From the IMG/VR virus record IMGVR_UViG_3300045256_000753, positions 37,638-101,637 of that record: a stretch of 64,000 bases of DNA. One strand, written 5' to 3'. Positions 1 to 64,000 of the stretch are shown here, piece by piece. Under the pieces are notes generated by a model that saw nothing but the letters and a program-made list of their open reading frames with translations, was not told the origin of the DNA and made no database searches. Origin of the DNA: a virus. How positions within the stretch are numbered: the first letter of the stretch is position 1; the number at the start of each line of letters is the position of its first letter. A program made the position numbers and the translations under genes.

Positions 1-2
1 GC

Positions 3-1628
3 GCTCGTGTTCGTGACCGACACGCCCGAAACGCCAAGGATGTTCTTGATGCTTCCTGCGGGCAGATTTCCGGCGACGCCGACCTGCTGAGCAGTGATGT
101 CCGCCACGATCTCGTAGCGCTTCGTGTTGAAGTTGAAGAACGCTTGTGCGTTCGCGGCCGAAAGGACGAACGAACCGCCGATGACGAATCGAATGGCCGG
201 CGTGCCCGTCACCGGATCCGCGTCGGACGTGACGATGGTCCCGGCCGGGATGATGATGTCCTGCGTCGGTGCGGTCTCCGTGTAGATGACGACCTGGCCC
301 ACGGCGGGCCTGCCCGGCAAACGCGTCTTTTGGACGTTCGCGGAGAGCTTGTCGAATTGCTGGTCGATGAGCGATTGAACGGCGTCATCGCTCGTCAAAC
401 CGAGAGCTGCTTTGAGCGCCTGCTTGTACGCGCTGCCCGCAACGGAGTCGGACACACCGTTGCCACTCACGTTGTCGATCGGCAGGAGCGTCAAGAAGCT
501 CTGGCTTCGGTGAACGAAGTCGAGCAAGAACCAGATGCGCTCCGCCTCGCTGGAGAACGGGTCGATGTCCACGTCGCGCGAGATGGAGCCGGGAATGAGC
601 GAGATCTGGTTGTTGACTCGCTGCACGGCCTGCACGTAATCCGTGACGACCTGCGTCTGGTTGCGACCGGGGAGGTCCCGAATCGACGTGTCGATCGTGA
701 GAGGCGTCCCGAGGATCTCCTGCGAGTAGGGCGTTTCGATCTCCGTATTCGTGAGGGGGTCGAAGTAGATGCCCGTCACCACGAAGTACAGGGGATCGTT
801 CGCCTGGACGTTTGCGAAGAGATCCGTGTTGATGATGTTCGTCCCGCCCGCGCGGCTGAAATTGAACAGGACGAAGTTGTTGAGCTGGAAGTTCTCGACG
901 GTGCTCGTGAACCGGAAGCGGCCGGTGAGCGGCGAGATGTTGTGGATGGAGTCCAGTTTGACCGCAAGCTCGTTGCCGAACTCGTCGAGGTCCGTCACGC
1001 GGATACGAACATTCTTGTGGAACTGCTCGTCCCAAGTTACGGTGTCCGTGATCGTTCCGAGAACGTCTTCTTGAAATTGCGTCGCCGCCGAGACCGGGCT
1101 CTGGTTCACCTTGTGATAGCCGGTGACCGCTCCGCCAGGGTTCGCCGACGCGTAGTAATTGAATCCGATGAAGGTCGGCTGCGGGATCGGAATGCCCGAG
1201 GAGTTCGTGAGGGGGACGGGCTTGGCCGCGAGGATGTCGATCGAGTCGATGTGACGGACGACGCGGATACCAGTCGGAATCTGCGCGGTCGTCTCGCTGA
1301 TTGCGGCAACGCGCGTGACAGAAACCGTGGAGATGGGGCTCACGCCGCCAACGATGTCGATCGTTCGAATCTGGATCGTGTTGAGGCCCAGATTGAGCGG
1401 AAGTCCGCTCGGATAGTTCACCGGATTCGGAATGGTGAACGTCTGGAGGACGAAGCTGATGAGGGTCGGGTCCGTGACGAACGGGCTGCCGTTGATCGAC
1501 ACCTGGATGACCGAGGTGTTCACATCGACGGTGCCGGTGATGGTGATCGCATCCTCGTTCGTCGTGAAGACGAGGTTGGTCGTGAATCCACTACCGTCGC
1601 GAAGCGCGATTTGCGGTGCCGTTGCCAT
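3..1628 (-). CDS. Baseplate J/gp6-like wedge protein (partial, runs off left end)
   Basis: Not in the ORF track because there is no stop in the window. Manual translation from ATG at 1628 (MATAPQIALRDG...) stays open to the edge and includes RLPGRPAVGQVVIY...IIIPAGTIV...ITAQQVGVAGNLPAGSIKNI...VSVTN, typical of baseplate J. Follows the gp25-like gene. Confidence 0.8.
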   Translation of the reverse strand, partial: MATAPQIALRDGSGFTTNLVFTTNEDAITITGTVDVNTSVIQVSINGSPFVTDPTLISFVLQTFTIPNPVNYPSGLPLNLGLNTIQIRTIDIVGGVSPISTVSVTRVAAISETTAQIPTGIRVVRHIDSIDILAAKPVPLTNSSGIPIPQPTFIGFNYYASANPGGAVTGYHKVNQSPVSAATQFQEDVLGTITDTVTWDEQFHKNVRIRVTDLDEFGNELAVKLDSIHNISPLTGRFRFTSTVENFQLNNFVLFNFSRAGGTNIINTDLFANVQANDPLYFVVTGIYFDPLTNTEIETPYSQEILGTPLTIDTSIRDLPGRNQTQVVTDYVQAVQRVNNQISLIPGSISRDVDIDPFSSEAERIWFLLDFVHRSQSFLTLLPIDNVSGNGVSDSVAGSAYKQALKAALGLTSDDAVQSLIDQQFDKLSANVQKTRLPGRPAVGQVVIYTETAPTQDIIIPAGTIVTSDADPVTGTPAIRFVIGGSFVLSAANAQAFFNFNTKRYEIVADITAQQVGVAGNLPAGSIKNILGVSGVSVTNTS

Positions 1629-1631
1629 CAA

Positions 1632-2774
1632 TCACCCTGCAAGTACGAAGTTGGTGAGGGACTGCCGAATCAGACCCTGCTGTTGCGTGGAGCCGAGGAG
1701 GTCGAGCGGAAGCGGGATGCGCAGACCCCGCTCGATTTGGATCGGCTCGGTCGAACGGTTTTGAATCGCGACTTGCACGAAGATGACCGTGGGGTCTTGC
1801 GTGCTCTGTTGGAGGTTGACGGACAAGAGACGGAACGGGTACTCCTTGTCAGAGACGACCTGTCCGACCTTTTGCTCTTGCTGCTGTTTGATTTGCTGCC
1901 AGCGTGTGAACGCCTGGTAGATGTCCGACACGATCAGGTTCTGAATGAAGCCACCCGCCGTGAGCTTCTTTCCGATGGTGTCGAGGAGCTGCGTCCCGTA
2001 CCACGTGTGGAAAGGATTCGACCCCAACGTGGTGAAGAAGTCCTTCTGGACCTCCTGAATGAGCAGGGCTTCGTCCGAGACCGTGATCATCTGGCCGTTG
2101 CCTGCGTAGCGCCAATCGTGTTCGACGCCGACGCCACCGCATCGCCGGCACTCTTGGGCGACGGTCGCGTAGTCGATCTCCACGAAGTCAGTCGCGCTCT
2201 TGAGCGGCTCGTCGAAAATGATGTTGCGGCTCTGTCGTCCCGGCGTGATCGTCGTCGGGTCCACGACAATCGTCCAGCCAGGAACGAGTTGCTGTCCTCG
2301 GAACTCACGTGTCGTGAGAAAGCCGAGAGACGATGCCAACGTGCTCGCCGAGGTGAACTGCACCGTGGCGCCGCGACCGCTGCCGGTCGTTTGAAACATG
2401 ACGCGACGCCCTGCGGCCGAGAAGTAGATGCCTTGGAGCTGCTCGTTCAGGAGGAACGCGAGCTTGTCGGCCGGCATTTGCTTCGAGGCAGGAAGCGTGG
2501 CCGTTTGCGTCACCATCCCATTCAGCGTGACGACGAGCGTGTCATTGACGGCCGCCGTGATGTTGAACGGGCCATCCTTGCTGCCCACGGCTTGCGCGGG
2601 AATGGTGACGCCCACCGAGGGGACTTCGATCTCTCGATTGAGGCGCATCTTCACCGAGGCGATCGATGCAATTGGGCGAAGCGGACGAACCGTCTGCCGG
2701 TCGGTTGCGAGGAAGAGAGCTTCCTCCACAACCTCGTGCGGACAGATCTGATCGATCTGGCGGTCGTAGCTCAT
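1632..2774 (-). CDS. gp25-like baseplate wedge/sheath initiator with N-terminal extension and CxxC motif
   Basis: C-terminal LLIQEVQKDFFTTLGSNPFHTWYGTQL resembles gp25/GPW; ECRRCGG motif; lies just before baseplate J. Confidence 0.7.
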   Translation of the reverse strand: MSYDRQIDQICPHEVVEEALFLATDRQTVRPLRPIASIASVKMRLNREIEVPSVGVTIPAQAVGSKDGPFNITAAVNDTLVVTLNGMVTQTATLPASKQMPADKLAFLLNEQLQGIYFSAAGRRVMFQTTGSGRGATVQFTSASTLASSLGFLTTREFRGQQLVPGWTIVVDPTTITPGRQSRNIIFDEPLKSATDFVEIDYATVAQECRRCGGVGVEHDWRYAGNGQMITVSDEALLIQEVQKDFFTTLGSNPFHTWYGTQLLDTIGKKLTAGGFIQNLIVSDIYQAFTRWQQIKQQQEQKVGQVVSDKEYPFRLLSVNLQQSTQDPTVIFVQVAIQNRSTEPIQIERGLRIPLPLDLLGSTQQQGLIRQSLTNFVLAG

Positions 2775-3514
2775 TGACCGTCTCCCGTGGGCACGACCGG
2801 ACCATCGTAGGTGCGCTCGAAGTCGGTGACGTTGGCGCGCTTCGGTCCCGGCATGTAAGAGGCGAACGGCGCGTACGCCATCTTGCCGTGCGGATCCGGT
2901 TTGCCGGAATCGTTCTGCGCGGCGAGGTACGTGCGATCCGAGATGAGCTGCTGGACGCCGTTGAGGATGAAACCGAGCGCACCCTGCACGGAGGCTTGCG
3001 CCTTGATTTGGTTGAGCGTGTCGATCTCTGCCTGCAATTGATCGGCGTAGTCGATCATGCGACGGATTTTCCGTTCGAGGTACTCTCGGCGGTAGAAGAG
3101 CGCGTCGTAGGTCCAGTCGCGTGCCGATCGAACAAGCTCCGCCGACTCCTGGTCCGAGAGACCCGGGGTCCCCAATATTTCCCCGTTCGACATTTGCTGC
3201 GGCATTCCGTTCTCGGAACCTTCAAGCCGGAAGACCGCTTGGTTCATCGAACGGATCTGGAGGTCGTAGAAGGCGTCACCCCCAAGAGCCTCGTAGGCCA
3301 GGAAGAGCTTGCCGGCGTAGGTCTCGCTGTCCCCAGAGGACAGGTTGGTCGGGACACCCCCAGAATCGAAGGCGAAGGCAATCGCCCCGATGCGGTCCAG
3401 CTCGGCCTGGAGGTGGAGAACCCGGTCGTCAATTTGGGCAGTCTGCGCCCGCACCCAATCGGAAAACCGAGTGAATTGCGACGCTGTGAAGGTGCCCAGG
3501 AAGTCGAACGACAA
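2771..3514 (-). CDS. Hypothetical helical baseplate-region protein (247 aa)
   Basis: Stop overlaps the next start (ATGA); TTG start; coiled-coil-like segments. Confidence 0.65.
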   Translation of the reverse strand: MSFDFLGTFTASQFTRFSDWVRAQTAQIDDRVLHLQAELDRIGAIAFAFDSGGVPTNLSSGDSETYAGKLFLAYEALGGDAFYDLQIRSMNQAVFRLEGSENGMPQQMSNGEILGTPGLSDQESAELVRSARDWTYDALFYRREYLERKIRRMIDYADQLQAEIDTLNQIKAQASVQGALGFILNGVQQLISDRTYLAAQNDSGKPDPHGKMAYAPFASYMPGPKRANVTDFERTYDGPVVPTGDGQ

Positions 3515-3565
3515 ACTTCTGCCTCTACCCCTGCGGGCCTTACAAGAAGCAAAACGCAGCCTTTC

Positions 3566-5740
3566 TCAGAAGATGAGCTGTAGGGCGCTGGCGAACGAAG
3601 AAACGTCGGGCGCGATGTAGGCGAAGGCCACCCCGGCCGTGTACCCGCCCGGGCCGCTCGGCGGCTTGGTCCCCCCGGCGCTGTCCACTGCCTGCATCCA
3701 CTCGCCCACATCCCCCGTGCTCGACGGGACGAAAAGGACGAAGAACCCGACCTGGAGACCGATGATGAAATCCAGTAGTTCGATGAGGTACTTGAGGAAC
3801 TTTTCGAGGGTGTTGATCTTGCGCTCGATGAGGTCGATGTAGGCCTTGATCTCGTCGAAGACCCCCTGGAAGCCGTTGAGGAGGGCCTGAATCTTGGCGA
3901 GAAGCTCGTAGAGGAGCTGGCCCGCCCACGGCACGATGTCGCGAAGAACGCTGACCTGAATCCAGTCCGGGGGCGCTCCGCCCAACGTGAACGACTTGCA
4001 GAAGTTGACCGCGTTGAGGACGTTCAGGCGAAGGTTCGCATCGTTGGCGAACGCGTCCCCGTAAACCGTCATGACATCGCGCATCACGTTGGGATCCGTG
4101 CTGTCGGTCGTCAGATGGAAGCACACCGCCGAGAGACTCGTGTCTCCCGCCAAACCGCTCGTCGTCGGATTGCCCTTGACGAAGGGGCCGATCATGAGCT
4201 GCCGGAAGGCATCCGCGTTGTTTGCGCTCAAGATGGCGCCGGCCACAATCGTCGCAAGACGGGTAGCACTCCGTTTTACGCGAGAGGTCTGCCACGGCGC
4301 TTGCGGGAACTTCCCGGTCGCCGGATCCGCAACGAAGCCGCTCACGTTTCCGAGGCCAGCGGCAGCGCCAAGGATCGGGACCGACGTGAACGCCACTAGC
4401 GCGCCCGCCTGTTGCGTGAGCGAACCCTCGCCGATGTTCGAGATATGCGTGTCCGCGTTGCCGGGCAACCCTTGCGCATTGAACTGGGCGCCGGCCGGAA
4501 GCGGGAGATGGAAGTTCAACGAGAACGCAAGCTCGAAGAGCCGCTTGAGGTTTTCCACGACGTCGAAGAACGGGCCTGTCGGATAGACCGGGATGCGCTG
4601 CGAAGCGATTGGGCTCGCCCGACCCATGACGGGGTTGTCGCCGGGCCACTTCACGAGCCATTGCTGCGTAACCGGATCTTGTTCCGGCTGATCGAAGCTA
4701 ATCGTCCCATCCGAGTTGACCGTGAGATCGCCGCTGTACGCTCGAACGCGGTAGAAGTAGACCTTGCCCTGTTCGACGTCACTATCGATGTAGCGGAACT
4801 TCCCGAGTTGCCCGAGGAAGAACGTCCCAGAGTTGTGTGACGGATCGACGACGATGTACTTCTGGAATTTGATGAACGGGTCGTTGTAGATGTCCTTGAT
4901 CGCGAGTTTGCGGGAGATGGTCTTCCCGGGCTCGCCACGGACCTCGAAGTTCGTGGGCACGGTTGCCGTGACCTGACCCACTGCGCTTGCGTCGCCGATC
5001 TTCGTCGCGTCGAGTTCGACGTTCGGATTGGCGGCGCTCTTTTCGATGAGGAAGCGCGGCGGCACGAACTCGGTCGCAAACGAGGAGAACACGTCCGAGA
5101 AACCCGGGTCGCCAACATTCTGCGTCGTGGGCAGGGCCCATTCGACGACGAGCGACTTCGGTTGCGACTGGAAGATCTTGACGACCGAAAGAACCGGGTC
5201 GCCTTGATCGCCGACCGGCAGAACCTTCACGTTTGCTGGCGCAGCATAGTGCGGAGCGAGGAAGTCCTTGCCGAAGAAGCGGAGCAAAAGGGTAAGGCGC
5301 CGGAGCAGAACTTGAACGTTCTCTGCATCGACGACAAGGAGGATGAATCCGCTCTGCGTTGCTCCGGCGATCGGCTGCGGTCTGTTCGGGTCTCTCGAAT
5401 CGACGAGGGACCCTTTGAATCTTGTGACGAATCCTTGGTAGCCGCCCGCCACTCGGTTGAAGTTCGGATCACCGAGCGTGTCCGGGACGTCGTAAAGGGC
5501 GTAGAGACCCGTCTTCTTGAGGGTCTCGAACAACGTGTTGATGAGACTGATCAACGCTTGGACGAGCGCGATGATCGGGTTCGGGAACGAGATGAGAAGC
5601 GCCTTGACGATATCGAGGAGCGTCTTGAGGATTTCCAGAAACGTGACGAGCGTTTCGAGGATGTTCCTCGCCCCTTCGAGCAGATCCTTCCCCGGGAGCT
5701 GGAGAGAGAACGAGTTCCAGGTGGGGGTCGGCGTCGCCAT
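3566..5740 (-). CDS. Putative virion protein: amphipathic helical termini around an FN3-like core (724 aa)
   Basis: LVVEW...YFYRVRAY FN3-like signature; long amphipathic helices at both ends. Confidence 0.65.
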   Translation of the reverse strand: MATPTPTWNSFSLQLPGKDLLEGARNILETLVTFLEILKTLLDIVKALLISFPNPIIALVQALISLINTLFETLKKTGLYALYDVPDTLGDPNFNRVAGGYQGFVTRFKGSLVDSRDPNRPQPIAGATQSGFILLVVDAENVQVLLRRLTLLLRFFGKDFLAPHYAAPANVKVLPVGDQGDPVLSVVKIFQSQPKSLVVEWALPTTQNVGDPGFSDVFSSFATEFVPPRFLIEKSAANPNVELDATKIGDASAVGQVTATVPTNFEVRGEPGKTISRKLAIKDIYNDPFIKFQKYIVVDPSHNSGTFFLGQLGKFRYIDSDVEQGKVYFYRVRAYSGDLTVNSDGTISFDQPEQDPVTQQWLVKWPGDNPVMGRASPIASQRIPVYPTGPFFDVVENLKRLFELAFSLNFHLPLPAGAQFNAQGLPGNADTHISNIGEGSLTQQAGALVAFTSVPILGAAAGLGNVSGFVADPATGKFPQAPWQTSRVKRSATRLATIVAGAILSANNADAFRQLMIGPFVKGNPTTSGLAGDTSLSAVCFHLTTDSTDPNVMRDVMTVYGDAFANDANLRLNVLNAVNFCKSFTLGGAPPDWIQVSVLRDIVPWAGQLLYELLAKIQALLNGFQGVFDEIKAYIDLIERKINTLEKFLKYLIELLDFIIGLQVGFFVLFVPSSTGDVGEWMQAVDSAGGTKPPSGPGGYTAGVAFAYIAPDVSSFASALQLIF

Positions 5741-5745
5741 TCAGT

Positions 5746-5943
5746 TCAGGCTCCGTATTGGAGCTTCTCCAGCTTCTTCCGGAGGTGCGAGAGTTCGGCT
5801 TCGGTCGCTTCCACCGTCTTCTCGATGACCTCTTTCATCTTGTTGTTGATCCCGAAATTCTGTCGGTACTCCCACTTCGGGGGCTCCGGCTTCTTCTCTT
5901 CAGACTGGGCTTCGGGAGCCTTGTTCTCTTCGGTTTCCATCAC
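5746..5943 (-). CDS. Small coiled-coil hypothetical protein (65 aa)
   Basis: Fills the gap between two genes and overlaps the upstream stop. Confidence 0.6.
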   Translation of the reverse strand: MMETEENKAPEAQSEEKKPEPPKWEYRQNFGINNKMKEVIEKTVEATEAELSHLRKKLEKLQYGA

Positions 5944-8900
5944 GAGCCTTCCACTGTGAGAAGTTTGATGAGTTGATTGAACACGTCCTGCTGTTGCTTG
6001 ACGCGATTTGCGGCTGCCGTCTGTTGCAAGACGAGGTACCCCGACTGCAAGTTAATGCGCGCATCGATCCACGTGAATCGCTTGTCGTACAGACGTTCGG
6101 ATGAGGCGAGAGCGCTCTGGAGGATGGCCCTCGGACCAACGCCCGGATCGGCGAGGTAGGTCAGCCGTGCCTGCACTTGCGCACTTCGCGTATCCAAATC
6201 GGCCGTCTGCAACCCGATGGCGAATTCGGCCGGATCCGGCACGCCGCTGAGGAGCACCGGCACTTGGGTGTTGAGCACCGGTTGGAATGCTTGCGTTTGG
6301 GTGAGGAAGGTCGCGTTCTGTCCGAGGATTCCGAAGATCGCTTGCAGCGTGGCGAGCGACACTCCGAACGCCTTGACGATCTGGTACGTCACTGCGCCCG
6401 CCAACGGGAAAGTCGTCGCGATGGTGATTTGGTGCGCGGTGACGTTGCCGATTCCGTAGATGCCCGCGTTCGTACCCGTTGGGATGTAGACGAAGTGTGA
6501 CGTGGTGACGCCCGACGTGAGGAAATTCACCGTACCATCGTTGAGGAGAGAAGAGCCGGGGCTGGGAACAGAGCCCGCTGCACTCGAAAGCACCGTCGTG
6601 AAGACCGTCGTGAAGAAGTTGAAGATCGACGTTTGTTCCGACTTGGGGTTGGTCGAGATGGTCGCGATCTCGGTCGCCACTGCCGTTTGCACGCCCGTGT
6701 AGATCGGGCCCGAGTACGTATCGAGCGGGTTGTCGATGCGGTACGTTCCGCCAGCGGGGTTCGGGAAGGCGCTGTCCAGAGTCAGAGTCGTCGCCGACGT
6801 GATGGCCACGATCTGCCGTCGCAATCCAATGTTCGGACCGCCCGTCATCACCACCGTGTAGCCAACCTCCGTGCCGTTCCCGAGGAAGTTGGCGAGGAGA
6901 TCCGTCAGCGTGGTGCCGGCTAGAGTGGCTGTTCCCGTGATGGCCGTCCCACTGACTGCCACCGTGAATTGGAAATTGGTGTCCACCGAGGCGAAGGCGT
7001 CGGCGAGACCCACGGTGACGGAGTTCGGGGTGACAGCCGTGATGCGTCGCCAGCTCGTTGCGCCGTTCGTTCCAGAAAGGATGCGAACGAGATCGTGGAC
7101 TTTCGGGACGGGCGAAGGAAAGTTGCCGGCCGTGAGCGTGATGATCGTCTTGGTTACATCGAGGTTGCCCGTTCCCAAGAATGGGGCTGTCGTGTTCGTG
7201 CGCAGCGTGCCCGTGATGGGGGTCTCCGCCTGGGCCTCGACGTTGAGCGGGCCGCCGCCAGAGGGGGTCAGCTCTCCGTCGAAGGTCGGGCCCACGATCG
7301 GAACCGACTGGTCGCCATCGTCGTTCAACGTGCCACCAAAGAGGGCCGAGAACTTGAACGGAGCCGTGTAGTTGACGTTCACCCCGGCGCCGTTGGCTTG
7401 GAGAACGTCCCCGTTCTGGATGGGATAGATGTCTGCCGACTTCGGGATGATGTTCGCGGGCGGGGGCAGAGAGCTAATGATGCCGTCGAAGGGAAACTTT
7501 CTTGTGATGTAGAGAAGCTCGCCCGTGCTCAGGTTCGCATCCACGTCTTTCCCGATGGGGTAGATCATCATGTACGCGCCGTTCGAGCTTGGAGTGGGCG
7601 GCGGGGCGTTACCGTCCTTGAGCATCGAGTTCGCGTCGCTTGGCGAGACGTAGATGGTCGAACCGGCCGGAACGAAACCCGGATCGGGACCCGGCGTGGG
7701 CGAATGTGCCCCAAGGCTGATCGTGATCGTCGTAGGAGTGACGCCGAGCACCGTCGCGGTGTCGGCATCGGTGATGTAGAAGCGGCCTTGTGGATCCTCG
7801 ATGACCACGCGCATCTGCGTGATGAAGGCTGGCCGCTGAAGGGCGTCGCTCGTGCCGTTCGCATTGTCCACGGTAAAGACCGTGGTTCCGTACGGGTAGT
7901 CGAATTGAATTTGTGCGCGCGGCCACCGCTTGAAGATCGAGGGAGGCAGAGAGAAAAGGCTCGTGTAGTTGAACTTCGCGATGATGTCGCCGTCGTGAGG
8001 GCTTCCTCCGACTTGGGCCGGCGACGGCGTGAAAATGTTCCGCCTGTTCTTGAAGAAGCGGCTGTGGGGCCCGGGGAGATAAATCTGTTGGACGAATCCG
8101 CCCGGAATAGGGAACGGAGAAGCGACGAGGAGATCGTCGATTTGGTTCGTCACCTGAGAGACGCTCGTACGGACCGGGTTGTTGATGTTTCCGTCGAAGA
8201 GGAATCGGCCGTCCGAGTCGCCAACAACGCGGCCATCGATCGCGTGAAGGACGTCTTCCAAATCGTTGACCGCATCGTTGAAGAACTTGAGGCAAGTCCT
8301 GGCGATGATGTCCACGTTCGCCAGGTGCCCTTCCTGGAAGTAGACGGAATCACGGCCCTGGTTGAAGAGTTGGGGCGACGACGAGTTCGAGGTCATCGGC
8401 CCGCTTGAGGGTGACCCGGCTTGGGCAGCGGCCTGAATCGTTTGCTGCACCTCGCCCTTGAAATTCGTCATCGTCTCGACGCGGTAGTAGAAGTTGTCCG
8501 GCGAGAAGACTGTGTAGTCCGCGTTGAGGACCTGGCCGAGAAGGCCATTCAATTGGTTCGGCGCGATCGTGCACGTGTAGGACGCTTTCAGATTCAGGCC
8601 AGCCGAGACCGTTCGGTGCTCGGTATCGAAGATCGAAAACTCCTCGTTCGGCAAGAGGGGCGACGCGTACACGATGGTTCCAGAGTCGTCGATTGTGTAA
8701 TCCGTGGGGGACGTGAGCAGCTTCCCGACCTGGCCGGCGATGCGCCGGAAGACCGTGATCGGTTGAGTGGTCACCGGAACCCCACGTGTGTGGACAACCG
8801 TGGGCGCCTTTTCGAAGATCGGTCGGATCGAATACGAAAGGAACTGCTGGCCAAAGACGTACTGCCGGATGGCGTTCGACGCCAAGGTGAGCGTCGTCTG

Positions 8901-11900
8901 GTTGACCGTCTCGTCGAACGTCGCTGCCGTGACGATGTAAAAGTCACGGAAGGACACGAGGCCATCGGTAAATTCGACGATCGTGTTCGTCGAATACGCG
9001 GACGTGCGGTCCCCTTGAAGGACGATCGCGTTCATGCCCCGCGCGACCGAACCGAACGCTTGAAGCTCTTGCACGAAGTAGGCAGGAGCGCTCGTGGGGG
9101 TCGGGCCAGAGACGATGTAGAGATTCGGGTTGATGTAGTCGTTTTGGAATGTCTGCGTACCGGACAGCGTGACCGTCGTCTGGTTCGCACCGGAGTCGTA
9201 GCTCGACGAGCCGATCTGGTAGACCTCAACCTGCTCGATACGGAGCAAGAAGTTCGGTTGGAAGATCGAAGTCTGGTCCCCGGAGATGATGACCGAATTC
9301 TGTCCTTGGGTGATGGCGACCTGAGCCGTCAGCATCGGCGGGTTGAGGACCGTGATCGACTTCTCGCCGCCATTCGCCTCGTAGACGAAGTAGTCGATGA
9401 GGACGCGTTCGGTCGGAGCGACAACTGCTCCGTGCGGAAGGGCATCCGTGAGCTGATTGTCCGGAAGGAACGTGATCGTCGATGCAGCCGTGTTGACAAC
9501 GACTTGCGAGCTATCTTGCGGACGGCCGCCTCGGTAAACCTTCGGCGCCGGGTTGCTTGCCACCGTCTTCCCAGTGGGGTTGAAGGTGAGAACGCTCGTC
9601 GGCGACGGGTGGGGCTGCGTCAGTTCCTTGCGAACGAGGAAGGTTCCGGGCTCTCCGACGATCGGCGGCGCCGGGGGTGTCGGTGGCGACGTGATGGGCG
9701 GTGCCTCGACATACGTGAGAAGGATCTCCTCGTTGGCCAACATGCGCTGCGCGAACGTGATGAACCCCAGCGCCGGCTGGACCTGGTAATCCGTCCCCAG
9801 CGTCAGCTTTCGCACCCAGTAGAAGATGCGCGGCGGAGCAAGGTCGCCCGAGTTGAAGTTGAGGTTGCCCGTTGCCTGGCTGACTTCGACGTGGCCCGCA
9901 GGGAGGATCGACGGATTGGTGAATCCCGTGTCCGTCGAAACGGTCGTGACGACAGAAGAAAACGTCGCCCCGCTACCATTTCCGAATCGGATTCGCGACA
10001 CGCCAATGGCGCTCTTCGGAATGTGCAAGCGCCGGTACACACGGTACGTGCTGGACGACAGAGTGACGAAGGGTTGACCGGAGTCCACCGTCAGAGCGTG
10101 CTGGGCCACGCTGGTCACCGAGCGACTGCTACCGGAGTCCGGTCCGGATGTGATCCGAATGGTGTCCCCGATCTGCACGCCCGATACAATGAAGTCCGTT
10201 GCCCCATCGCTGAGGGTGACGAAATCCGGGTAGGTTGCGGTGCCAGAGGAGACGATAGAAGTCTCGTTCTGCCCGGTGCCGAGAGCGACGATTCGTTCGA
10301 CCGACGTGTTCGGATCGATGAGCTGGACCTTTTGGAAGAACCGGTCGGCGAGGATCTCTTTCCCGCTCAAGATCTCGTACGAGAGAGGCCCGGAGCCAGC
10401 GGGGGGCGGAACGTCAGTGTCAACGCTGGTCGCGGCGACCGACGTAATCGTGTAGACGCCCTTTGCATATCCGGCGAGCCCGACCAAGTAGTCCCCAGCG
10501 ACAACGCCGTCAGAGATGAAGTTCGCGCCCGTGTCCGTGAAAGTCGTTCCGCTGAATGCGCCGGTCGATCCGACAGCACGGTTGACGCCCGATGTCGTCG
10601 TGAAAAGGACGATGCCGGCAGTGGGATCGAAGAGGCAATCGGTGCCGATCGTGAGGGGCGAGTAGATCCCAGTGCCCGGCGACGTTTCGAGCGAGAGCTG
10701 TACGTTACCCGCGAGTACGAGTGGATCCGAGAGCTGCGCGGCGCCGGCCGGCTTCTGGAGCGGGATGAGGATGTTGTTCTTGCGCTGCGCGAACTGGAAC
10801 GTCCCCGAATCGAAGTCGATCGTGTAGCCGAGACCGGCCGGTGGGCTCGTGAGGTCCAAACGCGGAAGCGTGCCAGTGAAGGTTCCCTGCCCTTGGTTGA
10901 CCGTAACGATGAGGGTGTTGTCGTCCACTGGAACGGACGGCAAGAAGACTTGAGGCGAGCCAATGATCGGGTTGGCCCAAACGGCATCCGTCACCGTGTA
11001 GAGCGCCGTGACGTCTTTCACACCCGCCGTCTGCGCATCGAGGTTCACCGGGGATCGGAAGAAGCGCATTGAGATGCCGTTCTCGATGGCGAGATCGCCG
11101 AAGATGACTTGAACTTGCGCGGCGCCGAAACGCGCCTTGTCCGCAAGCGAGAACTGCACTCCTCCCGTTCCAGGATTCACCTGCACGGTGCCCGCTTGCC
11201 CGATAGGATCGAAGCTCGACGTGTAGACGAACTGGGGGAACTGGTAGTACGGGTTGGCATTCGGCAAAGCGAAAATGAGGTCTCCGCCAGCAGGAGGAAC
11301 GCTGCCGATCACACCCGGTGCCGTGATGGTGTTGAGCGCCTGCCTTGGAAGGAGGAGATCACGAGCAAGGAGCGTCCCGTCGAAGTAGACACCAAGTCCA
11401 GGGTTGGCGATGATATCGGCGTTGCTGAAATTCAGCTTGCCAGTCGTGCGCGCCCACTGGACGGTGCCGGCCGGAGGGCTGCCAAAGCTACCCTCGTTCG
11501 GAACCTCGACGGTGAGAAGCCACCTGTGAGATCCGATCCGGATGAGCGGGTACTGGGTTGTCGCCGGGAGCGGGTTGAGCAGGATCGTCTGGTCGCCGAT
11601 CGTTCCGATGCGGCCCGTCGATTTGCTGAACGGGAAATATTGCTGCTGTTGCCAGCGAACCGTTTGACCGTTGTAGGTCGTGAGGTCGGCCGGGTTCCAA
11701 TTGAGGTGGCCGGTCGAGAGCGAAAGCTCCGTCGTGCCGGCCGGAGGACTGCCGAAGTCTCCGTCCGTGAGGACAAGAGCAACCGTCTGCGTCGTGCCGC
11801 TGCCCACGCTTCCGATCGACAGACGGTAGGGTGCGGTTGCGAGAAGCTGGAGGGGCGGTGTGACGGTGAGGCGCTGTGAGTTCGAGTTCGGGCCTAGGGT

Positions 11901-12215
11901 GCCCGCGACCGTGATCTGCCCACCGGGCAACGTGCGGAAGCGGCCATTCTTCGACTCGTAGTCGAAACGTTGAACGATTTCGTTCTTGGTCCATCCGAAC
12001 TTGGCGTGGGCGATCAGGCCGTCCACGTTCGGAAGATCGCCCTCCGAGGTGACGATGACGAGATAGTCGTCCCGGGGGTTGGCTTCACTCGATGGATAGG
12101 CAGCGTTGAACGCGCCCGAGTTCGAGATGAAGTTGTTGGGCGTGCTTGTGAACGGCGAGTTGGACTGCCCTACGCGGGGCGGTTCAAGCACATACCCTGT
12201 GATCGAGAAGCCCAT
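5940..12215 (-). CDS. Giant beta-rich baseplate/fibre structural protein (2091 aa)
   Basis: Thr/Gly/Ser-rich with internally repeated beta modules; located in the baseplate cluster. Confidence 0.75.
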   Translation of the reverse strand: MGFSITGYVLEPPRVGQSNSPFTSTPNNFISNSGAFNAAYPSSEANPRDDYLVIVTSEGDLPNVDGLIAHAKFGWTKNEIVQRFDYESKNGRFRTLPGGQITVAGTLGPNSNSQRLTVTPPLQLLATAPYRLSIGSVGSGTTQTVALVLTDGDFGSPPAGTTELSLSTGHLNWNPADLTTYNGQTVRWQQQQYFPFSKSTGRIGTIGDQTILLNPLPATTQYPLIRIGSHRWLLTVEVPNEGSFGSPPAGTVQWARTTGKLNFSNADIIANPGLGVYFDGTLLARDLLLPRQALNTITAPGVIGSVPPAGGDLIFALPNANPYYQFPQFVYTSSFDPIGQAGTVQVNPGTGGVQFSLADKARFGAAQVQVIFGDLAIENGISMRFFRSPVNLDAQTAGVKDVTALYTVTDAVWANPIIGSPQVFLPSVPVDDNTLIVTVNQGQGTFTGTLPRLDLTSPPAGLGYTIDFDSGTFQFAQRKNNILIPLQKPAGAAQLSDPLVLAGNVQLSLETSPGTGIYSPLTIGTDCLFDPTAGIVLFTTTSGVNRAVGSTGAFSGTTFTDTGANFISDGVVAGDYLVGLAGYAKGVYTITSVAATSVDTDVPPPAGSGPLSYEILSGKEILADRFFQKVQLIDPNTSVERIVALGTGQNETSIVSSGTATYPDFVTLSDGATDFIVSGVQIGDTIRITSGPDSGSSRSVTSVAQHALTVDSGQPFVTLSSSTYRVYRRLHIPKSAIGVSRIRFGNGSGATFSSVVTTVSTDTGFTNPSILPAGHVEVSQATGNLNFNSGDLAPPRIFYWVRKLTLGTDYQVQPALGFITFAQRMLANEEILLTYVEAPPITSPPTPPAPPIVGEPGTFLVRKELTQPHPSPTSVLTFNPTGKTVASNPAPKVYRGGRPQDSSQVVVNTAASTITFLPDNQLTDALPHGAVVAPTERVLIDYFVYEANGGEKSITVLNPPMLTAQVAITQGQNSVIISGDQTSIFQPNFLLRIEQVEVYQIGSSSYDSGANQTTVTLSGTQTFQNDYINPNLYIVSGPTPTSAPAYFVQELQAFGSVARGMNAIVLQGDRTSAYSTNTIVEFTDGLVSFRDFYIVTAATFDETVNQTTLTLASNAIRQYVFGQQFLSYSIRPIFEKAPTVVHTRGVPVTTQPITVFRRIAGQVGKLLTSPTDYTIDDSGTIVYASPLLPNEEFSIFDTEHRTVSAGLNLKASYTCTIAPNQLNGLLGQVLNADYTVFSPDNFYYRVETMTNFKGEVQQTIQAAAQAGSPSSGPMTSNSSSPQLFNQGRDSVYFQEGHLANVDIIARTCLKFFNDAVNDLEDVLHAIDGRVVGDSDGRFLFDGNINNPVRTSVSQVTNQIDDLLVASPFPIPGGFVQQIYLPGPHSRFFKNRRNIFTPSPAQVGGSPHDGDIIAKFNYTSLFSLPPSIFKRWPRAQIQFDYPYGTTVFTVDNANGTSDALQRPAFITQMRVVIEDPQGRFYITDADTATVLGVTPTTITISLGAHSPTPGPDPGFVPAGSTIYVSPSDANSMLKDGNAPPPTPSSNGAYMMIYPIGKDVDANLSTGELLYITRKFPFDGIISSLPPPANIIPKSADIYPIQNGDVLQANGAGVNVNYTAPFKFSALFGGTLNDDGDQSVPIVGPTFDGELTPSGGGPLNVEAQAETPITGTLRTNTTAPFLGTGNLDVTKTIITLTAGNFPSPVPKVHDLVRILSGTNGATSWRRITAVTPNSVTVGLADAFASVDTNFQFTVAVSGTAITGTATLAGTTLTDLLANFLGNGTEVGYTVVMTGGPNIGLRRQIVAITSATTLTLDSAFPNPAGGTYRIDNPLDTYSGPIYTGVQTAVATEIATISTNPKSEQTSIFNFFTTVFTTVLSSAAGSVPSPGSSLLNDGTVNFLTSGVTTSHFVYIPTGTNAGIYGIGNVTAHQITIATTFPLAGAVTYQIVKAFGVSLATLQAIFGILGQNATFLTQTQAFQPVLNTQVPVLLSGVPDPAEFAIGLQTADLDTRSAQVQARLTYLADPGVGPRAILQSALASSERLYDKRFTWIDARINLQSGYLVLQQTAAANRVKQQQDVFNQLIKLLTVEGS

Positions 12216-12227
12216 TCGATTCCTTCT

Positions 12228-12800
12228 TCATACGATCTTGCCAACGCCCACCCCGGTTCCCCCGACCGGCGTCGGCGCCCCCATAATGGCGACCGGAATA
12301 GCAAAATCCTTGAACACATGATCCAAAGCCATGCCGATTGCTGTCGCCTTCTTGACCGTTCCCTGACCTTTCAAATCCACGCTCTCGAAGCCCTGAATCA
12401 TCAAAGGTACCGCAGAGCCTGCCCCGACGATTCGCGCTACACCGGCTCCCGCCCCGACTCCGGCGTGTGTCGTCACAAGGATGGCCTGGGCAAAGCCGGC
12501 CGAAAGGCCCGCAGCGATGCCTGCGGCCAACAGAGGAGCCATGGGCCCCAAAATCTGCTGGGACTGCATGCCGAGCAGAAGGCTGGCCAGGAGGAGGGGC
12601 GGCGGGACAATCAGCGGAGTGACACCGGCCCCAACGCCGAGTGTGCCGGTGTCGATCGTAACGACCGTGGCGGACCCGGCGAACAAGACCGTACCAGTCG
12701 CGATTCCGAGCGCGAGCTTCGGCATACCGGCGCCGATTTGGCCCGTGCCCGCCATCGCAGGAACGAGAGTCCCAGTGAGACCCACCGGAGTGAGCGGCAT
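12228..12800 (-). CDS. Gly/Ala-rich hydrophobic protein downstream of the spike (190 aa)
   Basis: Start reassigned to ATG 12800 (MPLTPVGL), which gives a TGATG overlap with the spike stop. Confidence 0.65.
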   Translation of the reverse strand: MPLTPVGLTGTLVPAMAGTGQIGAGMPKLALGIATGTVLFAGSATVVTIDTGTLGVGAGVTPLIVPPPLLLASLLLGMQSQQILGPMAPLLAAGIAAGLSAGFAQAILVTTHAGVGAGAGVARIVGAGSAVPLMIQGFESVDLKGQGTVKKATAIGMALDHVFKDFAIPVAIMGAPTPVGGTGVGVGKIV

Positions 12801-14968
12801 CAGAACGACCTCGAAACCGCACACCCTTGAAGTGGGAGACCCGTGATCCAATCGAGGGATGGCGTGCCGGGAGGCATCATGGGCAGACCACGAGCGATAC
12901 CGAAGACCGCTGCGGGACCCCCAAGAAGGACTTGAGGAGCAATCAAGGACACGGCAACACCCGCGACCATGGTTGCAGCCAAGCCCGCTGTCAGCGTGAT
13001 GGCCCCGCCGGCGATCGTGGAGTACGCGCCACCGGCGAGCTGGGAGAGCGCTCCGCCTACGGTGAATGAAGCGGAAGCGCCAGCGACGAGGGAGTACGCC
13101 GCACCAACGTTGTCACTCATGGCACCCGCGCCGGCTGTCGTGACGATTGCGCCCGCCGCCACCGTTTGGATCAAACCGCCTGCCAGGATGGTCGAGACCT
13201 TGCCGCCAGCGCTGATATTCTCCAGCACCTGGAGAGCGTATTGGTACTGGCTCTTTCCTGCGATCGTGCTGCTCAAATCGGACGCGTTCACGGAGTAGCC
13301 GTTGTTCGCGTTGATGTTCATGCGGTCCGTGTGGATGTTGTAGCCACCGTTGACCGTCGTCACTTTGGCGCCGCCGACGTTCTGGATGTTGTCTCCAGAG
13401 CAGAAGGTTTGCCTCACGCCCTGAATGTCTTCGGACAGGGCTACGTCGTTCGTGTCGGGCACGCCCTGGTAGCTCGCTTGAACCGACGAGTGATACCGAA
13501 CGTCGATGGCCTTGCCTTCCGAGCTAGACCCGATGTCGAGCACGACGCCACCAACGCAGGTGAGATTGATCGAGACGTTGCTGGGGCTTGCCGCACCGAT
13601 GTACGCCTTGAGCGCGCCGGACAACATGGCCTCGACCGAGACGTTCTTCGTTCCGGACGGGTACCTTTCGAAGGACGAGCCCGGGATGTTCAGAAAGAGC
13701 TTCCCCTGCTTCGACACGGCTGCGGCGAAATAGTTGTCGGTCGTGCTGCGCGGGGGATGGATTGCGAGGAGCGCGGCGCCAGCGGTCGTGAACACTTCCA
13801 GGTCATCGAGCGGAGAGCGCGGAACCTCGTCCATCGAAAAGGTGCCGGCTGCTTGGCTGGTGAAATCGTCGAAGAGCTTGGGCTTCGTGACACGGGAATA
13901 GGTGCGCTGCCCGAGCGAGGTAGAGAGGTCGTTGCCGACCGTCGTTCCAAGGACGTGCTCGATGTATGGACGCTTGCGGTCGATTTGGAAACCATCGATC
14001 TCGTCGAGCACCTGTTGTGTGAGGTCCGACGTATGATTGATCTGCATGCGGTATTCGACGAAAGGCTCCGCGCCGGCTCCGTTGTTCGGATCCTCGAAGT
14101 TCACCGCAGGGAATGTTGAGGGATAGAAGACGCGGCGACCGTTCGAGTAGGTCGTAGGCGGGAATTCGTTCGTGTCGTTGAATGCATCCAGCAACTTGCC
14201 GGTTGCGTCAGCGAGCTTGTTCGAGCTTCCAGCAAATCCAGGTCCGGCGCTCTGATAGACCGAACGACCAAAGTACCGCTCACTGCCAGCGTCCTTGAGC
14301 GTCTTGCCATCTGCGTGAAGGATGTCCGGATACGTGAAGTAACCGCCTCGACGAATCGGGCCGGAGATGCGGGTGACGCCGCTCTCGTTCTCCACACGAT
14401 GGATCGACTGAGCAACAAGGGTCCGATCCGTGTCCCTCAACTCGATGAGGTCTCCGGCACGGTTGGCCATTCGCACGTCTTTGGTCAGCGCGAACTCGGC
14501 ACCAGCGGCAGACATGCCTCCGACGTCGCCGGGGCGGAGCTTCAGGCGTTTGACGCGGTAGCTCGGGCCAAGAATCTGGCGGACGTTGGTTGCGTCCGTG
14601 GGATCGATTCCACCGGGATCGGTCGGGGCAAACGGATCGAACCGATTGCCAAGACGCTGCCCTGTCGGGATGTACCCGAGAATCATCGCCTCGAAGAGCT
14701 GTTTGTGCCGGCGTCGGTACCCCAGGATGACGATCGAGTTGACCTCGGGGATGCCTCCGAAGAAGCTTCGCGGGCCGCACATGGCTTGTGTGAGATCGAT
14801 CTCGAAACGATCTCCGCCGCCCGTGAGGACCCTCACGTCGGCTTTCATCGTCACCTCATCCACGCGCGTGATGAGGCCGAGCTTCAGGCCAAACGGATCG
14901 CCCGTGCTAACGAATTCCTTCCCGGGCGTGTGCCCGAGAGGGTGCTTCGGAATGTGTTCATTGGGCAT
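12800..14968 (-). CDS. Baseplate central spike, gp5/gpV/VgrG-like
   Basis: N-terminal OB-fold-like LKLGLITRVD...ADVRV...GGIPEVNSIVILGY; C-terminal 8-residue Gly/Ala beta-helix repeats; follows the hub. Confidence 0.8.
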   Translation of the reverse strand: MPNEHIPKHPLGHTPGKEFVSTGDPFGLKLGLITRVDEVTMKADVRVLTGGGDRFEIDLTQAMCGPRSFFGGIPEVNSIVILGYRRRHKQLFEAMILGYIPTGQRLGNRFDPFAPTDPGGIDPTDATNVRQILGPSYRVKRLKLRPGDVGGMSAAGAEFALTKDVRMANRAGDLIELRDTDRTLVAQSIHRVENESGVTRISGPIRRGGYFTYPDILHADGKTLKDAGSERYFGRSVYQSAGPGFAGSSNKLADATGKLLDAFNDTNEFPPTTYSNGRRVFYPSTFPAVNFEDPNNGAGAEPFVEYRMQINHTSDLTQQVLDEIDGFQIDRKRPYIEHVLGTTVGNDLSTSLGQRTYSRVTKPKLFDDFTSQAAGTFSMDEVPRSPLDDLEVFTTAGAALLAIHPPRSTTDNYFAAAVSKQGKLFLNIPGSSFERYPSGTKNVSVEAMLSGALKAYIGAASPSNVSINLTCVGGVVLDIGSSSEGKAIDVRYHSSVQASYQGVPDTNDVALSEDIQGVRQTFCSGDNIQNVGGAKVTTVNGGYNIHTDRMNINANNGYSVNASDLSSTIAGKSQYQYALQVLENISAGGKVSTILAGGLIQTVAAGAIVTTAGAGAMSDNVGAAYSLVAGASASFTVGGALSQLAGGAYSTIAGGAITLTAGLAATMVAGVAVSLIAPQVLLGGPAAVFGIARGLPMMPPGTPSLDWITGLPLQGCAVSRSF

Positions 14969-14971
14969 GGG

Positions 14972-17900
14972 TCACTTTGGCAGCGTGGCGAGTTTGGCTT
15001 GGTTGTTCGCGACGTTTTGTTTGAGCTGGCCGATCTGTTGCTGCAAAGAAGAAATCTGACCGGCCGGGTCCCCGCTCGTCGAGGTGCCCGAGGAAAGTTG
15101 CTTCTGCAACGTTTGAACTTGCCCTTCCAGGCGGGTGATTTGCGTGATGTCCGCGCTGATTTGGTTCGAAAGTGTGGCCTTGTCCGATGCGGCCTTCAAT
15201 TGGTCGCCGAACTTCGTCCACTGACGTTGCAGGTCGTTTTCGGCGCTGTTCACGGCACCGGCGATGGCGTTGGGATCCCCAAGCGCCGCGCGGTTGTTCG
15301 GCGCGAACGGCGGAGCGAATGCGGGCGGATTGTTGGGGGTGAACGAATCTGGGCTGTTCGAGAGCTTTCCTCCTGGCAGATAGTCGCCACGGATCGCTCC
15401 TTCGAACTGCTGGTGCGGACCGTCAAGTGCCTTGTAGAGACGTGCCAAGAATTGTTCGACGCGGGAGATGACCTCTTCACGCGACGGCGCGAGAGTGTGA
15501 TGCTGGGTCTGCACCTGTTGGAGCTGCCCTTGAAGGTCCGCGAGCTGGCGCTGGTCTTCTTCGAGGTGGACTTGAAGATCGTTCACGTACTGAATCGCGC
15601 GTCGCACGTTCACGTCGTCCGGCCCCTGCGGTTTCAGCGCTTGTAGATCCGCTTGCGCTTGGGTGATGAATCCTTGCGTGTTGGCGATATCCGTTTGGAG
15701 CTGGGCGATCTGGTTCTCCAAGTCCGCCGTCTGGAAGCTTCCCCCGACCGGCTGACCAAGAAGGACCGCCGCTGCCGTCGTCCTGTCTCCCCCGATCGCA
15801 GCGGTTTGCTGTGCTGACGCAAACGCGGGCGACTGATTGAACAGGCTGGTGCTGTCTTGGGTAGCCTGATTGAGCGTGCGCACCTGGTAGCCAACGTTGA
15901 TGAAGGCGAGGTCCGAACGGCCGAGGAGGCAGGGGCACTTGTCGTCGGGATCTTGCTCTTGCTGACGAATCGACATCTCGGCCAACGTCAAGGCACTCGA
16001 CAATTGCGACGCTTCGACGCTCGCAATTGCCCCCTCTTGTTCGGGGGAACCGAGAGGTGCGGCATCCACGAAGTTGTCACCGACGTCGGTGAACTGACCG
16101 GGCGTCCCATCCGGATTGATGACGGCCGACGTCTGGAGATCCTCCGGAGCGAGGCGCGCCACGGCATCGGCCGGATTCGAGTAGGCGCTTGCGATAGCCG
16201 TGAGGCCTTGCGATTGGGCGTTGAGGGTTTCGAACAGACCGCCGCCCAAGGCAAGCTGCATGTCGATGTTGGCGGGAGAGTTGACGTTGCCCGTGAGCAC
16301 GAGACGCCCATCCCTGAGTGACACGCGCCGGCCATAGCGGAAGTGCCCCACGACTTCGAAGCCTCGCTCGTCCGAGACAGGGCGGATCATGCTCGTCTTG
16401 CCGCGAAGAAGCTTGTCGTCCGAGGACGACGGCGTGACGTTCACGTTGCTCGATGGGAGGAGGACAATCTCGCCAATGACGCCCTTGCCCTCGTCGGACG
16501 AGTCATGCGCGTAGACGTAAACGCCGGCAGAGTTGAGACCATACTGGTAACGGTTCGTCGTGTACTTCTCTTTGATGCGATCGAAGTCCAGGTCTCGCGT
16601 CGCCTTGTCGAGGGTCGCAAGCTCTTGCTGCGCGACGTTTTGGAGTTTTTGCTCGTTTTGCTGCGAGACGTTCGAGTTGGTCCCAGGTGCCTTTTGGCCC
16701 TTCAACGTGTCGAGGTCGGTGTTCGCGGGCGCAAACGGGCGCGTGTACACCATGACAACGTTTGGGTATCCAACGATGCGGCCAGTCTTCGGGTGGCGAA
16801 GAATGACCGGCTCGTAGGGGTTGTCGGTGCCAGCGGCGACAGCAGTGGAGGCGGCCGGCAACGTCGCAGCGTTGTTCAACTTGAGATCGAACACTCCACG
16901 TGCAGACAGCTCACGCGACGTGTACTTGAACGACAGGTTCGCTTTGGCCCGGACGGACTGAGCGGAAGGCTGCGGTCCGGTAACTGTTTTGAGATTGATC
17001 GACGCGATGCCGCGAGGAGCCTTGAACTTCTCCCTGAGCGCCGTGAGCGTCAAGCTCGTTGTCGCACGACCGCCAAACGCGATGTTGTGCGAGATTCCTT
17101 GGACGTACCAGATCTGATCCTTAGGAGCGAGGTAGATCGGGAACCCGAGACGCATTTCCGAGCGCATCGGGATGGTCACCGTGGCCCTGTGCCGACGCGA
17201 ATTGATGCGGTCGAGCAGGTCGAGCCCATGGTAGAACATGAGCTGCTCGTTTCCGAGGAACTCGCTGTTGTAGCTTTGCGGGCGCCAGCCGTACTTGCGA
17301 AGGAGGTGGTAATCCGTGACGGACGTGAAGGGCGTTAGTTCTTCGGAGAAACCGTAGTCCACGTTGCCGTAGAGCGCGCCCTGCATCGTGAGCTGCGTCA
17401 CAACTTCGGCTTCCGACTCCGATAGACCCCAGTCGATGATGTCGATGTCTTGAATCCACGACACCGGCTTGTTCGCGAGGATGTCGAGGTTGTAAAAGGG
17501 CGGTTTGAAAACGATGTCGCCCGAGGGATCCATGAAGAACTCGAACCCGGCCGCTTCTTTGGCCGCGTGCGCGAGTTCGAGCTTCGTCTGGTATTCGCTC
17601 TGCCAGAAGTTGATTTGCCCGGCCTGAGTGAACTGAGTGCGGAAGGCCGTGACGCTCGGATCGGTCGGATCGAACACCATCTGGCCGGCGTCGGGACCGC
17701 CGTTTGCGTTTCGGACCGCCGAGGATGCGTAAGGTCTTCCGGGTGTCCCCTTCGATTTGCGCGAGTAGAACTGGTAGAGCGAGTCGCCACGAACCGCGAC
17801 GCCGTTGATGCCGTAGAGCATCAAATTCGAGCGGATCTTCTGGAACCTCTGCTCCCAGTAGAGCATGAGATCCGAGAGCGCCGCATCGAAGGTGGGCCTT

Positions 17901-18520
17901 TGCTGTTGCTCCTTGTAGAGCGACACAAGCGACCCCGTTCCGATCACGACGTCTCCGTACGACTGGAGAGCAAGCGACCAAATGACGTCGTACGGATTCA
18001 TGCCGTAGAAGACGTTGCCGAAGATGCTCCTGCCTTGCTGACCACTCGGCGCCGTGTACGCCGGGTTGATGTTCATGCGGCAGAGTTCCCACCACTTTAG
18101 GATGTCGGCGCAGTTGATGCTGACCGTGTGCTCGCCGCCCGAGTAGTTGTCCGTGACCTCGGTTACGAGTCCCCAAAAGATGGGGTAGTATTGCGGCACG
18201 CCCTCGACCAAGTAGTACCCCTTGGCGAAGATCTCGATCTCCATCATCGGCGTGATGACCGGCCGACCGTCGAAGAAGAAATCATCCACCGTATGCCTGG
18301 GGATGGAGAGCGAAACCGAGGCGCTTCCGGGCACGCTGTCGATGTTGAGATCGACCTGAATGCTCGTGATGTACTTGTTGAGATCGAACGTGCGGTTGCA
18401 CGAGGGGCAGCCGGTCACGTCCATCTCGCCGTTGATGTAGACAATCGCATCCGGCGCGGTGACCACCGTGGGGCGAACGTTCGGCTGATAGGTTCCTTGG
18501 AACGGACTACGTGCCATCAC
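14972..18520 (-). CDS. Baseplate hub, gp27/gpD-like, with C-terminal coiled-coil extension
   Basis: PMMEIEIFAKG...FWGLVTEV...INCADIL, FEFFMDPSGDIVFKPPFY and MRLGFPIY...WYVQGISH motifs; position between tube initiators and spike. Confidence 0.8.
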   Translation of the reverse strand: MMARSPFQGTYQPNVRPTVVTAPDAIVYINGEMDVTGCPSCNRTFDLNKYITSIQVDLNIDSVPGSASVSLSIPRHTVDDFFFDGRPVITPMMEIEIFAKGYYLVEGVPQYYPIFWGLVTEVTDNYSGGEHTVSINCADILKWWELCRMNINPAYTAPSGQQGRSIFGNVFYGMNPYDVIWSLALQSYGDVVIGTGSLVSLYKEQQQRPTFDAALSDLMLYWEQRFQKIRSNLMLYGINGVAVRGDSLYQFYSRKSKGTPGRPYASSAVRNANGGPDAGQMVFDPTDPSVTAFRTQFTQAGQINFWQSEYQTKLELAHAAKEAAGFEFFMDPSGDIVFKPPFYNLDILANKPVSWIQDIDIIDWGLSESEAEVVTQLTMQGALYGNVDYGFSEELTPFTSVTDYHLLRKYGWRPQSYNSEFLGNEQLMFYHGLDLLDRINSRRHRATVTIPMRSEMRLGFPIYLAPKDQIWYVQGISHNIAFGGRATTSLTLTALREKFKAPRGIASINLKTVTGPQPSAQSVRAKANLSFKYTSRELSARGVFDLKLNNAATLPAASTAVAAGTDNPYEPVILRHPKTGRIVGYPNVVMVYTRPFAPANTDLDTLKGQKAPGTNSNVSQQNEQKLQNVAQQELATLDKATRDLDFDRIKEKYTTNRYQYGLNSAGVYVYAHDSSDEGKGVIGEIVLLPSSNVNVTPSSSDDKLLRGKTSMIRPVSDERGFEVVGHFRYGRRVSLRDGRLVLTGNVNSPANIDMQLALGGGLFETLNAQSQGLTAIASAYSNPADAVARLAPEDLQTSAVINPDGTPGQFTDVGDNFVDAAPLGSPEQEGAIASVEASQLSSALTLAEMSIRQQEQDPDDKCPCLLGRSDLAFINVGYQVRTLNQATQDSTSLFNQSPAFASAQQTAAIGGDRTTAAAVLLGQPVGGSFQTADLENQIAQLQTDIANTQGFITQAQADLQALKPQGPDDVNVRRAIQYVNDLQVHLEEDQRQLADLQGQLQQVQTQHHTLAPSREEVISRVEQFLARLYKALDGPHQQFEGAIRGDYLPGGKLSNSPDSFTPNNPPAFAPPFAPNNRAALGDPNAIAGAVNSAENDLQRQWTKFGDQLKAASDKATLSNQISADITQITRLEGQVQTLQKQLSSGTSTSGDPAGQISSLQQQIGQLKQNVANNQAKLATLPK

Positions 18521-20235
18521 GTCCCCCTATTCGTCGGAGCGGGCGGCACGGTCGGCGACGGCTGCGCGTTCACGTTGGGGCCGAGCGCGTTCGGGGTCGT
18601 GTTCACCTGGTTCGTGGGAGCGTTGCCCTGCATGAAGCCCGGCGCGCCGTATGTGAGGGACTGGGCGTCGAGCTGGTCCAAGAGGAACGACGCGCGAACG
18701 GTGAATGTGAAGTTGTATTCGAGGGTGAACGGCGCAGTGTCGGTCTCGGCGATGCTGAAATTGTCGAACGAGCCGAGGTAAAGCGTCCCGTCGTAGTAGA
18801 TGTAAATCGAACCGACTGCCGAAAGGTTCGTCGTCCTCGAACTCGACGTGTTGATGAAGTCGTTGAGCCAGACCCCTCCGTTGTTCTTGTAGAGGAGCCA
18901 GAGCGACAGGAAGTTCTGGTAGCTCTTCGAGAATTGGCGCGCGATACGTGTGAGGCCGGGGCTGTTCCCTGCCGACCCGACACGACTCGGGGAGTTCTGC
19001 GGAATGAAAGCGCCCGCCACTGCATCGATGGAGTAGAAGCCAGCGATCTTTCCGCTTGCTTCGATCTTGTCTTGGTTCTCGCCCCAGTGCTCGACGATCG
19101 GCCCGTTGCGGCCCCAGCTTCCGTCCGCGATGATCTTTTCGGGCGCGATGCGGAACGATTGCGGATTGACGAGCATCCGCAGCGGCGGCGTGTTCTTCAT
19201 CCGGTCGATGGCCGCGAGCGTGGATTTGATGATCGCCGCCTGGGCCGCCAAGAAGCGGCTGCCGAGGTTCGTGCGATTCAGGTTCTTGTTCGATGCTTTT
19301 GAGGCATCCTTCTGCGCCTGGTTGGCGTTGTCCGATCCGGACGTCTGCCACGAGGTGGAGGAAAGAGAGTCGCCTCCGATTTGCTGCTTGAGGGGTGGCG
19401 GCAGGCTGTTCGGGTCGAGGTTCGCGACGTTCCCAACCTGTGCCTGGATGAAGGAGAGGTTGGGGAAGGCCGCTGCGTAGACGTCGGGGCTCGGAGGGCC
19501 GTAGTAGTGATGATCGAAGAGCGCCTGGGCGTACGCCTGCACGTCTCCGTTCTGAGCCGCTTCCAACCCACCCGAGGCGATGATTTGGGTGAGGAATCCG
19601 GACGCCCCGTCTTGAGCGCTTTGGTACGAGTTGAAGTAACGCGTGAAGCCTTCCGGAGTTCCGCCCGGATGCCACGCGAAGGTCTCGCGATTGTTCGGCG
19701 GCGTCGTGTAGTTGCCGATGAAGCCGAAGTTGTAGTTCGGAAGGTTGCCGCCCGTCTCGACCTGCGAATGGGCGACGAGGAGCGCCAAAGTGGCCGATGA
19801 GGGATCCGTGTGGAATCGTGCGCGCCACGCATCACGAATGGCCGTCGCTCTCTGCTGGAAGCTGAGTTGGTTCATGATGGGCGGGGCCGCGTTCGTGCCC
19901 GGTACACCCGTCCCGAGATTCGGTCCGCCATCTTTCACCTGAAGGGCGTTGATCTCCTGGCCCGGGTCTCCGGTGATTCGGGCGACGCTGGCCGATCGAT
20001 CGAGCAGACGTCCAGTGACGTTCGACGACGGCGGCAGCACTCCCACCGCGAAGATGAGGGTCTGGTGCGCGCTCTTGTAGGGAACGGACGTGAGCGGAAT
20101 GAATTGCCCGTCGAGTTCGTCCGGCTCGTTTTGCAGCGACGAGTAGAACGAGAGAAGCTCATAGATCGCCGGCTCGTAGTAGTCCGCCGACTGTTGAATC
20201 TGCTGGTAAACCCTCTGGTCTGAGCTGTCCGGCAT
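18517..20235 (-). CDS. Tail-associated muramidase (GH73/FlgJ-like) fused to a tube-initiator-like domain
   Basis: AHSQVETG..NYNFG...FNSYQSAQDG...YAQAL..HHYYG..PDVY resembles the glucosaminidase fold; C-terminal LRMLVNPQS...VEHWGEN is paralogous to the next gene. Confidence 0.65.
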   Translation of the reverse strand: MPDSSDQRVYQQIQQSADYYEPAIYELLSFYSSLQNEPDELDGQFIPLTSVPYKSAHQTLIFAVGVLPPSSNVTGRLLDRSASVARITGDPGQEINALQVKDGGPNLGTGVPGTNAAPPIMNQLSFQQRATAIRDAWRARFHTDPSSATLALLVAHSQVETGGNLPNYNFGFIGNYTTPPNNRETFAWHPGGTPEGFTRYFNSYQSAQDGASGFLTQIIASGGLEAAQNGDVQAYAQALFDHHYYGPPSPDVYAAAFPNLSFIQAQVGNVANLDPNSLPPPLKQQIGGDSLSSTSWQTSGSDNANQAQKDASKASNKNLNRTNLGSRFLAAQAAIIKSTLAAIDRMKNTPPLRMLVNPQSFRIAPEKIIADGSWGRNGPIVEHWGENQDKIEASGKIAGFYSIDAVAGAFIPQNSPSRVGSAGNSPGLTRIARQFSKSYQNFLSLWLLYKNNGGVWLNDFINTSSSRTTNLSAVGSIYIYYDGTLYLGSFDNFSIAETDTAPFTLEYNFTFTVRASFLLDQLDAQSLTYGAPGFMQGNAPTNQVNTTPNALGPNVNAQPSPTVPPAPTNRGT

Positions 20236-20238
20236 GGC

Positions 20239-21168
20239 TCACTGCCCCCTGAGGATGTTGGTGACTTGTTGGTTGGTTCGTTGCAGGGTTTGGAACGCCT
20301 GGGTGACGTTGCCCTGATTGAAGTGCGCTTGGGCTTCCTGAATCCCCTGGTTGGCGGCGCTCACGGCGTTTGGATTCACCGGTGCACCCTGGTTCGAGGA
20401 GACAGCATTCGTCATGACGGCGTTGACGCGCTGATTGAACGCGTCCTGTTGGACGGAGTTGAGCTGCCCGATCGCCGTTTCGGTGGTCCCCTGAATGCCG
20501 TTTGCGCTTTGCAGAGCGTTTTGGGATTGGAATGGCGGCGCCGTCCCGGTCTTGTACATGCCGCGCGCAGCCGGATTCGAAATGAGGTTCGGGAGCTTCA
20601 TGATCTCCTCCTGAACCTTGAACGACCACGAGATGCGGAAAGCGAAAGGCTGGTCGTCCGTCTCTTCGACCGAGAACGTACGGAAGTAGCCGATGTACGT
20701 CCCCCGGTCGTACATCATCATGATGTTCCCCTGGAGAACGATGTTGCCGTAGGGGTCGTGAAGCGATCCGTTGTTTCGGTAGAGGTCCAAAAGATCTCGA
20801 TAGCGATCCCACGCGATCGTGCGCTGACGTAGTAGCGACGTGAGTCCCGTGTAGATGTTCATGAAGGCGCCGGTCGAGCCTTCCGCCGTGACCTCGGTGA
20901 GGTCGTCTCCCCAGTGCTGCTCGACGAAACCCCCTCGGGTCTGGATCCTCTCGATCTTCTTGGCGTGCTGCTCGTTGTAGTTCGAGGGGTTCACGTGCAT
21001 CACGAGAGCGTGGGGGAGAAGGACTCGCCGCGTGTTGAATGGACTCGTGACCTGGAAGGCCAGAGGGATGAAGCTCTTCCTGCTAGCCAGACCATGTGTG
21101 TAAGTCGGCTTTTCCGAGGGGACTTCGACGATCGGGAAGTCCGGGTTGGCGGAGTTGATGCGCGGCAT
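20239..21168 (-). CDS. Tail tube initiator/baseplate-tube junction protein
   Basis: MHVNPSN...IQTRGGFVEQHWGDDLTEVTAEGSTG...YIGYFRTFSVEE...FSFKV-like pattern; directly after the tape measure gene. Confidence 0.7.
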   Translation of the reverse strand: MPRINSANPDFPIVEVPSEKPTYTHGLASRKSFIPLAFQVTSPFNTRRVLLPHALVMHVNPSNYNEQHAKKIERIQTRGGFVEQHWGDDLTEVTAEGSTGAFMNIYTGLTSLLRQRTIAWDRYRDLLDLYRNNGSLHDPYGNIVLQGNIMMMYDRGTYIGYFRTFSVEETDDQPFAFRISWSFKVQEEIMKLPNLISNPAARGMYKTGTAPPFQSQNALQSANGIQGTTETAIGQLNSVQQDAFNQRVNAVMTNAVSSNQGAPVNPNAVSAANQGIQEAQAHFNQGNVTQAFQTLQRTNQQVTNILRGQ

Positions 21169-21175
21169 TGGTCAC

Positions 21176-24100
21176 TCAGCGCAACGGCCTCCGTCGATCG
21201 TGATCGTTGATGGTGTCCATCGCCTGGGCACGGATGATCTGCTTGAGCATGTCGCCCTTGAGTTCGAGAACGACCTTGACCGGTCCGCCTCCCGCTCCGC
21301 CCGCAGGGACGATGTGCTCACCCGGTGCAACGGAAGCGATGACTTCGCCCGGCGCCGGTTGGAGAACCGTGCCACCTTGCGCGTTACCGCGAAGAACCTG
21401 GACGGCATCGAGAATGGCTTGGTCACCAGCGGCTCCGCTCTTTTGCATGGCCGCGACGACGTTCTCTCCGAAGTTGCGTCCGGTCATCCCGGCCTGAAGG
21501 CTCTTGAGGGCGATCGAGCGATTCGTTTGGCTGTAGAGCCAATACTCGAAGAGGGCGCGAGCCGATCCGTAATAGACCGACTCCTCCATCTGCGTGCCGA
21601 ACTGGTTCTTGAGGAAGGCCGTGTTGAGGACAACACCGCTGGCGGACGTTTTCAGATCCTTGGCGAGGCTGTCGCTGGCGGCCTGCGTGGACTCGACCTG
21701 ATTGTCCATGACCTTCTTGTCGTAAGTCGGGTCTCCGCGCTGGAAGGACAGCGCCTTGCGCGGTGCGGCTCCGCCTGTATCGGGGGAGCCGGCCGTTCGC
21801 TGTTGCGCTTTTGCTTGCTCGCCCCCGCCGCCTTGTTGCGTGGCCGAAGAAACAAGGCCCTCATTCTTCTTCAAACGGCTGTAGAAGATCGCCTGCTCGG
21901 CCGGGTCGAAGCCCTCGACTGCCGACTTCATGGCGAACATCTGCTTGTTGAATTCGGCGCCCGATTCGGAAAGAGCCTTGGAAAAGTCCTTGCCCTGTGC
22001 CAGAGCGTCCGTGACTTTCTGTTGCTGCTCGGCGCTCATACCCGCAGCACCCATGGCTTTGCGCGCCTTGTCGATTTGATGTACGTCGAAGCGCATCGAC
22101 GTGTTGATGCTCTCCACAATGGCGTTCATCGCATCGTGCAGCGGGCCCGCCATCTTCTCGGTAGGATCGGCCTCGACCCACTGCTTCATGATCTTGGGCA
22201 CGTCCGTGTAGACCGGAGACTTGAGCATTTCCGCTCGGAACTTGGCCGCGTCGCCTCCCGACTTTTCGAGTGCGTCCATCAGATCCTTGTCCTTCGACAG
22301 ACGAATCTGCTTTCGCTGCGACGTAGACAGCGAGTTCGTGTCCAGCGGATTCTTGATGATGGTTTCGATGCCCTCGACGGCATCGATGAGCACGTTGTAG
22401 ATCTGGTTCATCACGAAGTCCACGAGGACTCCGATCTTGTCCATGATCGTCTGGGTGAACTCGCCGACGCGCTTGTTGAGTTCCTCGGTCTTGGCCGCCT
22501 TGGTCAACTCGTCCTGCTGGGTCTTGCTCATGTTCTCCCAGACTTTGCGGGCGTCGATCTTTTCGAGGGCCTCGGCTTGGTCTTTGCCATTGGCCTTCAT
22601 GTCGATGCCGAGCTTCTCCAGGAGGCGCGTTTCATCCTCGGTGAGCTGGGTTCCGGCTTCGAGCTTCCCGACGAGCGTCTCCTTTGTGAGATCGAGGGAT
22701 GCCTTGAACTTCGTGAGCTGATCGAGTTGCTCGTCGTTGACCCCTGTGATTTGCTCGAACGCCACACGCTCGACATCGGAGAGATCTTCGACGGGCTTCT
22801 TGAAGAAGTTCTTCGCGATGTCGTCGAGGTGGTCCATGGCCGCCATCGGGCTCGCGTCTTTGAGAGCGCTCGCGACGTCCACGAGGCCACCCTTCGTGAG
22901 CTTGCTCGACATGCGCGAAGCATCGAGGAGGGCTTCACGGGTTGCCCCGTCGAGCTTGTCACGGGTTGCCCCGTCGAGCTTGTCCCCTTGCTTCGCCATC
23001 CACTTCATGAGGTCCTTCGGCTTCTTGATGACCTTCTTCAACTCCTCGCCCGTTCCCTTGCCGAGCTTGGTGTCAATGTCTTCCGCGAGACCGTCGATCT
23101 TCGTATTGAGATCGCGCTGAAGAAGATCGGTCGTCTTGCCTTTGCCGCCGAGGAGCGTGCTCTTCGTCCGATCCATCAACCCCATGCCCTTGAACATGTG
23201 GGTGATGGTTTGCATGAACTGCGCAGCGTTGCGCGGGCTCATGACCTTGCCGATCTGGCCAAGGAGTTTGGCCGCGTCGGCCATTCGCAGATTGAAGAGC
23301 GACATGTCCGACGAGATGCCACGGATGATGGCGAAGAACTTGTTGCTGGCGATGCCCGACTCACGCGCGCCGTCGAGGAGTCGCTGGAACGACCCTTTCA
23401 CCATGTCGAAGTTCATGCCCATCTCGGTCATCATTTCGCCTTGGAACTGACCGATTTCGCCTAGGCTCACGCCGAAGGCTCGCGAGAATGCGACGGACAT
23501 CTGGACCATCGAGCCCCAGTCCTTCACGTATCCGGTTGCCGTTGCGGCGCCGTTCTTCACGTCTTCGAAGTAGGTCGCCATCTTGTCGATCGCGACGCCC
23601 TCTGCCGTGAGAGAGGAGATGACCGCCGTGTGGGTCTCTTTGCTGATGCCCCATCGGAGGTTGTCAAGAGAGGTTGCCGCGTCGTACATGTCGCGGAGCG
23701 TGGATTCGAGATCCGAAGCGGCACCAACGGCCGAATCGAAATTGCGGGCCATGAAGCCCGCAGAGCCGGCCGTCGCCAAGACTTCCTTGTTGAAGTCCTT
23801 CGCCGCTGCATCTGCATCGATGAGGATCTTGACGATGCCAACGAGCACGGAGCTGAGCGTCGTGACAATCGGGCCGAGCTTCGATGCAAAGTTGAGGATG
23901 GGTCCGATTTTTCCAAGGATGCCGCCGATCGCACCAAGGGCCTTGCCGCCCGCGCCTCCGGACTCCATGCCCTTGGCCTGCATGCGAAGGCCCGCACCTT
24001 CGAGGTATTTGCCTGCGGCGCCCATGCCTTTGACGACGCTGCTCGCGAATCCGAAGACGTCGCGTCCCGAGACGGAACTGAGGGCATCGACGAAGGACTC

Positions 24101-24604
24101 CGCGAGATCCTCGCCTGCCTGACGACCGCCGTAGCCAACGGTCTCGGCGATCTTGGAGAACTTGCGTTCCTCCTCTTCCTGGCGGAGCTTCATGGCCGCG
24201 ACCTTGGCCATCTGGAGAGTCTTCACGTAGTCCTTCGCACCACGGATGCCGACCTTGTAGCGCTCTTGGACGACTTCGATTTCCTTCTCGATCTCGCGAC
24301 GCTCCTTGCCGTACGATCGGACAAGGCGCTCTTCGAGGTCCACGAGTTCCTCGGCGTGGGCCAAGGAGTCTCGCATCATGCGATCTTGGGCGTCGTTCTG
24401 GCGGGTCGCGTCACGGCGCCACTTCTTGAGGCCATCCCCAAGTTTCTTGGTGGCGTCGGTCAGCTTCTTCGTCGCCTTCGACATGATGCCGAAGCGCTTC
24501 GAGAAGGCCTTCTCGCTGGCAGCAACGTCGCGCTCGAACTTCCGCCGATCGAGTCTCGGCTCGAATTCAAGACCAACGCGCTCCTTCGAATCCGTCGCCA
24601 TCAC
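21176..24604 (-). CDS. Tape measure protein (1142 aa)
   Basis: Long Ala/Lys/Gly helical protein after tube and chaperones; C-terminal AQGG...PGEHIVP motif. Confidence 0.85.
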   Translation of the reverse strand: MMATDSKERVGLEFEPRLDRRKFERDVAASEKAFSKRFGIMSKATKKLTDATKKLGDGLKKWRRDATRQNDAQDRMMRDSLAHAEELVDLEERLVRSYGKERREIEKEIEVVQERYKVGIRGAKDYVKTLQMAKVAAMKLRQEEEERKFSKIAETVGYGGRQAGEDLAESFVDALSSVSGRDVFGFASSVVKGMGAAGKYLEGAGLRMQAKGMESGGAGGKALGAIGGILGKIGPILNFASKLGPIVTTLSSVLVGIVKILIDADAAAKDFNKEVLATAGSAGFMARNFDSAVGAASDLESTLRDMYDAATSLDNLRWGISKETHTAVISSLTAEGVAIDKMATYFEDVKNGAATATGYVKDWGSMVQMSVAFSRAFGVSLGEIGQFQGEMMTEMGMNFDMVKGSFQRLLDGARESGIASNKFFAIIRGISSDMSLFNLRMADAAKLLGQIGKVMSPRNAAQFMQTITHMFKGMGLMDRTKSTLLGGKGKTTDLLQRDLNTKIDGLAEDIDTKLGKGTGEELKKVIKKPKDLMKWMAKQGDKLDGATRDKLDGATREALLDASRMSSKLTKGGLVDVASALKDASPMAAMDHLDDIAKNFFKKPVEDLSDVERVAFEQITGVNDEQLDQLTKFKASLDLTKETLVGKLEAGTQLTEDETRLLEKLGIDMKANGKDQAEALEKIDARKVWENMSKTQQDELTKAAKTEELNKRVGEFTQTIMDKIGVLVDFVMNQIYNVLIDAVEGIETIIKNPLDTNSLSTSQRKQIRLSKDKDLMDALEKSGGDAAKFRAEMLKSPVYTDVPKIMKQWVEADPTEKMAGPLHDAMNAIVESINTSMRFDVHQIDKARKAMGAAGMSAEQQQKVTDALAQGKDFSKALSESGAEFNKQMFAMKSAVEGFDPAEQAIFYSRLKKNEGLVSSATQQGGGGEQAKAQQRTAGSPDTGGAAPRKALSFQRGDPTYDKKVMDNQVESTQAASDSLAKDLKTSASGVVLNTAFLKNQFGTQMEESVYYGSARALFEYWLYSQTNRSIALKSLQAGMTGRNFGENVVAAMQKSGAAGDQAILDAVQVLRGNAQGGTVLQPAPGEVIASVAPGEHIVPAGGAGGGPVKVVLELKGDMLKQIIRAQAMDTINDHDRRRPLR
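22935..22984. repeat. Perfect 24-bp tandem duplication inside the tape measure gene
   Basis: TCACGGGTTGCCCCGTCGAGCTTG occurs twice, encoding DKLDGATR-DKLDGATR. Confidence 0.95.
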
Positions 24605-25872
24605 TTCCTCCCGAAGGGCGTGCCGCCCTGTTTACGCGGGACGATAGGAACAGCAGTGGAGGGATCCCTGTCCGTCTCCTCGACCTTGAAGTCCACCTCG
24701 GAGCCCGTCATCCCCCATTTATCGAGGAATTCACTGGTCTTGGGGTCGGACAGTTCGGGATAGACCATCGCACGGGCGGCCGTCTGGGCCTCGATCTGCT
24801 TGCGACGCCGGATCGCCTCCTCAACCTCAGCCGGAGTGAGCCCACGGAAGTCCGTGCCGCCGATGAGCTTCTTGTCGCCGAACTCCTCTTCGTGCGACTT
24901 GACGATTTCCTTGATTTGGTTCTGCCGGGCCTGGAAGTTCTCTCGGACCCGTTTCTCGTGCTCCTCGATCACCTGGTCGTGCCAGTCCTTGTCGCCTTTG
25001 AGGTCCTTTTCGAGCTGGCTCGCGAGTTCCTCTGCCGTACGCGCGCTGGTGACGACTGCCCCTTGGATCTGGAAGACGTTCTCCTGCGGCTTCTCCCCCA
25101 TAAGGACCTGCCGGAGCACCTTGTCCTTGCGGGTGAACCGCTCCTCTTTCTCCTTGCGGCGTCGCTCGGTATCTTGGTGGTAGACCTTCTGAAGGCTCTT
25201 GCCGGCAAAGCATGAGCCGACGAACTTGGCGTTCTCCCAGTTGCGCTCGATTTCCTCATTCCGATCCTCGAAGTGATTGAGAGCGCGCCACGCGAGCTGC
25301 GCCCAGTTCAACCCCAAACGCTCCGAACCCGGAAAGCCCGTGACCGTTGGACTGGAGAGGTCCAGCCCCCGAAGCTGCGCCCACCGATAGCGCGAGTACG
25401 TCTCGGTGAAGTAGCACTCGGTGAGGATGACGGCGTTGCTCGCCCGACGATTGATCTCACTCAGATACCGAATGACACGCTGCTTGGGCTTGTTGTCCAT
25501 CTCGGCGAACATCTTGGTGATCTGAGGAAGCCACCGGTCCCGATCGGGCAGTACGTTTTGCCCGTCGATCATCGCGACGCCGTAAGCGAGAAACGCGTCC
25601 CAGAACTTGTATGTGATGTTCTTCTCAAAGGCGCCGCTCAGACGAAGAAGCTCGAACTCGTGCTGGTTCAAGCTCTTGAAGACGAACACCACTTCGTTGA
25701 TCTCTGCTGGTAGGGTGATGAACCCCCGGAACAGCATCGGTTCAACGTCGCGATAGACCTCGGGCTTGACCTCCGGTTCTTTGGGGGCCTCGATGTGAAT
25801 ATCAGGATCGCCTTCCACCCTGCGGCGAAGTGCTTCCTGTTCCTTCTCGTAGGACACAGCGGGCTCACCCAT
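24601..25872 (-). CDS. Tail assembly chaperone-like protein 2 (423 aa)
   Basis: Immediately before the tape measure gene; FVFKSLNQHE motif; charged helical C-terminus. Confidence 0.6.
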   Translation of the reverse strand: MGEPAVSYEKEQEALRRRVEGDPDIHIEAPKEPEVKPEVYRDVEPMLFRGFITLPAEINEVVFVFKSLNQHEFELLRLSGAFEKNITYKFWDAFLAYGVAMIDGQNVLPDRDRWLPQITKMFAEMDNKPKQRVIRYLSEINRRASNAVILTECYFTETYSRYRWAQLRGLDLSSPTVTGFPGSERLGLNWAQLAWRALNHFEDRNEEIERNWENAKFVGSCFAGKSLQKVYHQDTERRRKEKEERFTRKDKVLRQVLMGEKPQENVFQIQGAVVTSARTAEELASQLEKDLKGDKDWHDQVIEEHEKRVRENFQARQNQIKEIVKSHEEEFGDKKLIGGTDFRGLTPAEVEEAIRRRKQIEAQTAARAMVYPELSDPKTSEFLDKWGMTGSEVDFKVEETDRDPSTAVPIVPRKQGGTPFGRK

Positions 25873-25878
25873 CGTTCA

Positions 25879-27015
25879 TCACGGCATCTTCTGCGGCGGA
25901 CGGAACCTGGGGTTGATCCCAGCGCTCGGTGGCTTCTCGACGATCGCCGAGAACTGCTTGACGTCCACTTGTTCTTTGCCCTTGACGCCAATCGTCGCGA
26001 CCTCCTCCGGTACCGGGGGCGGTTTGACGGCGGGATCTCCGGGGAGCGGAAGCGGGACCTCCATGCCCAACGCGCCTTGCTCCATTTCGGCGATGTCTCG
26101 AACGCGCTTGGCTACACGCGGATCCGAGGCGATTTGGTGCGCCGGCGGAATGACGGGCGGGGGCCCAGCAGGCTGGATGTTCGGCGGCACAGTCGGTGTC
26201 GGAACCGGAACGCTGACGGCCTGCCGATTGAGCGGGGTCCGGCGCGCCATGGCTTCTTCGGCTGCCGTGGGACGAGCCTGAGCGGACGGCGGCGCTTGGG
26301 GAGGTGGAGCTGCCGGCGCCGTTGGCGGTGCCGCAGGAGCAGCGGGCGGCGTTCCCCCACCTTCACCCTGGTAGCGCGGATCCTGCTCGCGTGCGAGTTG
26401 GTCGGCCTTCTCCATCGCCCGCTTGAGTTCTTCGGCGGTCGAAAGGCGCATGAGGCCCGCGTCTTCGAGGACGCGTTCGACGATCGGATCCGGAACATCG
26501 ACGAGTGCTTCACGCAGATCATCAACGACTCGACGAAGACGTTCTTCCGGCGTCTCCTCGGGAAGGATGAATTTCACTCCGTCCTTGGCCTTGTCCTCGG
26601 ACAGCTTGAGGAGGTCTCCGAATTTTCGCCACGCCGTGTGAAGCGTTTCTTTGCCCCACGAGTCCACGATTTCGCGACGAATGAAAGCGTGGCGTTCGAG
26701 TTTGACCGGCTTCGTCCGGGTCTCGCCGGTCTTGGAATCCACGAACTCTTCTTCGACCTCGATGAAGTCGGCGTCACGAAGATCCACACCGTTGATCTCG
26801 ACGATCGACCGGCTAAGGTGGGCCTTCTGGAAACCGAAGAGGTGCTCGATCTCTTCCAGATCTTTGCACTCTTGGAAGATGTCGTTGTATTCGTCGGGGC
26901 GAAGATTGCGCAACACGAGCGCGCAATCCCCCAACGTAAGAGGCTCTTCTACGAGGCCAATGTCCTTGGCCTTCGTGAGAGCCTCTGTGATCTTTTTCGC
27001 TGATACGATTCCCAT
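25879..27015 (-). CDS. Tail assembly chaperone-like protein 1 with Pro-rich tail
   Basis: After the tube gene; LVLRNLRPDE...LSRSIVEING motif; GGAGG RBS ahead of ATG 27015. Confidence 0.65.
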   Translation of the reverse strand: MGIVSAKKITEALTKAKDIGLVEEPLTLGDCALVLRNLRPDEYNDIFQECKDLEEIEHLFGFQKAHLSRSIVEINGVDLRDADFIEVEEEFVDSKTGETRTKPVKLERHAFIRREIVDSWGKETLHTAWRKFGDLLKLSEDKAKDGVKFILPEETPEERLRRVVDDLREALVDVPDPIVERVLEDAGLMRLSTAEELKRAMEKADQLAREQDPRYQGEGGGTPPAAPAAPPTAPAAPPPQAPPSAQARPTAAEEAMARRTPLNRQAVSVPVPTPTVPPNIQPAGPPPVIPPAHQIASDPRVAKRVRDIAEMEQGALGMEVPLPLPGDPAVKPPPVPEEVATIGVKGKEQVDVKQFSAIVEKPPSAGINPRFRPPQKMP

Positions 27016-27071
27016 CCTGTCCTCCACATTTCTTGGGGGCCAAGGATGGCGACGAGCTTACGAAACGGAAT

Positions 27072-27153
27072 CGATGTACATCTGGGTTTGGATTTGCACG
27101 ATGGAAACTACCGCGATCCACATGCTGTCTTGTCTGATTCGATTCACATCTGA
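27072..27153 (-). promoter_or_regulatory. Conserved box-hairpin-box leader element, copy 1
   Basis: Shares GAATCGAATCAGAC and CCAAACCCAGA (minus strand) with 47002-47081; a bulged hairpin lies between the boxes. Confidence 0.7.
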
Positions 27154-27215
27154 GCCGTCGCCACTCATGGCGATGTGGCAGATAACGGTCTGCCAGCCGC
27201 CTAACTCGTTCCGGA

Positions 27216-27929
27216 TCAGACCGGGACGATGAGGTTCGAGTTCGCAGCGAAGCGGAGCGAGTAGCCCTTGCCCGGGCCACCGCTCGCCGACGTGGGCGCG
27301 AGACCCGTGTCGATGAACTCGCCGTACTGCGAGATGCCGTCGATGATGTCGGTGACGGTGACGGAGGAGTTCTCCGCGACCATCGCCGCATCCGACGTGA
27401 ACGAGGCGCTGTACGAGTTGAGCCAGCAACCCTCGAAGAACGTGAGCAGAGCGCGCGGCGTCACGATCGGGTTGTCGGCCGACGTCGGACCGTTGGTCAC
27501 CGTCGCCTGAATCGAGGTGCCGTTCGGATCTTGCAGGACCGCGATCTCCGAGAAGACGAGTTCTTGCTTGATGTCGAATGGCCAGCGGTGGTGACGGAGC
27601 GAACGAGCGAGGCCGTCGATGCCGCCCTTGTAGCCGAGGACCTGGAACAGGTTCGCGGTGTAGAGCAGCGTCTTGTTGAGGGTGAGCGTCATCGGCTCGG
27701 TGACGGACGGAACGAGTTCCGCGATCTGGTCACCGAAACCCACCCCGCGCACCGGGTCGATCGTACGCGACTCGTCGAAGCCGAACTCCGAGATGACGCC
27801 GATCTGCTGGAAGGCTTGCGCGTTGGTCGCGTAGCCGTAGACCTTGTTCTTTTGAGAGACCGCCGCCCTCGTGTTGGGGGCAGTCCCCATACGGTAGATG
27901 TAGTTGGCGGTCGAGACGTTGCTCGGCAT
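27216..27929 (-). CDS. Tail tube protein
   Basis: IGVISEF...ESRTIDPVRGVGFGDQIAELVP...PFDIK...FEGCWLNSYS resembles contractile-tail tube proteins; precedes chaperones and tape measure. Confidence 0.8.
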   Translation of the reverse strand: MPSNVSTANYIYRMGTAPNTRAAVSQKNKVYGYATNAQAFQQIGVISEFGFDESRTIDPVRGVGFGDQIAELVPSVTEPMTLTLNKTLLYTANLFQVLGYKGGIDGLARSLRHHRWPFDIKQELVFSEIAVLQDPNGTSIQATVTNGPTSADNPIVTPRALLTFFEGCWLNSYSASFTSDAAMVAENSSVTVTDIIDGISQYGEFIDTGLAPTSASGGPGKGYSLRFAANSNLIVPV

Positions 27930-27947
27930 GGCTTACCCCTTCTCCCC

Positions 27948-28784
27948 TCAGACCTTTGCGCTCGCGAACATGGCGTGAAGGTGTGACGACTTCTCCCCGA
28001 GCTTCGAGAGCGCGGTCTTGGCTTCCGGCTCCTTGAACTTGGGGTGGCTGACGATGAGGTTCACGTTGCTCGCGATCTTGTGCAGATCGCCCTTCGCGCG
28101 GGCAACGTCGAATTTCTTGCCGGCGAGAACGAGCTGGTCGATCTTCTCCTCGGTCATGGTGACCTGGGCGAGGATCGCGTTCGCCATCTTGGCGTGCTCG
28201 TCCGAAGCCGTCATCGAGCGGGCACTCTGGCCGCTCGGGAGCTTCTCCGGGAGTCCGTAGTAGGACGAATTCTGGCTCTGGTTGCCGTAGACCGAGGGAC
28301 GACGCAGCCAGGCAACGAGATCGTTGAGGCGATCGATGTCGTCCTTCATCGACTGGGCCGAGATCGAGCCCGCACCAGCCTCTTTTGCGTGCTGCTGGAG
28401 GTTGGCGATCTGAGCCTCGATGCGAGCCACCTGGTTCGCAATCGCATCCTTCGTGAACTGTTCCGCGTCAGCCATGGTCCTGCCTTGCCTGTGTGAAGGG
28501 GTTCGATTTGACGGGAGAATAAGTGGAATAGAGCGACCAGACGACCACCTGGCTCGGTGGGGCTTGAGAAGCTCCCACATTCGCTCCAGATCGACCGTCA
28601 ACATCGATTCCCCCTCGGCCAAAAAGGTGTCCAGCGTCTGTTTTGCGGACCTGGACCCCACCGCCAGCTCGGTCACAAACTTGAGGACCGAGACGGACCC
28701 GAGCATGTACTTGACCCCATCGGGGGTCCGTACCCAATCGCTAAGCCCATCCGTACCAACGGTGACGAGCGCCTTTTGGGCCAT
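27948..28784 (-). CDS. Hypothetical protein (278 aa), possible internal start at MADAEQ
   Basis: Clean ORF; helical C-terminal half; GCAGGACC precedes an internal ATG. Confidence 0.65.
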   Translation of the reverse strand: MAQKALVTVGTDGLSDWVRTPDGVKYMLGSVSVLKFVTELAVGSRSAKQTLDTFLAEGESMLTVDLERMWELLKPHRARWSSGRSIPLILPSNRTPSHRQGRTMADAEQFTKDAIANQVARIEAQIANLQQHAKEAGAGSISAQSMKDDIDRLNDLVAWLRRPSVYGNQSQNSSYYGLPEKLPSGQSARSMTASDEHAKMANAILAQVTMTEEKIDQLVLAGKKFDVARAKGDLHKIASNVNLIVSHPKFKEPEAKTALSKLGEKSSHLHAMFASAKV

Positions 28785-28808
28785 CGCCTACGGAGGCACA
28801 CGAAAGGA

Positions 28809-29645
28809 TTACACGCGGACGAGCACCTGGATCAGGTGGCTGCTCAAGATGGTCGTGCCGTCCTCCGGATACAGCCAAAGGCCATTCGTTTTCCAGCCGG
28901 GAAGCTCCCCCATGGCGGTTTCCATCTCGTTCAGGATCTTTGCCGCCATCTCCAAACGGAACGGCACATGGGGCCCCTTCCGCCCGATCAAGACATTTTG
29001 GCGCCCGTCGATGACGGGCCCAAAGAGAGCCCCACGGAGGTAGCCCCTACGGAAGAGGCTCTCCCACCCATCTTCGAACGAGCCCTTCGTCTCGGCAACA
29101 ACGAAGCCCTGACTCCCTGCATCGATCAACCACGGCTCGGGGGGTTCCTGGCCAAGGTGAGGAAGTTGGCCCGTCTCGATATAGTCCTTGATGAAGTCCA
29201 CGCAATTTTCCAACCGAGAATCGATCTCGGATTGGACAAGGCCGTTGGGAAATTGGGTCCGCAGGAATTTGAGGAGGCGTGACAGCTCCGGATCAACGTG
29301 AGCGTGCCCAATGATCCCTCGTCGGTGCACGAGATCGGTCGCGGCAACGAAAGCTGCCGTTGCCGGCATGTCGATGAAGCGCCTGTTGCTCGCCAACACG
29401 ATCGCCACGAGAGTGTCCACGTCCCGAATGCCTTTCGTCGCGAACACCGGCGGCATGGGCCGTCCCTGAATCAGATCGTCGAAGAAGCTTGTGAGGGCGC
29501 CTGGGTCTGCCCAACCGAACTCCTCACCGTGATGCTCGTAGACGTAGAGCGATGAGTCGCCCGTTTGTGCCCTTGAGGCACCCGTCTCGAAAGAGATCGC
29601 GTTCGGAACCACCCCGGATAGAGAATCATCGAGGATGATCTGCAT
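28809..29645 (-). CDS. DHH-phosphoesterase-like protein (divergent)
   Basis: YEHHG and IRDVDTLVA motifs, plus a C-terminal LNEME...GW pattern seen in DHH-like proteins. Confidence 0.45.
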   Translation of the reverse strand: MQIILDDSLSGVVPNAISFETGASRAQTGDSSLYVYEHHGEEFGWADPGALTSFFDDLIQGRPMPPVFATKGIRDVDTLVAIVLASNRRFIDMPATAAFVAATDLVHRRGIIGHAHVDPELSRLLKFLRTQFPNGLVQSEIDSRLENCVDFIKDYIETGQLPHLGQEPPEPWLIDAGSQGFVVAETKGSFEDGWESLFRRGYLRGALFGPVIDGRQNVLIGRKGPHVPFRLEMAAKILNEMETAMGELPGWKTNGLWLYPEDGTTILSSHLIQVLVRV

Positions 29646-29653
29646 GAGGGTGC

Positions 29654-31111
29654 TTACACCCGTGCCCTATGGACGTGAGGTCGTGGGAAGCTAGCGAGGT
29701 ATTCGGGGTGGATGCGAACGAGACGATTTTTGGTGTCCTCCCACGGAAGAACAGCCAAGTCCGATGGGGCTCCTCGGTGGTCTTGAGCCGCAACGTATGC
29801 TGCGAAGTTATCCCAGACAATGCGGGGGATTGGGATTGTTCCGTTCTCGTACCCCCGGATTACGGAGAGGGGTGTATCGAACAGGAGCGCCAGATCCTCC
29901 GGGTCCAATTGCACAGCTTGCCGTAGGAAGACCCATGTTTCCGGCGTAATCTGGCCCCAAGAGATCACGATGCTGGCAGCACGGAGCCTGGCGAGTTTCT
30001 TGTTCGTGTCTGCGAAGTACGTCTGCCCGCGTCGAGTTTTGACTCCGGGGATCAAGGCAACGAAGGTCGTGCCCGTATTCTCCATGGGGATGAAAAAGTC
30101 GAAGAAGCCCTTCGTTCCACGCGGCAGATCGTTAACGGTTGCGTAGAGTCGTGGCGCGGGCGTTTCGGCGATGTCGATCGCATCGCTTACGCGTATGTTG
30201 TAGGTGAAGCTTCCGCTGATCGCAACGTCGTCTGTGACCGAGACGGCATCCGAGATGAAGTAATTCCCGGAAAAGCTCTCAACACGAACGACGTCGGTGA
30301 CCCCCAGCGTGTCCGTGTTCCGACGAATGAAGTCCACCTGACGAGAACCGTCGTCGGTGGCGTTCATACTGTCTGTCAGGGCCCGACTATTGTCCGTGGA
30401 TGTCCGGAGTGCGTCCGTCGCGGAAAGGGCGTCTGTCGATGTGCGGTTGAACGTAGTGCTTCGGCTGACACTATCGAGGATCGTTGCGGTGTTCGCATCG
30501 GTCCTGGAGAAATGGGCCGTTCGCTGTGTCGAGTCCGTGACGGTGGCAGTATCTTGCTGCGGTCGGTTGAATTCCCTACCTGCGACGGCGCTGTCGGTGA
30601 CCGTCGCTGAATCAGTTGCACTTCGAGCGTACACTGCCGAAGTAAGAGTGTTGTCCGAAACGTCGAGATCTTCAGTGACCGAGATCTCGATACGCCCAGC
30701 AATTTGAATTGTGAGCGAATCCGTAATCGTGGCGCTGTCCGTTACCTTCTTGGCGTACTGCGCCGATAGGGCGAGGGCATCGGTAACAGACGGGCTGTCC
30801 GAAAGCTTCCGGTTGTACCCCAACGATGTCTTTGGGGTGTCGCTGACCGAAAAGCTGTCCGATGTGCTTCGGTTGAATTGCGAAGAGATCTTGGTGGTGT
30901 CCGTGAACGACGCGCTGTCCGTCGCCGCCCGGCTGTTTTGTGCGGCGATCTTGGTCGAATCCGTAACGGCTACGCTGTCCGATGCGAGCCGGTTGGCTTG
31001 CAATGATCGGGTCGTAGTGTCCGTAACAGAGACCGAATCGCTCAGAGAAACGCTATACGCTATCCCGAGCGCGAGATCTTGATTGAATAGGATCCAGACG
31101 CCACCGGGCAT
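29654..31111 (-). CDS. 20-aa Ser/Thr/Asp repeat protein fused to an MqsA-like HTH-XRE domain
   Basis: Roughly 14 repeats of R..(S/T)DS..VTD; C-terminal FLRQAVQLDPEDLALLFDTPLSVIRGYENG is HTH-XRE-like. Confidence 0.7.
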   Translation of the reverse strand: MPGGVWILFNQDLALGIAYSVSLSDSVSVTDTTTRSLQANRLASDSVAVTDSTKIAAQNSRAATDSASFTDTTKISSQFNRSTSDSFSVSDTPKTSLGYNRKLSDSPSVTDALALSAQYAKKVTDSATITDSLTIQIAGRIEISVTEDLDVSDNTLTSAVYARSATDSATVTDSAVAGREFNRPQQDTATVTDSTQRTAHFSRTDANTATILDSVSRSTTFNRTSTDALSATDALRTSTDNSRALTDSMNATDDGSRQVDFIRRNTDTLGVTDVVRVESFSGNYFISDAVSVTDDVAISGSFTYNIRVSDAIDIAETPAPRLYATVNDLPRGTKGFFDFFIPMENTGTTFVALIPGVKTRRGQTYFADTNKKLARLRAASIVISWGQITPETWVFLRQAVQLDPEDLALLFDTPLSVIRGYENGTIPIPRIVWDNFAAYVAAQDHRGAPSDLAVLPWEDTKNRLVRIHPEYLASFPRPHVHRARV

Positions 31112-31193
31112 GGTCTAGCCTAACCTTCGACCTGTAGGCCGTCGAAGTTTCCCGGATGAGTTGTGGCGATCTTGGGCACGACTTCCTATCCCC

Positions 31194-33566
31194 TCATTCG
31201 AAGTCATCAAACCAAATGAAGAAGCGCGTGGAATTGTGGGTCGTGATCTGAGATACGAAGTCCGAAGGCGTTGAGATGCTTTCGGAAATCGTACGCGACC
31301 CAATGTACCGGCGAACAACAGCATCGTTGATGCTGATGGCTTCACTAATCGTGCGGCTGCCAGAGAATGCACGAGTGATCGCATCAGAAATGCTGACCGA
31401 TTCCGAGATCGTTCGGCTCTGCACGAGAGCCCGAGCGATCGAATCGCTGGGTTGGGTGATGCTCTCACTGACAACCCGTGCTCCTGCGAACGCACGAGCT
31501 ACGGAGTCTGAAGGCGTCGTGATGCTCTCAGAGATCGAACGCGCCGAGACCACATGCCGCGCAATGGCGTCGGTGGGGGTCGTAACGCTCTCCGAGATGT
31601 TTCGGAATCCCGTGAACTGTCTGGAGATCGCGTCGCTGATCGAGATGGATTCGGCGAGCGCACGAGAGCCCGCGAAGGCTCGTGAGATTGCGTCGCTGAT
31701 AGAGACGCTCTCGGAAATGGTGCGCGCATTGACCGCTCGACGGGTGACCGCATCGCTAACGGAAACGGACTCTGCGATTGTTCGGGCACCAGCAAAGGCT
31801 CTCGCGACCGAATCGCTGACGGACACGGATTCGGAGACCGTCCGGGCGCCCGCAAAGGCTCGCGCAATTGCGTCTGAGGGTTGAGTGATGCTGTCGGAGA
31901 TTGTCCGAAGGAGCTGGGCCGTCCGGGCAATTGCATCGGAGGGCTGGGTAATGGATTCAGAAACGGTCCTCGCTCCAGCGAAGGCACGGGCAACTGCATC
32001 CGAGATGCTGACGGTTTCGCTTAGCGCACGTGACCCGGCAAAGGCACGCGTAAGGGCATCGGAGGGTTGCGTGATCGATTCAGCAACCGAACGGAAATCG
32101 GCGACCGCACGAGCAACGACATCACTCGGTTGTGTGATGGAGTCGGAGATGCTTCGAGAGCCGGCAAAGGCACGGGTGATGGCGTCCGAGATGCTGATGC
32201 TCTCGCTAATTGCTCGTATTGCTGCATACACACGAGCAACGGAATCGGTCGGTTGGGTGATCGAGTCGGAGATCGTTCGGTTCGCGGCAACGACCCGAAC
32301 GAGCGTATCACTAGGCTGCGTGATGGAGTCGGAGATGGCGCGAGAGGCAGCGATTGTTCGAGCAACGGCGTCCGAGACGCTGACGCTTTCACTGAGTGCA
32401 CGAGAGCCAGCAAAGGCACGCGTAAGGGCATCGGAGGGTTGCGTGATCGAGTCGGAGATCGTTCGGTTCGCGGCATCGACCCGAGCGATGGCATCACTCG
32501 GCTGCGTGATGGAGTCAGAGATCGTTCGACGCCCGACGAATTGCCGGGAGATAGCATCCGAGATCGATATCGATTCGGAAATGGCGCGTGCTCCGACGAA
32601 GACACGAGACACGCCTGTGACAGCAGAGGGGACGACAGCGAGGAGGGTCGTCGCCCAGTCGTCGTTGCCCGTGGAGGTCGCTTGGTAATTGCCGGTCGCG
32701 CCTTGGGAGGCGTTGGCGATCTTGCCGAGATTCCAGATCGTTCCGAATGACGCGAAGGTATTGTCTTGGCCAGGCCCCATGAAAGTAAACGATGGGAAGT
32801 CCGACGAGATCGTGGCGTTGTTGTCTCCCAGCCAGAACAAGAAAAGCCACTCGTTGGCCTTCGTGGTCGTGAGGCCGTTCGCTGTCAATGTGCTGGAGAA
32901 GCCGCTGTTTGTCGTTGGTGCTCCGGCGCCTGAGTCGATTGGACTGACCGAATCAGCCCCACGCAAACAAACACACGCGATACCAACTCCAAAAGTGCTC
33001 GTCGGAGATGTGCTGAATGTGTAGTTCGCAGCCGGGGAGCCGGAGAGCTGAAGGATGTAGACTGCCGAAGAGATCGCGTCATCGCCCCCGCTCGGGTGAT
33101 CGATGCGTGTACCGGAAACAAGTGTCGCGCCAGTTGGGGGCGTGACGGTCGCACCAGTTTGGTCATACCAGGCGACGAAGAAGACGAGAAGATCGCCGGA
33201 CTGAGCGCCCGCAGGAGTGCTTACGACACCTGGGTTTGTCGCCGTCGCAGCCGAAGTCGTCATCGACCCGACTTGCGTGATGGTCGAAGAGCCGCTGCCA
33301 TCCGTAGGAGTCGTAATCGACTCCGTGATGGTGCGCGCATAGTGAGCGATCCTCGTGATGGCATCGCTGATGGAAATCGATTCGCTGATGGTCCGTGCAC
33401 CAACGAACCGACGTGCGATGGCATCCGAGATCGAGATCGACTCGGTAATCGTTCGGGCGCCGACAAATACTCGTGAGCTTACCGAATCGGACGGAGTGGT
33501 GATGGACTCCGGGATCGATCTTGTGTAAGACTGCGCGCCACCTAGAAGAGCGAGTAGGAGCGACAT
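31194..33566 (-). CDS. 20/21-aa repeat fibre protein with an inserted globular beta domain (790 aa)
   Basis: About 26 repeats of RTISESISISDAITRAFAGS / RTISDSITQPSDAIARxxxxx; ~220-aa insert (GAQSGDLLVFFV...YTFS). Confidence 0.8.
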   Translation of the reverse strand: MSLLLALLGGAQSYTRSIPESITTPSDSVSSRVFVGARTITESISISDAIARRFVGARTISESISISDAITRIAHYARTITESITTPTDGSGSSTITQVGSMTTSAATATNPGVVSTPAGAQSGDLLVFFVAWYDQTGATVTPPTGATLVSGTRIDHPSGGDDAISSAVYILQLSGSPAANYTFSTSPTSTFGVGIACVCLRGADSVSPIDSGAGAPTTNSGFSSTLTANGLTTTKANEWLFLFWLGDNNATISSDFPSFTFMGPGQDNTFASFGTIWNLGKIANASQGATGNYQATSTGNDDWATTLLAVVPSAVTGVSRVFVGARAISESISISDAISRQFVGRRTISDSITQPSDAIARVDAANRTISDSITQPSDALTRAFAGSRALSESVSVSDAVARTIAASRAISDSITQPSDTLVRVVAANRTISDSITQPTDSVARVYAAIRAISESISISDAITRAFAGSRSISDSITQPSDVVARAVADFRSVAESITQPSDALTRAFAGSRALSETVSISDAVARAFAGARTVSESITQPSDAIARTAQLLRTISDSITQPSDAIARAFAGARTVSESVSVSDSVARAFAGARTIAESVSVSDAVTRRAVNARTISESVSISDAISRAFAGSRALAESISISDAISRQFTGFRNISESVTTPTDAIARHVVSARSISESITTPSDSVARAFAGARVVSESITQPSDSIARALVQSRTISESVSISDAITRAFSGSRTISEAISINDAVVRRYIGSRTISESISTPSDFVSQITTHNSTRFFIWFDDFE

Positions 33567-33579
33567 GCTCCCTCACTCC

Positions 33580-35049
33580 CTAAATCCAGTAGCCGTCGAA
33601 CGTGACCAGGAAGGTGATGACGCCAGAGGTAGTCACCGTTCCGACGTTCTTGGCACAGATCGCAATGAATTCACCCGGGTTGACTGGGATCGGCGAGTTG
33701 AAAGCCATGTATTGGCCGCTGGCCGAACCAATCGTACCAACGGCGGCGGCAGCGGCGAAAAGCTCCATGCCGATTGGGATGCGGCGTGGTGCCTTTGCTG
33801 TGTTGGTAACGAAGCTTCCGGATTCGGCCGTCGCCATCGAGACAGCCGTGTGGCCGTATGCGAGAGAGTAGAAGTATTGAACGGGACCACCAACGAGGAC
33901 GGTGGTCACCATGCTTTGAATGCGGACGCCCGTGCACATGAATGTGCGAGGTGTCTGCGTAGCGCTGCCTGCCGGGTTCTGGTAGCTGCAAACGATCCCG
34001 TCCGTGTTCGCCGCCAACGTCGGCAACGTCGCAAATTGACCCCCAAGACCGGTACCCAGGGCGGCGGTGGTATTGGTCATCGCTGCACCCGCGCCAGGAG
34101 CAAGCGAGTTCGTGTAGAGAGCAAGCGAACCCATGGTGCCGCCCGAAAGACCTTGACCAGCTCCTTTCTGGAGGGCCATCTGGTGCGAGTAGGGTGCAGC
34201 GAGCTGGAGGGACCGCTGGATTACGCTACAGTCGCTCCATTTGAGCTGCATCTGCGGCGAACCAGAAACCGTGTTGGAGTTGCGGTACTGAACCGCAATG
34301 GGCAACGCCGTGGTCGCAAACGGCTCGCTCTGCGCTGCCGGAGTTGCGAGCGTCCCGTACAGCACGGGACCGGTACCCATGTCGATCCAGAACTCCGTGC
34401 TTCCTTCACCAACGATGATGATGAAGGCGGATACAGTGTTGGGCGTGATCGTGGCCAGCAGGACGCTAGTAGTGGTTTCCACGCCGTTGTAATTGATGAC
34501 GCCGATCAAACCGGCCGACGAATAACGGTAGTAGATACCATCCGTGGGTGCTGCAACGGGCGAAGTAGCAGGCAAGAACAGTCCCGCCTCCCAGACCTCG
34601 TTTGTCAATGCGGCAGCAGTGATTTGAAGCGACATCGACACACGAAGCGACGCGCCGCCGAGGAGCTGAAAGTAGCGCCAGGAGGAGAGTGCACAGCCCG
34701 TTGCCGTCGTGGCCGTCGAGTTCGCGTTGAACAAGACCGAACCGCTCGATTGAGTACACGTCATCGTGGTGAAGACGTGCTTCCAGACACCCGTGTCCTG
34801 CGCGGTGGCGTTGAACGTGTAGTCGAAAATCGGCGTGTCGAGGCCGACTGCCAGGCGTCGCTGGGAGGTGATCCAGGGACTACGACGCAGAGAGGAGCCC
34901 GTGATGGTCCCAGGATCTTGCTCAATGAGCGCTAGCGCGTAGCCGGCCTGCGCCGCCGTTGTGGGCAGATTCGCCTTGAGGTTGTTGTTTGCATCAACCT
35001 CTGCGACGTTCCCGCTAGTATTTCCTTCAATGCGGATGCCCGACATCAC
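33580..35049 (-). CDS. Putative fibre/receptor-binding protein with lectin-like core (489 aa)
   Basis: Beta-rich; WEAGLF...DGIYYRY...EFWID pattern resembling concanavalin-like phage domains. Confidence 0.55.
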   Translation of the reverse strand: MMSGIRIEGNTSGNVAEVDANNNLKANLPTTAAQAGYALALIEQDPGTITGSSLRRSPWITSQRRLAVGLDTPIFDYTFNATAQDTGVWKHVFTTMTCTQSSGSVLFNANSTATTATGCALSSWRYFQLLGGASLRVSMSLQITAAALTNEVWEAGLFLPATSPVAAPTDGIYYRYSSAGLIGVINYNGVETTTSVLLATITPNTVSAFIIIVGEGSTEFWIDMGTGPVLYGTLATPAAQSEPFATTALPIAVQYRNSNTVSGSPQMQLKWSDCSVIQRSLQLAAPYSHQMALQKGAGQGLSGGTMGSLALYTNSLAPGAGAAMTNTTAALGTGLGGQFATLPTLAANTDGIVCSYQNPAGSATQTPRTFMCTGVRIQSMVTTVLVGGPVQYFYSLAYGHTAVSMATAESGSFVTNTAKAPRRIPIGMELFAAAAAVGTIGSASGQYMAFNSPIPVNPGEFIAICAKNVGTVTTSGVITFLVTFDGYWI

Positions 35050-35056
35050 TAACCTC

Positions 35057-35347
35057 TCAGTTCCAAACCCAACGAACTTGGAATGTGCTCGTCAACCGCC
35101 ACGAACTCTCCGCAAAAATAGTGAAACCCGTACCAGCAACAACGCTTCCGCACGTCAGCTTGATCGGCACGAGCTTGTGCTCTTCTGCATTGTGACCGGT
35201 AGCTCCGGACACGGTGGAATCTGCCATCATGAAAGCCTCGGCAAATGAGCCCGATAGAATGCCCGTTTGTCCGGTCACCACCACGCTCGTGACGTTGGTT
35301 CCCGGAGCGGCACCGAAATCGATGGTGGCAGTTCCTGTTGCTCCCAT
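35057..35347 (-). CDS. Small fibre-associated protein (96 aa)
   Basis: GTATIDFG...AGTGFTIFA...FQVRWVW beta pattern; tight packing with neighbours. Confidence 0.6.
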   Translation of the reverse strand: MGATGTATIDFGAAPGTNVTSVVVTGQTGILSGSFAEAFMMADSTVSGATGHNAEEHKLVPIKLTCGSVVAGTGFTIFAESSWRLTSTFQVRWVWN

Positions 35348-35351
35348 GGCT

Positions 35352-36185
35352 TCAGATGGTGATCGTGACGGTGTTTTGGAGCGTGTCGCCGCTCACGAGA
35401 GTGGGCGGGCTGGGCTCGGCAGATTCGAACGGCATTACGCCGCCGCCCGTGGTGTTGCATGCACCGAAGACGGCCTCGTTGTTGATCGTCTGGGTACCCG
35501 TGGCGGTCCAGAGGTGAACGAGCGAGTACGTCGAGGCTGCCGCCGTGTGGGAGTACGTACCGACTGCACGTGTGAACCCGTTCGTCGTGAGTTCGCCAGC
35601 CAAGGTCGTATCGGACGTTGCGGGCGTGAACACGTTCGACGTGACCGCGAGCCACGATGCCGGGTTTTGCCCCGGAAGGATCACGTACGCGCCGGTCGAG
35701 TTTGGGGTGGATCCAGCGGCGCCCGTGGTGGACGTCGGATCGTACCACTGATCGACCGTGAGCACGGTCGCCGTGTTCGACACGATGACGCCGTAAACCG
35801 TGGCTCCGGTTCCGGAGGAGTTACGGGACGCGACAACGATCGATCCCGCCAACCCCTGACCCGCCGTGGGGAATGCTGCACCGGAGTTGGTGAGCGAGGT
35901 TGCCGAGGTTGCCGTGGCGTTGCCCGTGATGGTCGCGAACGCCATCGAGGGGCCTTGTCCCATCGCCTTTGCGAGCCAGTCGAACGCGTTCGTGTAACCG
36001 GTCGCGGTCGTGGTCGTGAGATTGTGGCGCCAGGTCTTGCGACGCTTCTTGCCGTTCTTGGGGAAGAGGGTCGTCAGCCAGCACGAGTACATGTCGGACG
36101 GTTTGGCTTTGCGCGATGCCGCTCGGCTCGCCTGAGCCACCGTACGAGTTCGTTTCTGGGCCTCTTGACGAAGATGCGCTTTCAT
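35352..36185 (-). CDS. Tail-collar/fibre subunit-like protein with basic N-terminus
   Basis: WLAVT...PATSDTTLAGEL...INNEAVF...TLVSGDTLQNTVTI; related to 40174-40668. Confidence 0.6.
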   Translation of the reverse strand: MKAHLRQEAQKRTRTVAQASRAASRKAKPSDMYSCWLTTLFPKNGKKRRKTWRHNLTTTTATGYTNAFDWLAKAMGQGPSMAFATITGNATATSATSLTNSGAAFPTAGQGLAGSIVVASRNSSGTGATVYGVIVSNTATVLTVDQWYDPTSTTGAAGSTPNSTGAYVILPGQNPASWLAVTSNVFTPATSDTTLAGELTTNGFTRAVGTYSHTAAASTYSLVHLWTATGTQTINNEAVFGACNTTGGGVMPFESAEPSPPTLVSGDTLQNTVTITI

Positions 36186-36685
36186 TTCGACTTCCCCTTC
36201 ACCTTGAAGTGCGTGTGGAGATGATCGATGTGATCCTTGTCCGTGGCGGGCTCCATGTAGGCCTCCACGTGGGCATCGACATCTTCTGCCGCGATGTTTT
36301 CGGCGGCAACGTGTGGTGCAAGTGCTGCACGGAAGAGAGCCTCGTCGGGCCCGTCATCGTGAACATCGACCTTGGAGACCCACGAACGATGGGCGTGATG
36401 GGGCATCACGTGCTCCGAGAGGTAGAACGCAATTGCCTGTTTCCGGGTCAATTCGCGCCCGCCTTCCGGACGAGTCTTGTCGTGAATGATCTTGGCGATC
36501 ACCTGCGACTCGGGGATTTGGATCTCGGTGTGCGTGTCCATCTCTTTAGTCACACGCATGAGCCAGCCACCCCCACGACCGGCAGGTTTGACCTTTCCGG
36601 AGGCGATGTCGGTCTGAGTCACAACGACATCCTCGGGGACCGGATCCCAATCGTAAAATTTCGAGTGATGTACAACGATCCGCAT
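36182..36685 (-). CDS. Hypothetical protein (167 aa)
   Basis: Clean ORF overlapping the next start. Confidence 0.6.
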   Translation of the reverse strand: MRIVVHHSKFYDWDPVPEDVVVTQTDIASGKVKPAGRGGGWLMRVTKEMDTHTEIQIPESQVIAKIIHDKTRPEGGRELTRKQAIAFYLSEHVMPHHAHRSWVSKVDVHDDGPDEALFRAALAPHVAAENIAAEDVDAHVEAYMEPATDKDHIDHLHTHFKVKGKSK

Positions 36686-36710
36686 AACAGCCTCTTTCTA
36701 GCGAGTGTGA

Positions 36711-37379
36711 CTAGACCTCTTCATATTCAATCGTGGCATTAACAGTTTCTGAACCGCTCAAGTTCAGGGAGAGCGCCTCGTTGACGGCGCCTTGGATGTA
36801 TCGCCGGCCTGCACCAATGTTCCGCCCAAAGAGCGACCCCGCGCTGAGGCTCAACTTGAAAATGAGCGCGCCGGATCCGAACTTCAGTGCCGCTGTAACA
36901 GCCGCCGAATTCGAGGCGTCGGCGTTGAGGGCGAGATAGTGCAACCGAATGCTTTTGCCCGATGCAGGGGCAACCAATTGGGTATCCCCAGACGTGCTCG
37001 CAGTCACGGACAGCACGTTGTAGGTATCGAGCGGCAGAGAATCTCGGCAGACCAACCCAATGCTGACATCCCCAAAAGAGGCGCCCGCACCGGTCACTGT
37101 CCAGGACACCAAGAGTGCCGAGCTGGTAACATCGGTTAGTTTCACCGATCCCGAGCCCGCACTGGTGATCAACGACGTGGAGGCTGACCGTCCCGTCGTG
37201 GTGGGCAGATCATTGGGATCGAGTTCGGAGATGGTGATTTGGAGCTGCGGCGACGTGCCGGATACGGTCCCATCGACACGCCAGAAGAGGACCGTTTCGC
37301 GGCTCAATCCGCCATCGCACACTTGCGAGCCGGAGGCCGTGACAGTTGTCGAACGGAGGACTTGAATTAGGTTGCCCAT
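36711..37379 (-). CDS. Two-domain beta-sandwich virion protein (222 aa)
   Basis: Start reassigned to MGNLIQ just past the upstream stop; LVAPASGKSIRLHYL motif. Confidence 0.6.
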   Translation of the reverse strand: MGNLIQVLRSTTVTASGSQVCDGGLSRETVLFWRVDGTVSGTSPQLQITISELDPNDLPTTTGRSASTSLITSAGSGSVKLTDVTSSALLVSWTVTGAGASFGDVSIGLVCRDSLPLDTYNVLSVTASTSGDTQLVAPASGKSIRLHYLALNADASNSAAVTAALKFGSGALIFKLSLSAGSLFGRNIGAGRRYIQGAVNEALSLNLSGSETVNATIEYEEV

Positions 37380-37380
37380 C

Positions 37381-39519
37381 TCACAGCTCCTCCTGCCAAT
37401 TGATGGCCCCAAACATCGTAAGAGCGCCGTTCGCAGGAACGGGTTGGATCGCAAGAACTGCGTATGTCGAGGTCCCGTCGATCAATGATCCGAGGCGAAC
37501 TGAGCTTGCCAATTCGGCGTTGACGGCTGCCGACTTGTTTGTGGTCGCATACTCGCTGTAGACTTGGGTAGCCCCAGCATTGACAGTCAAGAGATTCGAG
37601 GCGGCCGGAAGCGCCACCTCCACGGCTGAATTGGAGACTGGCGAGAATGAGAGGGCAGCCCCTGCGAAGGTGAAATCAGTCGGGCGCCCGATGTAAACCG
37701 CCAGGCGGAAGGAGGCGGCCGTCGTCGTGCTGATCACCGATGCACTCTCCAAGGTGATGTCGGCCATCTGCTTCGTCGATTGCAGGCGCAACACCAGGAG
37801 CGGATAGATGTTCGTGTCGTTTCCTGTTGTAATGCTGGTGGCTCCTCGGTCGGCCGAGACCGTGATGCCGGTCGCGTTCTGCCCTCCCTCGGTGATGACG
37901 GTCGTGCACACGTGGACGATGGAGCCCGCCGCACCGGTCCCGGAGTTCGAGATCTCGTAACGTAGCGGAAGGTTCGGATTCGAGATGTAGACCGAGGTCA
38001 CCACGTTCGCGTGGTTCGACTGGTGCGCCACAATGATTTTTCCGCCGATGATGAAGCCGAAGCGCACACGACCGGTGCCAAGCCACTGGTAATCGATGAA
38101 GAAGATCTGCTGCTTTGTGATGTCGAGCGTGAGTCCGCTTGCACCAGTGCCATCGAGTTTATCGACGTTCCAGTTTGCCTGCGTCGTAACGGTATCGACG
38201 CCGCCCTTTCGTTCGACAAACGAAACGGTCGTTCCGGACACCTGCCAGAAGAGTCCGTTGTTCCCATCGAACTGGCCCATCCGGCGAGTGTTTCCCGCCT
38301 GACCCCCTTCGGGCGCCAGCGTTCCCGTCATAACGATCAACTGAGATTTGCCGGGTTCGTAATTGAACCTACGAATCGTCTGGCGAACGCGTGTCCCTGC
38401 TGTCGTGTTCGAGACCGCGAGCGTCGAAGATGCGTTCGCATTGCTGTACGTCGAGGACGTTCCGGACCCGGACGTTTGAGCATCGTCCCAGTAGAAGGAC
38501 TGTGCGTCGATGAGCTGTTTGGAATCGAAGAGCGTTTGGGGGTTGGAGACTCGAAGTCGGCCGGACGCGTCCAGATTGGCGGAATCTGAGTAGCTGACGG
38601 CACCGGAGATCGTGCCCGAAACTGCGACCGTACCCGAGACAGGAATGGCCGATTGATCGTTGGCAATGACGACGGGTGCGGAACCCGCCATGGCCTTCTG
38701 GCCAAGCGTTCCAAGACGAGCAGTAATCGTTGCGTCAGCGGCTCTTGTTGCCAGCGTCGCTTCTGTCGCCGCTCCCGTGGGCAACGCACTTGCTTTGACT
38801 GCAACATCCAGTGCCTGGTGATCGGCATCGATCGACGTGCTGGTAACGTCGGCGGCCGTCGTAGCCCCTTTGGCACCACCGCGTGCAATCGATTTCTGAG
38901 TCCCATCCGTCTGATGGGTTGCGAGGTTGTCCAGATCCGTCTTCGCTGCGGAGAGGGTTGCGTCTTTCGCGAGCCCCGTCTCGACAGCGGGGATCATATT
39001 CGAGACTGCCACCGTCCCGCTCACGGGCTGGATGACACCAGACCCTTCCACCTTGATGGCGTCGTCGTTGCCGAAGGCGACGGGATGGAAACTGCCGTCT
39101 GGTTTTTGGGCATGAAGGATCGACTTCACGACCTCAGTCGGTTCGTTGCTGTCGATCGGTTGAGAAAGAAAGCGCGACAGACGCGTAGACGTCTGTCGGT
39201 GAAACATCGTCGTGAGACGGAACGCCGTTTGGGCTGTGCCGCCATTCACGTACCGCACACGGAAGTACGGAAGGATGGCGCGAAGAATCGTCGGGACGAG
39301 TGTTGGACCCGTAAGCACCAACGGAACCGAAACGTCCCAGTTGGTACCGTCCGGGCTGAACTCGAAGTAGAGCGTTCCAGGGGCGTTGCTAGGAGAGCCT
39401 GCAACGTTGATGTCGATCTCTTGGAACGACAACATCGTGTCGGCCGCGCCCGTGAACATCTCATTGGCGCCAAGCGCGTTGGTCGTCGTATTGTTTTTGC
39501 TGACGAAGAGCTGCGTCAT
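37381..39519 (-). CDS. Fibre/spike protein with lectin-like C-terminal domain (712 aa)
   Basis: DASGRLRVSNPQTLFDSK...YEPGKSQL...IDYQWLGTGRVRFG is a widespread phage virion domain; QPVSGTVAV stalk motifs. Confidence 0.7.
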   Translation of the reverse strand: MTQLFVSKNNTTTNALGANEMFTGAADTMLSFQEIDINVAGSPSNAPGTLYFEFSPDGTNWDVSVPLVLTGPTLVPTILRAILPYFRVRYVNGGTAQTAFRLTTMFHRQTSTRLSRFLSQPIDSNEPTEVVKSILHAQKPDGSFHPVAFGNDDAIKVEGSGVIQPVSGTVAVSNMIPAVETGLAKDATLSAAKTDLDNLATHQTDGTQKSIARGGAKGATTAADVTSTSIDADHQALDVAVKASALPTGAATEATLATRAADATITARLGTLGQKAMAGSAPVVIANDQSAIPVSGTVAVSGTISGAVSYSDSANLDASGRLRVSNPQTLFDSKQLIDAQSFYWDDAQTSGSGTSSTYSNANASSTLAVSNTTAGTRVRQTIRRFNYEPGKSQLIVMTGTLAPEGGQAGNTRRMGQFDGNNGLFWQVSGTTVSFVERKGGVDTVTTQANWNVDKLDGTGASGLTLDITKQQIFFIDYQWLGTGRVRFGFIIGGKIIVAHQSNHANVVTSVYISNPNLPLRYEISNSGTGAAGSIVHVCTTVITEGGQNATGITVSADRGATSITTGNDTNIYPLLVLRLQSTKQMADITLESASVISTTTAASFRLAVYIGRPTDFTFAGAALSFSPVSNSAVEVALPAASNLLTVNAGATQVYSEYATTNKSAAVNAELASSVRLGSLIDGTSTYAVLAIQPVPANGALTMFGAINWQEEL

Positions 39520-39959
39520 GTCAACTCCGTCACGCGAAGACTGCCAGTTGCGGTTTCCCAGATCGCGCGCACCTCACCGGAGAAGTGAAAGGGAAGCTGC
39601 CATCCCGTGTGCGCTGCAACGATGACGGTGCAGTCTGCCAACGTGACCGCGACGGTTCCCAATCCGATGTGGACTGCGGAATCGGAATCGTTGTAAAAGA
39701 AGGCTCCGCGCCTTCCCGCATTCGCAGCCAAAACGAGCGTGTCTGAGATCGCTGCGGCGATGCTGGTCCGTGCTGCCGTAGACGCATAGTCCGTGATCGT
39801 CGGGAACGGATTTGTTGCCGTGACCGGACCGCCGTTTGTGCCGTGCGGACCCGTGTAGATCTTGCTGACGGGAAGTTTGACTCCGCCGCCGACATCCTCG
39901 GTCGCGATGACATCGCCGCCGGCTACCGTTGTGGCATTGAGTGTTGTGTTATCGGCCAC
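39516..39959 (-). CDS. Small beta-sandwich virion protein (147 aa)
   Basis: LAANAGRRGAFFYNDS...GEVRAIW...LRVTEL pattern. Confidence 0.6.
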   Translation of the reverse strand: MADNTTLNATTVAGGDVIATEDVGGGVKLPVSKIYTGPHGTNGGPVTATNPFPTITDYASTAARTSIAAAISDTLVLAANAGRRGAFFYNDSDSAVHIGLGTVAVTLADCTVIVAAHTGWQLPFHFSGEVRAIWETATGSLRVTELT

Positions 39960-39967
39960 GACTCACC

Positions 39968-40177
39968 TTAATTCGTGACCGATTGCGGCACTTCCTCGGG
40001 CGACTGCACGTTCCGGCACAGAGGCATTGCGCAAATGCGTTGGGGGTCGCCGTTCGCGTCCGGCACGTGCTCCTTCGTCTCGCGTCCGCACTTGACACAC
40101 GGATGCCTTGCGGCGGTCGGCGTCTGGGAGACGCCCGCCTCGGCTCGATCCGTGGCGGAGACGCGATCGTTGCTCAT
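39968..40177 (-). CDS. Small zinc-finger protein (69 aa)
   Basis: MSNDRV start overlaps the upstream TGA; CVKC...CAMPLC. Confidence 0.5.
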   Translation of the reverse strand: MSNDRVSATDRAEAGVSQTPTAARHPCVKCGRETKEHVPDANGDPQRICAMPLCRNVQSPEEVPQSVTN

Positions 40178-40668
40178 GTCACCCGTGCCGTGTAGGTGAT
40201 GCGGAGCTTGTCGGCTGTCGTCTTGTTGACCGCCGTGAAGGTGCTGCGAGACAGGATCGACCCACCAGGGCTCGTGTGCTGGTTGGCGAGAATGACCTCT
40301 TTGATGTTCGTCGCCGACTTCGTGCCCGGACCGCTGGGGTAGCTGATGATCCATTGCATCGAACGGGTGCCCGCGAGAAGGGACTTCGAGTCCACCGTCT
40401 TGAGGGTCCCGGTGATCGGTGTCGTCAGGTTCGTCTGTCCGGAGTTCGCCGCCTGAGAAGACGTCCCGATGCGCATGAAGTTCCACGACTTGCTGTTCAA
40501 GCCGGACGACATGCGCCAGATCTGACGCTTGCCCGTGTTGACGATGAGATTCGGACTCCGGCGATACTCGATGACCTCCGGGCCGTTCTTTCCGTCTCGG
40601 ATGACTTCGATCTCGAACCATCCGCCCATGTCATCGATGGTCTCTGTAACGGCCTTGGGCGCGCTCAT
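40174..40668 (-). CDS. Tail-collar/fibre subunit-like protein (164 aa)
   Basis: NLIVNTG...MRIGTS...QTNL...IKEVIL...SRSTFTAVNKT..DKLRITYT, a common phage structural family. Confidence 0.65.
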   Translation of the reverse strand: MSAPKAVTETIDDMGGWFEIEVIRDGKNGPEVIEYRRSPNLIVNTGKRQIWRMSSGLNSKSWNFMRIGTSSQAANSGQTNLTTPITGTLKTVDSKSLLAGTRSMQWIISYPSGPGTKSATNIKEVILANQHTSPGGSILSRSTFTAVNKTTADKLRITYTARVT

Positions 40669-42452
40669 GTCGATATCTCCTGTTTGATCAATGCAATGTT
40701 GTTGGTGGCCTCCTCTACAGCTTCTTTGGGAGAACCCTCAGGCAGAAGTTCAAGGACCCTTGTGGCCCAGTGCAGAGCGCGCGGTGCGTCCCCCAAGGCG
40801 GAGTAACACATCGCCAACCGTTGAGCTGGGATGTAGCTGTAGAAACTCAGATCGATCCACCAAAGCGTGAATGGGGGGTGCCCGATCATGGTGGACGCAT
40901 AGGTATAAAACTGGAGAGCTTCCTCGTACTTCTCCGCGTCAAAGGCGAGATCCCCAAGCCACACCCAATGGTCCGTGCGACTCCAATCGTCCCGCACACA
41001 GTCGAGTAGAATCTCTCGTGCTTCCGCGTACTCTCCGCGACCCGACAACATCTTCGCCAAGATGAGTCGCGTCTGGTAACGCATCGGGCCATTCTCGCGA
41101 TGGACCGCCAAGAACTCTTTGAGATACTTAATGGCGCGGTTCTCGTCATACTCGCGCCACTCGCTCCCAAGATACCAAAGGCTCAGGTGGCTGTTGTTCG
41201 CCATCCAGTCTTCGAGGAGCGTCTTCCGATTCTGAATTTTTCGCTGACCCTTGCGAGCCAGTTCTCGTTCATGGTCGCGTTCGTGCAATGTCTTCACTTG
41301 GGGAAGACGGATGACGTACGCCTTCTCCGGGAAATGGAGATCGTTGTGCGTGGCCCGCTGGAAGTAGATGGTGTCCGGCTGATTGCGGAACAACCACGGA
41401 TACCCCCACTGCTGGCCTTGTCCCGTGCGCAGCACGAATCCAACAGAGGCTTCCTTGGGTAGAAGCTCTCCAAGGCGCAGAAGCGTGTCTTTCCCCTGCC
41501 ACAGGCGCTCGTGGCCTTCCGTCATGAACACCCAGTCGCCCGAACAACGTCGGATGCACTGGTTGCGTGCATGCGAGAAGTGAAACCCGCCTTCGGGAAC
41601 CTCTTCTCCCGGGGGCCCGCGCAGCTCCGTGAGATCGAACACGATGTCCGCGTACTTCTCCGCGATCTCTCTCGTGTTGTCCGTCGTTCGCGGATCAATG
41701 CCGATGACGATCTCATCGGCGATACCCGAAAACGAAGCGAGGACGTTCTCGATGTCCTTGCCCTCGTCACGCACCGGCATCGTCATGCTCATCTTGAAGT
41801 TGTTCGGTTTTGGCAGGTTGCAGACTGCCAATAGGAAAGCCGGCTGCATCCTCGGGTCGGCTTTCGGTCCGAGCACCTCGACCCTGACGTCCGTGAAAAA
41901 TCTTTGCAGGTATCGCTTGAACTCGATGGCCGTGAACTTGCGCGTATGCTGCGGTTCTTCGTCGGGCCCGAGGCGATCGTTTGGAACCGAGAAGAACGCA
42001 CACGTGCACTTCGACGCGACGTTCATGAGCGTGTCTCGGGCGCGATCCGAGAGGTGCTCCAACGTTTCTGTCGAGACCATCACGAGAGGCCCGTCGTCTT
42101 CGCTACGGAGGAAGTCGAGCGGCAGAGGATCTTCGAGATTCACCTGGTGGGTTGTGAATCCGTTGCTCCTCGCTTGGGCGAGGGCTTCCGCACTGTGATC
42201 GAGGACTTCCGGAAAGCAGCAACCCTCATCACGAAGACGTGCTGCAAGAATTCCGACGCCGCCCCCAACATCGATCACACGAGCGTTCCGAGGAATCAGC
42301 TCGATGATGCGATCGTAGACCTCTTCGAGAGCACTCTTGCGCCAGCTCCCTGTGCCCTCGGCCGCCCAAAGACGATCCCACTCTGTTGAGGAGTTCGCGA
42401 TTCGCGCGGCTTCCTCAACATTCTGCGGGCGAAATGCGTCCGAGTTCATCAT
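40665..42452 (-). CDS. SAM methyltransferase - GT2 glycosyltransferase - TPR fusion
   Basis: VIDVGGGVG and ETLEHL (class I MTase); MPVRDE...DEIVIGID..TTDNT...FSHARN...GDWVF (GT2); helical TPR-like C-terminus. Confidence 0.85.
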   Translation of the reverse strand: MMNSDAFRPQNVEEAARIANSSTEWDRLWAAEGTGSWRKSALEEVYDRIIELIPRNARVIDVGGGVGILAARLRDEGCCFPEVLDHSAEALAQARSNGFTTHQVNLEDPLPLDFLRSEDDGPLVMVSTETLEHLSDRARDTLMNVASKCTCAFFSVPNDRLGPDEEPQHTRKFTAIEFKRYLQRFFTDVRVEVLGPKADPRMQPAFLLAVCNLPKPNNFKMSMTMPVRDEGKDIENVLASFSGIADEIVIGIDPRTTDNTREIAEKYADIVFDLTELRGPPGEEVPEGGFHFSHARNQCIRRCSGDWVFMTEGHERLWQGKDTLLRLGELLPKEASVGFVLRTGQGQQWGYPWLFRNQPDTIYFQRATHNDLHFPEKAYVIRLPQVKTLHERDHERELARKGQRKIQNRKTLLEDWMANNSHLSLWYLGSEWREYDENRAIKYLKEFLAVHRENGPMRYQTRLILAKMLSGRGEYAEAREILLDCVRDDWSRTDHWVWLGDLAFDAEKYEEALQFYTYASTMIGHPPFTLWWIDLSFYSYIPAQRLAMCYSALGDAPRALHWATRVLELLPEGSPKEAVEEATNNIALIKQEIST

Positions 42453-42619
42453 ATACAGTTACTTCTGTACTTGGCGCTCGGATAAGAGGATCCCCCACGA
42501 CCGGTGGAACTTGGCAGCGTCTTGACATTTACCGAGCGGAAAATTTCATTGGAATTCCAACTAAATGGACGTTCCAAATTGCCCCGTTGACAAGGACTTG
42601 ACCGTGCCTGTCGGTTAAA

Positions 42620-42652
42620 CGACAAGAGGCGCAAAAGCAGCGCCTCTTGTCG
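42620..42652 (-). terminator. Hairpin terminator after the sheath gene
   Basis: Perfect 13-bp stem CGACAAGAGGCGC/GCGCCTCTTGTCG with a 7-nt loop, followed by TTTAA on the minus strand. Confidence 0.75.
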
Positions 42653-42669
42653 GGTTCGGGTCAACGAAC

Positions 42670-45600
42670 TCAGATGTTCGCGCGGAGATTGAACGTCAGG
42701 ACCAGGTACTCCAACGGGAAGATCGGAGCGTAGAAGGCCTGGAAGTTCAGGATGGTCGGGTCGTTCGGGTCGATCTGCGCGCTGAGGCCGGTGAAGGCTG
42801 CGACGATCTCGGCCTGAACGAGGCTCTTGAAGAGACCCGTCATCGTCACGACGACCTCGGTCGTACGCGACTGGAGGAACTTGGTTCCGACGAACGAGTC
42901 GAGGATCGTACGCGACTGCTGTTGCACGAAGTCGCTGATCTGCGTCACCGTGGGCAGGCGCGTGAGGATCGACGCCATGTTGGTCGTCAAGCCCTGGCGG
43001 ATACGGAGGAACCCGTTGCCGAGGTCTTCGAGGAGGGTGATGCCAGCGACCGCCGTCTGCGTGGCCTCGACCGGATCGAGGATGCGCGGGATGCTGGTGA
43101 AGCCCTGGAGACGGCGCCGCGTGTACGGCGTCGCCACGTCCACCGAGGGAGCGACCACGGCGCCAGCAACTGCCGCACCGAAGAACGAGCCGTCGATGAT
43201 CGACTGGAACGACTGCCCGGTCTCGTCCGTGAGGGTCACGACCGAGCTGTCCGGGTAGAAGGCCACGATACGCGAGGACACGAGGGACTTCGCGATCGTC
43301 TGCGCGCTGGTCGGCGACGTTCCGCTTGCGAACCCGATGAAGCCCATGCGCTCCGCCTGGTTGCGGATGTTCGACTGGACTTCGCAGTGGTTCGTGAGGA
43401 ACGAGTAGACCGCCGTGCTCGTCGCCAACGGGACCAGGATGTCCGGCTTCACGTTGCCCGGAAGCGGCGTGGCCAGGCCTGCGATGGCGTTGATGAACGA
43501 CTGGTCGCTCGCCTGGTTCGTGTTCGGAACCTTTAGCACCTGCGTGATGCCGATGAGGACGGCGCCGTTCAGGATGGCGAGGTAGGCCGCGAGGCTGACG
43601 CGGTTTTCCGGGCTCGTCGCACCGAAGTTGGCTTCGATGGTCTTGAGGGTCTGGAAGATGCGCGTCGAGAAGTCCTGCTTCTTGTAGCGGTACGAGATGA
43701 AGTAGAAGTCACCGACCGCAGGCTCCAAACCGCCCGGGTTGAACGTCTGGATGACGCCCGTGTCGTTGACTGCCACGTTGACCGTGTTCGACACGATCAT
43801 CTCGATGCCCGGGATGGAGAGGCGGGGCACGCTCGGGTCCACGTGGAACGTGGGGCTGACGAGCAACGTGAAGTTGCCTGCCGGCGTGTAGCCGCCCGTC
43901 GAAGCCGGAAGGATGGTGAACCGGAGGCCGGTCACCGCGTCCGTGTACGTCTGGCCCGGGACACCGGTACCAGCCGAACCGTTCGGCGACGACGACGAGA
44001 CCGTGTACTGGTCGTGTGCGTCTTCACCGACATCCCCATCAACGCCCGGCGTGAGGCCGATGCCCGTCGAGGTGTTGAACGCCGAGTTCGCCGAAGCGGC
44101 GAAGCCGATGCTCGACCCCGATGCGCCCGTCGTGAGCGACTCGATGGTGATGTAGTTCTTGCTGTTGAGGGCATCGACGTAGGCCACGGCGCCGGCAGCG
44201 AAGCCGCCCGTCGCCATGAGTTCGTCCACGACTTCTTGAGCAGTGACGAGCGCCTGGCTCGCGAACTGGTTCTGGGTGAACCCGAGGACCGCGTTTGCCG
44301 ATCCGTTCTGGATGAGGATCGACGAGTTCGCGTCGTTGGTCAGGCTGGTGAGGCGCACGTGGTTGGCGTTGCCGAGCGTGCCCGACGACGGAACGCCGCC
44401 GAGGCCCGAAACTGCGCCGATGGCCGTCACGACCGATGCCGCCGAAACCGCCGCGCCTGCCGGGAGCGTCACCGAGTAGTCGGTGCCGTTCACGCGAAGG
44501 AGCAACTTGTCGTTGAGGCCCGCCGTGATGTTGTACGGACCCGCAAGGCCGCTGAGCAGCGTTGCCGGCTTGTTGATCGCGCCGGGGGTGCCCGCCGCCG
44601 CCTGGAAGGTCTTGAAGCCGAGCGTGTGCTCGACCGTGCCCTGGAGGATCTTCACCGTCGAGACTGCATCGAAGCCGCCCGGGAGTGCCGCCGGCGTCGA
44701 GTAGCTCTTGATGATGAAGATGATGTCGCCCGTGCCCGGTCCGCCGATTTGGACCGACGAGCAGAGGTTGTTCGGGGCCGTTCCGACGAACGCGGCGTTC
44801 GCATCGATCCCGGTGTTGATCTCGCTGACGATCTGAGCCGGCGTGCGGTTACCCGCCGTCAGGTTGATCGTCGCGACGGTCACACCGTCGATCTGGACGT
44901 TGAACGCGTTGTTCGGCGAAGCCGGGATCGTGATCTTGCCGGTGTCGGGTCCCGTTTGAATCGGGGTGACGTGACCGCCGACGAGGAAGCCCTTCGCCTG
45001 GTTGGACAGCGTGGTCGTTTGCGAGCCGCCGTTGACGACGGTGACCCACGTTGCCGAGTACGGAGCGAAGAAGCTGTAGGGCTCCGCATTGCGGTTCGTG
45101 AATGCCGCGTTTTCCGGTGCGCTCTGGCTGAACGTGATCGTGACGATCTCGGCAACCGGCGTTCCGTTGCCCGTGTGGAACGCATCCGGGATGTTCTCCA
45201 CGCCGCGCGGCCACTGGACCGTCTGGGCGAAGCCGGACTTGGTTCCGAAGCGGACCTCGAAGAGGTTCGCGTTGCGGAGCGACGAGAAGACCGTGTACTG
45301 GCCCGAGCCGATCGGTCCAGGGACCGTGCAGGTCAGGATGTACGTGTCATCGACGATGTTGTTGTACCAGAAGGTCGCGAACACCGTGTAGTCCGGGGGA
45401 ACCGGACGCTGGAGGGTGATGACGCGATTCGGACCATCGACGGCGATCACGGGGATCGCGGCGCGGCCGAGAGCGTCACGGAGGTTGCGGCCCGCGTAAA
45501 CCGTCACGAGGTCCGGACGGTTCGACACGAGGTCCATGCGACCGTTCGTGACCGAGTTGTAGAGCGGCAAGCCCAGGGGCGTGTCGCGTCCGTTTCCGGT

Positions 45601-46971
45601 CGTCGGAATCTCGGGCAGGAGGAACTGCGTCGCCGAGACCGTGGCCGGGATCGTCGTGGTGTCCGTCACGGGCGTGCATGCCGCGAGGAACATCTTGTCA
45701 TCGACGAGCGTCGTGCCGATCTGGCCGCCGAGACCCGAAACGCCATCGAACGGCGCGGCACCGGGGCTGGTCTTCGTCGCTTGCGTGACGACACCGGTAC
45801 CCCAGTTGACGAGCGAGACATCCGGAGTCGGATTCGCGATCGTGAAGTCCGCACCCTGGATGTAGTCGTTGCGCTGCGGCGAGATGCCGGCGCGAATGAC
45901 CTGCGTGACGTTCGAGTTCGGGAGGTAGTCGAACGTTTGCTGCCAGGTGTTGGCGAAGTATTGGATGCTGACCGTGCTGCCCGGAGCCGGCGCGAACGGC
46001 AGCGTGACGACGCCGTTCTTGCCATCGACCGCCGAAGCAACGACCTGCACGTTGTTGACCTTCACGACGACCTTGGTCGGGTCCGTGGTCGTGATGCCGC
46101 CGCCGCTGCCATCCACGATCGGGATGTTGAAGAGACGGAACTGGGCGTTGCGCGACGTCTGCGCACCGGACGAGAAGCCGAGCGGGCCGTTCGCCGTGCC
46201 GGAGCCGATCACGATCGATTGCGTGGCGGTGAGCAGGATGTGGTTGAGTCCCGCGTTGTCCACGAAGACGGTCGCGAGGAGGTTCGGGATCGCCGCCGCC
46301 ATGATGGCGGAAACGACGCCGGCCGCCGTGAGCGAGCCCGGGGGCAGGGTGACCGTCGCCTGGACGCCGTTGACCGTCAGAACGAAGTTGTCGTTCGATC
46401 CGGCCGTGATGAGGAAGGGCTCGAAGCCCGGGCTCGTGAGGGTCGCGTTCGTCGAAGTGACCTGGCCCGAAACGTCGTCCGTGAAGCTCGTGTCCCCACG
46501 GTGGAAGTGGTAGGTCGCGCGAACCGTGTCGGTCGGCTGCGTCGGGATCTGGAGTCCGACGAGACCCTTGGCGCCTTGCACCGAGGCAACGGCCACCGGG
46601 GTCCCGTTGACGGTCACCGTCACCGAGCGGGTGTCGTTCGTCGTGCGGCCGATTCCCTGGCCGTCCACGATCGGGAAGTTCTTGACGCGGAACTGCGTGA
46701 GCTGACCGTTCTGCGCACCGAGAACGAGGTTGTTGGGGTTGGTCGCATCGACCACCCAAGAGAGGCTGACGTCCTCGTTGACGATCAACTCGTCCACCGT
46801 GGCCGAGCTGCCACGAACGAGTTCGATGTCGTCTTGCTCCAGCTCCTCTTGGCCGACGCCAATGATGACCGGGATGCGAAGACCAGCCACCAAGTTGGAG
46901 ACGTTGGCCTCCGTCAAGGTGCGGGTGTAAACGCCGGGCGGAACGTACGTGACAAACGGGCCGAGAGCCAT
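42670..46971 (-). CDS. Tail sheath protein with multiple inserted domains (1433 aa)
   Basis: N-terminal YVPPGVYTRT; C-terminal IRQGLTT...FVGTK...YAPIFPLEYLVLTF sheath signature. Confidence 0.92.
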   Translation of the reverse strand: MALGPFVTYVPPGVYTRTLTEANVSNLVAGLRIPVIIGVGQEELEQDDIELVRGSSATVDELIVNEDVSLSWVVDATNPNNLVLGAQNGQLTQFRVKNFPIVDGQGIGRTTNDTRSVTVTVNGTPVAVASVQGAKGLVGLQIPTQPTDTVRATYHFHRGDTSFTDDVSGQVTSTNATLTSPGFEPFLITAGSNDNFVLTVNGVQATVTLPPGSLTAAGVVSAIMAAAIPNLLATVFVDNAGLNHILLTATQSIVIGSGTANGPLGFSSGAQTSRNAQFRLFNIPIVDGSGGGITTTDPTKVVVKVNNVQVVASAVDGKNGVVTLPFAPAPGSTVSIQYFANTWQQTFDYLPNSNVTQVIRAGISPQRNDYIQGADFTIANPTPDVSLVNWGTGVVTQATKTSPGAAPFDGVSGLGGQIGTTLVDDKMFLAACTPVTDTTTIPATVSATQFLLPEIPTTGNGRDTPLGLPLYNSVTNGRMDLVSNRPDLVTVYAGRNLRDALGRAAIPVIAVDGPNRVITLQRPVPPDYTVFATFWYNNIVDDTYILTCTVPGPIGSGQYTVFSSLRNANLFEVRFGTKSGFAQTVQWPRGVENIPDAFHTGNGTPVAEIVTITFSQSAPENAAFTNRNAEPYSFFAPYSATWVTVVNGGSQTTTLSNQAKGFLVGGHVTPIQTGPDTGKITIPASPNNAFNVQIDGVTVATINLTAGNRTPAQIVSEINTGIDANAAFVGTAPNNLCSSVQIGGPGTGDIIFIIKSYSTPAALPGGFDAVSTVKILQGTVEHTLGFKTFQAAAGTPGAINKPATLLSGLAGPYNITAGLNDKLLLRVNGTDYSVTLPAGAAVSAASVVTAIGAVSGLGGVPSSGTLGNANHVRLTSLTNDANSSILIQNGSANAVLGFTQNQFASQALVTAQEVVDELMATGGFAAGAVAYVDALNSKNYITIESLTTGASGSSIGFAASANSAFNTSTGIGLTPGVDGDVGEDAHDQYTVSSSSPNGSAGTGVPGQTYTDAVTGLRFTILPASTGGYTPAGNFTLLVSPTFHVDPSVPRLSIPGIEMIVSNTVNVAVNDTGVIQTFNPGGLEPAVGDFYFISYRYKKQDFSTRIFQTLKTIEANFGATSPENRVSLAAYLAILNGAVLIGITQVLKVPNTNQASDQSFINAIAGLATPLPGNVKPDILVPLATSTAVYSFLTNHCEVQSNIRNQAERMGFIGFASGTSPTSAQTIAKSLVSSRIVAFYPDSSVVTLTDETGQSFQSIIDGSFFGAAVAGAVVAPSVDVATPYTRRRLQGFTSIPRILDPVEATQTAVAGITLLEDLGNGFLRIRQGLTTNMASILTRLPTVTQISDFVQQQSRTILDSFVGTKFLQSRTTEVVVTMTGLFKSLVQAEIVAAFTGLSAQIDPNDPTILNFQAFYAPIFPLEYLVLTFNLRANI

Positions 46972-47001
46972 CCGAATCTCCTCAGCAGGTGGGCGAAAAT
47001 C

Positions 47002-47081
47002 CGATCTGCGTCTGGGTTTGGGCTAGTTGCAGGTTACGGACTGCAAGCCGTGGGTCTGATTCGATTCGGATTTGGATCTGA
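47002..47081 (-). promoter_or_regulatory. Conserved box-hairpin-box leader element, copy 2
   Basis: Same boxes as 27072-27153; hairpin GGCTTGCAG...CTGCAACTAGCC; ends about 30 nt before the sheath ATG. Confidence 0.7.
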
Positions 47082-47155
47082 AGGGAGCGCACGGTGATAC
47101 CGGCTGGTTCCTTACCTGCGCGCCAAAACAACACTTTATCAACGGACCACCGTGA

Positions 47156-47590
47156 CTATTTCGGGGCCTCCCGGCTCGAACGGATGGCCGTGAGGGCTTC
47201 CTTCGCCAGACGGCGCCGGGCGCTCAGGCCAACGTCGCTCATCGGCTCGTAGTCGATGTAGTCCGTTCCCGTATGACGGATGAGAGCGTGGGTGCCTCCC
47301 TGTTTTCGCGCCTCATCCTTCACCTTGTCCCTCTCGCGAATGAGGGCCCAGCGCTCGTCGGCGCTCCTCCCAACGGCCCGATCGGCATCCGGGTAGTCGT
47401 GCCCGTGTACGCCTGAGTTAGCCGGAGCGGTCCCCCCGGGGGCGAAGTTGAACGCGAACGCCGTTCCATCAAGGAGGCGCGGCGCCAAATCCTTGCACGA
47501 CGGGCATTCGTGCGTGGGGTGATCCCCCATCTTGAGGGATCGTTCGAAGCGAATGTTGCAGGTCTGGCACTCAAATGCGTATTTCGGCAC
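47156..47590 (-). CDS. FmdB-family zinc-ribbon protein
   Basis: MPKYAFECQTC...FE...CPSC. Confidence 0.75.
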   Translation of the reverse strand: MPKYAFECQTCNIRFERSLKMGDHPTHECPSCKDLAPRLLDGTAFAFNFAPGGTAPANSGVHGHDYPDADRAVGRSADERWALIRERDKVKDEARKQGGTHALIRHTGTDYIDYEPMSDVGLSARRRLAKEALTAIRSSREAPK

Positions 47591-47605
47591 GATTCATCTC
47601 CATTT

Positions 47606-48766
47606 TCATCCAATGCGTTCGTAGGAATTGTTTCGCCCGGTGATGATGGGCACCGTGGCGAAGAACAGGGGGTCTGCTTCTTGGGTAAGGGGCGGGCTGT
47701 CCACACCGCTTGGACCGGTGACCCGGCTGATGGTGAGCAAGAGCGGGAGATGGATCTCCCAATCCGCCTGAATCTCGATCGACATTCCGGCTTGGTAGTA
47801 GAAGAGTTCCGCCTGCTCGTCGTAGGCTTCCTCGGTCTCGCCACCCATCGAAATGTTCGTGATCTCAATGCCTTCGAAAGAGAGGAGGGGCCGCTTCTCG
47901 CCCCAGAGGTACATGATCACGAGGTCCGCAATCTCCTCCATTTGAATGGGGTCGCGGGCGATCACGTCGAACTCAAACGTCGCATCGAAGCGTCCGCCGT
48001 AGGCGTTGGCAGCTTCCACGCGATCCGGGTAGACCACAACCGCCACCTTGTCCCCTACTTTGGCGCGCTTGCCGAAAGCGAGGACAACGCCGGGAAGGGT
48101 CTTGAAGTCCGACGTGTTCCAGGTGAAGGGGATGGGGCCGACCGATGGCGCCGCGAAGCGATAGTCCGCACTGACGAGGGTCTCCGGCGCGAAGCGAGTG
48201 AGGAATAGAATCGCTCCGTTCGAGTAATCGACTTGGTAGTCACGACCCTCAACGAGCATGTAGTGGTGATTTTGCCAGAGACGTAGCGTCCCTTTGACCG
48301 GCACGTTTTCGAGCTGCCCCTCCTGCTCGATTCCCGTGACGAAGTGAAGGACGGGTTCGTCGGTGACCGTGAGTAGAGGATCGATGGCGTACGAGCCCTG
48401 CTCGTCAGCCGTTGTCGGAACGGTGAGGATCTCGATGTAGTAGACGCCAGGAGGCGTCGGCATCTTGTCCCCATGGTCGCGGACGCACGTGAGATCTTCG
48501 CGCACCCATTCGAGCGGGTACGCGGGCTGACCCACGTAGGCAAGCATCACGTGGCTTTGAACGGTCCCCACGAAGTTGTCGGCGGAGAGCGCCACCTTGT
48601 TCGCGGACGAGTTCTTGACGACGATGCCGAACTGCGGGCGTTCGTTGAACGAGAACTTGTTCTCGATGAAGGGGACGATCTTTTCGTAAAGGGGATGCCT
48701 CCCGAAGCTGTCTTTCAGCTCCAGGATGAGCCTTCGCTTTAGTGCACCGACGAGGTTGTAATACAC
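47606..48766 (-). CDS. Putative tail terminator/tail completion protein (386 aa)
   Basis: Between neck and sheath genes; FEFDVIARDPIQMEEIADL pattern typical of the terminator fold. Confidence 0.5.
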   Translation of the reverse strand: MYYNLVGALKRRLILELKDSFGRHPLYEKIVPFIENKFSFNERPQFGIVVKNSSANKVALSADNFVGTVQSHVMLAYVGQPAYPLEWVREDLTCVRDHGDKMPTPPGVYYIEILTVPTTADEQGSYAIDPLLTVTDEPVLHFVTGIEQEGQLENVPVKGTLRLWQNHHYMLVEGRDYQVDYSNGAILFLTRFAPETLVSADYRFAAPSVGPIPFTWNTSDFKTLPGVVLAFGKRAKVGDKVAVVVYPDRVEAANAYGGRFDATFEFDVIARDPIQMEEIADLVIMYLWGEKRPLLSFEGIEITNISMGGETEEAYDEQAELFYYQAGMSIEIQADWEIHLPLLLTISRVTGPSGVDSPPLTQEADPLFFATVPIITGRNNSYERIG

Positions 48767-48769
48767 GGG

Positions 48770-49789
48770 TTACCCCGCGTGCTCTTCGATGGCCAAAACG
48801 AGAAGGCCCTCGGCAACGGCCGTCATGGGGTCCTTCGCGCTTCGGACCTCGCTGATTTGGATGGGGAAGCCCTTCTTCTTCACCGCCTCGAACTCCTCCT
48901 TGAACAGGTCGAGGAATCCGCCCGCCTTGGTGGTTCCGCCCGAGACGACGAACGGGATCGGGTTCGGCAGATCGAGCGACGTTTGGACCTTGCGGAACTG
49001 GATCGCGATGTTGTCGAGGCAGTATTTGACGAGCGACCGGATGTAGAGCGCGATGGCTTCTTCGTCGCGGTTCTTGGGGGCCATCAGATCGACGCCCTTT
49101 TCCTTGATCGCGCACATGCGGGCCGTCGTCGAGCCCATGGCCTTCGCCGCGTGCGTGTCGATCCAGTCACCCCCACGGGCGACGGAGAATTCGAGGCCGC
49201 ATACCGTCTGATAAGCGAGCGCGACGTTGCACATGCCGGAGCCGAAGCTCACCGACAGGCCCGAGAAGTTCTCTTCCGCGCACTGGCTGTAGATGATGGC
49301 CATCGCCTCGTTCATCGGATGCGGCTCGTACCCGTGCTCCGAGATGATTTTGCGGAAGACCTCGGTGTGGTAGATGACGTCCTGGTCCGGGTCATCGATC
49401 GGTGCGGCCGGAACGCTGTAGAAGCAGTGCTCCCCCTCTTTGACGGGCTTGCCGAGCACGTGCTTGACGAGGAGGCTGAGAATCTGCTGGGCCTCGATCT
49501 CGCCGGCGGCGATGACACCGCGCGAGAGCGGCCGACGCAGCTCCTTCTTGAAGAGGTTCACCATGTTGAGCGCCGAATCGCCGATGACGATCAAACGGTC
49601 GCCCTTCTCGACGTAATCGACCTTCGAGAGGCGAAGCGTCTTCTTCGCCTCCACATCGAGATCGATGAACGCATCGCGGACACGGCTGCTCACAACCTTG
49701 TCCTTCTCGTTCATGCGTGCGCTCACGATGTTCATCGTGCCCACGTCGAGTCCAACGGCTGGTTTGAATGTGATTTGATTCGCGCTCAT
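48770..49789 (-). CDS. Actin-like ATPase (MreB/ParM superfamily)
   Basis: Phosphate-1 GLDVGT, connect NEAMA, phosphate-2 SFGSGMCN, adenosine VSGGTT and terminal PMTAVAEG. Confidence 0.85.
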   Translation of the reverse strand: MSANQITFKPAVGLDVGTMNIVSARMNEKDKVVSSRVRDAFIDLDVEAKKTLRLSKVDYVEKGDRLIVIGDSALNMVNLFKKELRRPLSRGVIAAGEIEAQQILSLLVKHVLGKPVKEGEHCFYSVPAAPIDDPDQDVIYHTEVFRKIISEHGYEPHPMNEAMAIIYSQCAEENFSGLSVSFGSGMCNVALAYQTVCGLEFSVARGGDWIDTHAAKAMGSTTARMCAIKEKGVDLMAPKNRDEEAIALYIRSLVKYCLDNIAIQFRKVQTSLDLPNPIPFVVSGGTTKAGGFLDLFKEEFEAVKKKGFPIQISEVRSAKDPMTAVAEGLLVLAIEEHAG

Positions 49790-49828
49790 TTGGGTCCTCT
49801 ATTCATCTTGGGGTCTGAGACCCCTTGT

Positions 49829-50620
49829 TCATTTGCGACGGTCGTAGCCGACTTTCGTCTGTGCTCTTTGGCGGAGCAGATAGACGAATTCCTCATGCTT
49901 GTCGGCGACGTCCTGAAGTAGGTTGTCGGTCCCGTTGCTCAGCATCGCTGTCGCTTCGAGCGACTTGTATGCGAGCCCCAAGATGGACAGCAGGTAAAGC
50001 TCCGTGAGGAAGCTGGTGACCGCGTACTGGTCCGGTCCGGGATCGGTCTGGATGTCCCCGCTGAAAAACTTGACGAGGGCTCCGACCTGCGAAGCTTGAA
50101 CGACCGGGTGCACCAGCAGACGGTGACCGGCGCCCACTGCACGCTCGGCGACGCGATCGATCAGATCCAGCGAATCGTTGTACAGGCGCTCGTAGAGCAG
50201 GTGGTCGCCGTAGAACGTATCGCCTCTTGTCTGCCAGTGGTGTGACTGGTGGACCATTGCCGCTGCGCGCATGCTCGCAACAAGGACACCGAGTTCTGCC
50301 ATCGCGATGTTCTGGTAGTCCCCAAGAAGGGTGAGGAACATCTGTTCGATCGGAGAGGCATTTGCGACCTTTTCGACGAGGGACTTGATTTCGGCTTTCG
50401 AAGAGCGGGCGAGTCGAACCTTCGGCTCGGGAAGGTACGGCGGACCCATGCTCATGTGGTCGTACGTCGTCGGATCGTGCCAGAGCGCGTAGATCGACTC
50501 GGCATGCAAGCCCGAATAGGGGTCCACGGTGTTGGAGGGGGCCTCTTCTTGGGCCTCTTCGTCCGGATCGGCCTCTTCTTCGGCCCCTTCCAGCTCCAAT
50601 TCGTCGAGTTCTTCGGGCAT
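49829..50620 (-). CDS. Dps/ferritin-like protein with acidic N-terminal extension
   Basis: HHWQTRGDTFYGDHLLYERLY...IDRVAER and final HEEFVYLL match the Dps ferroxidase helices. Confidence 0.8.
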   Translation of the reverse strand: MPEELDELELEGAEEEADPDEEAQEEAPSNTVDPYSGLHAESIYALWHDPTTYDHMSMGPPYLPEPKVRLARSSKAEIKSLVEKVANASPIEQMFLTLLGDYQNIAMAELGVLVASMRAAAMVHQSHHWQTRGDTFYGDHLLYERLYNDSLDLIDRVAERAVGAGHRLLVHPVVQASQVGALVKFFSGDIQTDPGPDQYAVTSFLTELYLLSILGLAYKSLEATAMLSNGTDNLLQDVADKHEEFVYLLRQRAQTKVGYDRRK

Positions 50621-50652
50621 GGGTTCCCTACAGGCCCCAGCCGGAAAGAACT

Positions 50653-51264
50653 TTATTTGTCCCCACCCTTACGAAGCTTCCGAAGGCGCCCAGCCGCGTC
50701 GGAAAGGCCTGAATCGTCCGCCTCTTGCGCAACCACGTCGATTCGGGCCGAAGCGTCTTTCGGAGCGATCTCGGACGGGATGAACTGGGGTGCCGCGCCG
50801 TCCGCAATCTCGTCGGTAGGCCGCACCACGGCGCCCGGGACCCCGCCCTGTACGATGACGGGCACGCTTTTGACCTTCTCAATCGCGCTCAGAATCGAAT
50901 CGAGGCGGTCTTGCTGTGAGAGCGCCGTTTGCAGGGCACTTTGCAAACCGTCGCGATCCTTCCGAAGTGCCTCGTTCTCGGCTTCGAGTTGTTTGACCCG
51001 CTGGTCGAGAAACTGGACCCGCGCTTGGAGGACATCATCCTGAACGGCCGTGGGTGGGGTCGGGTAGCGCTGCGGAAGGGCCGTTCCGAAATGTCCGGGA
51101 ACGCGGACGATGAGTTTCTGCCCGATCGCACGCCAGAGATCCTTTGATCGTGCCGCTTGGAGACCGGGGATGGTCACGACCTGGCCGAAAGGAACATCCA
51201 TCTGAATGTCTTCGAGGAGGTGTGTACCGGCCACGAGTCCGTACACGAAGATGTCGTCACTCAT
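50653..51264 (-). CDS. Hypothetical coiled-coil protein (203 aa)
   Basis: Start reassigned to MSDDIF (ATGA overlap with the upstream stop). Confidence 0.6.
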   Translation of the reverse strand: MSDDIFVYGLVAGTHLLEDIQMDVPFGQVVTIPGLQAARSKDLWRAIGQKLIVRVPGHFGTALPQRYPTPPTAVQDDVLQARVQFLDQRVKQLEAENEALRKDRDGLQSALQTALSQQDRLDSILSAIEKVKSVPVIVQGGVPGAVVRPTDEIADGAAPQFIPSEIAPKDASARIDVVAQEADDSGLSDAAGRLRKLRKGGDK

Positions 51265-51782
51265 CGAACTCTCCGGGAAGCTGCTTTGACAAAGCGTTCG
51301 CGCACGTGGTCCTTCAACTCTTGAACGAGCTGCTTCTTGATGTACTCGCGCGTCTCCTTCTTCGCCTTCGTCAAGAAGTCGGAAGGATCTCGCCCGGGGT
51401 GCCACCACCGCCCGTTCATCATCGAGCGCGGCGAGGCTTTGCGGAAAATGAGCTTGCCGCTGTCAAGAACGATCGGGATCGGTCGCTTTGCTTTCGTCAG
51501 CCAGGTCATCTGCTGACGACGTTGCCCTTCAACAAGGGGCCGGAAGGCAGGATGGTTTGCCACGATCTGCAAGCTCGACGGCTTGATGCGGACCGTGAGC
51601 GATCGTTGAAGCGCGGCCTTGGCCTCGGGCGAAAAGGGCGTTTGAAGGAGCTGCGCTCGGAGGCGCCGGATCAAGTTCCGCTTCGTGCGGTTCAGGATCT
51701 GCTCTATCGAAAAGTGGCGAAGAATGCCGCGCGGCAAAAGCGGCCGTGCGTAAATGCGGTTGGAGACGTACCCCTGCGACAT
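51261..51782 (-). CDS. Basic neck/tail-completion protein (HK97 gp10-like)
   Basis: LVEG...IFRKA...WWHPG...FLTKA pattern; follows the head-closure gene. Confidence 0.5.
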   Translation of the reverse strand: MSQGYVSNRIYARPLLPRGILRHFSIEQILNRTKRNLIRRLRAQLLQTPFSPEAKAALQRSLTVRIKPSSLQIVANHPAFRPLVEGQRRQQMTWLTKAKRPIPIVLDSGKLIFRKASPRSMMNGRWWHPGRDPSDFLTKAKKETREYIKKQLVQELKDHVRERFVKAASRRVR

Positions 51783-53137
51783 CAGTATTCGATGTTCTCC
51801 CAGACCTTGGTGCGGCCACGGAGCTGCCGTTCCTCAGGGATGCTGGGGTTGTTGGTGATCTCGGACGAGGCCTCTTGTTCGGGGCCGCTCGGTGCGAATT
51901 CCAACGCCACTGCGCGCGTCGGATTGGACATCGGCACGCGGTAACGGATGTCTTTCTCGTCGATGTGACCGATCGTGAAATGCTGCTGGAGGACGGCGCC
52001 GCGATTCTGCGGGAATCGCACGGCGCTGACCGAGTAGCGGTCGCCGTTGATCTTCACCAGGAAGTCGCGCATCGACATGATGGGCGCCGGTCCGGTCCAC
52101 ACTTCGTAGTTGTGCGTGGCGGTGCGTCCGATGTTCGATTGTGAGATGCGGCGCTCCGCATCATCCGGTGCGACGATCGCATCGTACGGCCCGTCGTACC
52201 CGCCAACGAAGCTCGTTCCGAAGCAAATGTGGCAGTCGCTGATGGGCTGACCGTGGTAGTCGTCCGGAATGCACGGACACGAAATGCCAGCATGCTTCTG
52301 GAGGAAGATCTTCACGCGCTCGCCGCCCTGTTCCAGAATCCAGCGGTTGCGGCGAATCGCTTCCTTCCAGATGTAGTCGAGCTTCTCGATCTCCATCGTG
52401 CTCGTCGCGGTGGCCTTCTCGATCGGCGTCTCGACGAAATCCTCCGATGAAGCCGTCGCGATGTTGCAGCCGATCGGAATCCCGACCGTCGTCACGCGGT
52501 AGAAGATTCGCTGCATCAGGTCGGTTCGAATGAGCTTGCGCGTGAAGCGATAGACGCACGTCACACGGCTTTGAGGCTGCGGAACCAGGGAAGGATCCCA
52601 CGCTTGCTTCGCAACGTCCACGTACACGAACGGGTCGATCTCGATCTCGCCCGTCGATCCGTAGACGTGAAGGACACGCGCGGGCCTGCCATCGATGAAG
52701 ACGTGGACGTCATCGGGGCTGTCCGCGTTGACCTTCTGCGAGCCCTCTTTGACGATGGGGAAGTTCTGCGTCTTGAAGACGTATCGAGGCGCGTTCGAGC
52801 CAGAGGCCGTGCAGTCGCCGAAGAGCACGAATTGCCCGGTGACGTCCTCCTCGACAAGCTCGTTGTCGGTTCGATCTCTCCAGAACCGGGCTCCGACGAG
52901 CGTGTCCGTCACGCGTTCGAAAGGGCCGAACTCGCTGTCGAAGCTCCGGTAGATGTTGACGCCCACCAATCGGAATCGACTGTTGATGGCAAGCTCGGTC
53001 GGATCGTCCCACGTGAGGTCGATCACTCCCGGCTCGAAGCCGCTCGTCATGAACAGGTTGAGCGGGGGCGCCGGCCAGGGCGCTTTCGTCAGCTCCAGCT
53101 CTGTCGTTTGACGGTCGCGATTAGATGCGTACGGCAT
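51782..53137 (-). CDS. Neck/head-closure protein with FN3-like N-terminus and Cys cluster
   Basis: EQGGERVKIF...CPC...CHICFGTSFVGGY...RDFLV...DRYSV; IDLTW..NIYRS..FYRVT FN3 signature. Confidence 0.6.
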   Translation of the reverse strand: MPYASNRDRQTTELELTKAPWPAPPLNLFMTSGFEPGVIDLTWDDPTELAINSRFRLVGVNIYRSFDSEFGPFERVTDTLVGARFWRDRTDNELVEEDVTGQFVLFGDCTASGSNAPRYVFKTQNFPIVKEGSQKVNADSPDDVHVFIDGRPARVLHVYGSTGEIEIDPFVYVDVAKQAWDPSLVPQPQSRVTCVYRFTRKLIRTDLMQRIFYRVTTVGIPIGCNIATASSEDFVETPIEKATATSTMEIEKLDYIWKEAIRRNRWILEQGGERVKIFLQKHAGISCPCIPDDYHGQPISDCHICFGTSFVGGYDGPYDAIVAPDDAERRISQSNIGRTATHNYEVWTGPAPIMSMRDFLVKINGDRYSVSAVRFPQNRGAVLQQHFTIGHIDEKDIRYRVPMSNPTRAVALEFAPSGPEQEASSEITNNPSIPEERQLRGRTKVWENIEY

Positions 53138-53186
53138 GCACCTTTCCCATGGACCGATCCCATAAAGGGAAAGTGCGGCTTACGGC

Positions 53187-53543
53187 TCAACCCGTTGATC
53201 CGCCTTGGGTATCCGCTGGCGGCGTCGCCGGAGCGGTCGGAGGCTTCGCCGGCTGCTCGATGGGGCCGATGAGGGTGATGAGGCCGGTCTGCGCGTTGAT
53301 GTTGGCCGGAGTGTTGGGAGCAAGACCGCGCTCCATGAGGCATCGCTCGAAGAGGCGGTACCGCTCTTCATCGACCTTGCGGGCTGCCGCAAGAAGTTTG
53401 ATCTCCTCGTTTTTGATGTCGAGAAGCTGGTTGCCGATTTCCGAGCGGACGCCCTCCAGCTCCCCGAGCTTGTCGAGGGTCTCTTTGCCGACCGGATCGT
53501 TCAAGGTCAGCTTCGTCGTTGTCGTGTTCGATTCAGATCCCAT
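53187..53543 (-). CDS. Hypothetical coiled-coil protein
   Basis: GGGAG RBS before MGSE; exact start uncertain. Confidence 0.55.
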   Translation of the reverse strand: MGSESNTTTTKLTLNDPVGKETLDKLGELEGVRSEIGNQLLDIKNEEIKLLAAARKVDEERYRLFERCLMERGLAPNTPANINAQTGLITLIGPIEQPAKPPTAPATPPADTQGGSTG

Positions 53544-53591
53544 TTGCATCTCCCGTGTGTTGGGTCGCAAACGGGCTACACCACAAGAGCT

Positions 53592-53951
53592 TCACTTCGG
53601 CTCGGGTTCGTACTTTCTCGCCAGGCAGCGAAGAAAAACCTCGAACAGCATCGGATCGATGTCGTGCTTCTTCAAGCGCGCCCGCCGCACCGCCTCACCC
53701 TGTGAATCCGGGCAGGCCGCGTCGTGGTGATCCAAGCGCTTCCGGCAATACTGGCACCGCTCGACCTTGATGCCTTCGCTGGTGCGTTCGTTCCGCGTCT
53801 TCTTGCGACGCGCGATCATCATGCTCAACGGATTCGGGCGATTCTGCCAGTCCGCACACGACTCCCTGTGGTGCTTCATCTGCGAATACTTGTCGCAGGT
53901 GAACCCGCAAAGGCAGGGATGAATGCGCGGCTCTGCCGCATCGATCGTCAT
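53592..53951 (-). CDS. Cys/His-rich zinc-finger protein (119 aa)
   Basis: CLCG...HRESC and CQYC...HDAAC motifs. Confidence 0.6.
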   Translation of the reverse strand: MTIDAAEPRIHPCLCGFTCDKYSQMKHHRESCADWQNRPNPLSMMIARRKKTRNERTSEGIKVERCQYCRKRLDHHDAACPDSQGEAVRRARLKKHDIDPMLFEVFLRCLARKYEPEPK

Positions 53952-54091
53952 TGGGAACCGCCGCTCAGATGACTTGCTCGGGTCTCATCACATAGGATTT
54001 ACACCAACGGATTACCGTTCCAGACACCACGGTACAGCTCACAGGGCGCCCGTTATACCGTAACGATCCCGCTATGTTATGAACGACTATT

Positions 54092-54988
54092 TTAGAAGCC
54101 CACGAACTTCCGAGGGCTCAAAACGCCTCGGCCGACGAAGGGACCGAAGGCTGAGCGAATGCCCGTGCCGAACTTCGGCTGCTGGAGGCCGCGAACGAAG
54201 TTGACCGTCGCTTTGGCCTTTTCGAGCTGCTTGTCGAACTGTTCGCTCGACGCAGTGTAGGCCGCTTCGTATTTGGTGGCCTTGTCCAAATTGAGGGACA
54301 CGCCACCGATCGAGTATTCGAATTCGTCGGCGACCCAGTTGATCCGAAGCGCTTGTAGCGCGTGGAGCATCGCGCCCGTCAGAAGAACCGTCGTCCATTC
54401 ACGGCGCATCTGGATCATCTGCTCGACGTTCGAAAACGGCGTGCGCGGCGGGTACGCGATGATCATGTCGAGAGCGCGTTGGATGTATTCGTCGAGTTCT
54501 CCGTCTTCCCAGATGAAGCCGAAGACGCGATTGAATTGGCCGACCGTTTCTTCGTGCGCCGGCGGACGGAAGTGGTAGTTCCGGTCCGGGTTGTTGTCGC
54601 GGAGAAGGATTCGCAAGCGCCGGATCAGGTCCTGCACGATGTCGCTCGTGAAGTGCTGCGCCGTATCCACGGTCATCTTGTCCGAGACCGCGAACTCCTG
54701 AACGACTTCTTGCTTGGGACCCCCAACGACTTCCTGGAACGTCCAGCGAATGCGATACGTCCCCATGTTGGCATCGAGGGGGATGATGATGCTTGCGTAG
54801 TATTCGCCGATGCTAGGATTTGCCGGGATGCGGAACGGAGAGCCAACGACCGCTTCGACGCCGGTCGTGTAATCGTAGATCGCGTACGTGATCGAGGAGG
54901 CGTTCGTTGGCCTGTCCGCCGAGTTCGTCAGCAGAATGAACAGGTCGTTTCGACCGAGCTGTTGTCCGCGAAAGAATTGGACCGCCAT
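54092..54988 (-). CDS. Head-tail adaptor-like protein with N-terminal Ig-like domain
   Basis: LIRRLRILLRD...WEDGELDEYI...YSIGGVSLNLDK adaptor-type pattern. Confidence 0.6.
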   Translation of the reverse strand: MAVQFFRGQQLGRNDLFILLTNSADRPTNASSITYAIYDYTTGVEAVVGSPFRIPANPSIGEYYASIIIPLDANMGTYRIRWTFQEVVGGPKQEVVQEFAVSDKMTVDTAQHFTSDIVQDLIRRLRILLRDNNPDRNYHFRPPAHEETVGQFNRVFGFIWEDGELDEYIQRALDMIIAYPPRTPFSNVEQMIQMRREWTTVLLTGAMLHALQALRINWVADEFEYSIGGVSLNLDKATKYEAAYTASSEQFDKQLEKAKATVNFVRGLQQPKFGTGIRSAFGPFVGRGVLSPRKFVGF

Positions 54989-54989
54989 G

Positions 54990-55583
54990 TCACGCCTTGA
55001 GGATGTTAGCCATCACGGCCACCGTGTGCATGAGCGCACCGTAGAGTTTGGCCATGTGGGTCGAGATGAAGTGGACGTCGAGATCGGTGATCGTATCGAG
55101 GCCTTTGTTCGCGGTGATGGCTTTCAACTCGGTGAGTTCCTTCTCGGCCCGTCCCGCTGACTCACCGGCGAACTGCACCCAATGATGTTCGGCCACTCCA
55201 AGCTTCTTCGACTTGGCCGTGCGTTCGAGGAGCTTGACCTCTTCGATGACGGTATCGGCGGCGCCCATCAACTGCGCGCGGGCAAGAATGATGAACTTGT
55301 CCTTCACCTCGCGAATCTTGGCCGGGTCTGCGCGGTGATCGGCTCGCAGGCGATCCCATTGCCCGAAGAGGCGCTGCCCCGTCTTGAGCGCCTTTTCGGC
55401 TTTCTCGCGAGCTTGATGAACAGCCCGGTAGGCACGCGGATCGGCGAGGAGCTTCTCTTCTTGGGGTTGGGGGTCGAGTCCGAGCTTGTACGACGTTTCG
55501 AAGGCGTACCGATCCGCCACCCGCTTCGCGAGTTGTTGCGCGGCGTACTTGGCCGCAACACGGAGGGCGGAAAGGCTTGCCAT
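54990..55583 (-). CDS. Hypothetical helical protein with RVA-x-(K/R)-Y motifs
   Basis: Start reassigned to MASLSALRVAAKY, 2 nt past the upstream stop. Confidence 0.6.
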   Translation of the reverse strand: MASLSALRVAAKYAAQQLAKRVADRYAFETSYKLGLDPQPQEEKLLADPRAYRAVHQAREKAEKALKTGQRLFGQWDRLRADHRADPAKIREVKDKFIILARAQLMGAADTVIEEVKLLERTAKSKKLGVAEHHWVQFAGESAGRAEKELTELKAITANKGLDTITDLDVHFISTHMAKLYGALMHTVAVMANILKA

Positions 55584-55585
55584 GG

Positions 55586-55768
55586 TCACTTGTGCGATTC
55601 GTAACCCTGGTTCTTCATCCACCAGGCGAGCGCCCAGGGATTTTCGACTTTGCCCTCGTCCTTCATTTCTTTGACGGTGTTCTCCCAGCCAGGAGGAGCA
55701 ACCGCGACGGGCTCCTTCTTTTGGTCTTGGGCGTACCGTAGAGCTACTTTCTTTGCGAGCGGGTCCAT
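55586..55768 (-). CDS. Small protein with KVALRY and NPWALAW motifs (60 aa)
   Basis: GGAG RBS; tight packing with neighbours. Confidence 0.65.
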   Translation of the reverse strand: MDPLAKKVALRYAQDQKKEPVAVAPPGWENTVKEMKDEGKVENPWALAWWMKNQGYESHK

Positions 55769-55777
55769 CGTCTCTCC

Positions 55778-56683
55778 TCAGGTGTCGTCACCCCATCCGT
55801 ACTTGCACTTGCGCTGCGTGATGTCGTGCGGATCGTGGGCCAAGACGGTATCAAGGACCCTGAACTGCCCGATCACTTCAATAATCGGCTCACCATAACT
55901 TCTTTGGTAGCGCCAGCGAACGGCCCAAAAGCAGCCCGGTTGGCCGCCTTCCCCTGCCGTCCCGGTGACGTAGTAGCGGCCGGTCGAGGCCCTGGCCGGC
56001 TTGTGGTCTTCCGGTCCCACGGGGAGGAGCACCCCTGTCGGGGCAGCCATCAACATCGTGTACCCGATGAAGACCGGATCGCGTCGATTGCCGAAACGGT
56101 CCTCAAGGAGGATCTCGATGTCTCCCTGTTGGAAGACGTCGCGCCAACGGAAGCTCGGCATCTTGCACGGGCCGTCATGGCCTCGGACATCCCTCTGGGT
56201 ACGGTTCTCGAAGCGAATCTTGTGGTGATGATGCCTATCTCGCCGATGGTGTTCGTGCCTCCACCGACACTGTTGGCAGACGCGCCAATCGCGTGATGGG
56301 TCGCACCCACGGAAGAATCTTCGGTGCACCTCTTCACACTCGTCGCACGGATGTCTTTCGCATGCGCACGCAGGATTGCACGGCGGCGTCGGGACTTTCA
56401 GAACCTCGACGAAAGCGGAGATCTCTCCTTGCCCGAAGATCTGTTCCGGGACCGACACCTGGAATCGGCCGCCGCCCGAGGCTTGCCCAAAAAGACCGAC
56501 TTCCCTGACCGGCGTTCCAGCCAAGATGCCGGCGCCAGTCGCGTGGCCGCTGAGTGTGATGAGGAGTCCGTCCGAGAGCGTACCAGCGCCCTGCGGTTGT
56601 GCAGAGAAGATGAGGACGCGATAGGGAGTCGCCGAGGCGGACCCGCCGCCTGCCGCATGACCGCTAAGATCGAAGAGGGTCAT
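55778..56683 (-). CDS. Virion protein: Gly repeats, Cys/His-rich insert, Ig-like domain
   Basis: LSGHA.G.G repeats; CNPACAC...HHHH; C-terminus similar to the N-terminus of 54092-54988. Confidence 0.6.
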   Translation of the reverse strand: MTLFDLSGHAAGGGSASATPYRVLIFSAQPQGAGTLSDGLLITLSGHATGAGILAGTPVREVGLFGQASGGGRFQVSVPEQIFGQGEISAFVEVLKVPTPPCNPACACERHPCDECEEVHRRFFRGCDPSRDWRVCQQCRWRHEHHRRDRHHHHKIRFENRTQRDVRGHDGPCKMPSFRWRDVFQQGDIEILLEDRFGNRRDPVFIGYTMLMAAPTGVLLPVGPEDHKPARASTGRYYVTGTAGEGGQPGCFWAVRWRYQRSYGEPIIEVIGQFRVLDTVLAHDPHDITQRKCKYGWGDDT

Positions 56684-56695
56684 GGAACCCTCCCA

Positions 56696-57079
56696 TCATG
56701 TCTCGGAGACGAGGAGCTGCCCTGTGGGGAATCGGACTTGATCGTTCGTCAAGACGGTTCGCGACGTGCTGAGGTTCGCGAAGTAGAGCAGGTTGCCGCC
56801 GCTCGGTTGATCGTGGAGAGCAAAGGCGACGACCGTTCCGTAATCCGCTGAAGCGACCGCAAAGTTCACATCCACGTTGTTCGAGCAAAGGCCGTTGACG
56901 GGGACCGTGAACGTGACTGCCTGCCGAGCGTACCCGCCGCCCGTGACTTCCGTTCCACCACCCCCAACGCCGGGCGACACCGTGTAGAGCGCCACGTAGA
57001 CGGTGACCGGAGGCGTGAACACCTGCTGGCGCAGAATGATGCCCAAGAAGGTGTTGTCGAGGTACGTGCTCTTCGGCAT
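56696..57079 (-). CDS. Small phage virion/fibre subunit, paralog A
   Basis: STYLDN...VYVALYT...GTEVTGGGYARQAVTF...GGNLLY, a widespread phage structural family. Confidence 0.7.
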   Translation of the reverse strand: MPKSTYLDNTFLGIILRQQVFTPPVTVYVALYTVSPGVGGGGTEVTGGGYARQAVTFTVPVNGLCSNNVDVNFAVASADYGTVVAFALHDQPSGGNLLYFANLSTSRTVLTNDQVRFPTGQLLVSET

Positions 57080-57086
57080 GGTGGAC

Positions 57087-57485
57087 TCAGCAACGCGGTT
57101 TGATAAATGAAGCACTGAGGCTCGAATCGATGAGCGGCGCCTCGCTCTTCACGTCGTACCCAAGAGCCACGGTCTGCTGGCCAGCCGCGTAGTTGAGCAC
57201 GAGGCGCCAGAAGCCAACCCCGCTGGGTCGCCATCGGACGCTGTAGTAGCCCGGGGCCCCGGCGATCTCGTTGAAGTAAACGCTCCCCGAGACGACTTGT
57301 GCGTCCGTGATCCCTTGCCCATTGATGAGCGGCCAGCTTTGAAGCTGGTTGTTGAAGAAGACCTTGAGGGAGAGTTGCGGAACGGTGATGCCGACGATGC
57401 GGGTGAACACGTCCCCCGCAAGAAAATCAACCTGGTCGTCGATTTCCTCGTTGTTCTGAACAAGTCGCCAAAGCGACGTGAGCAT
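57087..57485 (-). CDS. Ig-like hypothetical virion protein (132 aa)
   Basis: EIAGAPGYYSVRWRP..VGFWRL pattern. Confidence 0.6.
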   Translation of the reverse strand: MLTSLWRLVQNNEEIDDQVDFLAGDVFTRIVGITVPQLSLKVFFNNQLQSWPLINGQGITDAQVVSGSVYFNEIAGAPGYYSVRWRPSGVGFWRLVLNYAAGQQTVALGYDVKSEAPLIDSSLSASFIKPRC

Positions 57486-57667
57486 CAGCGCTCCTGACCC
57501 TTGTCAAAGGGCAGTTCCTGTTGAACGGGCTCCGGAGGAGGCGACGGCGGACGGGGACCCGATCCGCCCCGTCCCGTGAGAGTCGCTCGAACTTGCATGC
57601 AGACTCCGGCCCTTGCCTCGGCCGACGAGGACCCCTCCAGATGCGCGCTCATCTCGATGATGGCCAT
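57485..57667 (-). CDS. Small protein with L-x-G-x-S repeats (60 aa)
   Basis: MAIIEMSAHLEGSSS; fits exactly between its neighbours. Confidence 0.45.
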   Translation of the reverse strand: MAIIEMSAHLEGSSSAEARAGVCMQVRATLTGRGGSGPRPPSPPPEPVQQELPFDKGQER

Positions 57668-57668
57668 G

Positions 57669-57965
57669 TCACCCTTCGTTGGGAATGCCGCCGCCCTGTG
57701 TGTTCGGAGGCTTGCGGCCTGGAACCCCAACTTGGAAGCTGTGGGTCACCGGAGCCGGAATGGTTCGGACCGTGGGAACCGAGGATCCTCGAACCGCCGC
57801 AGGAACCTGCGTCGGCTTGAAGAGGGACTTGATCGTCACGAGCGACAGATCGAGGAAGAGGATCGAGCCGCCAACGATCGATGTGGATGCGTGATCCACA
57901 TCGTTGGCTGTTGCCGTTACGGACGAGTTTCCAGCGAGTGTAGCGCTTGCCGATTGAACGGGCAT
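57669..57965 (-). CDS. Small protein with L-x-G-x-S repeats (98 aa)
   Basis: GGAGG RBS; SATLAGNSSVTA and TSIVGGS repeats. Confidence 0.55.
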   Translation of the reverse strand: MPVQSASATLAGNSSVTATANDVDHASTSIVGGSILFLDLSLVTIKSLFKPTQVPAAVRGSSVPTVRTIPAPVTHSFQVGVPGRKPPNTQGGGIPNEG

Positions 57966-57984
57966 GGGGACTTACCTCCCCCGC

Positions 57985-58386
57985 TCACTGCTCGGTGACG
58001 CTGAGGGCCGTCGCTGCGAACTGGAGGGTGTCGCCCGTCGAGACCACCTTCGAAACCGCGAGGTTACCGAAGTAGAGGACGTGAGCCGTCCCACCGAGGG
58101 TGAGGTCGTCCATGATCGCCACGGCGACGATCGTGTACGGACCCGCAGCCGCACCGGCGCCGAAGAAGGTCAGCGTGCCGGAGTTCGACGTCGCACCTGC
58201 AACAGGTGCGCTGAACGTCGCGGCGAGACGCGCGTAGTTGGCGTCCACGACCTCCGTGCCGCCCGTCGTGGCGGTCGGTGCAACCGTGAAGAGCGCCGCG
58301 TAAACCGTCGCCGGGGACGAATACGCAACGTTCCGAAGAACGGCGGAGAGAAAGGCGTTTGCGAGGGTCTGAGACTTGGCGGCCAT
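57985..58386 (-). CDS. Small phage virion/fibre subunit, paralog B
   Basis: VLRNVAYSSPATVYAALFT...GGTEV...YAR; clearly paralogous to 56696-57079. Confidence 0.7.
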   Translation of the reverse strand: MAAKSQTLANAFLSAVLRNVAYSSPATVYAALFTVAPTATTGGTEVVDANYARLAATFSAPVAGATSNSGTLTFFGAGAAAGPYTIVAVAIMDDLTLGGTAHVLYFGNLAVSKVVSTGDTLQFAATALSVTEQ

Positions 58387-58460
58387 GGACGTAAATCCTC
58401 CGAATAGGTCAACCCAAACGAACCATAAGAAGATTCGTTCGGAGCCCTACAGCCCGAAGA

Positions 58461-58724
58461 TCAAGCCATGTGGCAGACGGACTTCAGGCTTTTGATGTTG
58501 TGGGCGTAGGGCTGCGCTGGGACCTTCGCCGTGTTGTTGAACCATCCCGTTTTGAGGTCGTCGATGTTGGCGATGGTTGAATCGAAAACGAAGTAGACGC
58601 GGCCGTTCTCACGGTCGGTTCGCTTCATCTCGACGCCTGCCGTTTGGAGGTAGGCAGCGAAGTACAAATCGGGTGTTTTGAACTCGCCGTTTTTGGACGA
58701 ATCCTTCGACGGTCTGGTCATCAT
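58461..58724 (-). CDS. Small conserved phage protein (DUF5659-like)
   Basis: FKTPDLYFAAYL...GRVYFVF motif recalled from this family; not verified by search. Confidence 0.55.
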   Translation of the reverse strand: MMTRPSKDSSKNGEFKTPDLYFAAYLQTAGVEMKRTDRENGRVYFVFDSTIANIDDLKTGWFNNTAKVPAQPYAHNIKSLKSVCHMA

Positions 58725-58820
58725 CTGTGTCCTCATCTGAGCGCCCGGTGGGCGCTTCTACGTCATCCACATTCCGTATCCGCTTCTACATCTAGGCAGC
58801 TCCGAAGAGCTGAAACGACA

Positions 58821-58843
58821 AGGGCTCCCTTTTGGGGAGCCCT
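58821..58843 (-). terminator. Hairpin terminator
   Basis: 9-bp stem AGGGCTCCC/GGGAGCCCT just after the stop at 58850; weak U-tail TGTCGTTT. Confidence 0.65.
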
Positions 58844-58849
58844 CCGTCA

Positions 58850-59962
58850 TCAGGTGACCGTGAACGCGTTCGACGCGAGGCTCGTGTACTGAACCTGCAC
58901 CTTCGAACCGGCGACGCCGAGGCCCGCGAGAAGCGAGGCCGGGATCACGATCGAGGTTGCGCTCACGGAGCCGGTCGTGCCGCCCGAGACCGTCGTGCGG
59001 ATGATCTTCTGCACGAGGTGGACGAACTTCGAGCCGTCCGCGCTGGTCACGTGAACGGACGTGAGATCGTCTTCTGCGTTGGCCAAGCCGGTGCCCGTGA
59101 TGGTGATGTCACCACCGTTCGGCGAGTTGTGCGCCGCGCCCGAGATGTTCGGAACGGGAGCCGTGAAGAGCGTGTTGCCGTCGTCCTGCACGACCGTGAT
59201 TGCCGCGCCCGTGGGGAGTGCCGGCTTGCGCGACGGATCGGGCGTGTAGCTCGCGGAGAGGTAGCCCTTCATCATGCCGACCTCGAACGACTTGATCGCC
59301 ACGTCCGTCTCCACGAACTGCGGGGCGATGGCGTTCGCGATGATCTTGCCCATCGCGGCAGTGACCATCGGGCCGATGTTCGTTTCGAGGGTCGCAAGAC
59401 GAACGTCGAGCGGGCCGCCGACCGGCAGGAACGCCGTGATGAGGGTCGTCGCGGACGGGACCGTGAAGTTCGAGCCGCCTGCGGCAAAGACCGCCGGCGT
59501 GTTGAACGTCGAGCCGTTGCCGGTCGTGTCGATCTCGATGTAGCTGCCCGGCCCGTAGGTCAGGCTGAAGAGATCGATGCGAAGCGGGAACGACGGGCTC
59601 ACCTGAGCGCCCATGCCCACCGGTGCGAGCACCGTGTTCATGGCAGCGACGAGCGAAGCAGCGTTCGTGTACACACCGGTCGGAATCAGGATGACCGTGA
59701 AGGCTCCCGAGTTCTTGAGACGTGCACGGAGCGTCTGATTGCCGCCGTTGATCGTCAGGTTGAAGGTGATGTTGCCCGTGGACTCGATGCTCGCACCCAC
59801 CTTCGCCGCGATGATGGCGTTGGTGACGAGCGTCGGATCCGGACGCGAGACGTAACGCGTCTGTCCGGGCGGATCGACCGGATCATCCATCTGTGAAGTG
59901 GGCTCCAGGTCCGCCATGAAGAGGGGTCCCGGAAGGTCCCCACGAATTACACCGACGCGCAT
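58850..59962 (-). CDS. Putative head decoration/structural protein with C-terminal IPT/Ig-like domain (370 aa)
   Basis: GDITITGTGL...SATSIVIP...SNAFTVT; followed by a terminator. Confidence 0.6.
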   Translation of the reverse strand: MRVGVIRGDLPGPLFMADLEPTSQMDDPVDPPGQTRYVSRPDPTLVTNAIIAAKVGASIESTGNITFNLTINGGNQTLRARLKNSGAFTVILIPTGVYTNAASLVAAMNTVLAPVGMGAQVSPSFPLRIDLFSLTYGPGSYIEIDTTGNGSTFNTPAVFAAGGSNFTVPSATTLITAFLPVGGPLDVRLATLETNIGPMVTAAMGKIIANAIAPQFVETDVAIKSFEVGMMKGYLSASYTPDPSRKPALPTGAAITVVQDDGNTLFTAPVPNISGAAHNSPNGGDITITGTGLANAEDDLTSVHVTSADGSKFVHLVQKIIRTTVSGGTTGSVSATSIVIPASLLAGLGVAGSKVQVQYTSLASNAFTVT

Positions 59963-59966
59963 GGTA

Positions 59967-60356
59967 TCAGACTCCCTTCGTCATCTCGTTGCTACGGTTC
60001 TCGTCGAACGTCCCACGTTGCTGCTCGAATCGAAGGAACCGCAAAATGGTCCCCAAGTCCGTGTAGAAACGCGAGGCTGCCCGCAAGAACCTGAGTTGGT
60101 CAGCCTTCCACTGAAAGTTCGCCTCGCGGAGAGCGAGGCGCATGTCGTTGAGGAGCTTGATGTAGCGGTCCGCTCGGACAAGCGATTGAAGCTCCTCGTG
60201 CGCCGCTGCAACTCGATCGTACCGGCCTTGCATGTCGCGCAGTAGCCGGCGTACCTGTTGGAGCAGGAGCAGTTCGGTCGGCCGCCAGAAGTTCTGAACT
60301 TGCTGGAAGTGCGTCCCTTCCTGCCGAAGAAGTTGGGGGAGGAGCTGGTACTGCAC
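59967..60356 (-). CDS. Hypothetical helical protein (129 aa)
   Basis: Fills the gap between two structural genes in the same orientation. Confidence 0.55.
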   Translation of the reverse strand: MQYQLLPQLLRQEGTHFQQVQNFWRPTELLLLQQVRRLLRDMQGRYDRVAAAHEELQSLVRADRYIKLLNDMRLALREANFQWKADQLRFLRAASRFYTDLGTILRFLRFEQQRGTFDENRSNEMTKGV

Positions 60357-60357
60357 A

Positions 60358-60984
60358 TCAAGTGATGGTGAACTGGTTCGAGTTCTGCTCGTTGGCCTGG
60401 ACCGTCACCTTGTTGAGCGCCACCGGCACCTGGCCGGTGAACATGGCGGCCGGGATGACGATCGACGTTGCCGTGAAGGTTCCGCCGCCCGCCAGGATCT
60501 GCGCCGCCGTGAAGCTTGCCGGGTTCGCTGCCGTGCCGGCGCTGCCCTGAGCGAAGGTCACCGTGCTGACGTCCGGGGCAACCGACAAGAATGTCGTTCC
60601 CGTGATCGTGATGTCACCGGCGCCCGGCGTGTTGTGAACGGCGGCCGTGATGACCGGCGCCACGATCTGAGCGGCCGTGAGCGAGACCACGGTGATGTAG
60701 CCCGCCTGAGCGAGCTTCGCGATCTTGCCCGTGCCAGCCGAGAAGTTGATCCTCTTCGTCTGGTTCAGGTTCACGTAACCAGCGACTGCCGGAAAGCCGT
60801 TCAGCGTGCGGGAGTACGGAACGTAGCAAGCCTGCTTCGGCTTGTTTGCGTACCCGTCTCGCTCGTACGCTTTGGGGTCCGCCGTCGATCCGAGACGGTA
60901 GACTGCCTTGTTGGGCAGACCGTCGTCGATGTCATCGACGAGGATTCCTGCGACAGTGGTCTGGTTGTGGATGAGCCTCAGCAT
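60358..60984 (-). CDS. Putative head decoration protein with C-terminal IPT/Ig-like domain (208 aa)
   Basis: GAGGAG RBS; C-terminus paralogous to 58850-59962. Confidence 0.6.
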   Translation of the reverse strand: MLRLIHNQTTVAGILVDDIDDGLPNKAVYRLGSTADPKAYERDGYANKPKQACYVPYSRTLNGFPAVAGYVNLNQTKRINFSAGTGKIAKLAQAGYITVVSLTAAQIVAPVITAAVHNTPGAGDITITGTTFLSVAPDVSTVTFAQGSAGTAANPASFTAAQILAGGGTFTATSIVIPAAMFTGQVPVALNKVTVQANEQNSNQFTIT

Positions 60985-61063
60985 GGTGCTCCTCGTCCCG
61001 AATTGGGCGTAAAGGTCCTCGTCGGAGATGGAGCATAAAAGGGCTATCGGGCCCGAGGGGTTA

Positions 61064-61699
61064 TCACCTCGGGAATGCGACGGTCATGACGGCCGAAAAG
61101 GCCACCACGGCACCCCCACCACGGACCCAAATCGACGATTGGGTACCTTGTAGGTGTTGCCACTGGGGGAACGTGTCAGCCTTGAGCTGCTGTTCCGGGC
61201 CGTTTTGCTCGGTCGCAACGAAGAGGTTGTTCGTCCCGTCCTCGTTGTGAATGCGAATGTCGCTCATGAGGAAGGGGAAATCGAGCTGCAAGCTGTTCGC
61301 GCTCGATGCCGCATTCGGGGCGTTCCCGTGAATGGTCACCGACCCGACGCCCTTGTTGGCCGAGTCCGGCAGGATGAGCGTGGGGGCGCTCGCGGTGCCC
61401 TCGACGCCGCCTGTCACCGGCACGAATTGCAGCCAAAACGACTGGGTGTCCGTGATGCCGTAGGTCGTGGGGTCGAACACGATGCGAACGTCTTTGCCCG
61501 TGGTCGGCTGGGATTCGATCACCATCGGGTTGATGTTGGAATCGACGAAGCCAACGTTCGTCGAGCTGATGATGGTCGCGAAAGCCCCATCGAAGTTCGC
61601 TGCCCACTTGATGCGGTACAGGTCCACGCCATAGGTGAACGGCGTGTAGAAGTCCACGATGTGGGGTCGGCGACGTGCGATTTTGAATAGCCGGTTCAT
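61064..61699 (-). CDS. Beta-rich hypothetical virion protein (211 aa)
   Basis: Clean ORF with GAGG RBS and an ATGA overlap. Confidence 0.6.
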   Translation of the reverse strand: MNRLFKIARRRPHIVDFYTPFTYGVDLYRIKWAANFDGAFATIISSTNVGFVDSNINPMVIESQPTTGKDVRIVFDPTTYGITDTQSFWLQFVPVTGGVEGTASAPTLILPDSANKGVGSVTIHGNAPNAASSANSLQLDFPFLMSDIRIHNEDGTNNLFVATEQNGPEQQLKADTFPQWQHLQGTQSSIWVRGGGAVVAFSAVMTVAFPR

Positions 61700-62163
61700 G
61701 TGCCCGTTACCTCGGTTTTGACAAGAGGTTCATACGTCTTGGCGCTCTCGGCCGCCGCCTGGGCTGCGGTCGCGGTTCCATGCTCCTGGCGAACCTTCTC
61801 GTAGGTCTGTTCGTATGCCAGCTCTTTGGCGTTTTGCCAGGTGTCCGTGAGTACACCCCCAACATTCGGTTGCAGCCGCGTCCGAGGTGCGTGATCTCGC
61901 TGGCGTTTGTCCATCACCTTGTTGTGACGGGCCCGGTAGGCGTTCTCCTTCGTAGCCTTCGAGATCCAGCCGCCTGACTCCCCATCCTTGAGGACGAAGC
62001 TGACGTTTCCCGGATCAAAGACCACGGACGCCCAGCCGCCGCAGGCCGAACAAGACACCTCGCGCTTGCCCGCTTTCACCTCGTCGTACTCGGCGAAATT
62101 GAGCTTGGTGACACCTTGTTTCTCGCAAACGTTGCAAACGATCGTGTACATCGGCATTTTCAT
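61696..62163 (-). CDS. FmdB-like zinc-ribbon protein, second copy
   Basis: MPMYTIVCNVC...CSACGG...FVLKDG..GGW. Confidence 0.7.
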   Translation of the reverse strand: MKMPMYTIVCNVCEKQGVTKLNFAEYDEVKAGKREVSCSACGGWASVVFDPGNVSFVLKDGESGGWISKATKENAYRARHNKVMDKRQRDHAPRTRLQPNVGGVLTDTWQNAKELAYEQTYEKVRQEHGTATAAQAAAESAKTYEPLVKTEVTGT

Positions 62164-62166
62164 TTC

Positions 62167-63042
62167 TCATTTCTTGGCCGGGATCTCCCAGCCACGTACG
62201 GAAGACAAGACAGCGGCCACGTGTTTGCACACGCGGTTGACTCCTTGGGGGTCACGCACGACGGGATTCGAAGCCGTCCCGCGTGGGCTGCCGTCCAAGT
62301 AGTCCTCGCTCTTTGCGTGGTGCTCCGGTCCGAGCCACTGCCATGCCGGGCACGAGCACGAGACATCCACGTCCATCTTGCCAAGGCGAACGACGTTCTT
62401 CGCACGCGAAGCCTTGAGCTTGACGACTTTCGGCCCGTTACCGCAGTTGACCGAAAAGAGCCAACGAAGGTTCTTGATGTCGGCGCGCTTGAGCGTCACG
62501 CCGCACGATCGAGACCGCTGTTCGAACTTGGGGTTGAGGCCCGTCACGATGTCGTCCGGTCGTGCGCTGAGAAGCACTCGGTTGCCCGGGCGCACGTGAA
62601 GCTCATGAGCCCTATCCACGAGGTAGAGGCCCATGACAAAGGCGGCACGATCACTCGCGTAGTGCTGGTGCGGCAAGCCATCACGATAGGGATAGTCGGT
62701 CACCGTAGGATCTCCCGGGGGCCGGCCGCCAGGCGGTTCGGTCCTCGGTTTGAAATCCTGATGATCGCGCTCGTCCTGCTTTCGATCCCTTTGCGGCTTG
62801 TTGAGATCGTCCGGGCCGTCTTTGCGGTAGATCGATCCCTCGTCCGCTTTGTCGAACTCGCGGATGTCGTCTTCGGGCTTGTTGAACGTCGAACTGCCCG
62901 GGATGTCCGGGTCCAATTGGACGCCCTTGCCTCCGGGTTCCCCCGAAGGCAGGCCCGATTCCGCGACAGGCGTTGACGGCCGCGCCCCGCCATAGGCTGG
63001 GCGTGTGACGAGAGGCTGCGTCAACGCCAAAGCATTTCGCAC
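62167..63042 (-). CDS. SWIM-type zinc-finger protein
   Basis: VSCSCPAW...VCKHVAAVL (CxC...CxH). Confidence 0.7.
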   Translation of the reverse strand: MRNALALTQPLVTRPAYGGARPSTPVAESGLPSGEPGGKGVQLDPDIPGSSTFNKPEDDIREFDKADEGSIYRKDGPDDLNKPQRDRKQDERDHQDFKPRTEPPGGRPPGDPTVTDYPYRDGLPHQHYASDRAAFVMGLYLVDRAHELHVRPGNRVLLSARPDDIVTGLNPKFEQRSRSCGVTLKRADIKNLRWLFSVNCGNGPKVVKLKASRAKNVVRLGKMDVDVSCSCPAWQWLGPEHHAKSEDYLDGSPRGTASNPVVRDPQGVNRVCKHVAAVLSSVRGWEIPAKK

Positions 63043-63052
63043 GTCGTGGACC

Positions 63053-63907
63053 TTACTTGTTCTTGTCCTTGACGACGTTCTTGTGCTTCTCCCACATGTC
63101 CGCCGCCTTCTCCAGCTCCTCTTGCGACATGTCCGGATTGGCTTCCTTGAAGCCCTTCATGACGTCCTCGCGCGAGTTCGCCGTCTGGTAGATCTGCGCG
63201 GCGACCTGAGCAGAGGTCATCGGCATCTGGTCCCCAACGACGCGACGAAGCTGGTTCGCGAGAGCGAATCGGCTCGGGTTCGGGGTGGTCGTGAGAGCCT
63301 GGGCAACCTCACGGAGGTAGCCCGCAACCTTCGCCGGAGCGGCGTTTGCTTCCTTCTTGCCCGTCTCCAAAGCGGCGATGAGCGAGAGGAGCTGAGCCAT
63401 CGGGACCGTGCCGGTCGCCTCCGTTTGCTCGGCGATCTTGAGAAGTCGTTCGGCCGCAGTCTTCGCGTTCATGATCTCGTCCTTTCCGGATTCTTGTTGC
63501 TCGTCGCCCGATCGACGACGAAGCTGACGAATACGCACTTCTTCGAGTGCCTTTTCCAGCTCTTCGATCTTCTCGGGTTTCAGGTTGTTCTCGATCTCTT
63601 CGGCATCGAGCTTGTTCGCCGCGAGGGACGCAGCTTCGAGTGCCTTGCCCAATTTGAAGAGGACGTCGGGGATGCCGTGAATGAGATGCCCAGCGACTTC
63701 GAAGAAGTGGTCCCTGTGTTCGGACTTCTCGATGAGGCTTGTGGCCTCGTCGAGGTACTTCTTCAACTGGGCATGTCGAACGCGTGCGTCCCCTAGCTCT
63801 TCCAGAAGGAAGACGGAGATTCCCGAGGCCGTTTTGGTGGCGGCTGTTTTGGCCGCCACCTCACGACGCATGCAACCATCCACGGGCTTGTCCGCGACTC
63901 CCATCAA
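63053..63907 (-). CDS. Hypothetical helical protein with KTA/KVA motifs
   Basis: Clean ORF; start may instead be ATG 63871. Confidence 0.6.
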   Translation of the reverse strand: MMGVADKPVDGCMRREVAAKTAATKTASGISVFLLEELGDARVRHAQLKKYLDEATSLIEKSEHRDHFFEVAGHLIHGIPDVLFKLGKALEAASLAANKLDAEEIENNLKPEKIEELEKALEEVRIRQLRRRSGDEQQESGKDEIMNAKTAAERLLKIAEQTEATGTVPMAQLLSLIAALETGKKEANAAPAKVAGYLREVAQALTTTPNPSRFALANQLRRVVGDQMPMTSAQVAAQIYQTANSREDVMKGFKEANPDMSQEELEKAADMWEKHKNVVKDKNK

Positions 63908-63950
63908 CGGGAGCCGGAAACAAGAGGACTAGCGCCCACCTGTGGGTGAC

Positions 63951-64000
63951 TCAGGCAGAAAACGCCTGGGGAAACTCCTCGATGAGGAGCGCCTTCATCT
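63951..64000 (-). CDS. C-terminus of a gene entering from the right edge
   Basis: Minus frame ...MKALLIEEFPQAFSA* ends at TGA 63951-63953. Confidence 0.4.
   Translation of the reverse strand, partial: MKALLIEEFPQAFSA

Follow-up and report, generated by a model that had tools for sequence, protein, structure and literature searches.

Two tail-gene leaders of an uncultured virus and its jumbo phage relatives share a candidate cis-regulatory RNA built of A-R-A-Y repeat arrays

Results

The window, by which we mean the whole 64,000-nucleotide stretch analysed here (positions 37,638 to 101,637 of IMG/VR record IMGVR_UViG_3300045256_000753), belongs to a genome that is coded almost wholly on the minus strand. 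Two of its largest intergenic regions, one ahead of a tail sheath gene and the other between a tube-like virion protein gene and a chaperone-like gene, each carry a copy of the element described below on the coding strand (Table 1). We refer to the copy in the tube-chaperone leader as element 1 and to that in the sheath leader as element 2. The gene names given by an initial sequence-only reading hold approximately: PHROG confirms the sheath, and the tube-like and chaperone-like labels of the 237-aa and 378-aa products are Atlas leads only. The 237-aa protein is up to 94% identical in relatives, and its homologs in Tunturi_5 and Bacillus phage G (gp180) carry the annotation of virion structural protein. 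Its gene has a GC3 of 0.89, and an AlphaFold model of the protein (31 homologs) was unusable, with a pLDDT of 35. The chaperone-like gene had been taken to begin at GTG 27027; its start is instead fixed at ATG 27015, behind an SD sequence, because the N-terminus M-G-x-[IV]-S-A-K-K that follows from this start is conserved in relatives. The sheath gene is followed by an intrinsic terminator at 42.6 kb.

Table 1. Features of the two leaders and their neighbouring genes (positions in the window)
Feature	Positions	Strand	Remarks
237-aa tube-like virion protein gene	27216..27929	-	directly upstream of element 1
Element 1, closing helix P1, 5' strand GUGGCGACG	27156..27164	-	minimum-free-energy pairing with 27046-27054; covaries in relatives
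Element 1, array A AGAUGUGAAUCGAAUCAGACAAGAC	27127..27151	-	5 RRAY units; holds exact 14-mer; in relatives, invariant A per 5 nt
Element 1, central hairpin GCAUGUGGA...UCCAUCGUGC	27096..27125	-	in whole-leader minimum-free-energy fold; in relatives, a hairpin of unrelated sequence
Element 1, array B AAAUCCAAACCCAGAUGUACAUC	27073..27095	-	holds exact 11-mer
Element 1, P1 3' strand CGUCGCCAU	27043..27054	-	continues into CCAUCCU, able to pair with AGGAUGG across the start codon
Start of 378-aa chaperone-like gene	27013..27025	-	SD GGAGGA 27020-27025; AUG 27013-27015
Tail sheath gene, 1433 aa	42670..46971	-	phrog_2839 (1.2e-26) and phrog_279 match the C-terminal ~360 aa
Sheath translation start	46969..46985	-	SD CUGAGGAG, spacer GAUUCGGAU, AUG 46969-46971
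Element 2, array B AAACCCAGACGCAGAUCGGAU	46999..47019	-	4 units; overlaps exact 11-mer
Element 2, central hairpin GGCUUGCAG...CUGCAACUAGCC	47021..47049	-	-9.8 kcal/mol alone; outside whole-leader minimum-free-energy fold; in relatives, a non-homologous hairpin
Element 2, array A AGAUCCAAAUCCGAAUCGAAUCAGAC	47054..47079	-	5 units; holds exact 14-mer
Upstream motif GAUAAAGUGUUGUU	47127..47139	-	conserved; after zinc-ribbon gene; once in genome

The two leaders share, once each and in the same order, an exact 14-mer (GAATCGAATCAGAC, at 27132-27145 and 47054-47067) and an exact 11-mer (CCAAACCCAGA, at 27081-27091 and 47011-47021), all on the minus strand and separated by 40 nt in element 1 and 32 nt in element 2, just as the sequence-only reading had reported. 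Each has these two exact copies in the window; no third copy of the 14-mer is present there even with up to two mismatches, and both words are absent from the rest of the whole 101,637-bp contig. The pair by itself is only suggestive, because shuffled windows produce a 14-mer with a nearby 11-mer at a rate of about 0.1 per window (27 in 200 shuffles). What rules out chance is that both copies are intergenic and, most of all, that relatives keep the same architecture at both homologous positions. The exact two-box pattern had no match in IMG/VR, and blastn of the region against GenBank phages gave none. In their exact form the boxes belong to this genome alone; what is conserved is the unit type only.

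This architecture, an array, a hairpin and a second array, precedes the sheath gene in nearly all of approximately 30 distinct relatives (sheath identity 53-76%) and follows the tube-like gene in most of approximately 48 distinct relatives. The carriers are dozens of uncultured relatives, soil jumbo myoviruses of ~450-480 kb, and the closest isolate, Tunturiibacter phage Tunturi_5, is without arrays. In a near-complete 452-kb relative and a 112-kb relative the arrays are limited to the two leader sites, and genome-wide scans of the 101-kb, 112-kb and 452-kb records returned nothing clear beyond the sheath and tube-chaperone leaders. An array-like stretch at 53526-53551, which overlaps a start codon, looks like chance; one relative (G001) has a small array-hairpin-array before an actin-like gene.

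The shared words are not two discrete boxes, as had been proposed, but the best-preserved stretches of periodic c-A-R-A-Y arrays. Each element consists of two arrays of 3-8 units, with ~7-12 units in total, flanking the central hairpin. The near-hexamer make-up that had been noted in the flanks is borne out by an excess of RAY-to-RAY spacings at 5-6 nt, the unit spacing in the arrays, which account for 45-49% of spacings in the leaders vs 12% in the sheath coding sequence; the reverse-complement unit shows no enrichment in the leaders. The unit logo is C-A-R-A-U with free spacers (AGAU, GAAU, AAAU and AGAC are among the units seen), and aligned leaders hold an invariant A each 5 nt. The most conserved block of alignment A1 is CCCAGAUGUAGAUC, in array B of element 1. 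A strict period-5 pattern (RAYNN five times) had no match in five relatives' records, the period being a mixture of 5 and 6. Base content of the arrays is 40% A in a genome of 60% G+C, with 15% C and 25% G in the tube-chaperone arrays and 24% C and 18% G in the sheath arrays. The arrays are not clearly single-stranded, because their predicted pairing probability (0.51-0.54) is only slightly below that of the rest of the leader (0.57-0.60). The central hairpin is wholly different from relative to relative, and from one copy to the other, in its sequence, length and loop. Of the two spacer hairpins described from the sequence, both fold alone (that of element 1 at -10.7 kcal/mol), the first also takes part in the whole-leader fold, and the second is replaced there by other pairing.

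In the tube-chaperone leader, a long-range helix, P1, encloses the arrays and the hairpin. Its 5' strand opens with an SD-like GGGUG, GGAUG or GAGAUG, and its 3' strand continues into CAUCCUC, an anti-SD that is also one arm of a hairpin whose other arm holds the SD and start codon of the chaperone-like gene. A 20-sequence MAFFT alignment shows 92% pairing in P1 and 3-4 pairs that covary, and RNAalifold independently gives both P1 and the SD hairpin. A covariance model, R1, recovered 13 more elements outside the seed at E<1e-3. In the resulting 33-sequence alignment, which is fitted to the model, 97% of P1 cells are paired, with compensatory changes in 7/7 pairs, and the SD hairpin is 88.5% paired, with compensatory changes in 3/5 pairs; over all alignments, pairing of the SD hairpin is 81-88.5%. 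An alignment-free test of P1 agrees: cognate strands pair at -36.2 vs -28.4 kcal/mol for non-cognate strands, and 0/2000 permutations were as low (p<0.0005). Single-sequence fold z-scores are modest, at -1.9 for element 1 and -1.5 for element 2. The proposal of a strand-specific, conserved RNA element is upheld by these alignments of P1 and the SD hairpin, which back its structure with covariation. When P1 is extended (GGGU with AUCC), it shares 3-6 nt with the anti-SD. The cores of P1 and of the SD hairpin are compatible in the RNAalifold structure and, since they can coexist, a switch between the two helices remains a candidate only.

The evidence from the sheath leader is of a different kind. 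Here GAUUCGGAU, in the interval between SD and AUG (46970-46978), is exactly complementary to AUCCGAAUC in array A (47063-47071), and the two are paired in the minimum-free-energy fold. Across 30 leaders, an alignment-free comparison of the 5' part of the leader with the start region gave -23.25 kcal/mol for cognate vs -21.18 for non-cognate combinations (p=0.0002); for pairing with codons 2-5 alone, p=0.009. These values suggest, more weakly than for element 1, that the 5' flank and first array A units pair with the region from the SD through the AUG to codon 5. No column-wise covariation was found in the sheath leader. A column-wise helix between an AGRGGCCGGA block and sheath codons 3-5 was considered and rejected: the two are complementary in many relatives, without covariation. 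In element 1, alignments show a conserved helix that takes in the SD or start codon, as expected of an SD-sequestering operator; in element 2, such pairing is supported by alignment-free tests only. R1 matches sheath leaders weakly (L035, E=0.006; L040, E=0.008), which indicates that the two elements share array features. The motif upstream of element 2 is possibly a terminator tail or a 5' part of the leader; the upstream GATAAAGTGTTGTT motif was rejected as a general promoter, having a single occurrence in the genome, and similar T-rich tails follow terminator hairpins.

Searches for known families support the view that the RNA is new. Rfam 15 (4227 models, including phage-associated candidate motifs) gave nothing at gathering thresholds in the 64-kb window and chance-level matches only (E>0.7) to the two leaders, in keeping with the novelty claimed at the outset, and no account of a comparable element came up in literature searches. 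A search for TRAP (PF02081) had no match in the records of four relatives (G000, G001, G003 and G004), with a positive Bacillus subtilis control; four relatives' records likewise encode no Hfq family member, and the small neighbouring ORFs have no RNA-binding Pfam domain. The zinc-ribbon protein, which has been suggested as a binder, has no PDB relative, and no link to the arrays is shown because array-less Tunturi_5 has a homolog. Near the elements, one of which (element 1) is intercistronic, no sigma-70-like promoter was found, and a boxA consensus (CGCUCUUUA or similar) has no match with one mismatch or fewer in either intergenic region.

Discussion

We propose that both sites are one kind of cis-acting leader RNA that controls tail-gene translation across a clade of uncultured jumbo myoviruses, a reading that includes a protein which reads the arrays and that we judge to have an even chance of being correct. 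By analogy with TRAP, the array reader is probably an oligomeric RNA-binding protein. In such a mechanism, a candidate oligomeric or repeat-domain protein would read the regularly spaced A-R-A-Y units, as TRAP reads triplet repeats. Its binding would shift the balance between the closing helix and the pairing that sequesters the start site, and synthesis of the sheath would thereby be tuned against that of the chaperone and downstream tail proteins. A more specific version, which we find doubtful, is that the arrays are the platform of an undescribed oligomeric regulator, of phage or host, that drives the two leaders in opposite directions. The closing helix would hide the start site in the sheath leader and the anti-SD in the tube-chaperone leader, so that one factor could switch, while jumbo phage tails are being assembled, between sheath production and production on the chaperone/tape-measure side.

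The closest known parallel is TRAP. Its targets in the Bacillus trp leader and in the trpG, trpP and ycbK operators carry 11 (G/U)AG triplets with 2-3-nt spacers, and its binding is linked with alternative helices and, in the case of trpE, with a hairpin that sequesters the SD. The present leaders resemble these sites in that an mRNA leader carries ~7-12 short units, each with a fixed purine-A core, at a 5-6-nt period and with free spacers, and, as we propose, in the coupling of binding to candidate alternative helices and an SD-sequestering hairpin. They differ in their units, which are A-R-A-Y and not (G/U)AG, the 9-11 NAG triplets of a TRAP site being absent; in the splitting of the arrays by a hairpin and their enclosure by a covarying helix; and in their setting, a phage tail operon instead of tryptophan genes, in relatives whose four searched records hold no TRAP-family gene. 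HutP, a ring oligomer that acts by antitermination, recognizes two sets of three UAG repeats ~20 nt apart in the Bacillus hut leader. The two repeat clusters with a spacer are similar here, and may likewise be read by a ring oligomer, but the HutP site has a 7-nt period and another triplet, and sequestration of the SD takes the place of antitermination. In com-mom of phage Mu, Com binds a single site beside one hairpin, with no periodic arrays. As in Mu, the gene for a small zinc-binding protein stands directly upstream of a leader that may hide the start of the next gene; unlike Mu, the leaders described here have periodic arrays, and the zinc-ribbon homolog occurs also where arrays are missing.

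Of the explanations that dispense with a reader of this kind, the RNA acting alone is the one we weigh most seriously, although we consider it unlikely. A fixed P1 and SD hairpin would constitutively lower translation of the chaperone relative to the tube, the sheath would have a fixed initiation rate, and the repeats would be an unstructured A-rich spacer or a standby site for 30S/S1. Several observations suit this account: the cores of P1 and the SD hairpin can form side by side, which makes coaxial stacking possible; SD sequestration agrees with a requirement for much less chaperone than tube; the arrays are A-rich in a G+C-rich genome; and the TRAP/Hfq and Pfam searches gave no binder. A passive spacer, however, leaves unexplained the strict 5-6-nt period, the invariant A and the R/Y positions conserved amid drifting spacers, as well as the retention of the same unit in two gene contexts over deep divergence. 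It is quite improbable, in our estimation, that the element serves mRNA processing or stability, with the units, taken as single-stranded and richer in A/U, as entry sites for an endonuclease (RNase E, G or Y), the helices protecting upstream sheath or tube segments and differential decay of a polycistronic late transcript as the outcome. One copy does lie in an intercistronic gap right after an abundant tube-like gene (to judge from its GC3), segmental stability control is common in such gaps, and hairpins flank the arrays. Yet cleavage sites need no fixed period, the units do not seem to match the RN|WUU-type preference of RNase E, and the conserved SD/anti-SD pairing suggests control of initiation.

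Three further accounts fare worse. The arrays could act as DNA, as sites of a late activator or repressor, as a cluster of GATC/GANTC methylation sites or as part of a late promoter, which is very improbable. Many units contain GATC or GAATC, and direct repeats also suit some DNA binders; against this, repeats every 5-6 bp do not keep phase with the DNA helix, GATC/GANTC is not retained in many units (AGAUG, AAACC, AAAUG), covariation backs RNA helices, and there is neither a sigma-70-like promoter nor a second genomic occurrence of the upstream motif. The sequence-only reading had offered a protein-binding RNA that is either a translational operator or an antitermination site. The operator fits the start-site helices, and the lambda nut analogy is unsupported. 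The box-hairpin-box layout is superficially similar to that of lambda nutR/tR1 (boxA-boxB-boxC; rutA-boxB-rutB), where a phage transcript also has conserved, nominally single-stranded segments flanking a hairpin, and the terminator after the sheath gene would give an N-like protein with Nus factors, recruited to RNA polymerase, something to read through. However, a boxA-like sequence is lacking, the hairpin is conserved in neither loop nor sequence, element 1 is intercistronic with no promoter-like site near, and the conserved helices engage the SD, anti-SD and start codons, so that we give processive antitermination hardly any credence. Least probable of all is a hairpin-interrupted Rho-loading (rut) site in the manner of lambda rutA-boxB-rutB. 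Two unstructured segments around a dispensable hairpin would suit it, as would sheath arrays slightly richer in C than in G, but the arrays as a whole are not C-rich, those of the tube-chaperone leader are C-poor, and the conserved feature is R-A-Y and not YC.

To our knowledge, hardly any work has addressed how jumbo phages control structural-gene stoichiometry after transcription, and we know of very few phage cis-regulatory RNAs with covariation support. The element described here offers a well-defined motif, ~80 natural variants and two contexts per genome. If no reader exists, it would still add a new family of structured leaders to Rfam-type catalogues and serve as a useful marker of this uncultured phage clade. 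The unusual periodic signature predicts a specific oligomeric reader. Were this reader to exist, RNA recognition by repeat counting would have a second example besides TRAP and HutP, and there would be a handle on how sheath, tube and chaperone are balanced in giant tails.

A periodic array-hairpin-array module in two tail-gene leaders

The leader of the tail sheath gene and the leader between the tube-like and chaperone-like genes carry a conserved, strand-specific and periodic module in which two runs of short units surround a hairpin. The sequence-only reading had singled out an exact 14-mer and an exact 11-mer in both. Each is indeed present in a single copy in either intergenic region; both read on the coding strand and keep their order, with a spacer of 40 nt in the tube-chaperone leader and 32 nt in the sheath leader, and neither has another copy across the contig. 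Because shuffled windows yield a 14-mer with an 11-mer close by about 0.1 times each, the repeat pair alone is not decisive, and it is the comparative evidence that decides. Among 40 loci fetched around sheath homologs (53-76% identity) and 80 around homologs of the 237-aa tube-like protein, the two runs are found in almost every sheath leader and in most tube-downstream leaders; the sequence of the hairpin between them is not conserved. The 14-mer and 11-mer are array stretches in which this genome's two copies happen to be identical, and much less sequence is common to the two copies of the nearest relative, G001.

The units include CAGAU, CAAAU, CGAAU and CAGAC, with GAUGAA or GAUGAG in more distant clades, and the unit logo gives a core of R-A-Y, usually with A and C ahead, and spacers of 2-3 nt of free sequence. 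An alignment of 20 tube-downstream leaders places an invariant A each 5 nt in array A, the run 5' of the hairpin, and its best-conserved block in array B, the 3' run, is CCCAGAUGUAGAUC. In leaders, 45-49% of RAY-to-RAY distances are 5-6 nt, vs 12% in sheath coding sequence, and the signal is strand-specific, since the reverse-complement unit is not enriched. Summing runs of at least three units, an element usually has ~7-12 in total; predicted pairing of the arrays is just slightly below that of their surroundings. Start-stop codon pairs (AUG-UAG, AUG-UGA, AUG-UAA) recur within arrays, as in AGAUGUAGAU, AGAUGUGAAU and AAAUGUAAAU, at many loci (e.g. L008, L010, L020, L035, L048-L063); not every leader has them, and the sheath leader of this genome is without any.

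When the whole 452-kb and 112-kb relatives and this contig were scanned, arrays turned up essentially at the sheath and tube-chaperone leaders only. The exception is a small array-hairpin-array, AAAUGAAACCCAAAUCAGAUG - GGGUCCCGUUGGGACCC - AAGAUGAAGAGAGGAUG, before the actin-like gene of G001 (loci L148-L153, 15500-15565), part of which this genome retains. Shortened versions of the element occur in more distant relatives (e.g. L069, L073). Tunturi_5, the nearest cultured phage, shares the gene order, with a zinc-ribbon homolog before the sheath gene, and has no arrays.

Genomic setting

The window covers the rightmost 64 kb of one viral contig of 101,637 bp, with G+C of ~60% and nearly all genes on the minus strand. 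CheckV-type completeness values of related records (23% for 111,677 bp, 94% for 451,925 bp) point to genomes of ~450-480 kb, and the contig is therefore about a fifth of a jumbo myovirus (~21% of roughly 480 kb). The 237-aa protein, encoded by a gene of very high GC3 (0.89) and with up to 94% identity in relatives, is like tail-tube clusters of the ESM Atlas and matches virion structural proteins of its nearest isolates, Tunturiibacter (Acidobacteriota) phage Tunturi_5 (46%) and Bacillus phage G (gp180, 27%); a soil acidobacterium is a plausible putative host. Tail-assembly-chaperone leads for the 378-aa gene that follows are weak. We place its start at an ATG with GGAGGA ahead and reject the upstream GTG of the mechanical ORF, because the N-terminus M-G-x-[IV]-S-A-K-K is conserved in relatives and an SD is present.

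The sheath protein is ~3 times the usual size, and this full length is kept in relatives. The neck/tail operon contains the gene of the Volactin-matching protein, with a Dps/ferritin-like gene on one side and, on the other, the genes that immediately precede the sheath. Sheath and chaperone-like genes lie ~15.6 kb apart here and ~3.2 kb apart in IMGVR_UViG_3300035659_000041; the intervening stretch looks like an inserted cassette. Terminator-like GC hairpins with interrupted U tracts (UUGUCGUUU or UUUCCUCUUG) follow two genes of the window and, in the same type, the tube gene of Tunturi_5 (L154, 9700-9735); a simple terminator scan misses such hairpins.

Features of the window (window positions) and leader helices in this genome and at relative loci
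Feature	Position	Strand	Detail
Tube-chaperone leader, P1 strand to P1 strand	27043-27164	-	between 237-aa and 378-aa genes
Start of 378-aa gene	27013-27027	-	ATG 27015; rejected GTG 27027
Start-stop pair in array	27148-27143
237-aa protein gene	27216-27929		tube-like
Cassette-like stretch	27930-42669		methyltransferase-GT2-TPR gene; Ser/Thr-rich fibre-like genes
Terminator-like hairpin	~42600-42650	-	after sheath gene
1433-aa sheath gene	42670-46971	-	match to tail-sheath PHROGs confined to C-terminal ~360 residues
Sheath leader, array A to start codon	46969-47079	-	ahead of sheath gene
339-aa protein	48770-49789	-	Pfam Volactin (actin fold), 1.9e-74, full length
Retained part of G001 actin-gene element	49790-49828		hairpin and AAGAUGAAUAGAGGA
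Two small proteins	56696-57115; 57985-58386	-	Pfam Gp80 (podophage GP4 fibre I protein), 1e-39 and 2e-29
Terminator-like hairpin	~58800-58840	-	after 370-aa high-GC3 gene
P1, this genome			5' strand GUGGCGACG; 3' strand CGUCGCCAU
P1, L048			5' strand GGGUGACAGCG; 3' strand CGCUGUCAUCC
P1, L053			5' strand GGAUGGCGG; 3' strand CCGCCAUCC
P1, L073			5' strand GACGGCGACGA; 3' strand UCGUCGCCGUC
P1, L077			5' strand GAGUGGACAAGCGG; 3' strand CCGCUCUGUCCUUC
P1, L104			5' strand GACGGCUUGG; 3' strand CCAAGCCGUU
Sheath-leader pairing, this genome	47063-47071; 46970-46978	-	AUCCGAAUC with GAUUCGGAU; exact 9-bp complement over SD-AUG spacer and AUG
Sheath-leader pairing, L017			GGACCCAG with UUGGGUCC
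Sheath-leader pairing, L026			GGGGCCGGA with UUCGGCCCU
Sheath-leader pairing, L001			CGCCAUU with AAUGGCG

Helices of the two leaders

In the tube-chaperone leader a covarying long-range helix, P1, encloses the whole module and is followed by a conserved hairpin that covers the chaperone-like gene's SD or start codon, an arrangement that recurs in single-sequence folds of 20 leaders. The P1 strands differ in sequence between clades and keep their complementarity. In the MAFFT alignment of 20 sequences, 92% of P1 cells are paired, with AU-GC swaps at three pairs (7-9 sequences each), and shifting the partners by 1-3 columns lowers pairing to 31-67%; RNAalifold recovers without a hint a 7-bp P1 core and a 5-bp SD hairpin. 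With the covariance model built from this alignment, 13 more loci, none of them in the seed, were found to carry the element downstream of the tube gene (E<1e-3). Once 33 sequences are fitted to the model, pairing reaches 97% in P1, where 7/7 pairs show compensatory changes, and 88.5% in the SD hairpin, where 3/5 do; the fitting to the model is a caveat on these values. An alignment-free comparison of 5' and 3' windows agrees, with a mean of -36.2 kcal/mol within the same leader vs -28.4 between different leaders (0/2000 permutations as low). Single-sequence fold z-scores are modest in both leaders.

The P1 3' strand runs on into CAUCCUC, complementary to the downstream GAGGAUG (SD); in this genome CCAUCCU pairs with AGGAUGG, which includes the start codon. 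The P1 5' strand begins SD-like (GGGUG, GGAUG or GAGAUG) and can pair with the same CAUCC, so that 3-6 nt are common to the two pairings. A switch between them is possible and not proven, because the cores of the two helices can coexist.

For the sheath leader the evidence suggests that the 5' part pairs with the start region. In folds, the 5' flank or first units of array A often pair with the stretch from the SD to codon 5, and over 30 distinct leaders the cognate combination is more stable than the non-cognate (-23.25 vs -21.18 kcal/mol, p=0.0002; sheath codons 2-5 alone, p=0.009). One candidate helix, tested column by column, showed conserved complementarity and no covariation. The tube-chaperone model matches sheath leaders weakly (E 0.006 to 0.7), which fits common arrays with different helices.

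Proposed mechanism and relation to known systems

The sequence-only reading had proposed a cis-regulatory RNA, either a nut-like antitermination site or a translational operator. The comparative data support a cis-regulatory RNA and favour the operator, and the nut analogy falls away for want of a boxA and a conserved hairpin loop. A rut-like site was likewise rejected, the tube-chaperone arrays being C-poor, and Rfam holds no matching family. In its way of working it comes closest to the TRAP and HutP repeat operators, combined with sequestration of the SD, but it does not qualify as either by unit sequence or by cognate protein. We found no description of such an element in the literature searched and class it as a putative protein-dependent translational operator or leader RNA, of unusual and well-conserved architecture.

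The module would control how translation starts on two genes, that of the sheath and the one that follows the tube gene. That the arrays are a platform for a protein is, in our estimate, about an even call: a protein reader is inferred because the period and the invariant A, with its R and Y neighbours, are kept while the spacers drift. A helix partner for the arrays is disfavoured, as it would give covariation, and no complementary array is present on either strand. A homo-oligomeric or repeat protein would read one unit per subunit, as TRAP does with its triplet repeats. The four phage records of relatives searched encode no member of the TRAP or Hfq families, and neighbouring small ORFs contain no RNA-binding domains. 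The zinc-ribbon protein was set aside as binder, with no link shown, no PDB relative and a homolog in array-less Tunturi_5. More speculatively, what the closing helix buries would differ between the leaders, being the start site ahead of the sheath gene and the anti-SD ahead of the chaperone-like gene, so that a single factor could regulate them oppositely.

These data describe a new leader family with covariation support in uncultured jumbo phages, and its periodic signature makes a concrete, testable prediction, that of an RNA-binding factor that would read the repeats.

What the first reader, a model, noticed from the sequence alone, without database searches (positions are those of the whole stretch)
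29654..31111. MqsA-like antitoxin domain fused to a structural repeat protein
Seen: after ~14 20-aa Ser/Thr/Asp repeats the protein switches (about 29700-30110) to TTFVALIPGVKTRRGQTYF...LARLRAASIVISWGQITPETWVFLRQAVQLDPEDLALLFDTPLSVIRGYENGTIPIPR. Established: MqsA/YgiT-type antitoxins consist of a zinc ribbon (VPAxxCxxCGExY) followed by an HTH-XRE domain. Here the ribbon spacing is kept but the cysteines are lost, and no adjacent toxin gene is recognisable. Inference: a captured host antitoxin, either reused as a dimerising tip domain of a fibre or acting as a virion-borne decoy against MqsR-type abortive infection.
Basis: partly seen in the sequence, partly recalled or inferred. Interest (0 to 1): 0.75.

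Follow-up and report, generated by a model that had tools for sequence, protein, structure and literature searches.

The report
MqsA-like HTH fused to repeat protein
The end of this giant-phage repeat protein really is a zinc-less relative of the MqsA antitoxin fold, but it is an old phage gene, normally free-standing beside a DHH-like enzyme gene, that was fused to the repeats once, not a freshly captured host antitoxin.

Summary
ORF 29654-31111 (-) encodes 485 aa: about 15 acidic 20-aa Ser/Thr/Asp repeats, then a 150-aa module. The module is modelled with confidence (pLDDT 89) as two long strands, a five-turn helix and a five-helix XRE HTH. Its best PDB match is E. coli MqsA, though weakly. 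Its family profile aligns over 123 columns with zinc-ribbon YgiT/MqsA proteins (hhalign 97.5%), and the second CxxC knuckle has lost its cysteines.

The module is the positional ortholog of a free-standing 160-200-aa gene in related megaphages (the tube protein has distant matches in Tunturi_5 and phage G). In every locus found, that gene lies next to a DHH/DHHA1-fold gene between the tail sheath and tube genes. No member was found in 185,000 prokaryotic genomes, by a narrow pattern search.

The fusion to repeats is real. At least five diverged metagenomic relatives share it, they form one clade, and contigs bridge the junction. It probably arose once.

No zinc site, MqsR-like gene or basic recognition helix was found, so nothing supports a decoy or fibre-tip role. 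The function is inferred: a partner-binding or dimerising accessory of the DHH-like protein. A local regulator is the main rival.

The scan had not noted this module on other DNA.

The parts
29654..31111 (-). Whole ORF, 485 aa (P0001): repeat region plus MqsA-fold module
   Evidence: Logan contigs cover it with 0 differences; one contig spans the whole stretch.
30152..31054 (-). About 15 diverged 20-aa acidic Ser/Thr/Asp repeats (aa ~20-320). They are homologous to the repeats of the fused relatives and of the 790-aa neighbour.
   Evidence: lag-20 autocorrelation; blastp E 4e-16 to 8e-11; net charge -14. No DNA-level tandem repeat. The nearest ESM-Atlas clusters by features are all viral.
30014..30115 (-). 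Two long beta-strands plus a short strand (aa 333-366). This is the counterpart of the MqsA-N ribbon, with the second Cys knuckle degenerated to KTRRGQ.
   Evidence: AF2 model; hhalign to Zn-ribbon protein P0044; Foldseek 3gn5
29957..30010 (-). Five-turn helix (aa 368-385) carrying the family's most conserved motif (RAASTLAHxG; here RAASIVISWG)
29783..29944 (-). Five-helix XRE-type HTH (aa 390-443). The helix 2-3 region has net charge -3.
29657..29782 (-). C-terminal extension (aa 444-485) with the conserved RxxRI strand. It lacks the Cys/Pro-rich tail of the free-standing orthologs.
29655..29660 (-). GGTGTA box overlapping the P0001 stop codon, 15 nt before the start of the DHH-like gene. It is conserved upstream of that gene in most related loci, whether or not the MqsA-like gene is present.
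28809..29645 (-). Co-conserved neighbour, 278 aa, with a DHH/DHHA1-like two-domain fold. It starts 8 nt after the P0001 stop.
   Evidence: AF2 pLDDT 91.9. Foldseek top hits are all DHH-family enzymes. VIA Z 10.4 over 182 aa; DHHA1 part Z about 9, rmsd 2.5-2.7. 52 IMG/VR loci.
31194..33566 (-). 790-aa paralogous repeat protein without the module

Best explanation
P0001 is a genuine two-part phage protein. Residues 1 to about 325 are acidic 20-aa Ser/Thr/Asp repeats of a family seen so far mainly in viruses. Residues about 333-475 are a cysteine-less member of the MqsA/YgiT fold: two long strands, a five-turn helix, a five-helix XRE HTH, and a C-terminal strand predicted after the HTH.

Shown here:
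- The module descends from a free-standing 160-200-aa megaphage gene. In every locus found, that gene lies beside a DHH/DHHA1-fold gene in the accessory island between the tail sheath and tube genes.
- In the sister lineage (L027) the order is sheath, then module, then DHH-like gene.
- In this phage a 13-kb cassette (methyltransferase/glycosyltransferase plus repeat proteins) lies between sheath and module, and its last repeat gene is fused in frame onto the module.
- The fused forms make one clade, so one fusion event is the simplest reading.

Inferred:
- The module has no zinc site, no MqsR-like neighbour and no basic recognition helix. It therefore most likely acts through protein contacts: HTH-mediated dimerisation as in MqsA, and binding of a partner, most plausibly the DHH-like protein. 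Acting as an MqsR antidote or a classical operator-binding repressor seems less likely.
- The fusion would tether that partner-binding unit to the repeat protein.
For: Fold and homology: structure; XRE profiles; hhalign 97.5% and 97.3% to PF15731-annotated zinc-ribbon proteins; only NCBIfam hit is TIGR03830, weak; look-alikes are HTH_3 and YgiT-family proteins, including phage ones.

Family: the exhaustive phmmer search gave 26 true hits. Most are free-standing and 5 are fused to the same kind of repeats.

Synteny: sheath - (UvrD-like - X) - module - DHH-like - 278 aa - tube in L004, L006, L007, L008 and L010, with a divergent variant in L002. Identities are 67% (sheath) and 70-84% (tube). L027 shows sheath - module - DHH-like.

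Pairing: every module locus found has the DHH-like gene adjacent. 27 of 52 DHH-like loci carry the module, 15 co-directional and 12 divergent.

Single origin of the fusion: 97/81; SH-aLRT 92.

Junction: the free-standing N-terminus (PIVxLExD..G..GLFDF) aligns with the junction of the fused forms. Contigs bridge it.

Acidic HTH: helix 2-3 carries net charge -1 to -5 in all but one phage cluster (P0003, +1). Most members have pI 4.2-5.9. MqsA's recognition helix is positively charged and invariant (PMC2791442).
Against: No direct evidence that the module binds the DHH-like protein. 25 of 52 DHH-like loci lack the module, so the enzyme does not need it. Adjacency, including the divergent arrangement, also fits a local transcription regulator, and polar but non-basic recognition helices can bind DNA. 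The similarity of the N-terminal subdomain to MqsA-N rests on hhalign and a weak Foldseek alignment (E 0.014, TM 0.33-0.40). Rigid-body alignment superposed only the HTH. All structures are predictions. Whether the repeat part is virion-associated is unknown.
Confidence: 0.5

Rival explanations
1. The module is a DNA-binding local regulator (Aca-, C-protein- or antitoxin-like) that represses the adjacent DHH-like gene or operon. The N-terminal repeats are an appendage that MqsA-type geometry tolerates.
For: XRE fold with Aca2, Aca10, Aca1, HigA2, C.EcoT38IS and 434 Cro as best matches. It is always next to one gene, co-directionally upstream or divergent, which is the classical regulator layout. 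CACC-N8/9-GGTG inverted repeats lie in three divergent intergenic regions.
Against: Helix 2-3 is acidic or neutral in nearly all phage members and lacks the S-R pair kept in the zinc-ribbon relatives. The GGTGTA box occurs upstream of the DHH-like gene in most loci whether or not the module gene is present, so it is not a module-specific operator. In co-directional loci the gene overlaps the upstream ORF, with no promoter region of its own. A long-lived fusion to 115-630 aa of acidic repeats is unusual for a repressor.
Confidence: 0.25
2. Structural reading (first reader, option 1): the module is the distal or dimerising tip, or the attachment domain, of a virion fibre made of the repeats.
For: The gene lies in a tail-gene region and ends a cassette of repeat-rich proteins. 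The nearest look-alikes of the repeat part by features are all viral. MqsA HTH domains dimerise.
Against: In most relatives the module is a free-standing small acidic protein among non-structural genes (UvrD-like helicase, DHH-like). No PHROG or Pfam structural family matches. Distant kin Tunturi_5 has no homolog between sheath and tube. There are no virion data.
Confidence: 0.15
3. Decoy reading (first reader, option 2): a captured host MqsA that neutralises MqsR-type abortive-infection toxins.
For: Fold-level and profile-level kinship with MqsA/YgiT proteins. BFVD look-alikes are annotated as antitoxin or YgiT family.
Against: The four zinc cysteines, invariant in MqsA, are absent. P0002 scores 11 bits against the 61.8-bit cut-off of TIGR03830. 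The family is viral or metagenomic only, with no hit in prokaryotic genomes by pattern. It is separated from the zinc-ribbon relatives by long branches. The conserved partner is a DHH-like gene.
Confidence: 0.05
4. The fusion is an assembly or frameshift artefact.
For: The record is a single metagenomic assembly. All runs that hold it may come from the source sample.
Against: At least five diverged relatives (264-785 aa) have the same repeat-plus-module architecture with a conserved junction. Separate Logan contigs from three runs bridge position 30139 with no differences or indels. There are no DNA tandem repeats to mis-assemble and no internal start or terminator at the junction.
Confidence: 0.02

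Closest known systems
E. coli MqsA (YgiT; PDB 3GN5; Pfam PF15731, TIGR03830)
   Same: Domain order and secondary structure: two long twisted strands, a five-turn helix, then a five-helix XRE HTH. It is the top Foldseek PDB hit. The HTH superposes at Z 5.2-5.3, rmsd 2.0-3.0 A.
   Different: No zinc cysteines, no MqsR partner, an acidic rather than basic recognition helix, an extra C-terminal strand and tail, and a compact rather than hinged model. It scores far below the family cut-offs.
Zinc-ribbon YgiT-family HTH proteins from metagenomes (P0044, P0030) and phages (BFVD: Lactococcus phage AM4, Siphoviridae sp.)
   Same: Homologous over the hairpin, long helix, HTH and the C-terminal PRxxRL strand (hhalign 97.5%, 123 columns).
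   Different: They keep CxxC...CxxCGE and the S-R recognition-helix pair. They sit outside the phage clade on a long branch.
XRE-family HTH regulators (Aca2, Aca10, Aca1, HigA2, SO3848/YdiL, 434 Cro, C-proteins)
   Same: Five-helix fold and the W/Y-E-x-G signature. Profile hits have E 5e-4 to 1e-3.
   Different: This module has an N-terminal beta subdomain, an acidic HTH and, here, a C-terminal position on a 325-aa repeat protein. DNA binding is unproven.
DHH/DHHA1 phosphoesterases (NrnA, TM1595 PDE, Rv2837c/CnpB, GdpP, NrN, PAP phosphatase, RecJ): for the partner gene
   Same: Two-domain fold. Z 10.4 over 182 aa; DHHA1 part Z about 9.
   Different: No Pfam DHH or DHHA1 hit. The invariant residues (Y-E/N-HHG, DxDT, DxxHRxG, RK) are not in the canonical motif order, so activity is unknown.

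Membership tests
MqsA antitoxin (PF15731 / TIGR03830) | Four zinc-coordinating cysteines (Cys3, Cys6, Cys37, Cys40), invariant in MqsA proteins (PMC2791442) | tested here: not met
   The second knuckle CTRCGE aligns with (gap)TRRGQ, and no N-terminal CxxC is present.
MqsA antitoxin (PF15731 / TIGR03830) | N-domain of two long twisted beta-strands buttressed by a five-turn helix | tested here: met
   The AF2 model has strands 9-19 and 24-34 and helix 44-61, pLDDT about 95. Foldseek aligns 118-124 columns to 3gn5. This is a prediction only, and there is no rigid-body superposition of this part.
MqsA antitoxin (PF15731 / TIGR03830) | C-terminal five-helix HTH-XRE domain | tested here: met
   Z 5.2-6.4, rmsd 1.1-3.0 A to XRE HTHs including MqsA-C. 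HTH_3 hits in 11 of 22 relatives.
MqsA antitoxin (PF15731 / TIGR03830) | Score above the curated family cut-off | tested here: not met
   TIGR03830 gives 11 bits against a 61.8-bit cut-off, E 0.27. There is no Pfam hit even at E 10.
MqsA antitoxin (PF15731 / TIGR03830) | Adjacent RelE-like MqsR toxin gene | tested here: inconclusive
   The neighbours are a DHH-like gene and a repeat-protein gene. PF15723 found nothing in the 101-kb record, but the control genomes did not ring above the cut-off, so the search is weak.
MqsA antitoxin (PF15731 / TIGR03830) | Positively charged, invariant DNA-recognition helix | tested here: not met
   Helix 2-3 has net charge -3 in P0001 and -1 to -5 in all but one phage cluster. 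The S-R pair of the zinc-ribbon relatives is replaced. DNA binding itself is not testable here.
XRE-family HTH (Pfam HTH_3 clan) | Five-helix bundle with a helix-turn-helix and profile similarity | tested here: met
   The family profile hits XRE proteins in the PDB (E 5e-4). All 50 top VIA-wide rows are XRE HTHs. P0002 alone has no Pfam hit.
Anti-CRISPR-associated (Aca) regulators | Encoded beside an anti-defence gene and represses its promoter | not testable with these tools
   Only fold-level similarity to Aca2, Aca10 and Aca1. The function of the DHH-like neighbour is unknown.
Phage tail fibre / virion fibre proteins | Homology to a known fibre family, or presence in virions | tested here: inconclusive
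   No Pfam, PHROG or PDB fibre match. Viral look-alikes only. No proteomics.
DHH/DHHA1 phosphoesterases (partner gene 28809-29645) | Two-domain DHH + DHHA1 fold | tested here: met
DHH/DHHA1 phosphoesterases (partner gene 28809-29645) | Canonical motifs (DxD, D, DHH, D; GGGH) | tested here: inconclusive
   Invariant His and Asp residues exist (HHG, DxDT, DxxHR, H116) but not in canonical form. No Pfam hit.

The most novel reading that the evidence does not exclude
The MqsA-fold module is a docking unit for the DHH/DHHA1-like phosphoesterase. In the fused lineage it would anchor that enzyme to a fibrous, possibly virion-borne, repeat protein. A nucleotide-signal- or nanoRNA-degrading enzyme would then arrive with the phage particle and pre-empt cyclic-nucleotide-based defences (type III CRISPR, CBASS) in hot-spring mat hosts.
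Probability: 0.07. Interest if true: 0.75.

Novelty: new variant of a known kind. Interest (0 to 1): 0.42.

Why it matters
It defines a phage-borne, zinc-less branch of the MqsA/YgiT fold: at least 26 clusters at 50% identity and 27 IMG/VR loci. It shows the fold being used outside a toxin-antitoxin pair, always beside a DHH-like gene in the tail region of megaphages. It also documents a long-lived fusion of an HTH-type module to a fibre-like repeat protein. If the module proves to be a protein-docking unit, it would be a clear case of an antitoxin or repressor fold turned into an adaptor. The UvrD-like - X - (module) - DHH-like island is a candidate accessory system of megaphages that is worth assaying. 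None of this yet answers a long-standing question.

Tried and rejected
- Pfam, PHROGs and PADLOC on P0001/P0002: nothing.
- phmmer of P0002 against PDB sequences: nothing.
- Word-indexed homolog search on residues 320-485: nothing. The exhaustive search was needed.
- Four multi-stretch hits (P0013, P0020, P0027, P0029) are unrelated tandem-repeat proteins.
- tblastn against 50,697 phage records found nothing for P0001, the L002 module or the DHH-like protein.
- Single-protein scans of IMG/VR found nothing.
- The metagenome scan gave one false positive, L016.
- Two genome-contig scans found no relatives, but the patterns were narrow (RAASTLAHW and RAASTLA[HQ][MW]).
- MqsR (PF15723) in the own record: none, but the control was uninformative.
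- UvrD (PF00580) in the own 101-kb record: none; the record is only 21% complete.
- No homolog of the upstream 'X' gene of relatives in this record.
- Tunturi_5 gp327 (162 aa, between sheath and tube) is unrelated (hhalign probability 0.1).
- No internal start, promoter or convincing terminator at the junction.
- Operator test: GGTGTA is present upstream of the DHH-like gene with or without the module gene, so it is not a module-specific operator.
- No RNA holder was listed among the sequencing runs.
- VIA-align superposed only the HTH.
- PDB hits of the repeat region to designed helical repeats are compositional.
Full report
**The thing itself.** ORF 29654-31111 on the minus strand is open for 485 codons. 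All large ORFs of the window run on this strand. The window is the 3' 64 kb of a 101,637-bp IMG/VR virus record judged 21% complete. The sequence is held by hot-spring and microbial-mat metagenome runs.

From about residue 20 to 320 an S/T-D-S/T motif recurs every 20 residues, giving about 15 units. Identity autocorrelation peaks at lags 20 and 40, and the net charge is -14. The repeats are diverged at the DNA level, because Tandem Repeats Finder finds nothing inside this ORF. The last 161 residues (P0002 = window:29657-30139:-) are not repetitive.

**Is the C-terminus MqsA-like?** Direct family scans are almost silent. Pfam finds nothing even at E 10, and PHROGs and PADLOC find nothing. NCBIfam returns a single weak hit, which is the MqsA family model TIGR03830 on the HTH part (E 0.27, 11 bits against a cut-off of 61.8).

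An exhaustive phmmer search of 1.8 billion representatives found 30 proteins at E <= 1e-3, of which 26 are true hits. With 21 of them as an alignment, AlphaFold2 gives a confident model (pLDDT 89, pTM 0.82). It has two long strands (9-19, 24-34), a short strand, an 18-residue helix (44-61), a five-helix bundle (66-119) and a late strand (140-143).

This matches the published description of MqsA. There the N-domain has two long twisted strands buttressed by a five-turn helix, with loops held by zinc on Cys3, Cys6, Cys37 and Cys40. A five-helix HTH-XRE domain follows, which dimerises and binds DNA through a positively charged, invariant helix (PMC2791442).

Foldseek against the PDB ranks full-length MqsA (3gn5) first, with 118-124 aligned columns, E 0.014 and probability 0.98. 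TM-scores are only 0.33-0.40 and rmsd exceeds 13 A. Rigid-body alignment superposes only the HTH part, with Z 5.2-6.4 and rmsd 1.1-3.0 A to Aca2, Aca10, SO3848, HigA2 and MqsA-C. In a Foldseek-independent sweep of 48,161 PDB representatives, all 50 best rows are XRE-type HTHs.

At the sequence level, the family profile hits XRE proteins in the PDB (E 5e-4 to 1e-3), and 11 of 22 relatives hit Pfam HTH_3. The key link uses a profile of nine core members that contains no zinc-ribbon protein (A2). It aligns with P0044, a 153-aa CxxC...CxxCGE protein annotated PF15731/YgiT, at 97.5% probability (E 7e-12) over 123 columns, from the hairpin to the C-terminal PRVVRL strand. The knuckle CTRCGE falls on -TRTGV, which is TRRGQ in P0001. 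P0030 gives 97.3%. BFVD look-alikes include phage proteins named YgiT family or antitoxin.

The N-terminal knuckle has no counterpart.

**The fusion is real and old.** Five hits (P0007 785 aa, P0010 446, P0011 371, P0012 403, P0018 264) carry the same module at the C-terminus of the same kind of repeats. The repeat regions are homologous to that of P0001 (E 4e-16 to 9e-11; 0.008 for the short P0018) and to the neighbouring 790-aa protein (8e-11). All have a 20-aa period or a related one, and net charges of -14 to -69.

The N-terminal residues of free-standing proteins (PIVxLExD...G..GLFDF) align with the junction of the fused ones. The whole small protein is therefore embedded in the fused form.

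In trees of the module, the fused proteins form one clade nested inside the free-standing family. Two short, probably truncated entries (P0005, P0009) fall in the same clade. Support is 97/81 in the careful tree and SH-aLRT 92 in a 54-row quick tree. P0002 and P0018 have long branches.

Logan contigs from three runs bridge position 30139 without any difference. All may come from the source sample, so this is not independent support. No internal start, promoter or convincing terminator sits at the junction.

**Where the module comes from.** Pattern scans of IMG/VR with family alignments found the free-standing gene (163-200 aa, usually with a Cys/Pro-rich C-terminal tail) in viral contigs of up to 416 kb.

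tblastn of the window's proteins shows clear synteny. In L004, L006, L007, L008 and L010 the order is:
- homolog of 42670-46971 (the 1,433-aa sheath-like protein, 61-67% identity),
- a UvrD-like helicase of about 1,170 aa (PF00580, 1e-42 to 1e-45),
- a small gene 'X',
- the module gene,
- homolog of 28809-29645 (39-44% identity),
- homolog of 27948-28784,
- homolog of the tube-like 27216-27929 (69-84% identity), and so on.

P0001's module thus occupies exactly the slot of the free-standing gene. In the 416-kb record (L002) the neighbour is divergent and the helicase lies downstream.

Searching with the neighbour instead gave 52 IMG/VR loci, many on contigs of 200-529 kb. In 27 of them the module gene is adjacent, 15 co-directional upstream and 12 divergent. 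In 25 there is none within 3 kb, and in those inspected X or the helicase abuts the neighbour directly. Every module locus found has the neighbour.

The sister of the fused clade (P0003 with L026/L027) shows sheath, a 14-nt gap, the module and then the neighbour, with no helicase. This looks like the state before the 13-kb cassette of this window (40665-42452 methyltransferase-GT2-TPR, then repeat-rich proteins) was inserted and its last gene fused to the module.

Two pattern scans of 185,579 prokaryotic species genomes found no member, though the patterns were narrow. The zinc-ribbon relatives lie across branches of 2.3-3.0 substitutions per site. By the tube protein, the lineage is distantly related to Tunturiibacter phage Tunturi_5 (46%) and Bacillus phage G gp180 (27%). 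Tunturi_5 has unrelated genes between sheath and tube. 'Captured host antitoxin' is therefore not supported.

**The neighbour.** The 278-aa protein has no Pfam hit. It folds confidently (pLDDT 91.9). Its best PDB matches are all DHH-family enzymes: family II pyrophosphatase, NrnA, the TM1595 phosphodiesterase, Rv2837c, GdpP, NrN, PAP phosphatase and RecJ. Foldseek E is about 1e-3. VIA gives Z 10.4 over 182 residues, and Z about 9 at 2.5-2.7 A for the DHHA1-like half.

Seven homologs share invariant FETG, Y-E/N-HHG, DxDT, DxxHRxG, H116 and RK. A metal-dependent phosphoesterase is plausible but unproven. It is not an MqsR/RelE-type toxin.

A GGTGTA box lies 12-30 nt before its start in most loci. 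In this window it overlaps the P0001 stop codon (29655-29660). It occurs with or without the module gene, so it is not evidence for a module-specific operator.

**How it most likely works.** Shown: the fold, the homology, the conserved pairing with the DHH-like gene, the probable single origin of the fusion and the intact junction.

Inferred: helix 2-3 of the HTH carries net charge -1 to -5 in all but one phage cluster (P0003, +1), and most members have pI 4.2-5.9. The S-R pair before the W-E-x-G turn, kept in the zinc-ribbon relatives, is replaced. This contrasts with the basic, invariant helix of MqsA. There is also no zinc site and no MqsR-like neighbour.

I therefore favour a protein-contact role: dimerisation through the HTH, and binding of a partner, most simply the DHH-like protein. 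The fusion would tether this unit to the repeat protein. I put this at about 0.5 for the whole statement. The identity and history parts are much firmer than the mechanism.

The main rival (0.25) is a local transcription regulator, which the adjacency patterns fit equally well. A structural fibre-tip role (0.15) and an MqsR decoy (0.05) have little support. An artefact is essentially excluded (0.02).

**Limits.**
- All structures are predictions.
- The beta subdomain was not searched on its own.
- No RNA or proteome data bear on expression or virion presence.

Noticed in passing
L004:3827-9307, L006, L007, L008, L029-L072 (IMG/VR loci): A conserved non-structural island lies between the tail sheath and tube genes of many megaphage contigs. 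It holds a UvrD-like helicase of about 1,170 aa with a 300-aa unknown N-terminus, a small gene 'X' (120-300 aa, no Pfam hit), optionally the MqsA-like gene, and a DHH/DHHA1-like gene. A helicase with a RecJ-like fold nearby suggests a DNA-end-processing or anti-defence module.
   Followed up: partly
L059:2065-2973, L065:2132-2974, L056, L064; also the tails of free-standing module genes (e.g. L002:7971-8564): Many proteins of this island end in Cys-rich tails, such as (CEGG)n, CDGACGKTECTCGG or CPPxxCPC. Some free-standing MqsA-like proteins also start with CxxPC...C. These may be metal sites replacing the lost zinc ribbon. The fused clade lacks them.
   Followed up: no
window 29655-29660 and upstream of the DHH-like gene in about 36 of 41 distinct related loci: A conserved GGTGTA box lies shortly before the start of the DHH-like gene. 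It often doubles as the Val-stop end of the upstream ORF, and is present even in divergent arrangements. In L033, L035 and L037 it forms a CACC-N8/9-GGTG inverted repeat. Its meaning (promoter, operator for another factor, RNA signal) is unknown.
   Followed up: partly
window 48770-49789 (-): A 339-aa protein matches Pfam Volactin (PF25216) end to end at E 1.9e-74, so an actin-fold protein lies among the neck and tail genes of this phage.
   Followed up: no
window 40665-42452 (-): A methyltransferase - GT2 glycosyltransferase - TPR protein heads the 13-kb cassette that replaces the UvrD-like/X genes of relatives (Pfam 2.7e-8, 2.4e-6).
   Followed up: no
L002:4754-7047 (+): In the 416-kb relative, the space between the sheath gene and the DHH-like gene holds four or five small paralogous ORFs that start M-D-x-L-R-W-K-T. 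Their function is unknown.
   Followed up: no
window 53138-54091: A stretch of about 950 nt has no long ORF on the coding strand and contains two GGTGTA boxes (53582, 54005).
   Followed up: no
The genome search control for PF15723: The MqsR_toxin family search did not ring above its cut-off in any control genome, E. coli included. Negative results with this short family are therefore not informative.
   Followed up: no

Follow-up and report, generated by a model that had tools for sequence, protein, structure and literature searches.

Results

The cassette and its two repeat proteins

We begin with a gene cassette of an uncultured giant phage, located in the window (the whole stretch of 64,000 nucleotides that was analysed); all genes and features given below lie on its minus strand. 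Two of the encoded proteins, taken here as candidate ropes, are built from short repeats. Protein A (31194..33566, 790 aa) has 27 putative docking repeats, which are 20/21-mers of a Glu/Pro type, and protein B (29654..31111, 485 aa) has about 15 Asp-type 20-mers. The repeats of A mix 20-mers of the form S-E-S-[IV]-S-[IV]-S-D and 21-mers of the form S-[ED]-S-I-T-[QT]-P-[ST]-D. Their layout gives an N-terminal block of four repeats (aa 16-94, 33285..33521, with an identity of 0.424 at lag 20), an inserted domain free of repeats (aa 95-325, 231 aa, 32592..33284) and 23 further repeats that form a C-terminal block (aa 326-777, 31236..32591). The unit of B is 20 aa long and reads [ST]-D-S-x-[ST]-[VF]-T-D ... 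R; the repeat region (30182-31063) is followed by a non-repeat C-terminal domain of 175 aa (29657-30181). Self-identity reveals no period in that domain or in the A insert.

The first question is "are these repeats real?" The self-identity of A reaches 0.309 at lag 21 and that of B 0.297 at lag 20, as compared with maxima of 0.175 and 0.167, respectively, in 500 shuffles. Both periodicities are far above the shuffled controls, and the repeats are real. On the DNA itself, TRF reports periods of 60 and 186 nt. A sequence-only reading of this DNA had claimed a strict 20/21-aa period in two proteins, with about 26 and 14 repeats, and had described the 790-aa protein as two repeat types with one insert; both statements hold, with the slightly higher counts given above. 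A and B are paralogues of each other (E 4e-14; BLASTP 3e-10), and in both, the first strand of every unit has one face that consists entirely of Ser and Thr. An N-terminal motif (MALFD, MALLD, MTLFD, MSLLLA or MALVLLD) is common to some ropes and is not a general feature.

Searches of A and B against Pfam and PHROGs, which were run on all ten cassette proteins, give only weak or composition-driven matches to these two (DUF6651, by summed score only, a family of which we find no mention in the literature). A phmmer search of the PDB sequences returns only chance matches to designed helical repeats. When A, a B-type relative and F2 (the 164-aa protein described below) are compared with 50,697 phage records by tblastn, no match is found, and scans of viral contigs with A, the alignment A1 and P0019 give nothing usable. 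Neither A nor a member of the 277-aa family has a model in the ESM Atlas.

When the full-length A is modelled by AF2 with a 35-sequence alignment, the overall pLDDT is 48.9. Each repeat forms two strands (a hairpin) in this monomer with a pLDDT of about 60, the confidence of the insert is poor, and Foldseek finds nothing for the model at E <= 0.001. The homologues of A, at least 124 in number, carry varied globular domains, with lectin-like, beta-helix and Spherulin4 domains among those joined to the repeats. The insert of A is itself a mobile module, about 225 aa long, represented by 147 clusters and often found as a stand-alone protein of about 225-250 aa. In 40 members of this family there is no Pfam match, and the PDB sequences include no relative. 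The receptor-binding role that had been proposed for the insert is unsupported.

The small neighbouring proteins

Upstream of A, two genes for proteins of 96 and 489 aa (33580..35347, no Pfam or PHROGs match) separate it from the gene of a 277-aa protein (35352..36185), a candidate bead and the partner of Glu/Pro-type ropes. The pair of 96 and 489 aa is kept just upstream of the rope in a single related locus (L007). Directly upstream of the 277-aa gene is that of a His-rich protein of 167 aa (36182..36685, again matched by neither Pfam nor PHROGs), whose homologue occupies the same position in 12 of 15 loci. Three variable filler genes (147, 712 and 247 aa; 36711..39959) come next and are not conserved in related loci; the 712-aa product is a virion structural protein (phrog_1645, E 1e-82) with relatives in cyanomyoviruses. 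The 164-aa protein F2 (40174..40668; phrog_5417 and phrog_4176, tail fibre) is a candidate bead or adaptor and the partner of Asp-type ropes. Directly upstream of it, with an overlap of 4 nt, lies the gene of an enzyme combining methyltransferase, GT2 and TPR parts by Pfam (MT-GT2-TPR, 40665..42452). In the F2 gene and in the 277-aa gene alike, the start overlaps the stop of an upstream gene.

F2-related proteins occur at 24 loci, with a mean column identity of 53% within the family, and in 22 of these the MT-GT2-TPR gene is immediately upstream. No fusion of F2 to a longer protein is found when looked for, which is weak evidence. The AF2 model of F2 (pLDDT 68) has ten best structural neighbours that are all parts of phage tails, necks or baseplates, including the baseplate arm or adaptor proteins of phi812, A511 (gp105) and HFTV1 (hub). 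Its top match is a domain of the 953-aa tail protein of HFTV1 (Z 8.2) and not gp80 of phage GP4, the comparison with which by VIA-align (Z 5.8, rmsd 4.5 Å, 112/136 residues) has a Z within the range of chance. A tail-tip chain of mycobacteriophage Bxb1 (tail wings, PDB 9d93) is a further, weak neighbour at Z 4.7.

The 277-aa protein has at least 621 homologues, of which the best 120 share 70-85% identity, and 15 viral loci with such homologues were fetched. Its first 50 residues, at the N-terminus, are variable. Five A homologues and five 277-aa homologues appear to lie on the same metagenome contigs, as judged by the identical lengths of their longest contigs.

F2 and the C-terminal part of the 277-aa protein had been read as related, collar-like proteins. 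The kinship is rejected at the sequence level: BLASTP gives nothing, and a 21-sequence profile, aligned by hhalign with both the single protein and a 25-sequence profile, reaches a probability of 0.1%. The term collar-like can be kept loosely for F2, whose predicted fold resembles accessory proteins of phage tails, necks and baseplates, and is dropped for the 277-aa protein.

Gp80-family genes in the window and in relatives

Two Gp80-family fibre monomers are encoded 16 kb from the cassette, one of 139 aa (56696..57115; PF23140, 135.6 bits, E 9e-41, 36% identity to GP4 gp80) and one of 133 aa (57985..58386; PF23140, 102 bits), and both matches exceed the curated cut-off. A six-frame search of the genome with PF23140 at E <= 10 finds only these two genes and matches neither F2 nor the 277-aa protein. 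A Pfam scan of 21 and 25 members of the F2 and 277-aa families likewise gives no Gp80 match, and hhalign of the two proteins against the Gp80 profile gives E values of 0.06-0.24 with a probability below 1%. When both halves of the 277-aa protein are aligned with Gp80 by hhalign, the registers are non-significant and suggestive only; a protein-language-model (ESM) feature score places the protein at 0.88 to the Gp80 cluster.

In five related loci (L006, L008, L010, L012 and L013), the genes follow the order Gp80, F14, a small protein of the A/B family, the MT-GT enzyme and F2. The small repeat proteins, two genes after Gp80, have 182-295 aa and 3-5 motif-defined units, and B matches them by BLASTP at E 1e-8 to 1e-6. 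By synteny with the order of Gp80, F14 and small repeat protein, the rope position after Gp80 in the window is taken by a protein of 301 aa (55778..56683), the N-terminus of which has 4-5 weak units, Gly-rich and about 20 aa long, with weak periodicity. In the isolates GP4, Bcep22 and PVJ1, the product of the gene after Gp80 has its peak of self-identity at lag 20; its repeats are Gly- or Lys-rich and do not follow the S-D-x-V-x-V-T-D motif. The 325-aa neighbour of gp80 in GP4, a candidate rope, is absent from the PDB sequences, and the Gp80 homologue of Stenotrophomonas phage Bhz51 has no rope-like gene directly after it.

Pairing of repeat dialects with partners

A protein of the A/B family lies within about 7 kb in 22 of the 24 F2 loci (with 5-42 motif-defined repeats in 19 of the 22), and one lies downstream in 12 of the 15 277-aa loci (with 14-52 repeats in nine of the 12). 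In the F2 loci, the ropes repeat every 20 aa, and 98% of the units carry Asp at position 2. Ropes of the 277-aa loci have a 21-aa period, and the same anchor position counts Glu 210 times as against 31 for Asp. Across 39 other phage records, the 277-aa family is absent from all 24 F2 records and F2 from all 15 of the 277-aa family, a count in which 6 (F2) and 4 (277-aa) of the records are at least 90% complete. Each repeat dialect has a conserved upstream partner of its own, with the Asp-type 20-mers paired with F2 and the Glu/Pro-type 21-mers with the 277-aa protein. The MT-GT2-TPR enzyme is not found within 10 kb in loci of the 277-aa family that have ropes.

Discussion

A proposed model of the fibres

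We propose, with a probability of roughly 55%, that A and B are the rope proteins of beads-on-a-rope fibres, along which small neighbouring proteins are strung. Such an arrangement has been solved in the podophages GP4, VP1 and A1002, where dimers of Gp80-type proteins of 140-171 aa dock on a rope by augmented beta-sheets (PMC13730344). In GP4 Fiber I, gp80 dimers sit on a rope that is encoded separately (PDB 8JOU), and in A1002 dimers of gp40/gp41 dock on the nozzle-rope gp39, whose dock region ends in an Ig-like domain (PMC13730344). The fiber-dock region of A1002 has about 268 aa for 11 dimers (PMC13730344), and therefore about 24 aa per site.

From these structures and the genomic links, we infer the binding of the beads, their stoichiometry, the assignment of beads to ropes and the site of attachment to the virion. 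Each unit of 20 or 21 residues would fold into a short beta-hairpin and provide one docking site, and copies of a small beta-sandwich protein, probably as dimers, would dock at each site by beta-sheet augmentation. The repeat number would then set the length of the fibre; by analogy with A1002 (about 27 Å per site), this may be about 70 nm for A and about 40 nm for B. The likeliest beads are the 277-aa protein on the Glu/Pro-type 21-mers of A and F2 on the Asp-type 20-mers of B; the two Gp80 proteins in the window may serve as beads in place of these or beside them. Along the chain, the A insert and the C-terminal domain of B would lie in line. The AF2 result, in which the repeats alone fold only at a pLDDT of about 60, fits a rope that gains its order on binding. 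The overlap of the F2 and 277-aa starts with upstream stops, on the other hand, counts against an abundant bead because it is unexpected for a very abundant subunit.

The idea of a tape that templates a beaded fibre through donated strands, put forward in the sequence-only reading, thus finds a precedent in GP4, VP1 and A1002 and is in line with the genomic links; the subunits it proposed show no detectable sequence kinship to each other or to Gp80. As that reading said, such a design departs from the classic trimeric tail fibre; it was already described for the three podophages (PMC13730344).

The candidate fibres resemble the podophage ones in having a periodic rope, with a site every 20-24 aa or so, neighbouring genes for small proteins of about 130-170 aa (putative beta-sandwiches in this phage), and Gp80-family genes in the genome. 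As in A1002, a globular domain lies in line with the dock region, and there are two types of bead (candidates here) per phage. They differ in that the phage is a giant with a contractile tail, that the candidate ropes offer 15 and 27 sites, with as many as 52 in relatives, instead of the 5 and 11 of the solved cases, and that the repeat S-[DE]-x-[VI]-x-[VI]-[ST]-D ... R does not resemble the Gp80-adjacent repeats of GP4 and Bcep22. By sequence, neither of the candidate beads, F2 and the 277-aa protein, belongs to PF23140. The MT-GT2-TPR enzyme, tied to one of the two modules, also sets this phage apart from GP4, VP1 and A1002.

A beaded fibre on a contractile-tailed phage is known from the Anabaena myophage A-1(L), the neck fibre of which is a chain of gp82, about 14 gp81 trimers and gp80 (PMC10966104). 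That fibre, like the one proposed here, is encoded apart from the main tail genes. Its beads, however, are trimers stacked head to tail with no rope or template, whereas the fibre proposed here is defined by its long repeat protein.

Other explanations

An alternative that we consider rather unlikely is that A and B are self-sufficient shafts of beta structure, homo-oligomeric and probably trimeric, with F2 and the 277-aa protein acting in single copy as the adaptors or anchors that join each type of fibre to a conserved site on the virion. Homotrimeric shafts such as the triple beta-spiral of adenovirus and reovirus and the repeats of the T4 long fibre require no second protein along their length. 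The repeats share with them short strand-turn-strand units, alternating hydrophobic residues, a Pro/Gly turn and terminal binding domains, and yet match no solved trimeric shaft in sequence (phmmer against the PDB) or in fold (Foldseek). Conserved partners beside widely varying fibres would be the usual pattern of adaptor plus fibre, with which the lectin-like, beta-helix and Spherulin4 domains joined to the repeats, as in ordinary fibres, and the baseplate arm and adaptor proteins among the neighbours of F2 agree. The low AF2 confidence of the monomer on the repeats is typical of obligate oligomers and suits a trimer equally well, and the charged residues invariant in every unit (Arg, Glu and Asp) could equally stabilise a homo-oligomeric beta structure. 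What this alternative leaves unexplained is that the dialect goes with the partner family in both its period and its anchor residue, that small members of the repeat family stand in the rope position beside Gp80, and that the period equals that of the Gp80-adjacent proteins in isolates.

It is improbable that A and B are instead flexible Ser/Thr-rich hairs glycosylated by the MT-GT2-TPR enzyme, with F2 as its substrate-presenting partner and not a structural bead: the all-Ser/Thr strand face and the position of the enzyme gene next to F2, overlapping it here, would suit this, but glycosylation is not general to the repeat family because the 277-aa loci have ropes and no such enzyme within 10 kb, and the strict period with its conserved hydrophobic and charged positions favours a defined fold or interface over a mucin-like coil. 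Glycosylated ropes would also be compatible with the rope explanation and do not exclude it.

Implications

The beads-on-a-rope explanation can be carried further, tentatively and as a somewhat unlikely whole, to one virion with several orthogonal fibres of this kind. Each dialect would recruit no bead family but its own, the two families of beads would be undescribed, and the 277-aa protein may be a tandem, covalently dimeric Gp80-like molecule; globular domains would be spliced in line, and the MT-GT-TPR enzyme would be tied to one of the systems.

The only rope-and-bead fibres solved to date are those of the three podophages, which carry 5-11 bead pairs. Should A and B be ropes, the design would extend to giant contractile-tailed phages, with 27 sites in A and over 50 in relatives, and its bead families would be ones that current domain libraries miss. 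The strict pairing of dialect and partner would then be a directly testable rule of specificity, which would explain how the length and identity of a fibre are encoded and could help in making fibres of a chosen length. Both the repeat family (at least 124 proteins) and the 277-aa family (at least 621) are large and unannotated, so that one experiment would annotate many genes.

Repeat Proteins

The cassette considered here is, at a probability of roughly 0.55, a chain-like fibre with longer ropes (repeat proteins acting as templates), two unrecognised candidate families of beads (small subunits docked on a rope) matched to two repeat types, and an attached glycosyltransferase. The candidate ropes are the paralogues A (790 aa, 31194-33566, minus strand) and B (485 aa, 29654-31111, minus). 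A contains four units at aa 16-94, a non-repeat insert of 231 aa (aa 95-325) and 23 units reaching nearly to the C-terminus, with 20-mers (S-E-S-I-S-I-S-D) mixed with 21-mers bearing a proline at the turn (S-[ED]-S-I-T-Q-P-S-D); B contains about 15 units of 20 aa and then a non-repeat domain of 175 aa. The strict period that the sequence-only reading had seen in both proteins is borne out, with self-identity at the repeat lag (0.31 for A, 0.30 for B) far over the maxima of 500 shuffles (0.175 and 0.167), and by the same test the period is absent from the A insert and the B C-terminal domain.

The consensus of 164 units from relatives is S-D-[TS]-[VI]-S-[VL]-[TS]-D-S-x3-x-[LV]-[ED]-[YF]-x-R-[ST]-x, with conservation of 98% for Asp at position 2, 92% for Asp at position 8 and 76% for Arg at position 18. 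The units of A follow this register, position 2 being Glu or Asp, and the first strand of the unit has Ile/Val and an acid on one face and Ser/Thr throughout on the opposite face. In the AlphaFold2 model of the A monomer, built on a 35-sequence alignment, each unit has two predicted strands, at a pLDDT of only ~60; Foldseek finds no solved counterpart for it, and searches of Pfam, PHROGs and PDB sequences gave no family for the repeat. The repeats belong to a large, predominantly viral family: 124 proteins came back from the search, and the viral share of the look-alike clusters is 81-94%. The globular domains joined to its arrays (Laminin_G_3, Spherulin4, DUF2341, 3-keto-disaccharide-hydrolase-like, Mu F and head-tail attachment) are placed at either end or mid-array. 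The A insert belongs to a mobile module that 147 representative clusters share, often by itself in proteins of ~225-250 aa, and that has no Pfam or PDB relative. The B C-terminal domain (29657-30181, minus) has no Pfam match and no relative among the fetched proteins and loci.

Genomic Setting

The window makes up the final 64 kb of a 101.6-kb IMG/VR virus record, whose CheckV completeness of 21% indicates a fragment of a giant phage; the same DNA is present in hot-spring and microbial-mat metagenomes. All genes of the cassette region lie on the minus strand. In transcription order these are the tail sheath (1433 aa, phrog_2839), a methyltransferase-GT2-TPR enzyme (40665-42452), the 164-aa protein F2 (40174-40668), genes for 147, 712, 247, 167, 277 (35352-36185), 96 and 489 aa, A, B and more tail genes. 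Within 27216-46971, the accessory cassette, ~13 kb, stands between the sheath gene and the next tail genes, unlike the relative L005, where the sheath is downstream of the cassette. In the sheath, large insertions precede the conserved C-terminal 360 aa. The 712-aa protein (37381-39519, minus) matches phrog_1645 over its C-terminal 430 aa (E 1e-82), as well as virion structural proteins of marine cyanomyoviruses and Salicola phage SCTP-2 at 29-42% identity. A 237-aa "tube-like" protein (27216-27929) has no family or PDB match.

Probable Relation to Chain-like Fibres

The sequence-only reading proposed that the repeat proteins act as tapes for small subunits. The same architecture has been published as the "chain-like fibres" of GP4, VP1 and A1002, where dimers of Gp80-type proteins (140-171 aa) are strung on a rope, each docked on it through an augmented beta-sheet (PMC13730344). 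In A1002, ~268 residues of gp39 hold 11 dimers, while GP4 has five dimers and a separately encoded rope protein (PMC13730344). The proposal is partly supported for the A/B cassette: the architecture has its precedent, and bead-rope binding and stoichiometry are what we infer. The A1002 rope carries an in-line Ig-like domain as A carries its insert. The receptor-binding role that the sequence-only reading gave this insert is at most plausible.

A PF23140 search of the phage's own genome finds two true Gp80 genes, at 56696-57115 and 57985-58386. They belong to a canonical module (55778-58736, minus) away from the A/B cassette, which encodes a 91-aa protein, Gp80 (133 aa), a 132-aa protein, Gp80 (139 aa) and a 301-aa protein whose N-terminus has a weak, Gly-rich periodicity of ~20 aa. 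Five relatives carry a block syntenic with this module just before their enzyme-F2 pair. In these five close relatives the order is Gp80, a 129-aa protein, a small A/B-family member (182-295 aa), the enzyme and F2, and B matches the small repeat proteins beside Gp80 at E 1e-8 to 1e-6. Among isolates, GP4, Bcep22 and PVJ1 have immediately after Gp80 a gene whose self-identity peaks at lag 20, and its repeats differ in motif from those of A and B. Period, gene position and family membership all point to a link with chain-like fibres; the synteny with Gp80 is left unexplained by the main rival reading, in which A and B would form a self-sufficient oligomeric shaft with F2 and the 277-aa protein as adaptors.

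By the PF23140 search and Pfam scans, neither F2 nor the 277-aa protein is a Gp80 member. Alignment against Gp80 with hhalign gives the expected registers for both, at E of only 0.06-0.24; the two halves of the 277-aa protein have one such register each, a hint of a tandem bead. When a 277-family member was used in a language-model search, a Gp80 cluster came up as a lead (score 0.88). The F2 model (pLDDT 68) has phage tail, neck or baseplate parts as all ten of its best structural neighbours, led by a domain of the HFTV1 953-aa tail protein (Z 8.2). It aligns with GP4 Fiber I gp80 over 112 of 136 residues at Z 5.8, within the range of common arrangements, and with the phi812 arm protein and A511 gp105 at Z ~5.5.

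Candidate Beads and Repeat Types

F2 homologues fetched 24 loci from other large phages. At 22 of them the enzyme gene immediately precedes F2 (the two overlap by 4 nt in the window), and 22 of the 24 have 1-6 A/B-family members downstream within ~7 kb, with 5-42 motif-defined repeats in proteins of 182-2162 aa at 19 of these 22. The genes separating F2 from the rope are not conserved, and F2 is well conserved, with a mean column identity of 53%. The 277-aa protein has 621 homologues, the best 120 at 70-85% identity, and its conservation is far above expectation. This conservation pattern is also accounted for by the shaft-and-adaptor reading. The 277-aa protein fetched 15 further viral loci, in the order 167-aa homologue, 277-aa homologue, 0-6 genes and a large repeat protein; 12 of the 15 have a member of the repeat family, with 14-52 units at nine of these. 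Five A-like and five 277-like proteins are on contigs of identical length. The enzyme is absent within 10 kb in these 15 loci and is possibly a fibre modifier linked to one bead type only. The kinship earlier claimed for F2 with the C-terminal portion of the 277-aa protein fails in BLASTP and two profile comparisons.

The ropes adjacent to F2 have a period of 20 aa and Asp at position 2, whereas those adjacent to the 277-aa family have a period of 21 aa and, at position 2, Glu in 210 units vs Asp in 31. The 277-aa family is found in 0/24 records holding F2 and F2 in 0/15 records holding the 277-aa family; ten of these records have a completeness rating of 90% or more. The phage of the window stands out by combining both partners and both repeat types. 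Because repeat type tracks partner family, and an anchor at one end would not need such tracking, an interaction between partner and repeat is suggested; this sequence-level pairing is its strongest sign here, and the shaft-and-adaptor alternative leaves it unexplained.

The 70-85% identity within the 277-aa family holds across phages with otherwise unrelated flanking genes; the N-terminal ~50 residues vary and are basic. A bacterial MAG (Jatrophihabitantaceae) gives one of the members its name, and the locus L030 has a provirus classification. The 167-aa protein (36182-36685, minus), acidic and His-rich with no family match, immediately precedes the 277-aa family at 12 of the 15 loci and could be an assembly factor. 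Three loci (L036, L038 and L040) have a richer cassette, with three ~320-aa paralogues and three small conserved proteins between the 277-aa homologue and the rope.
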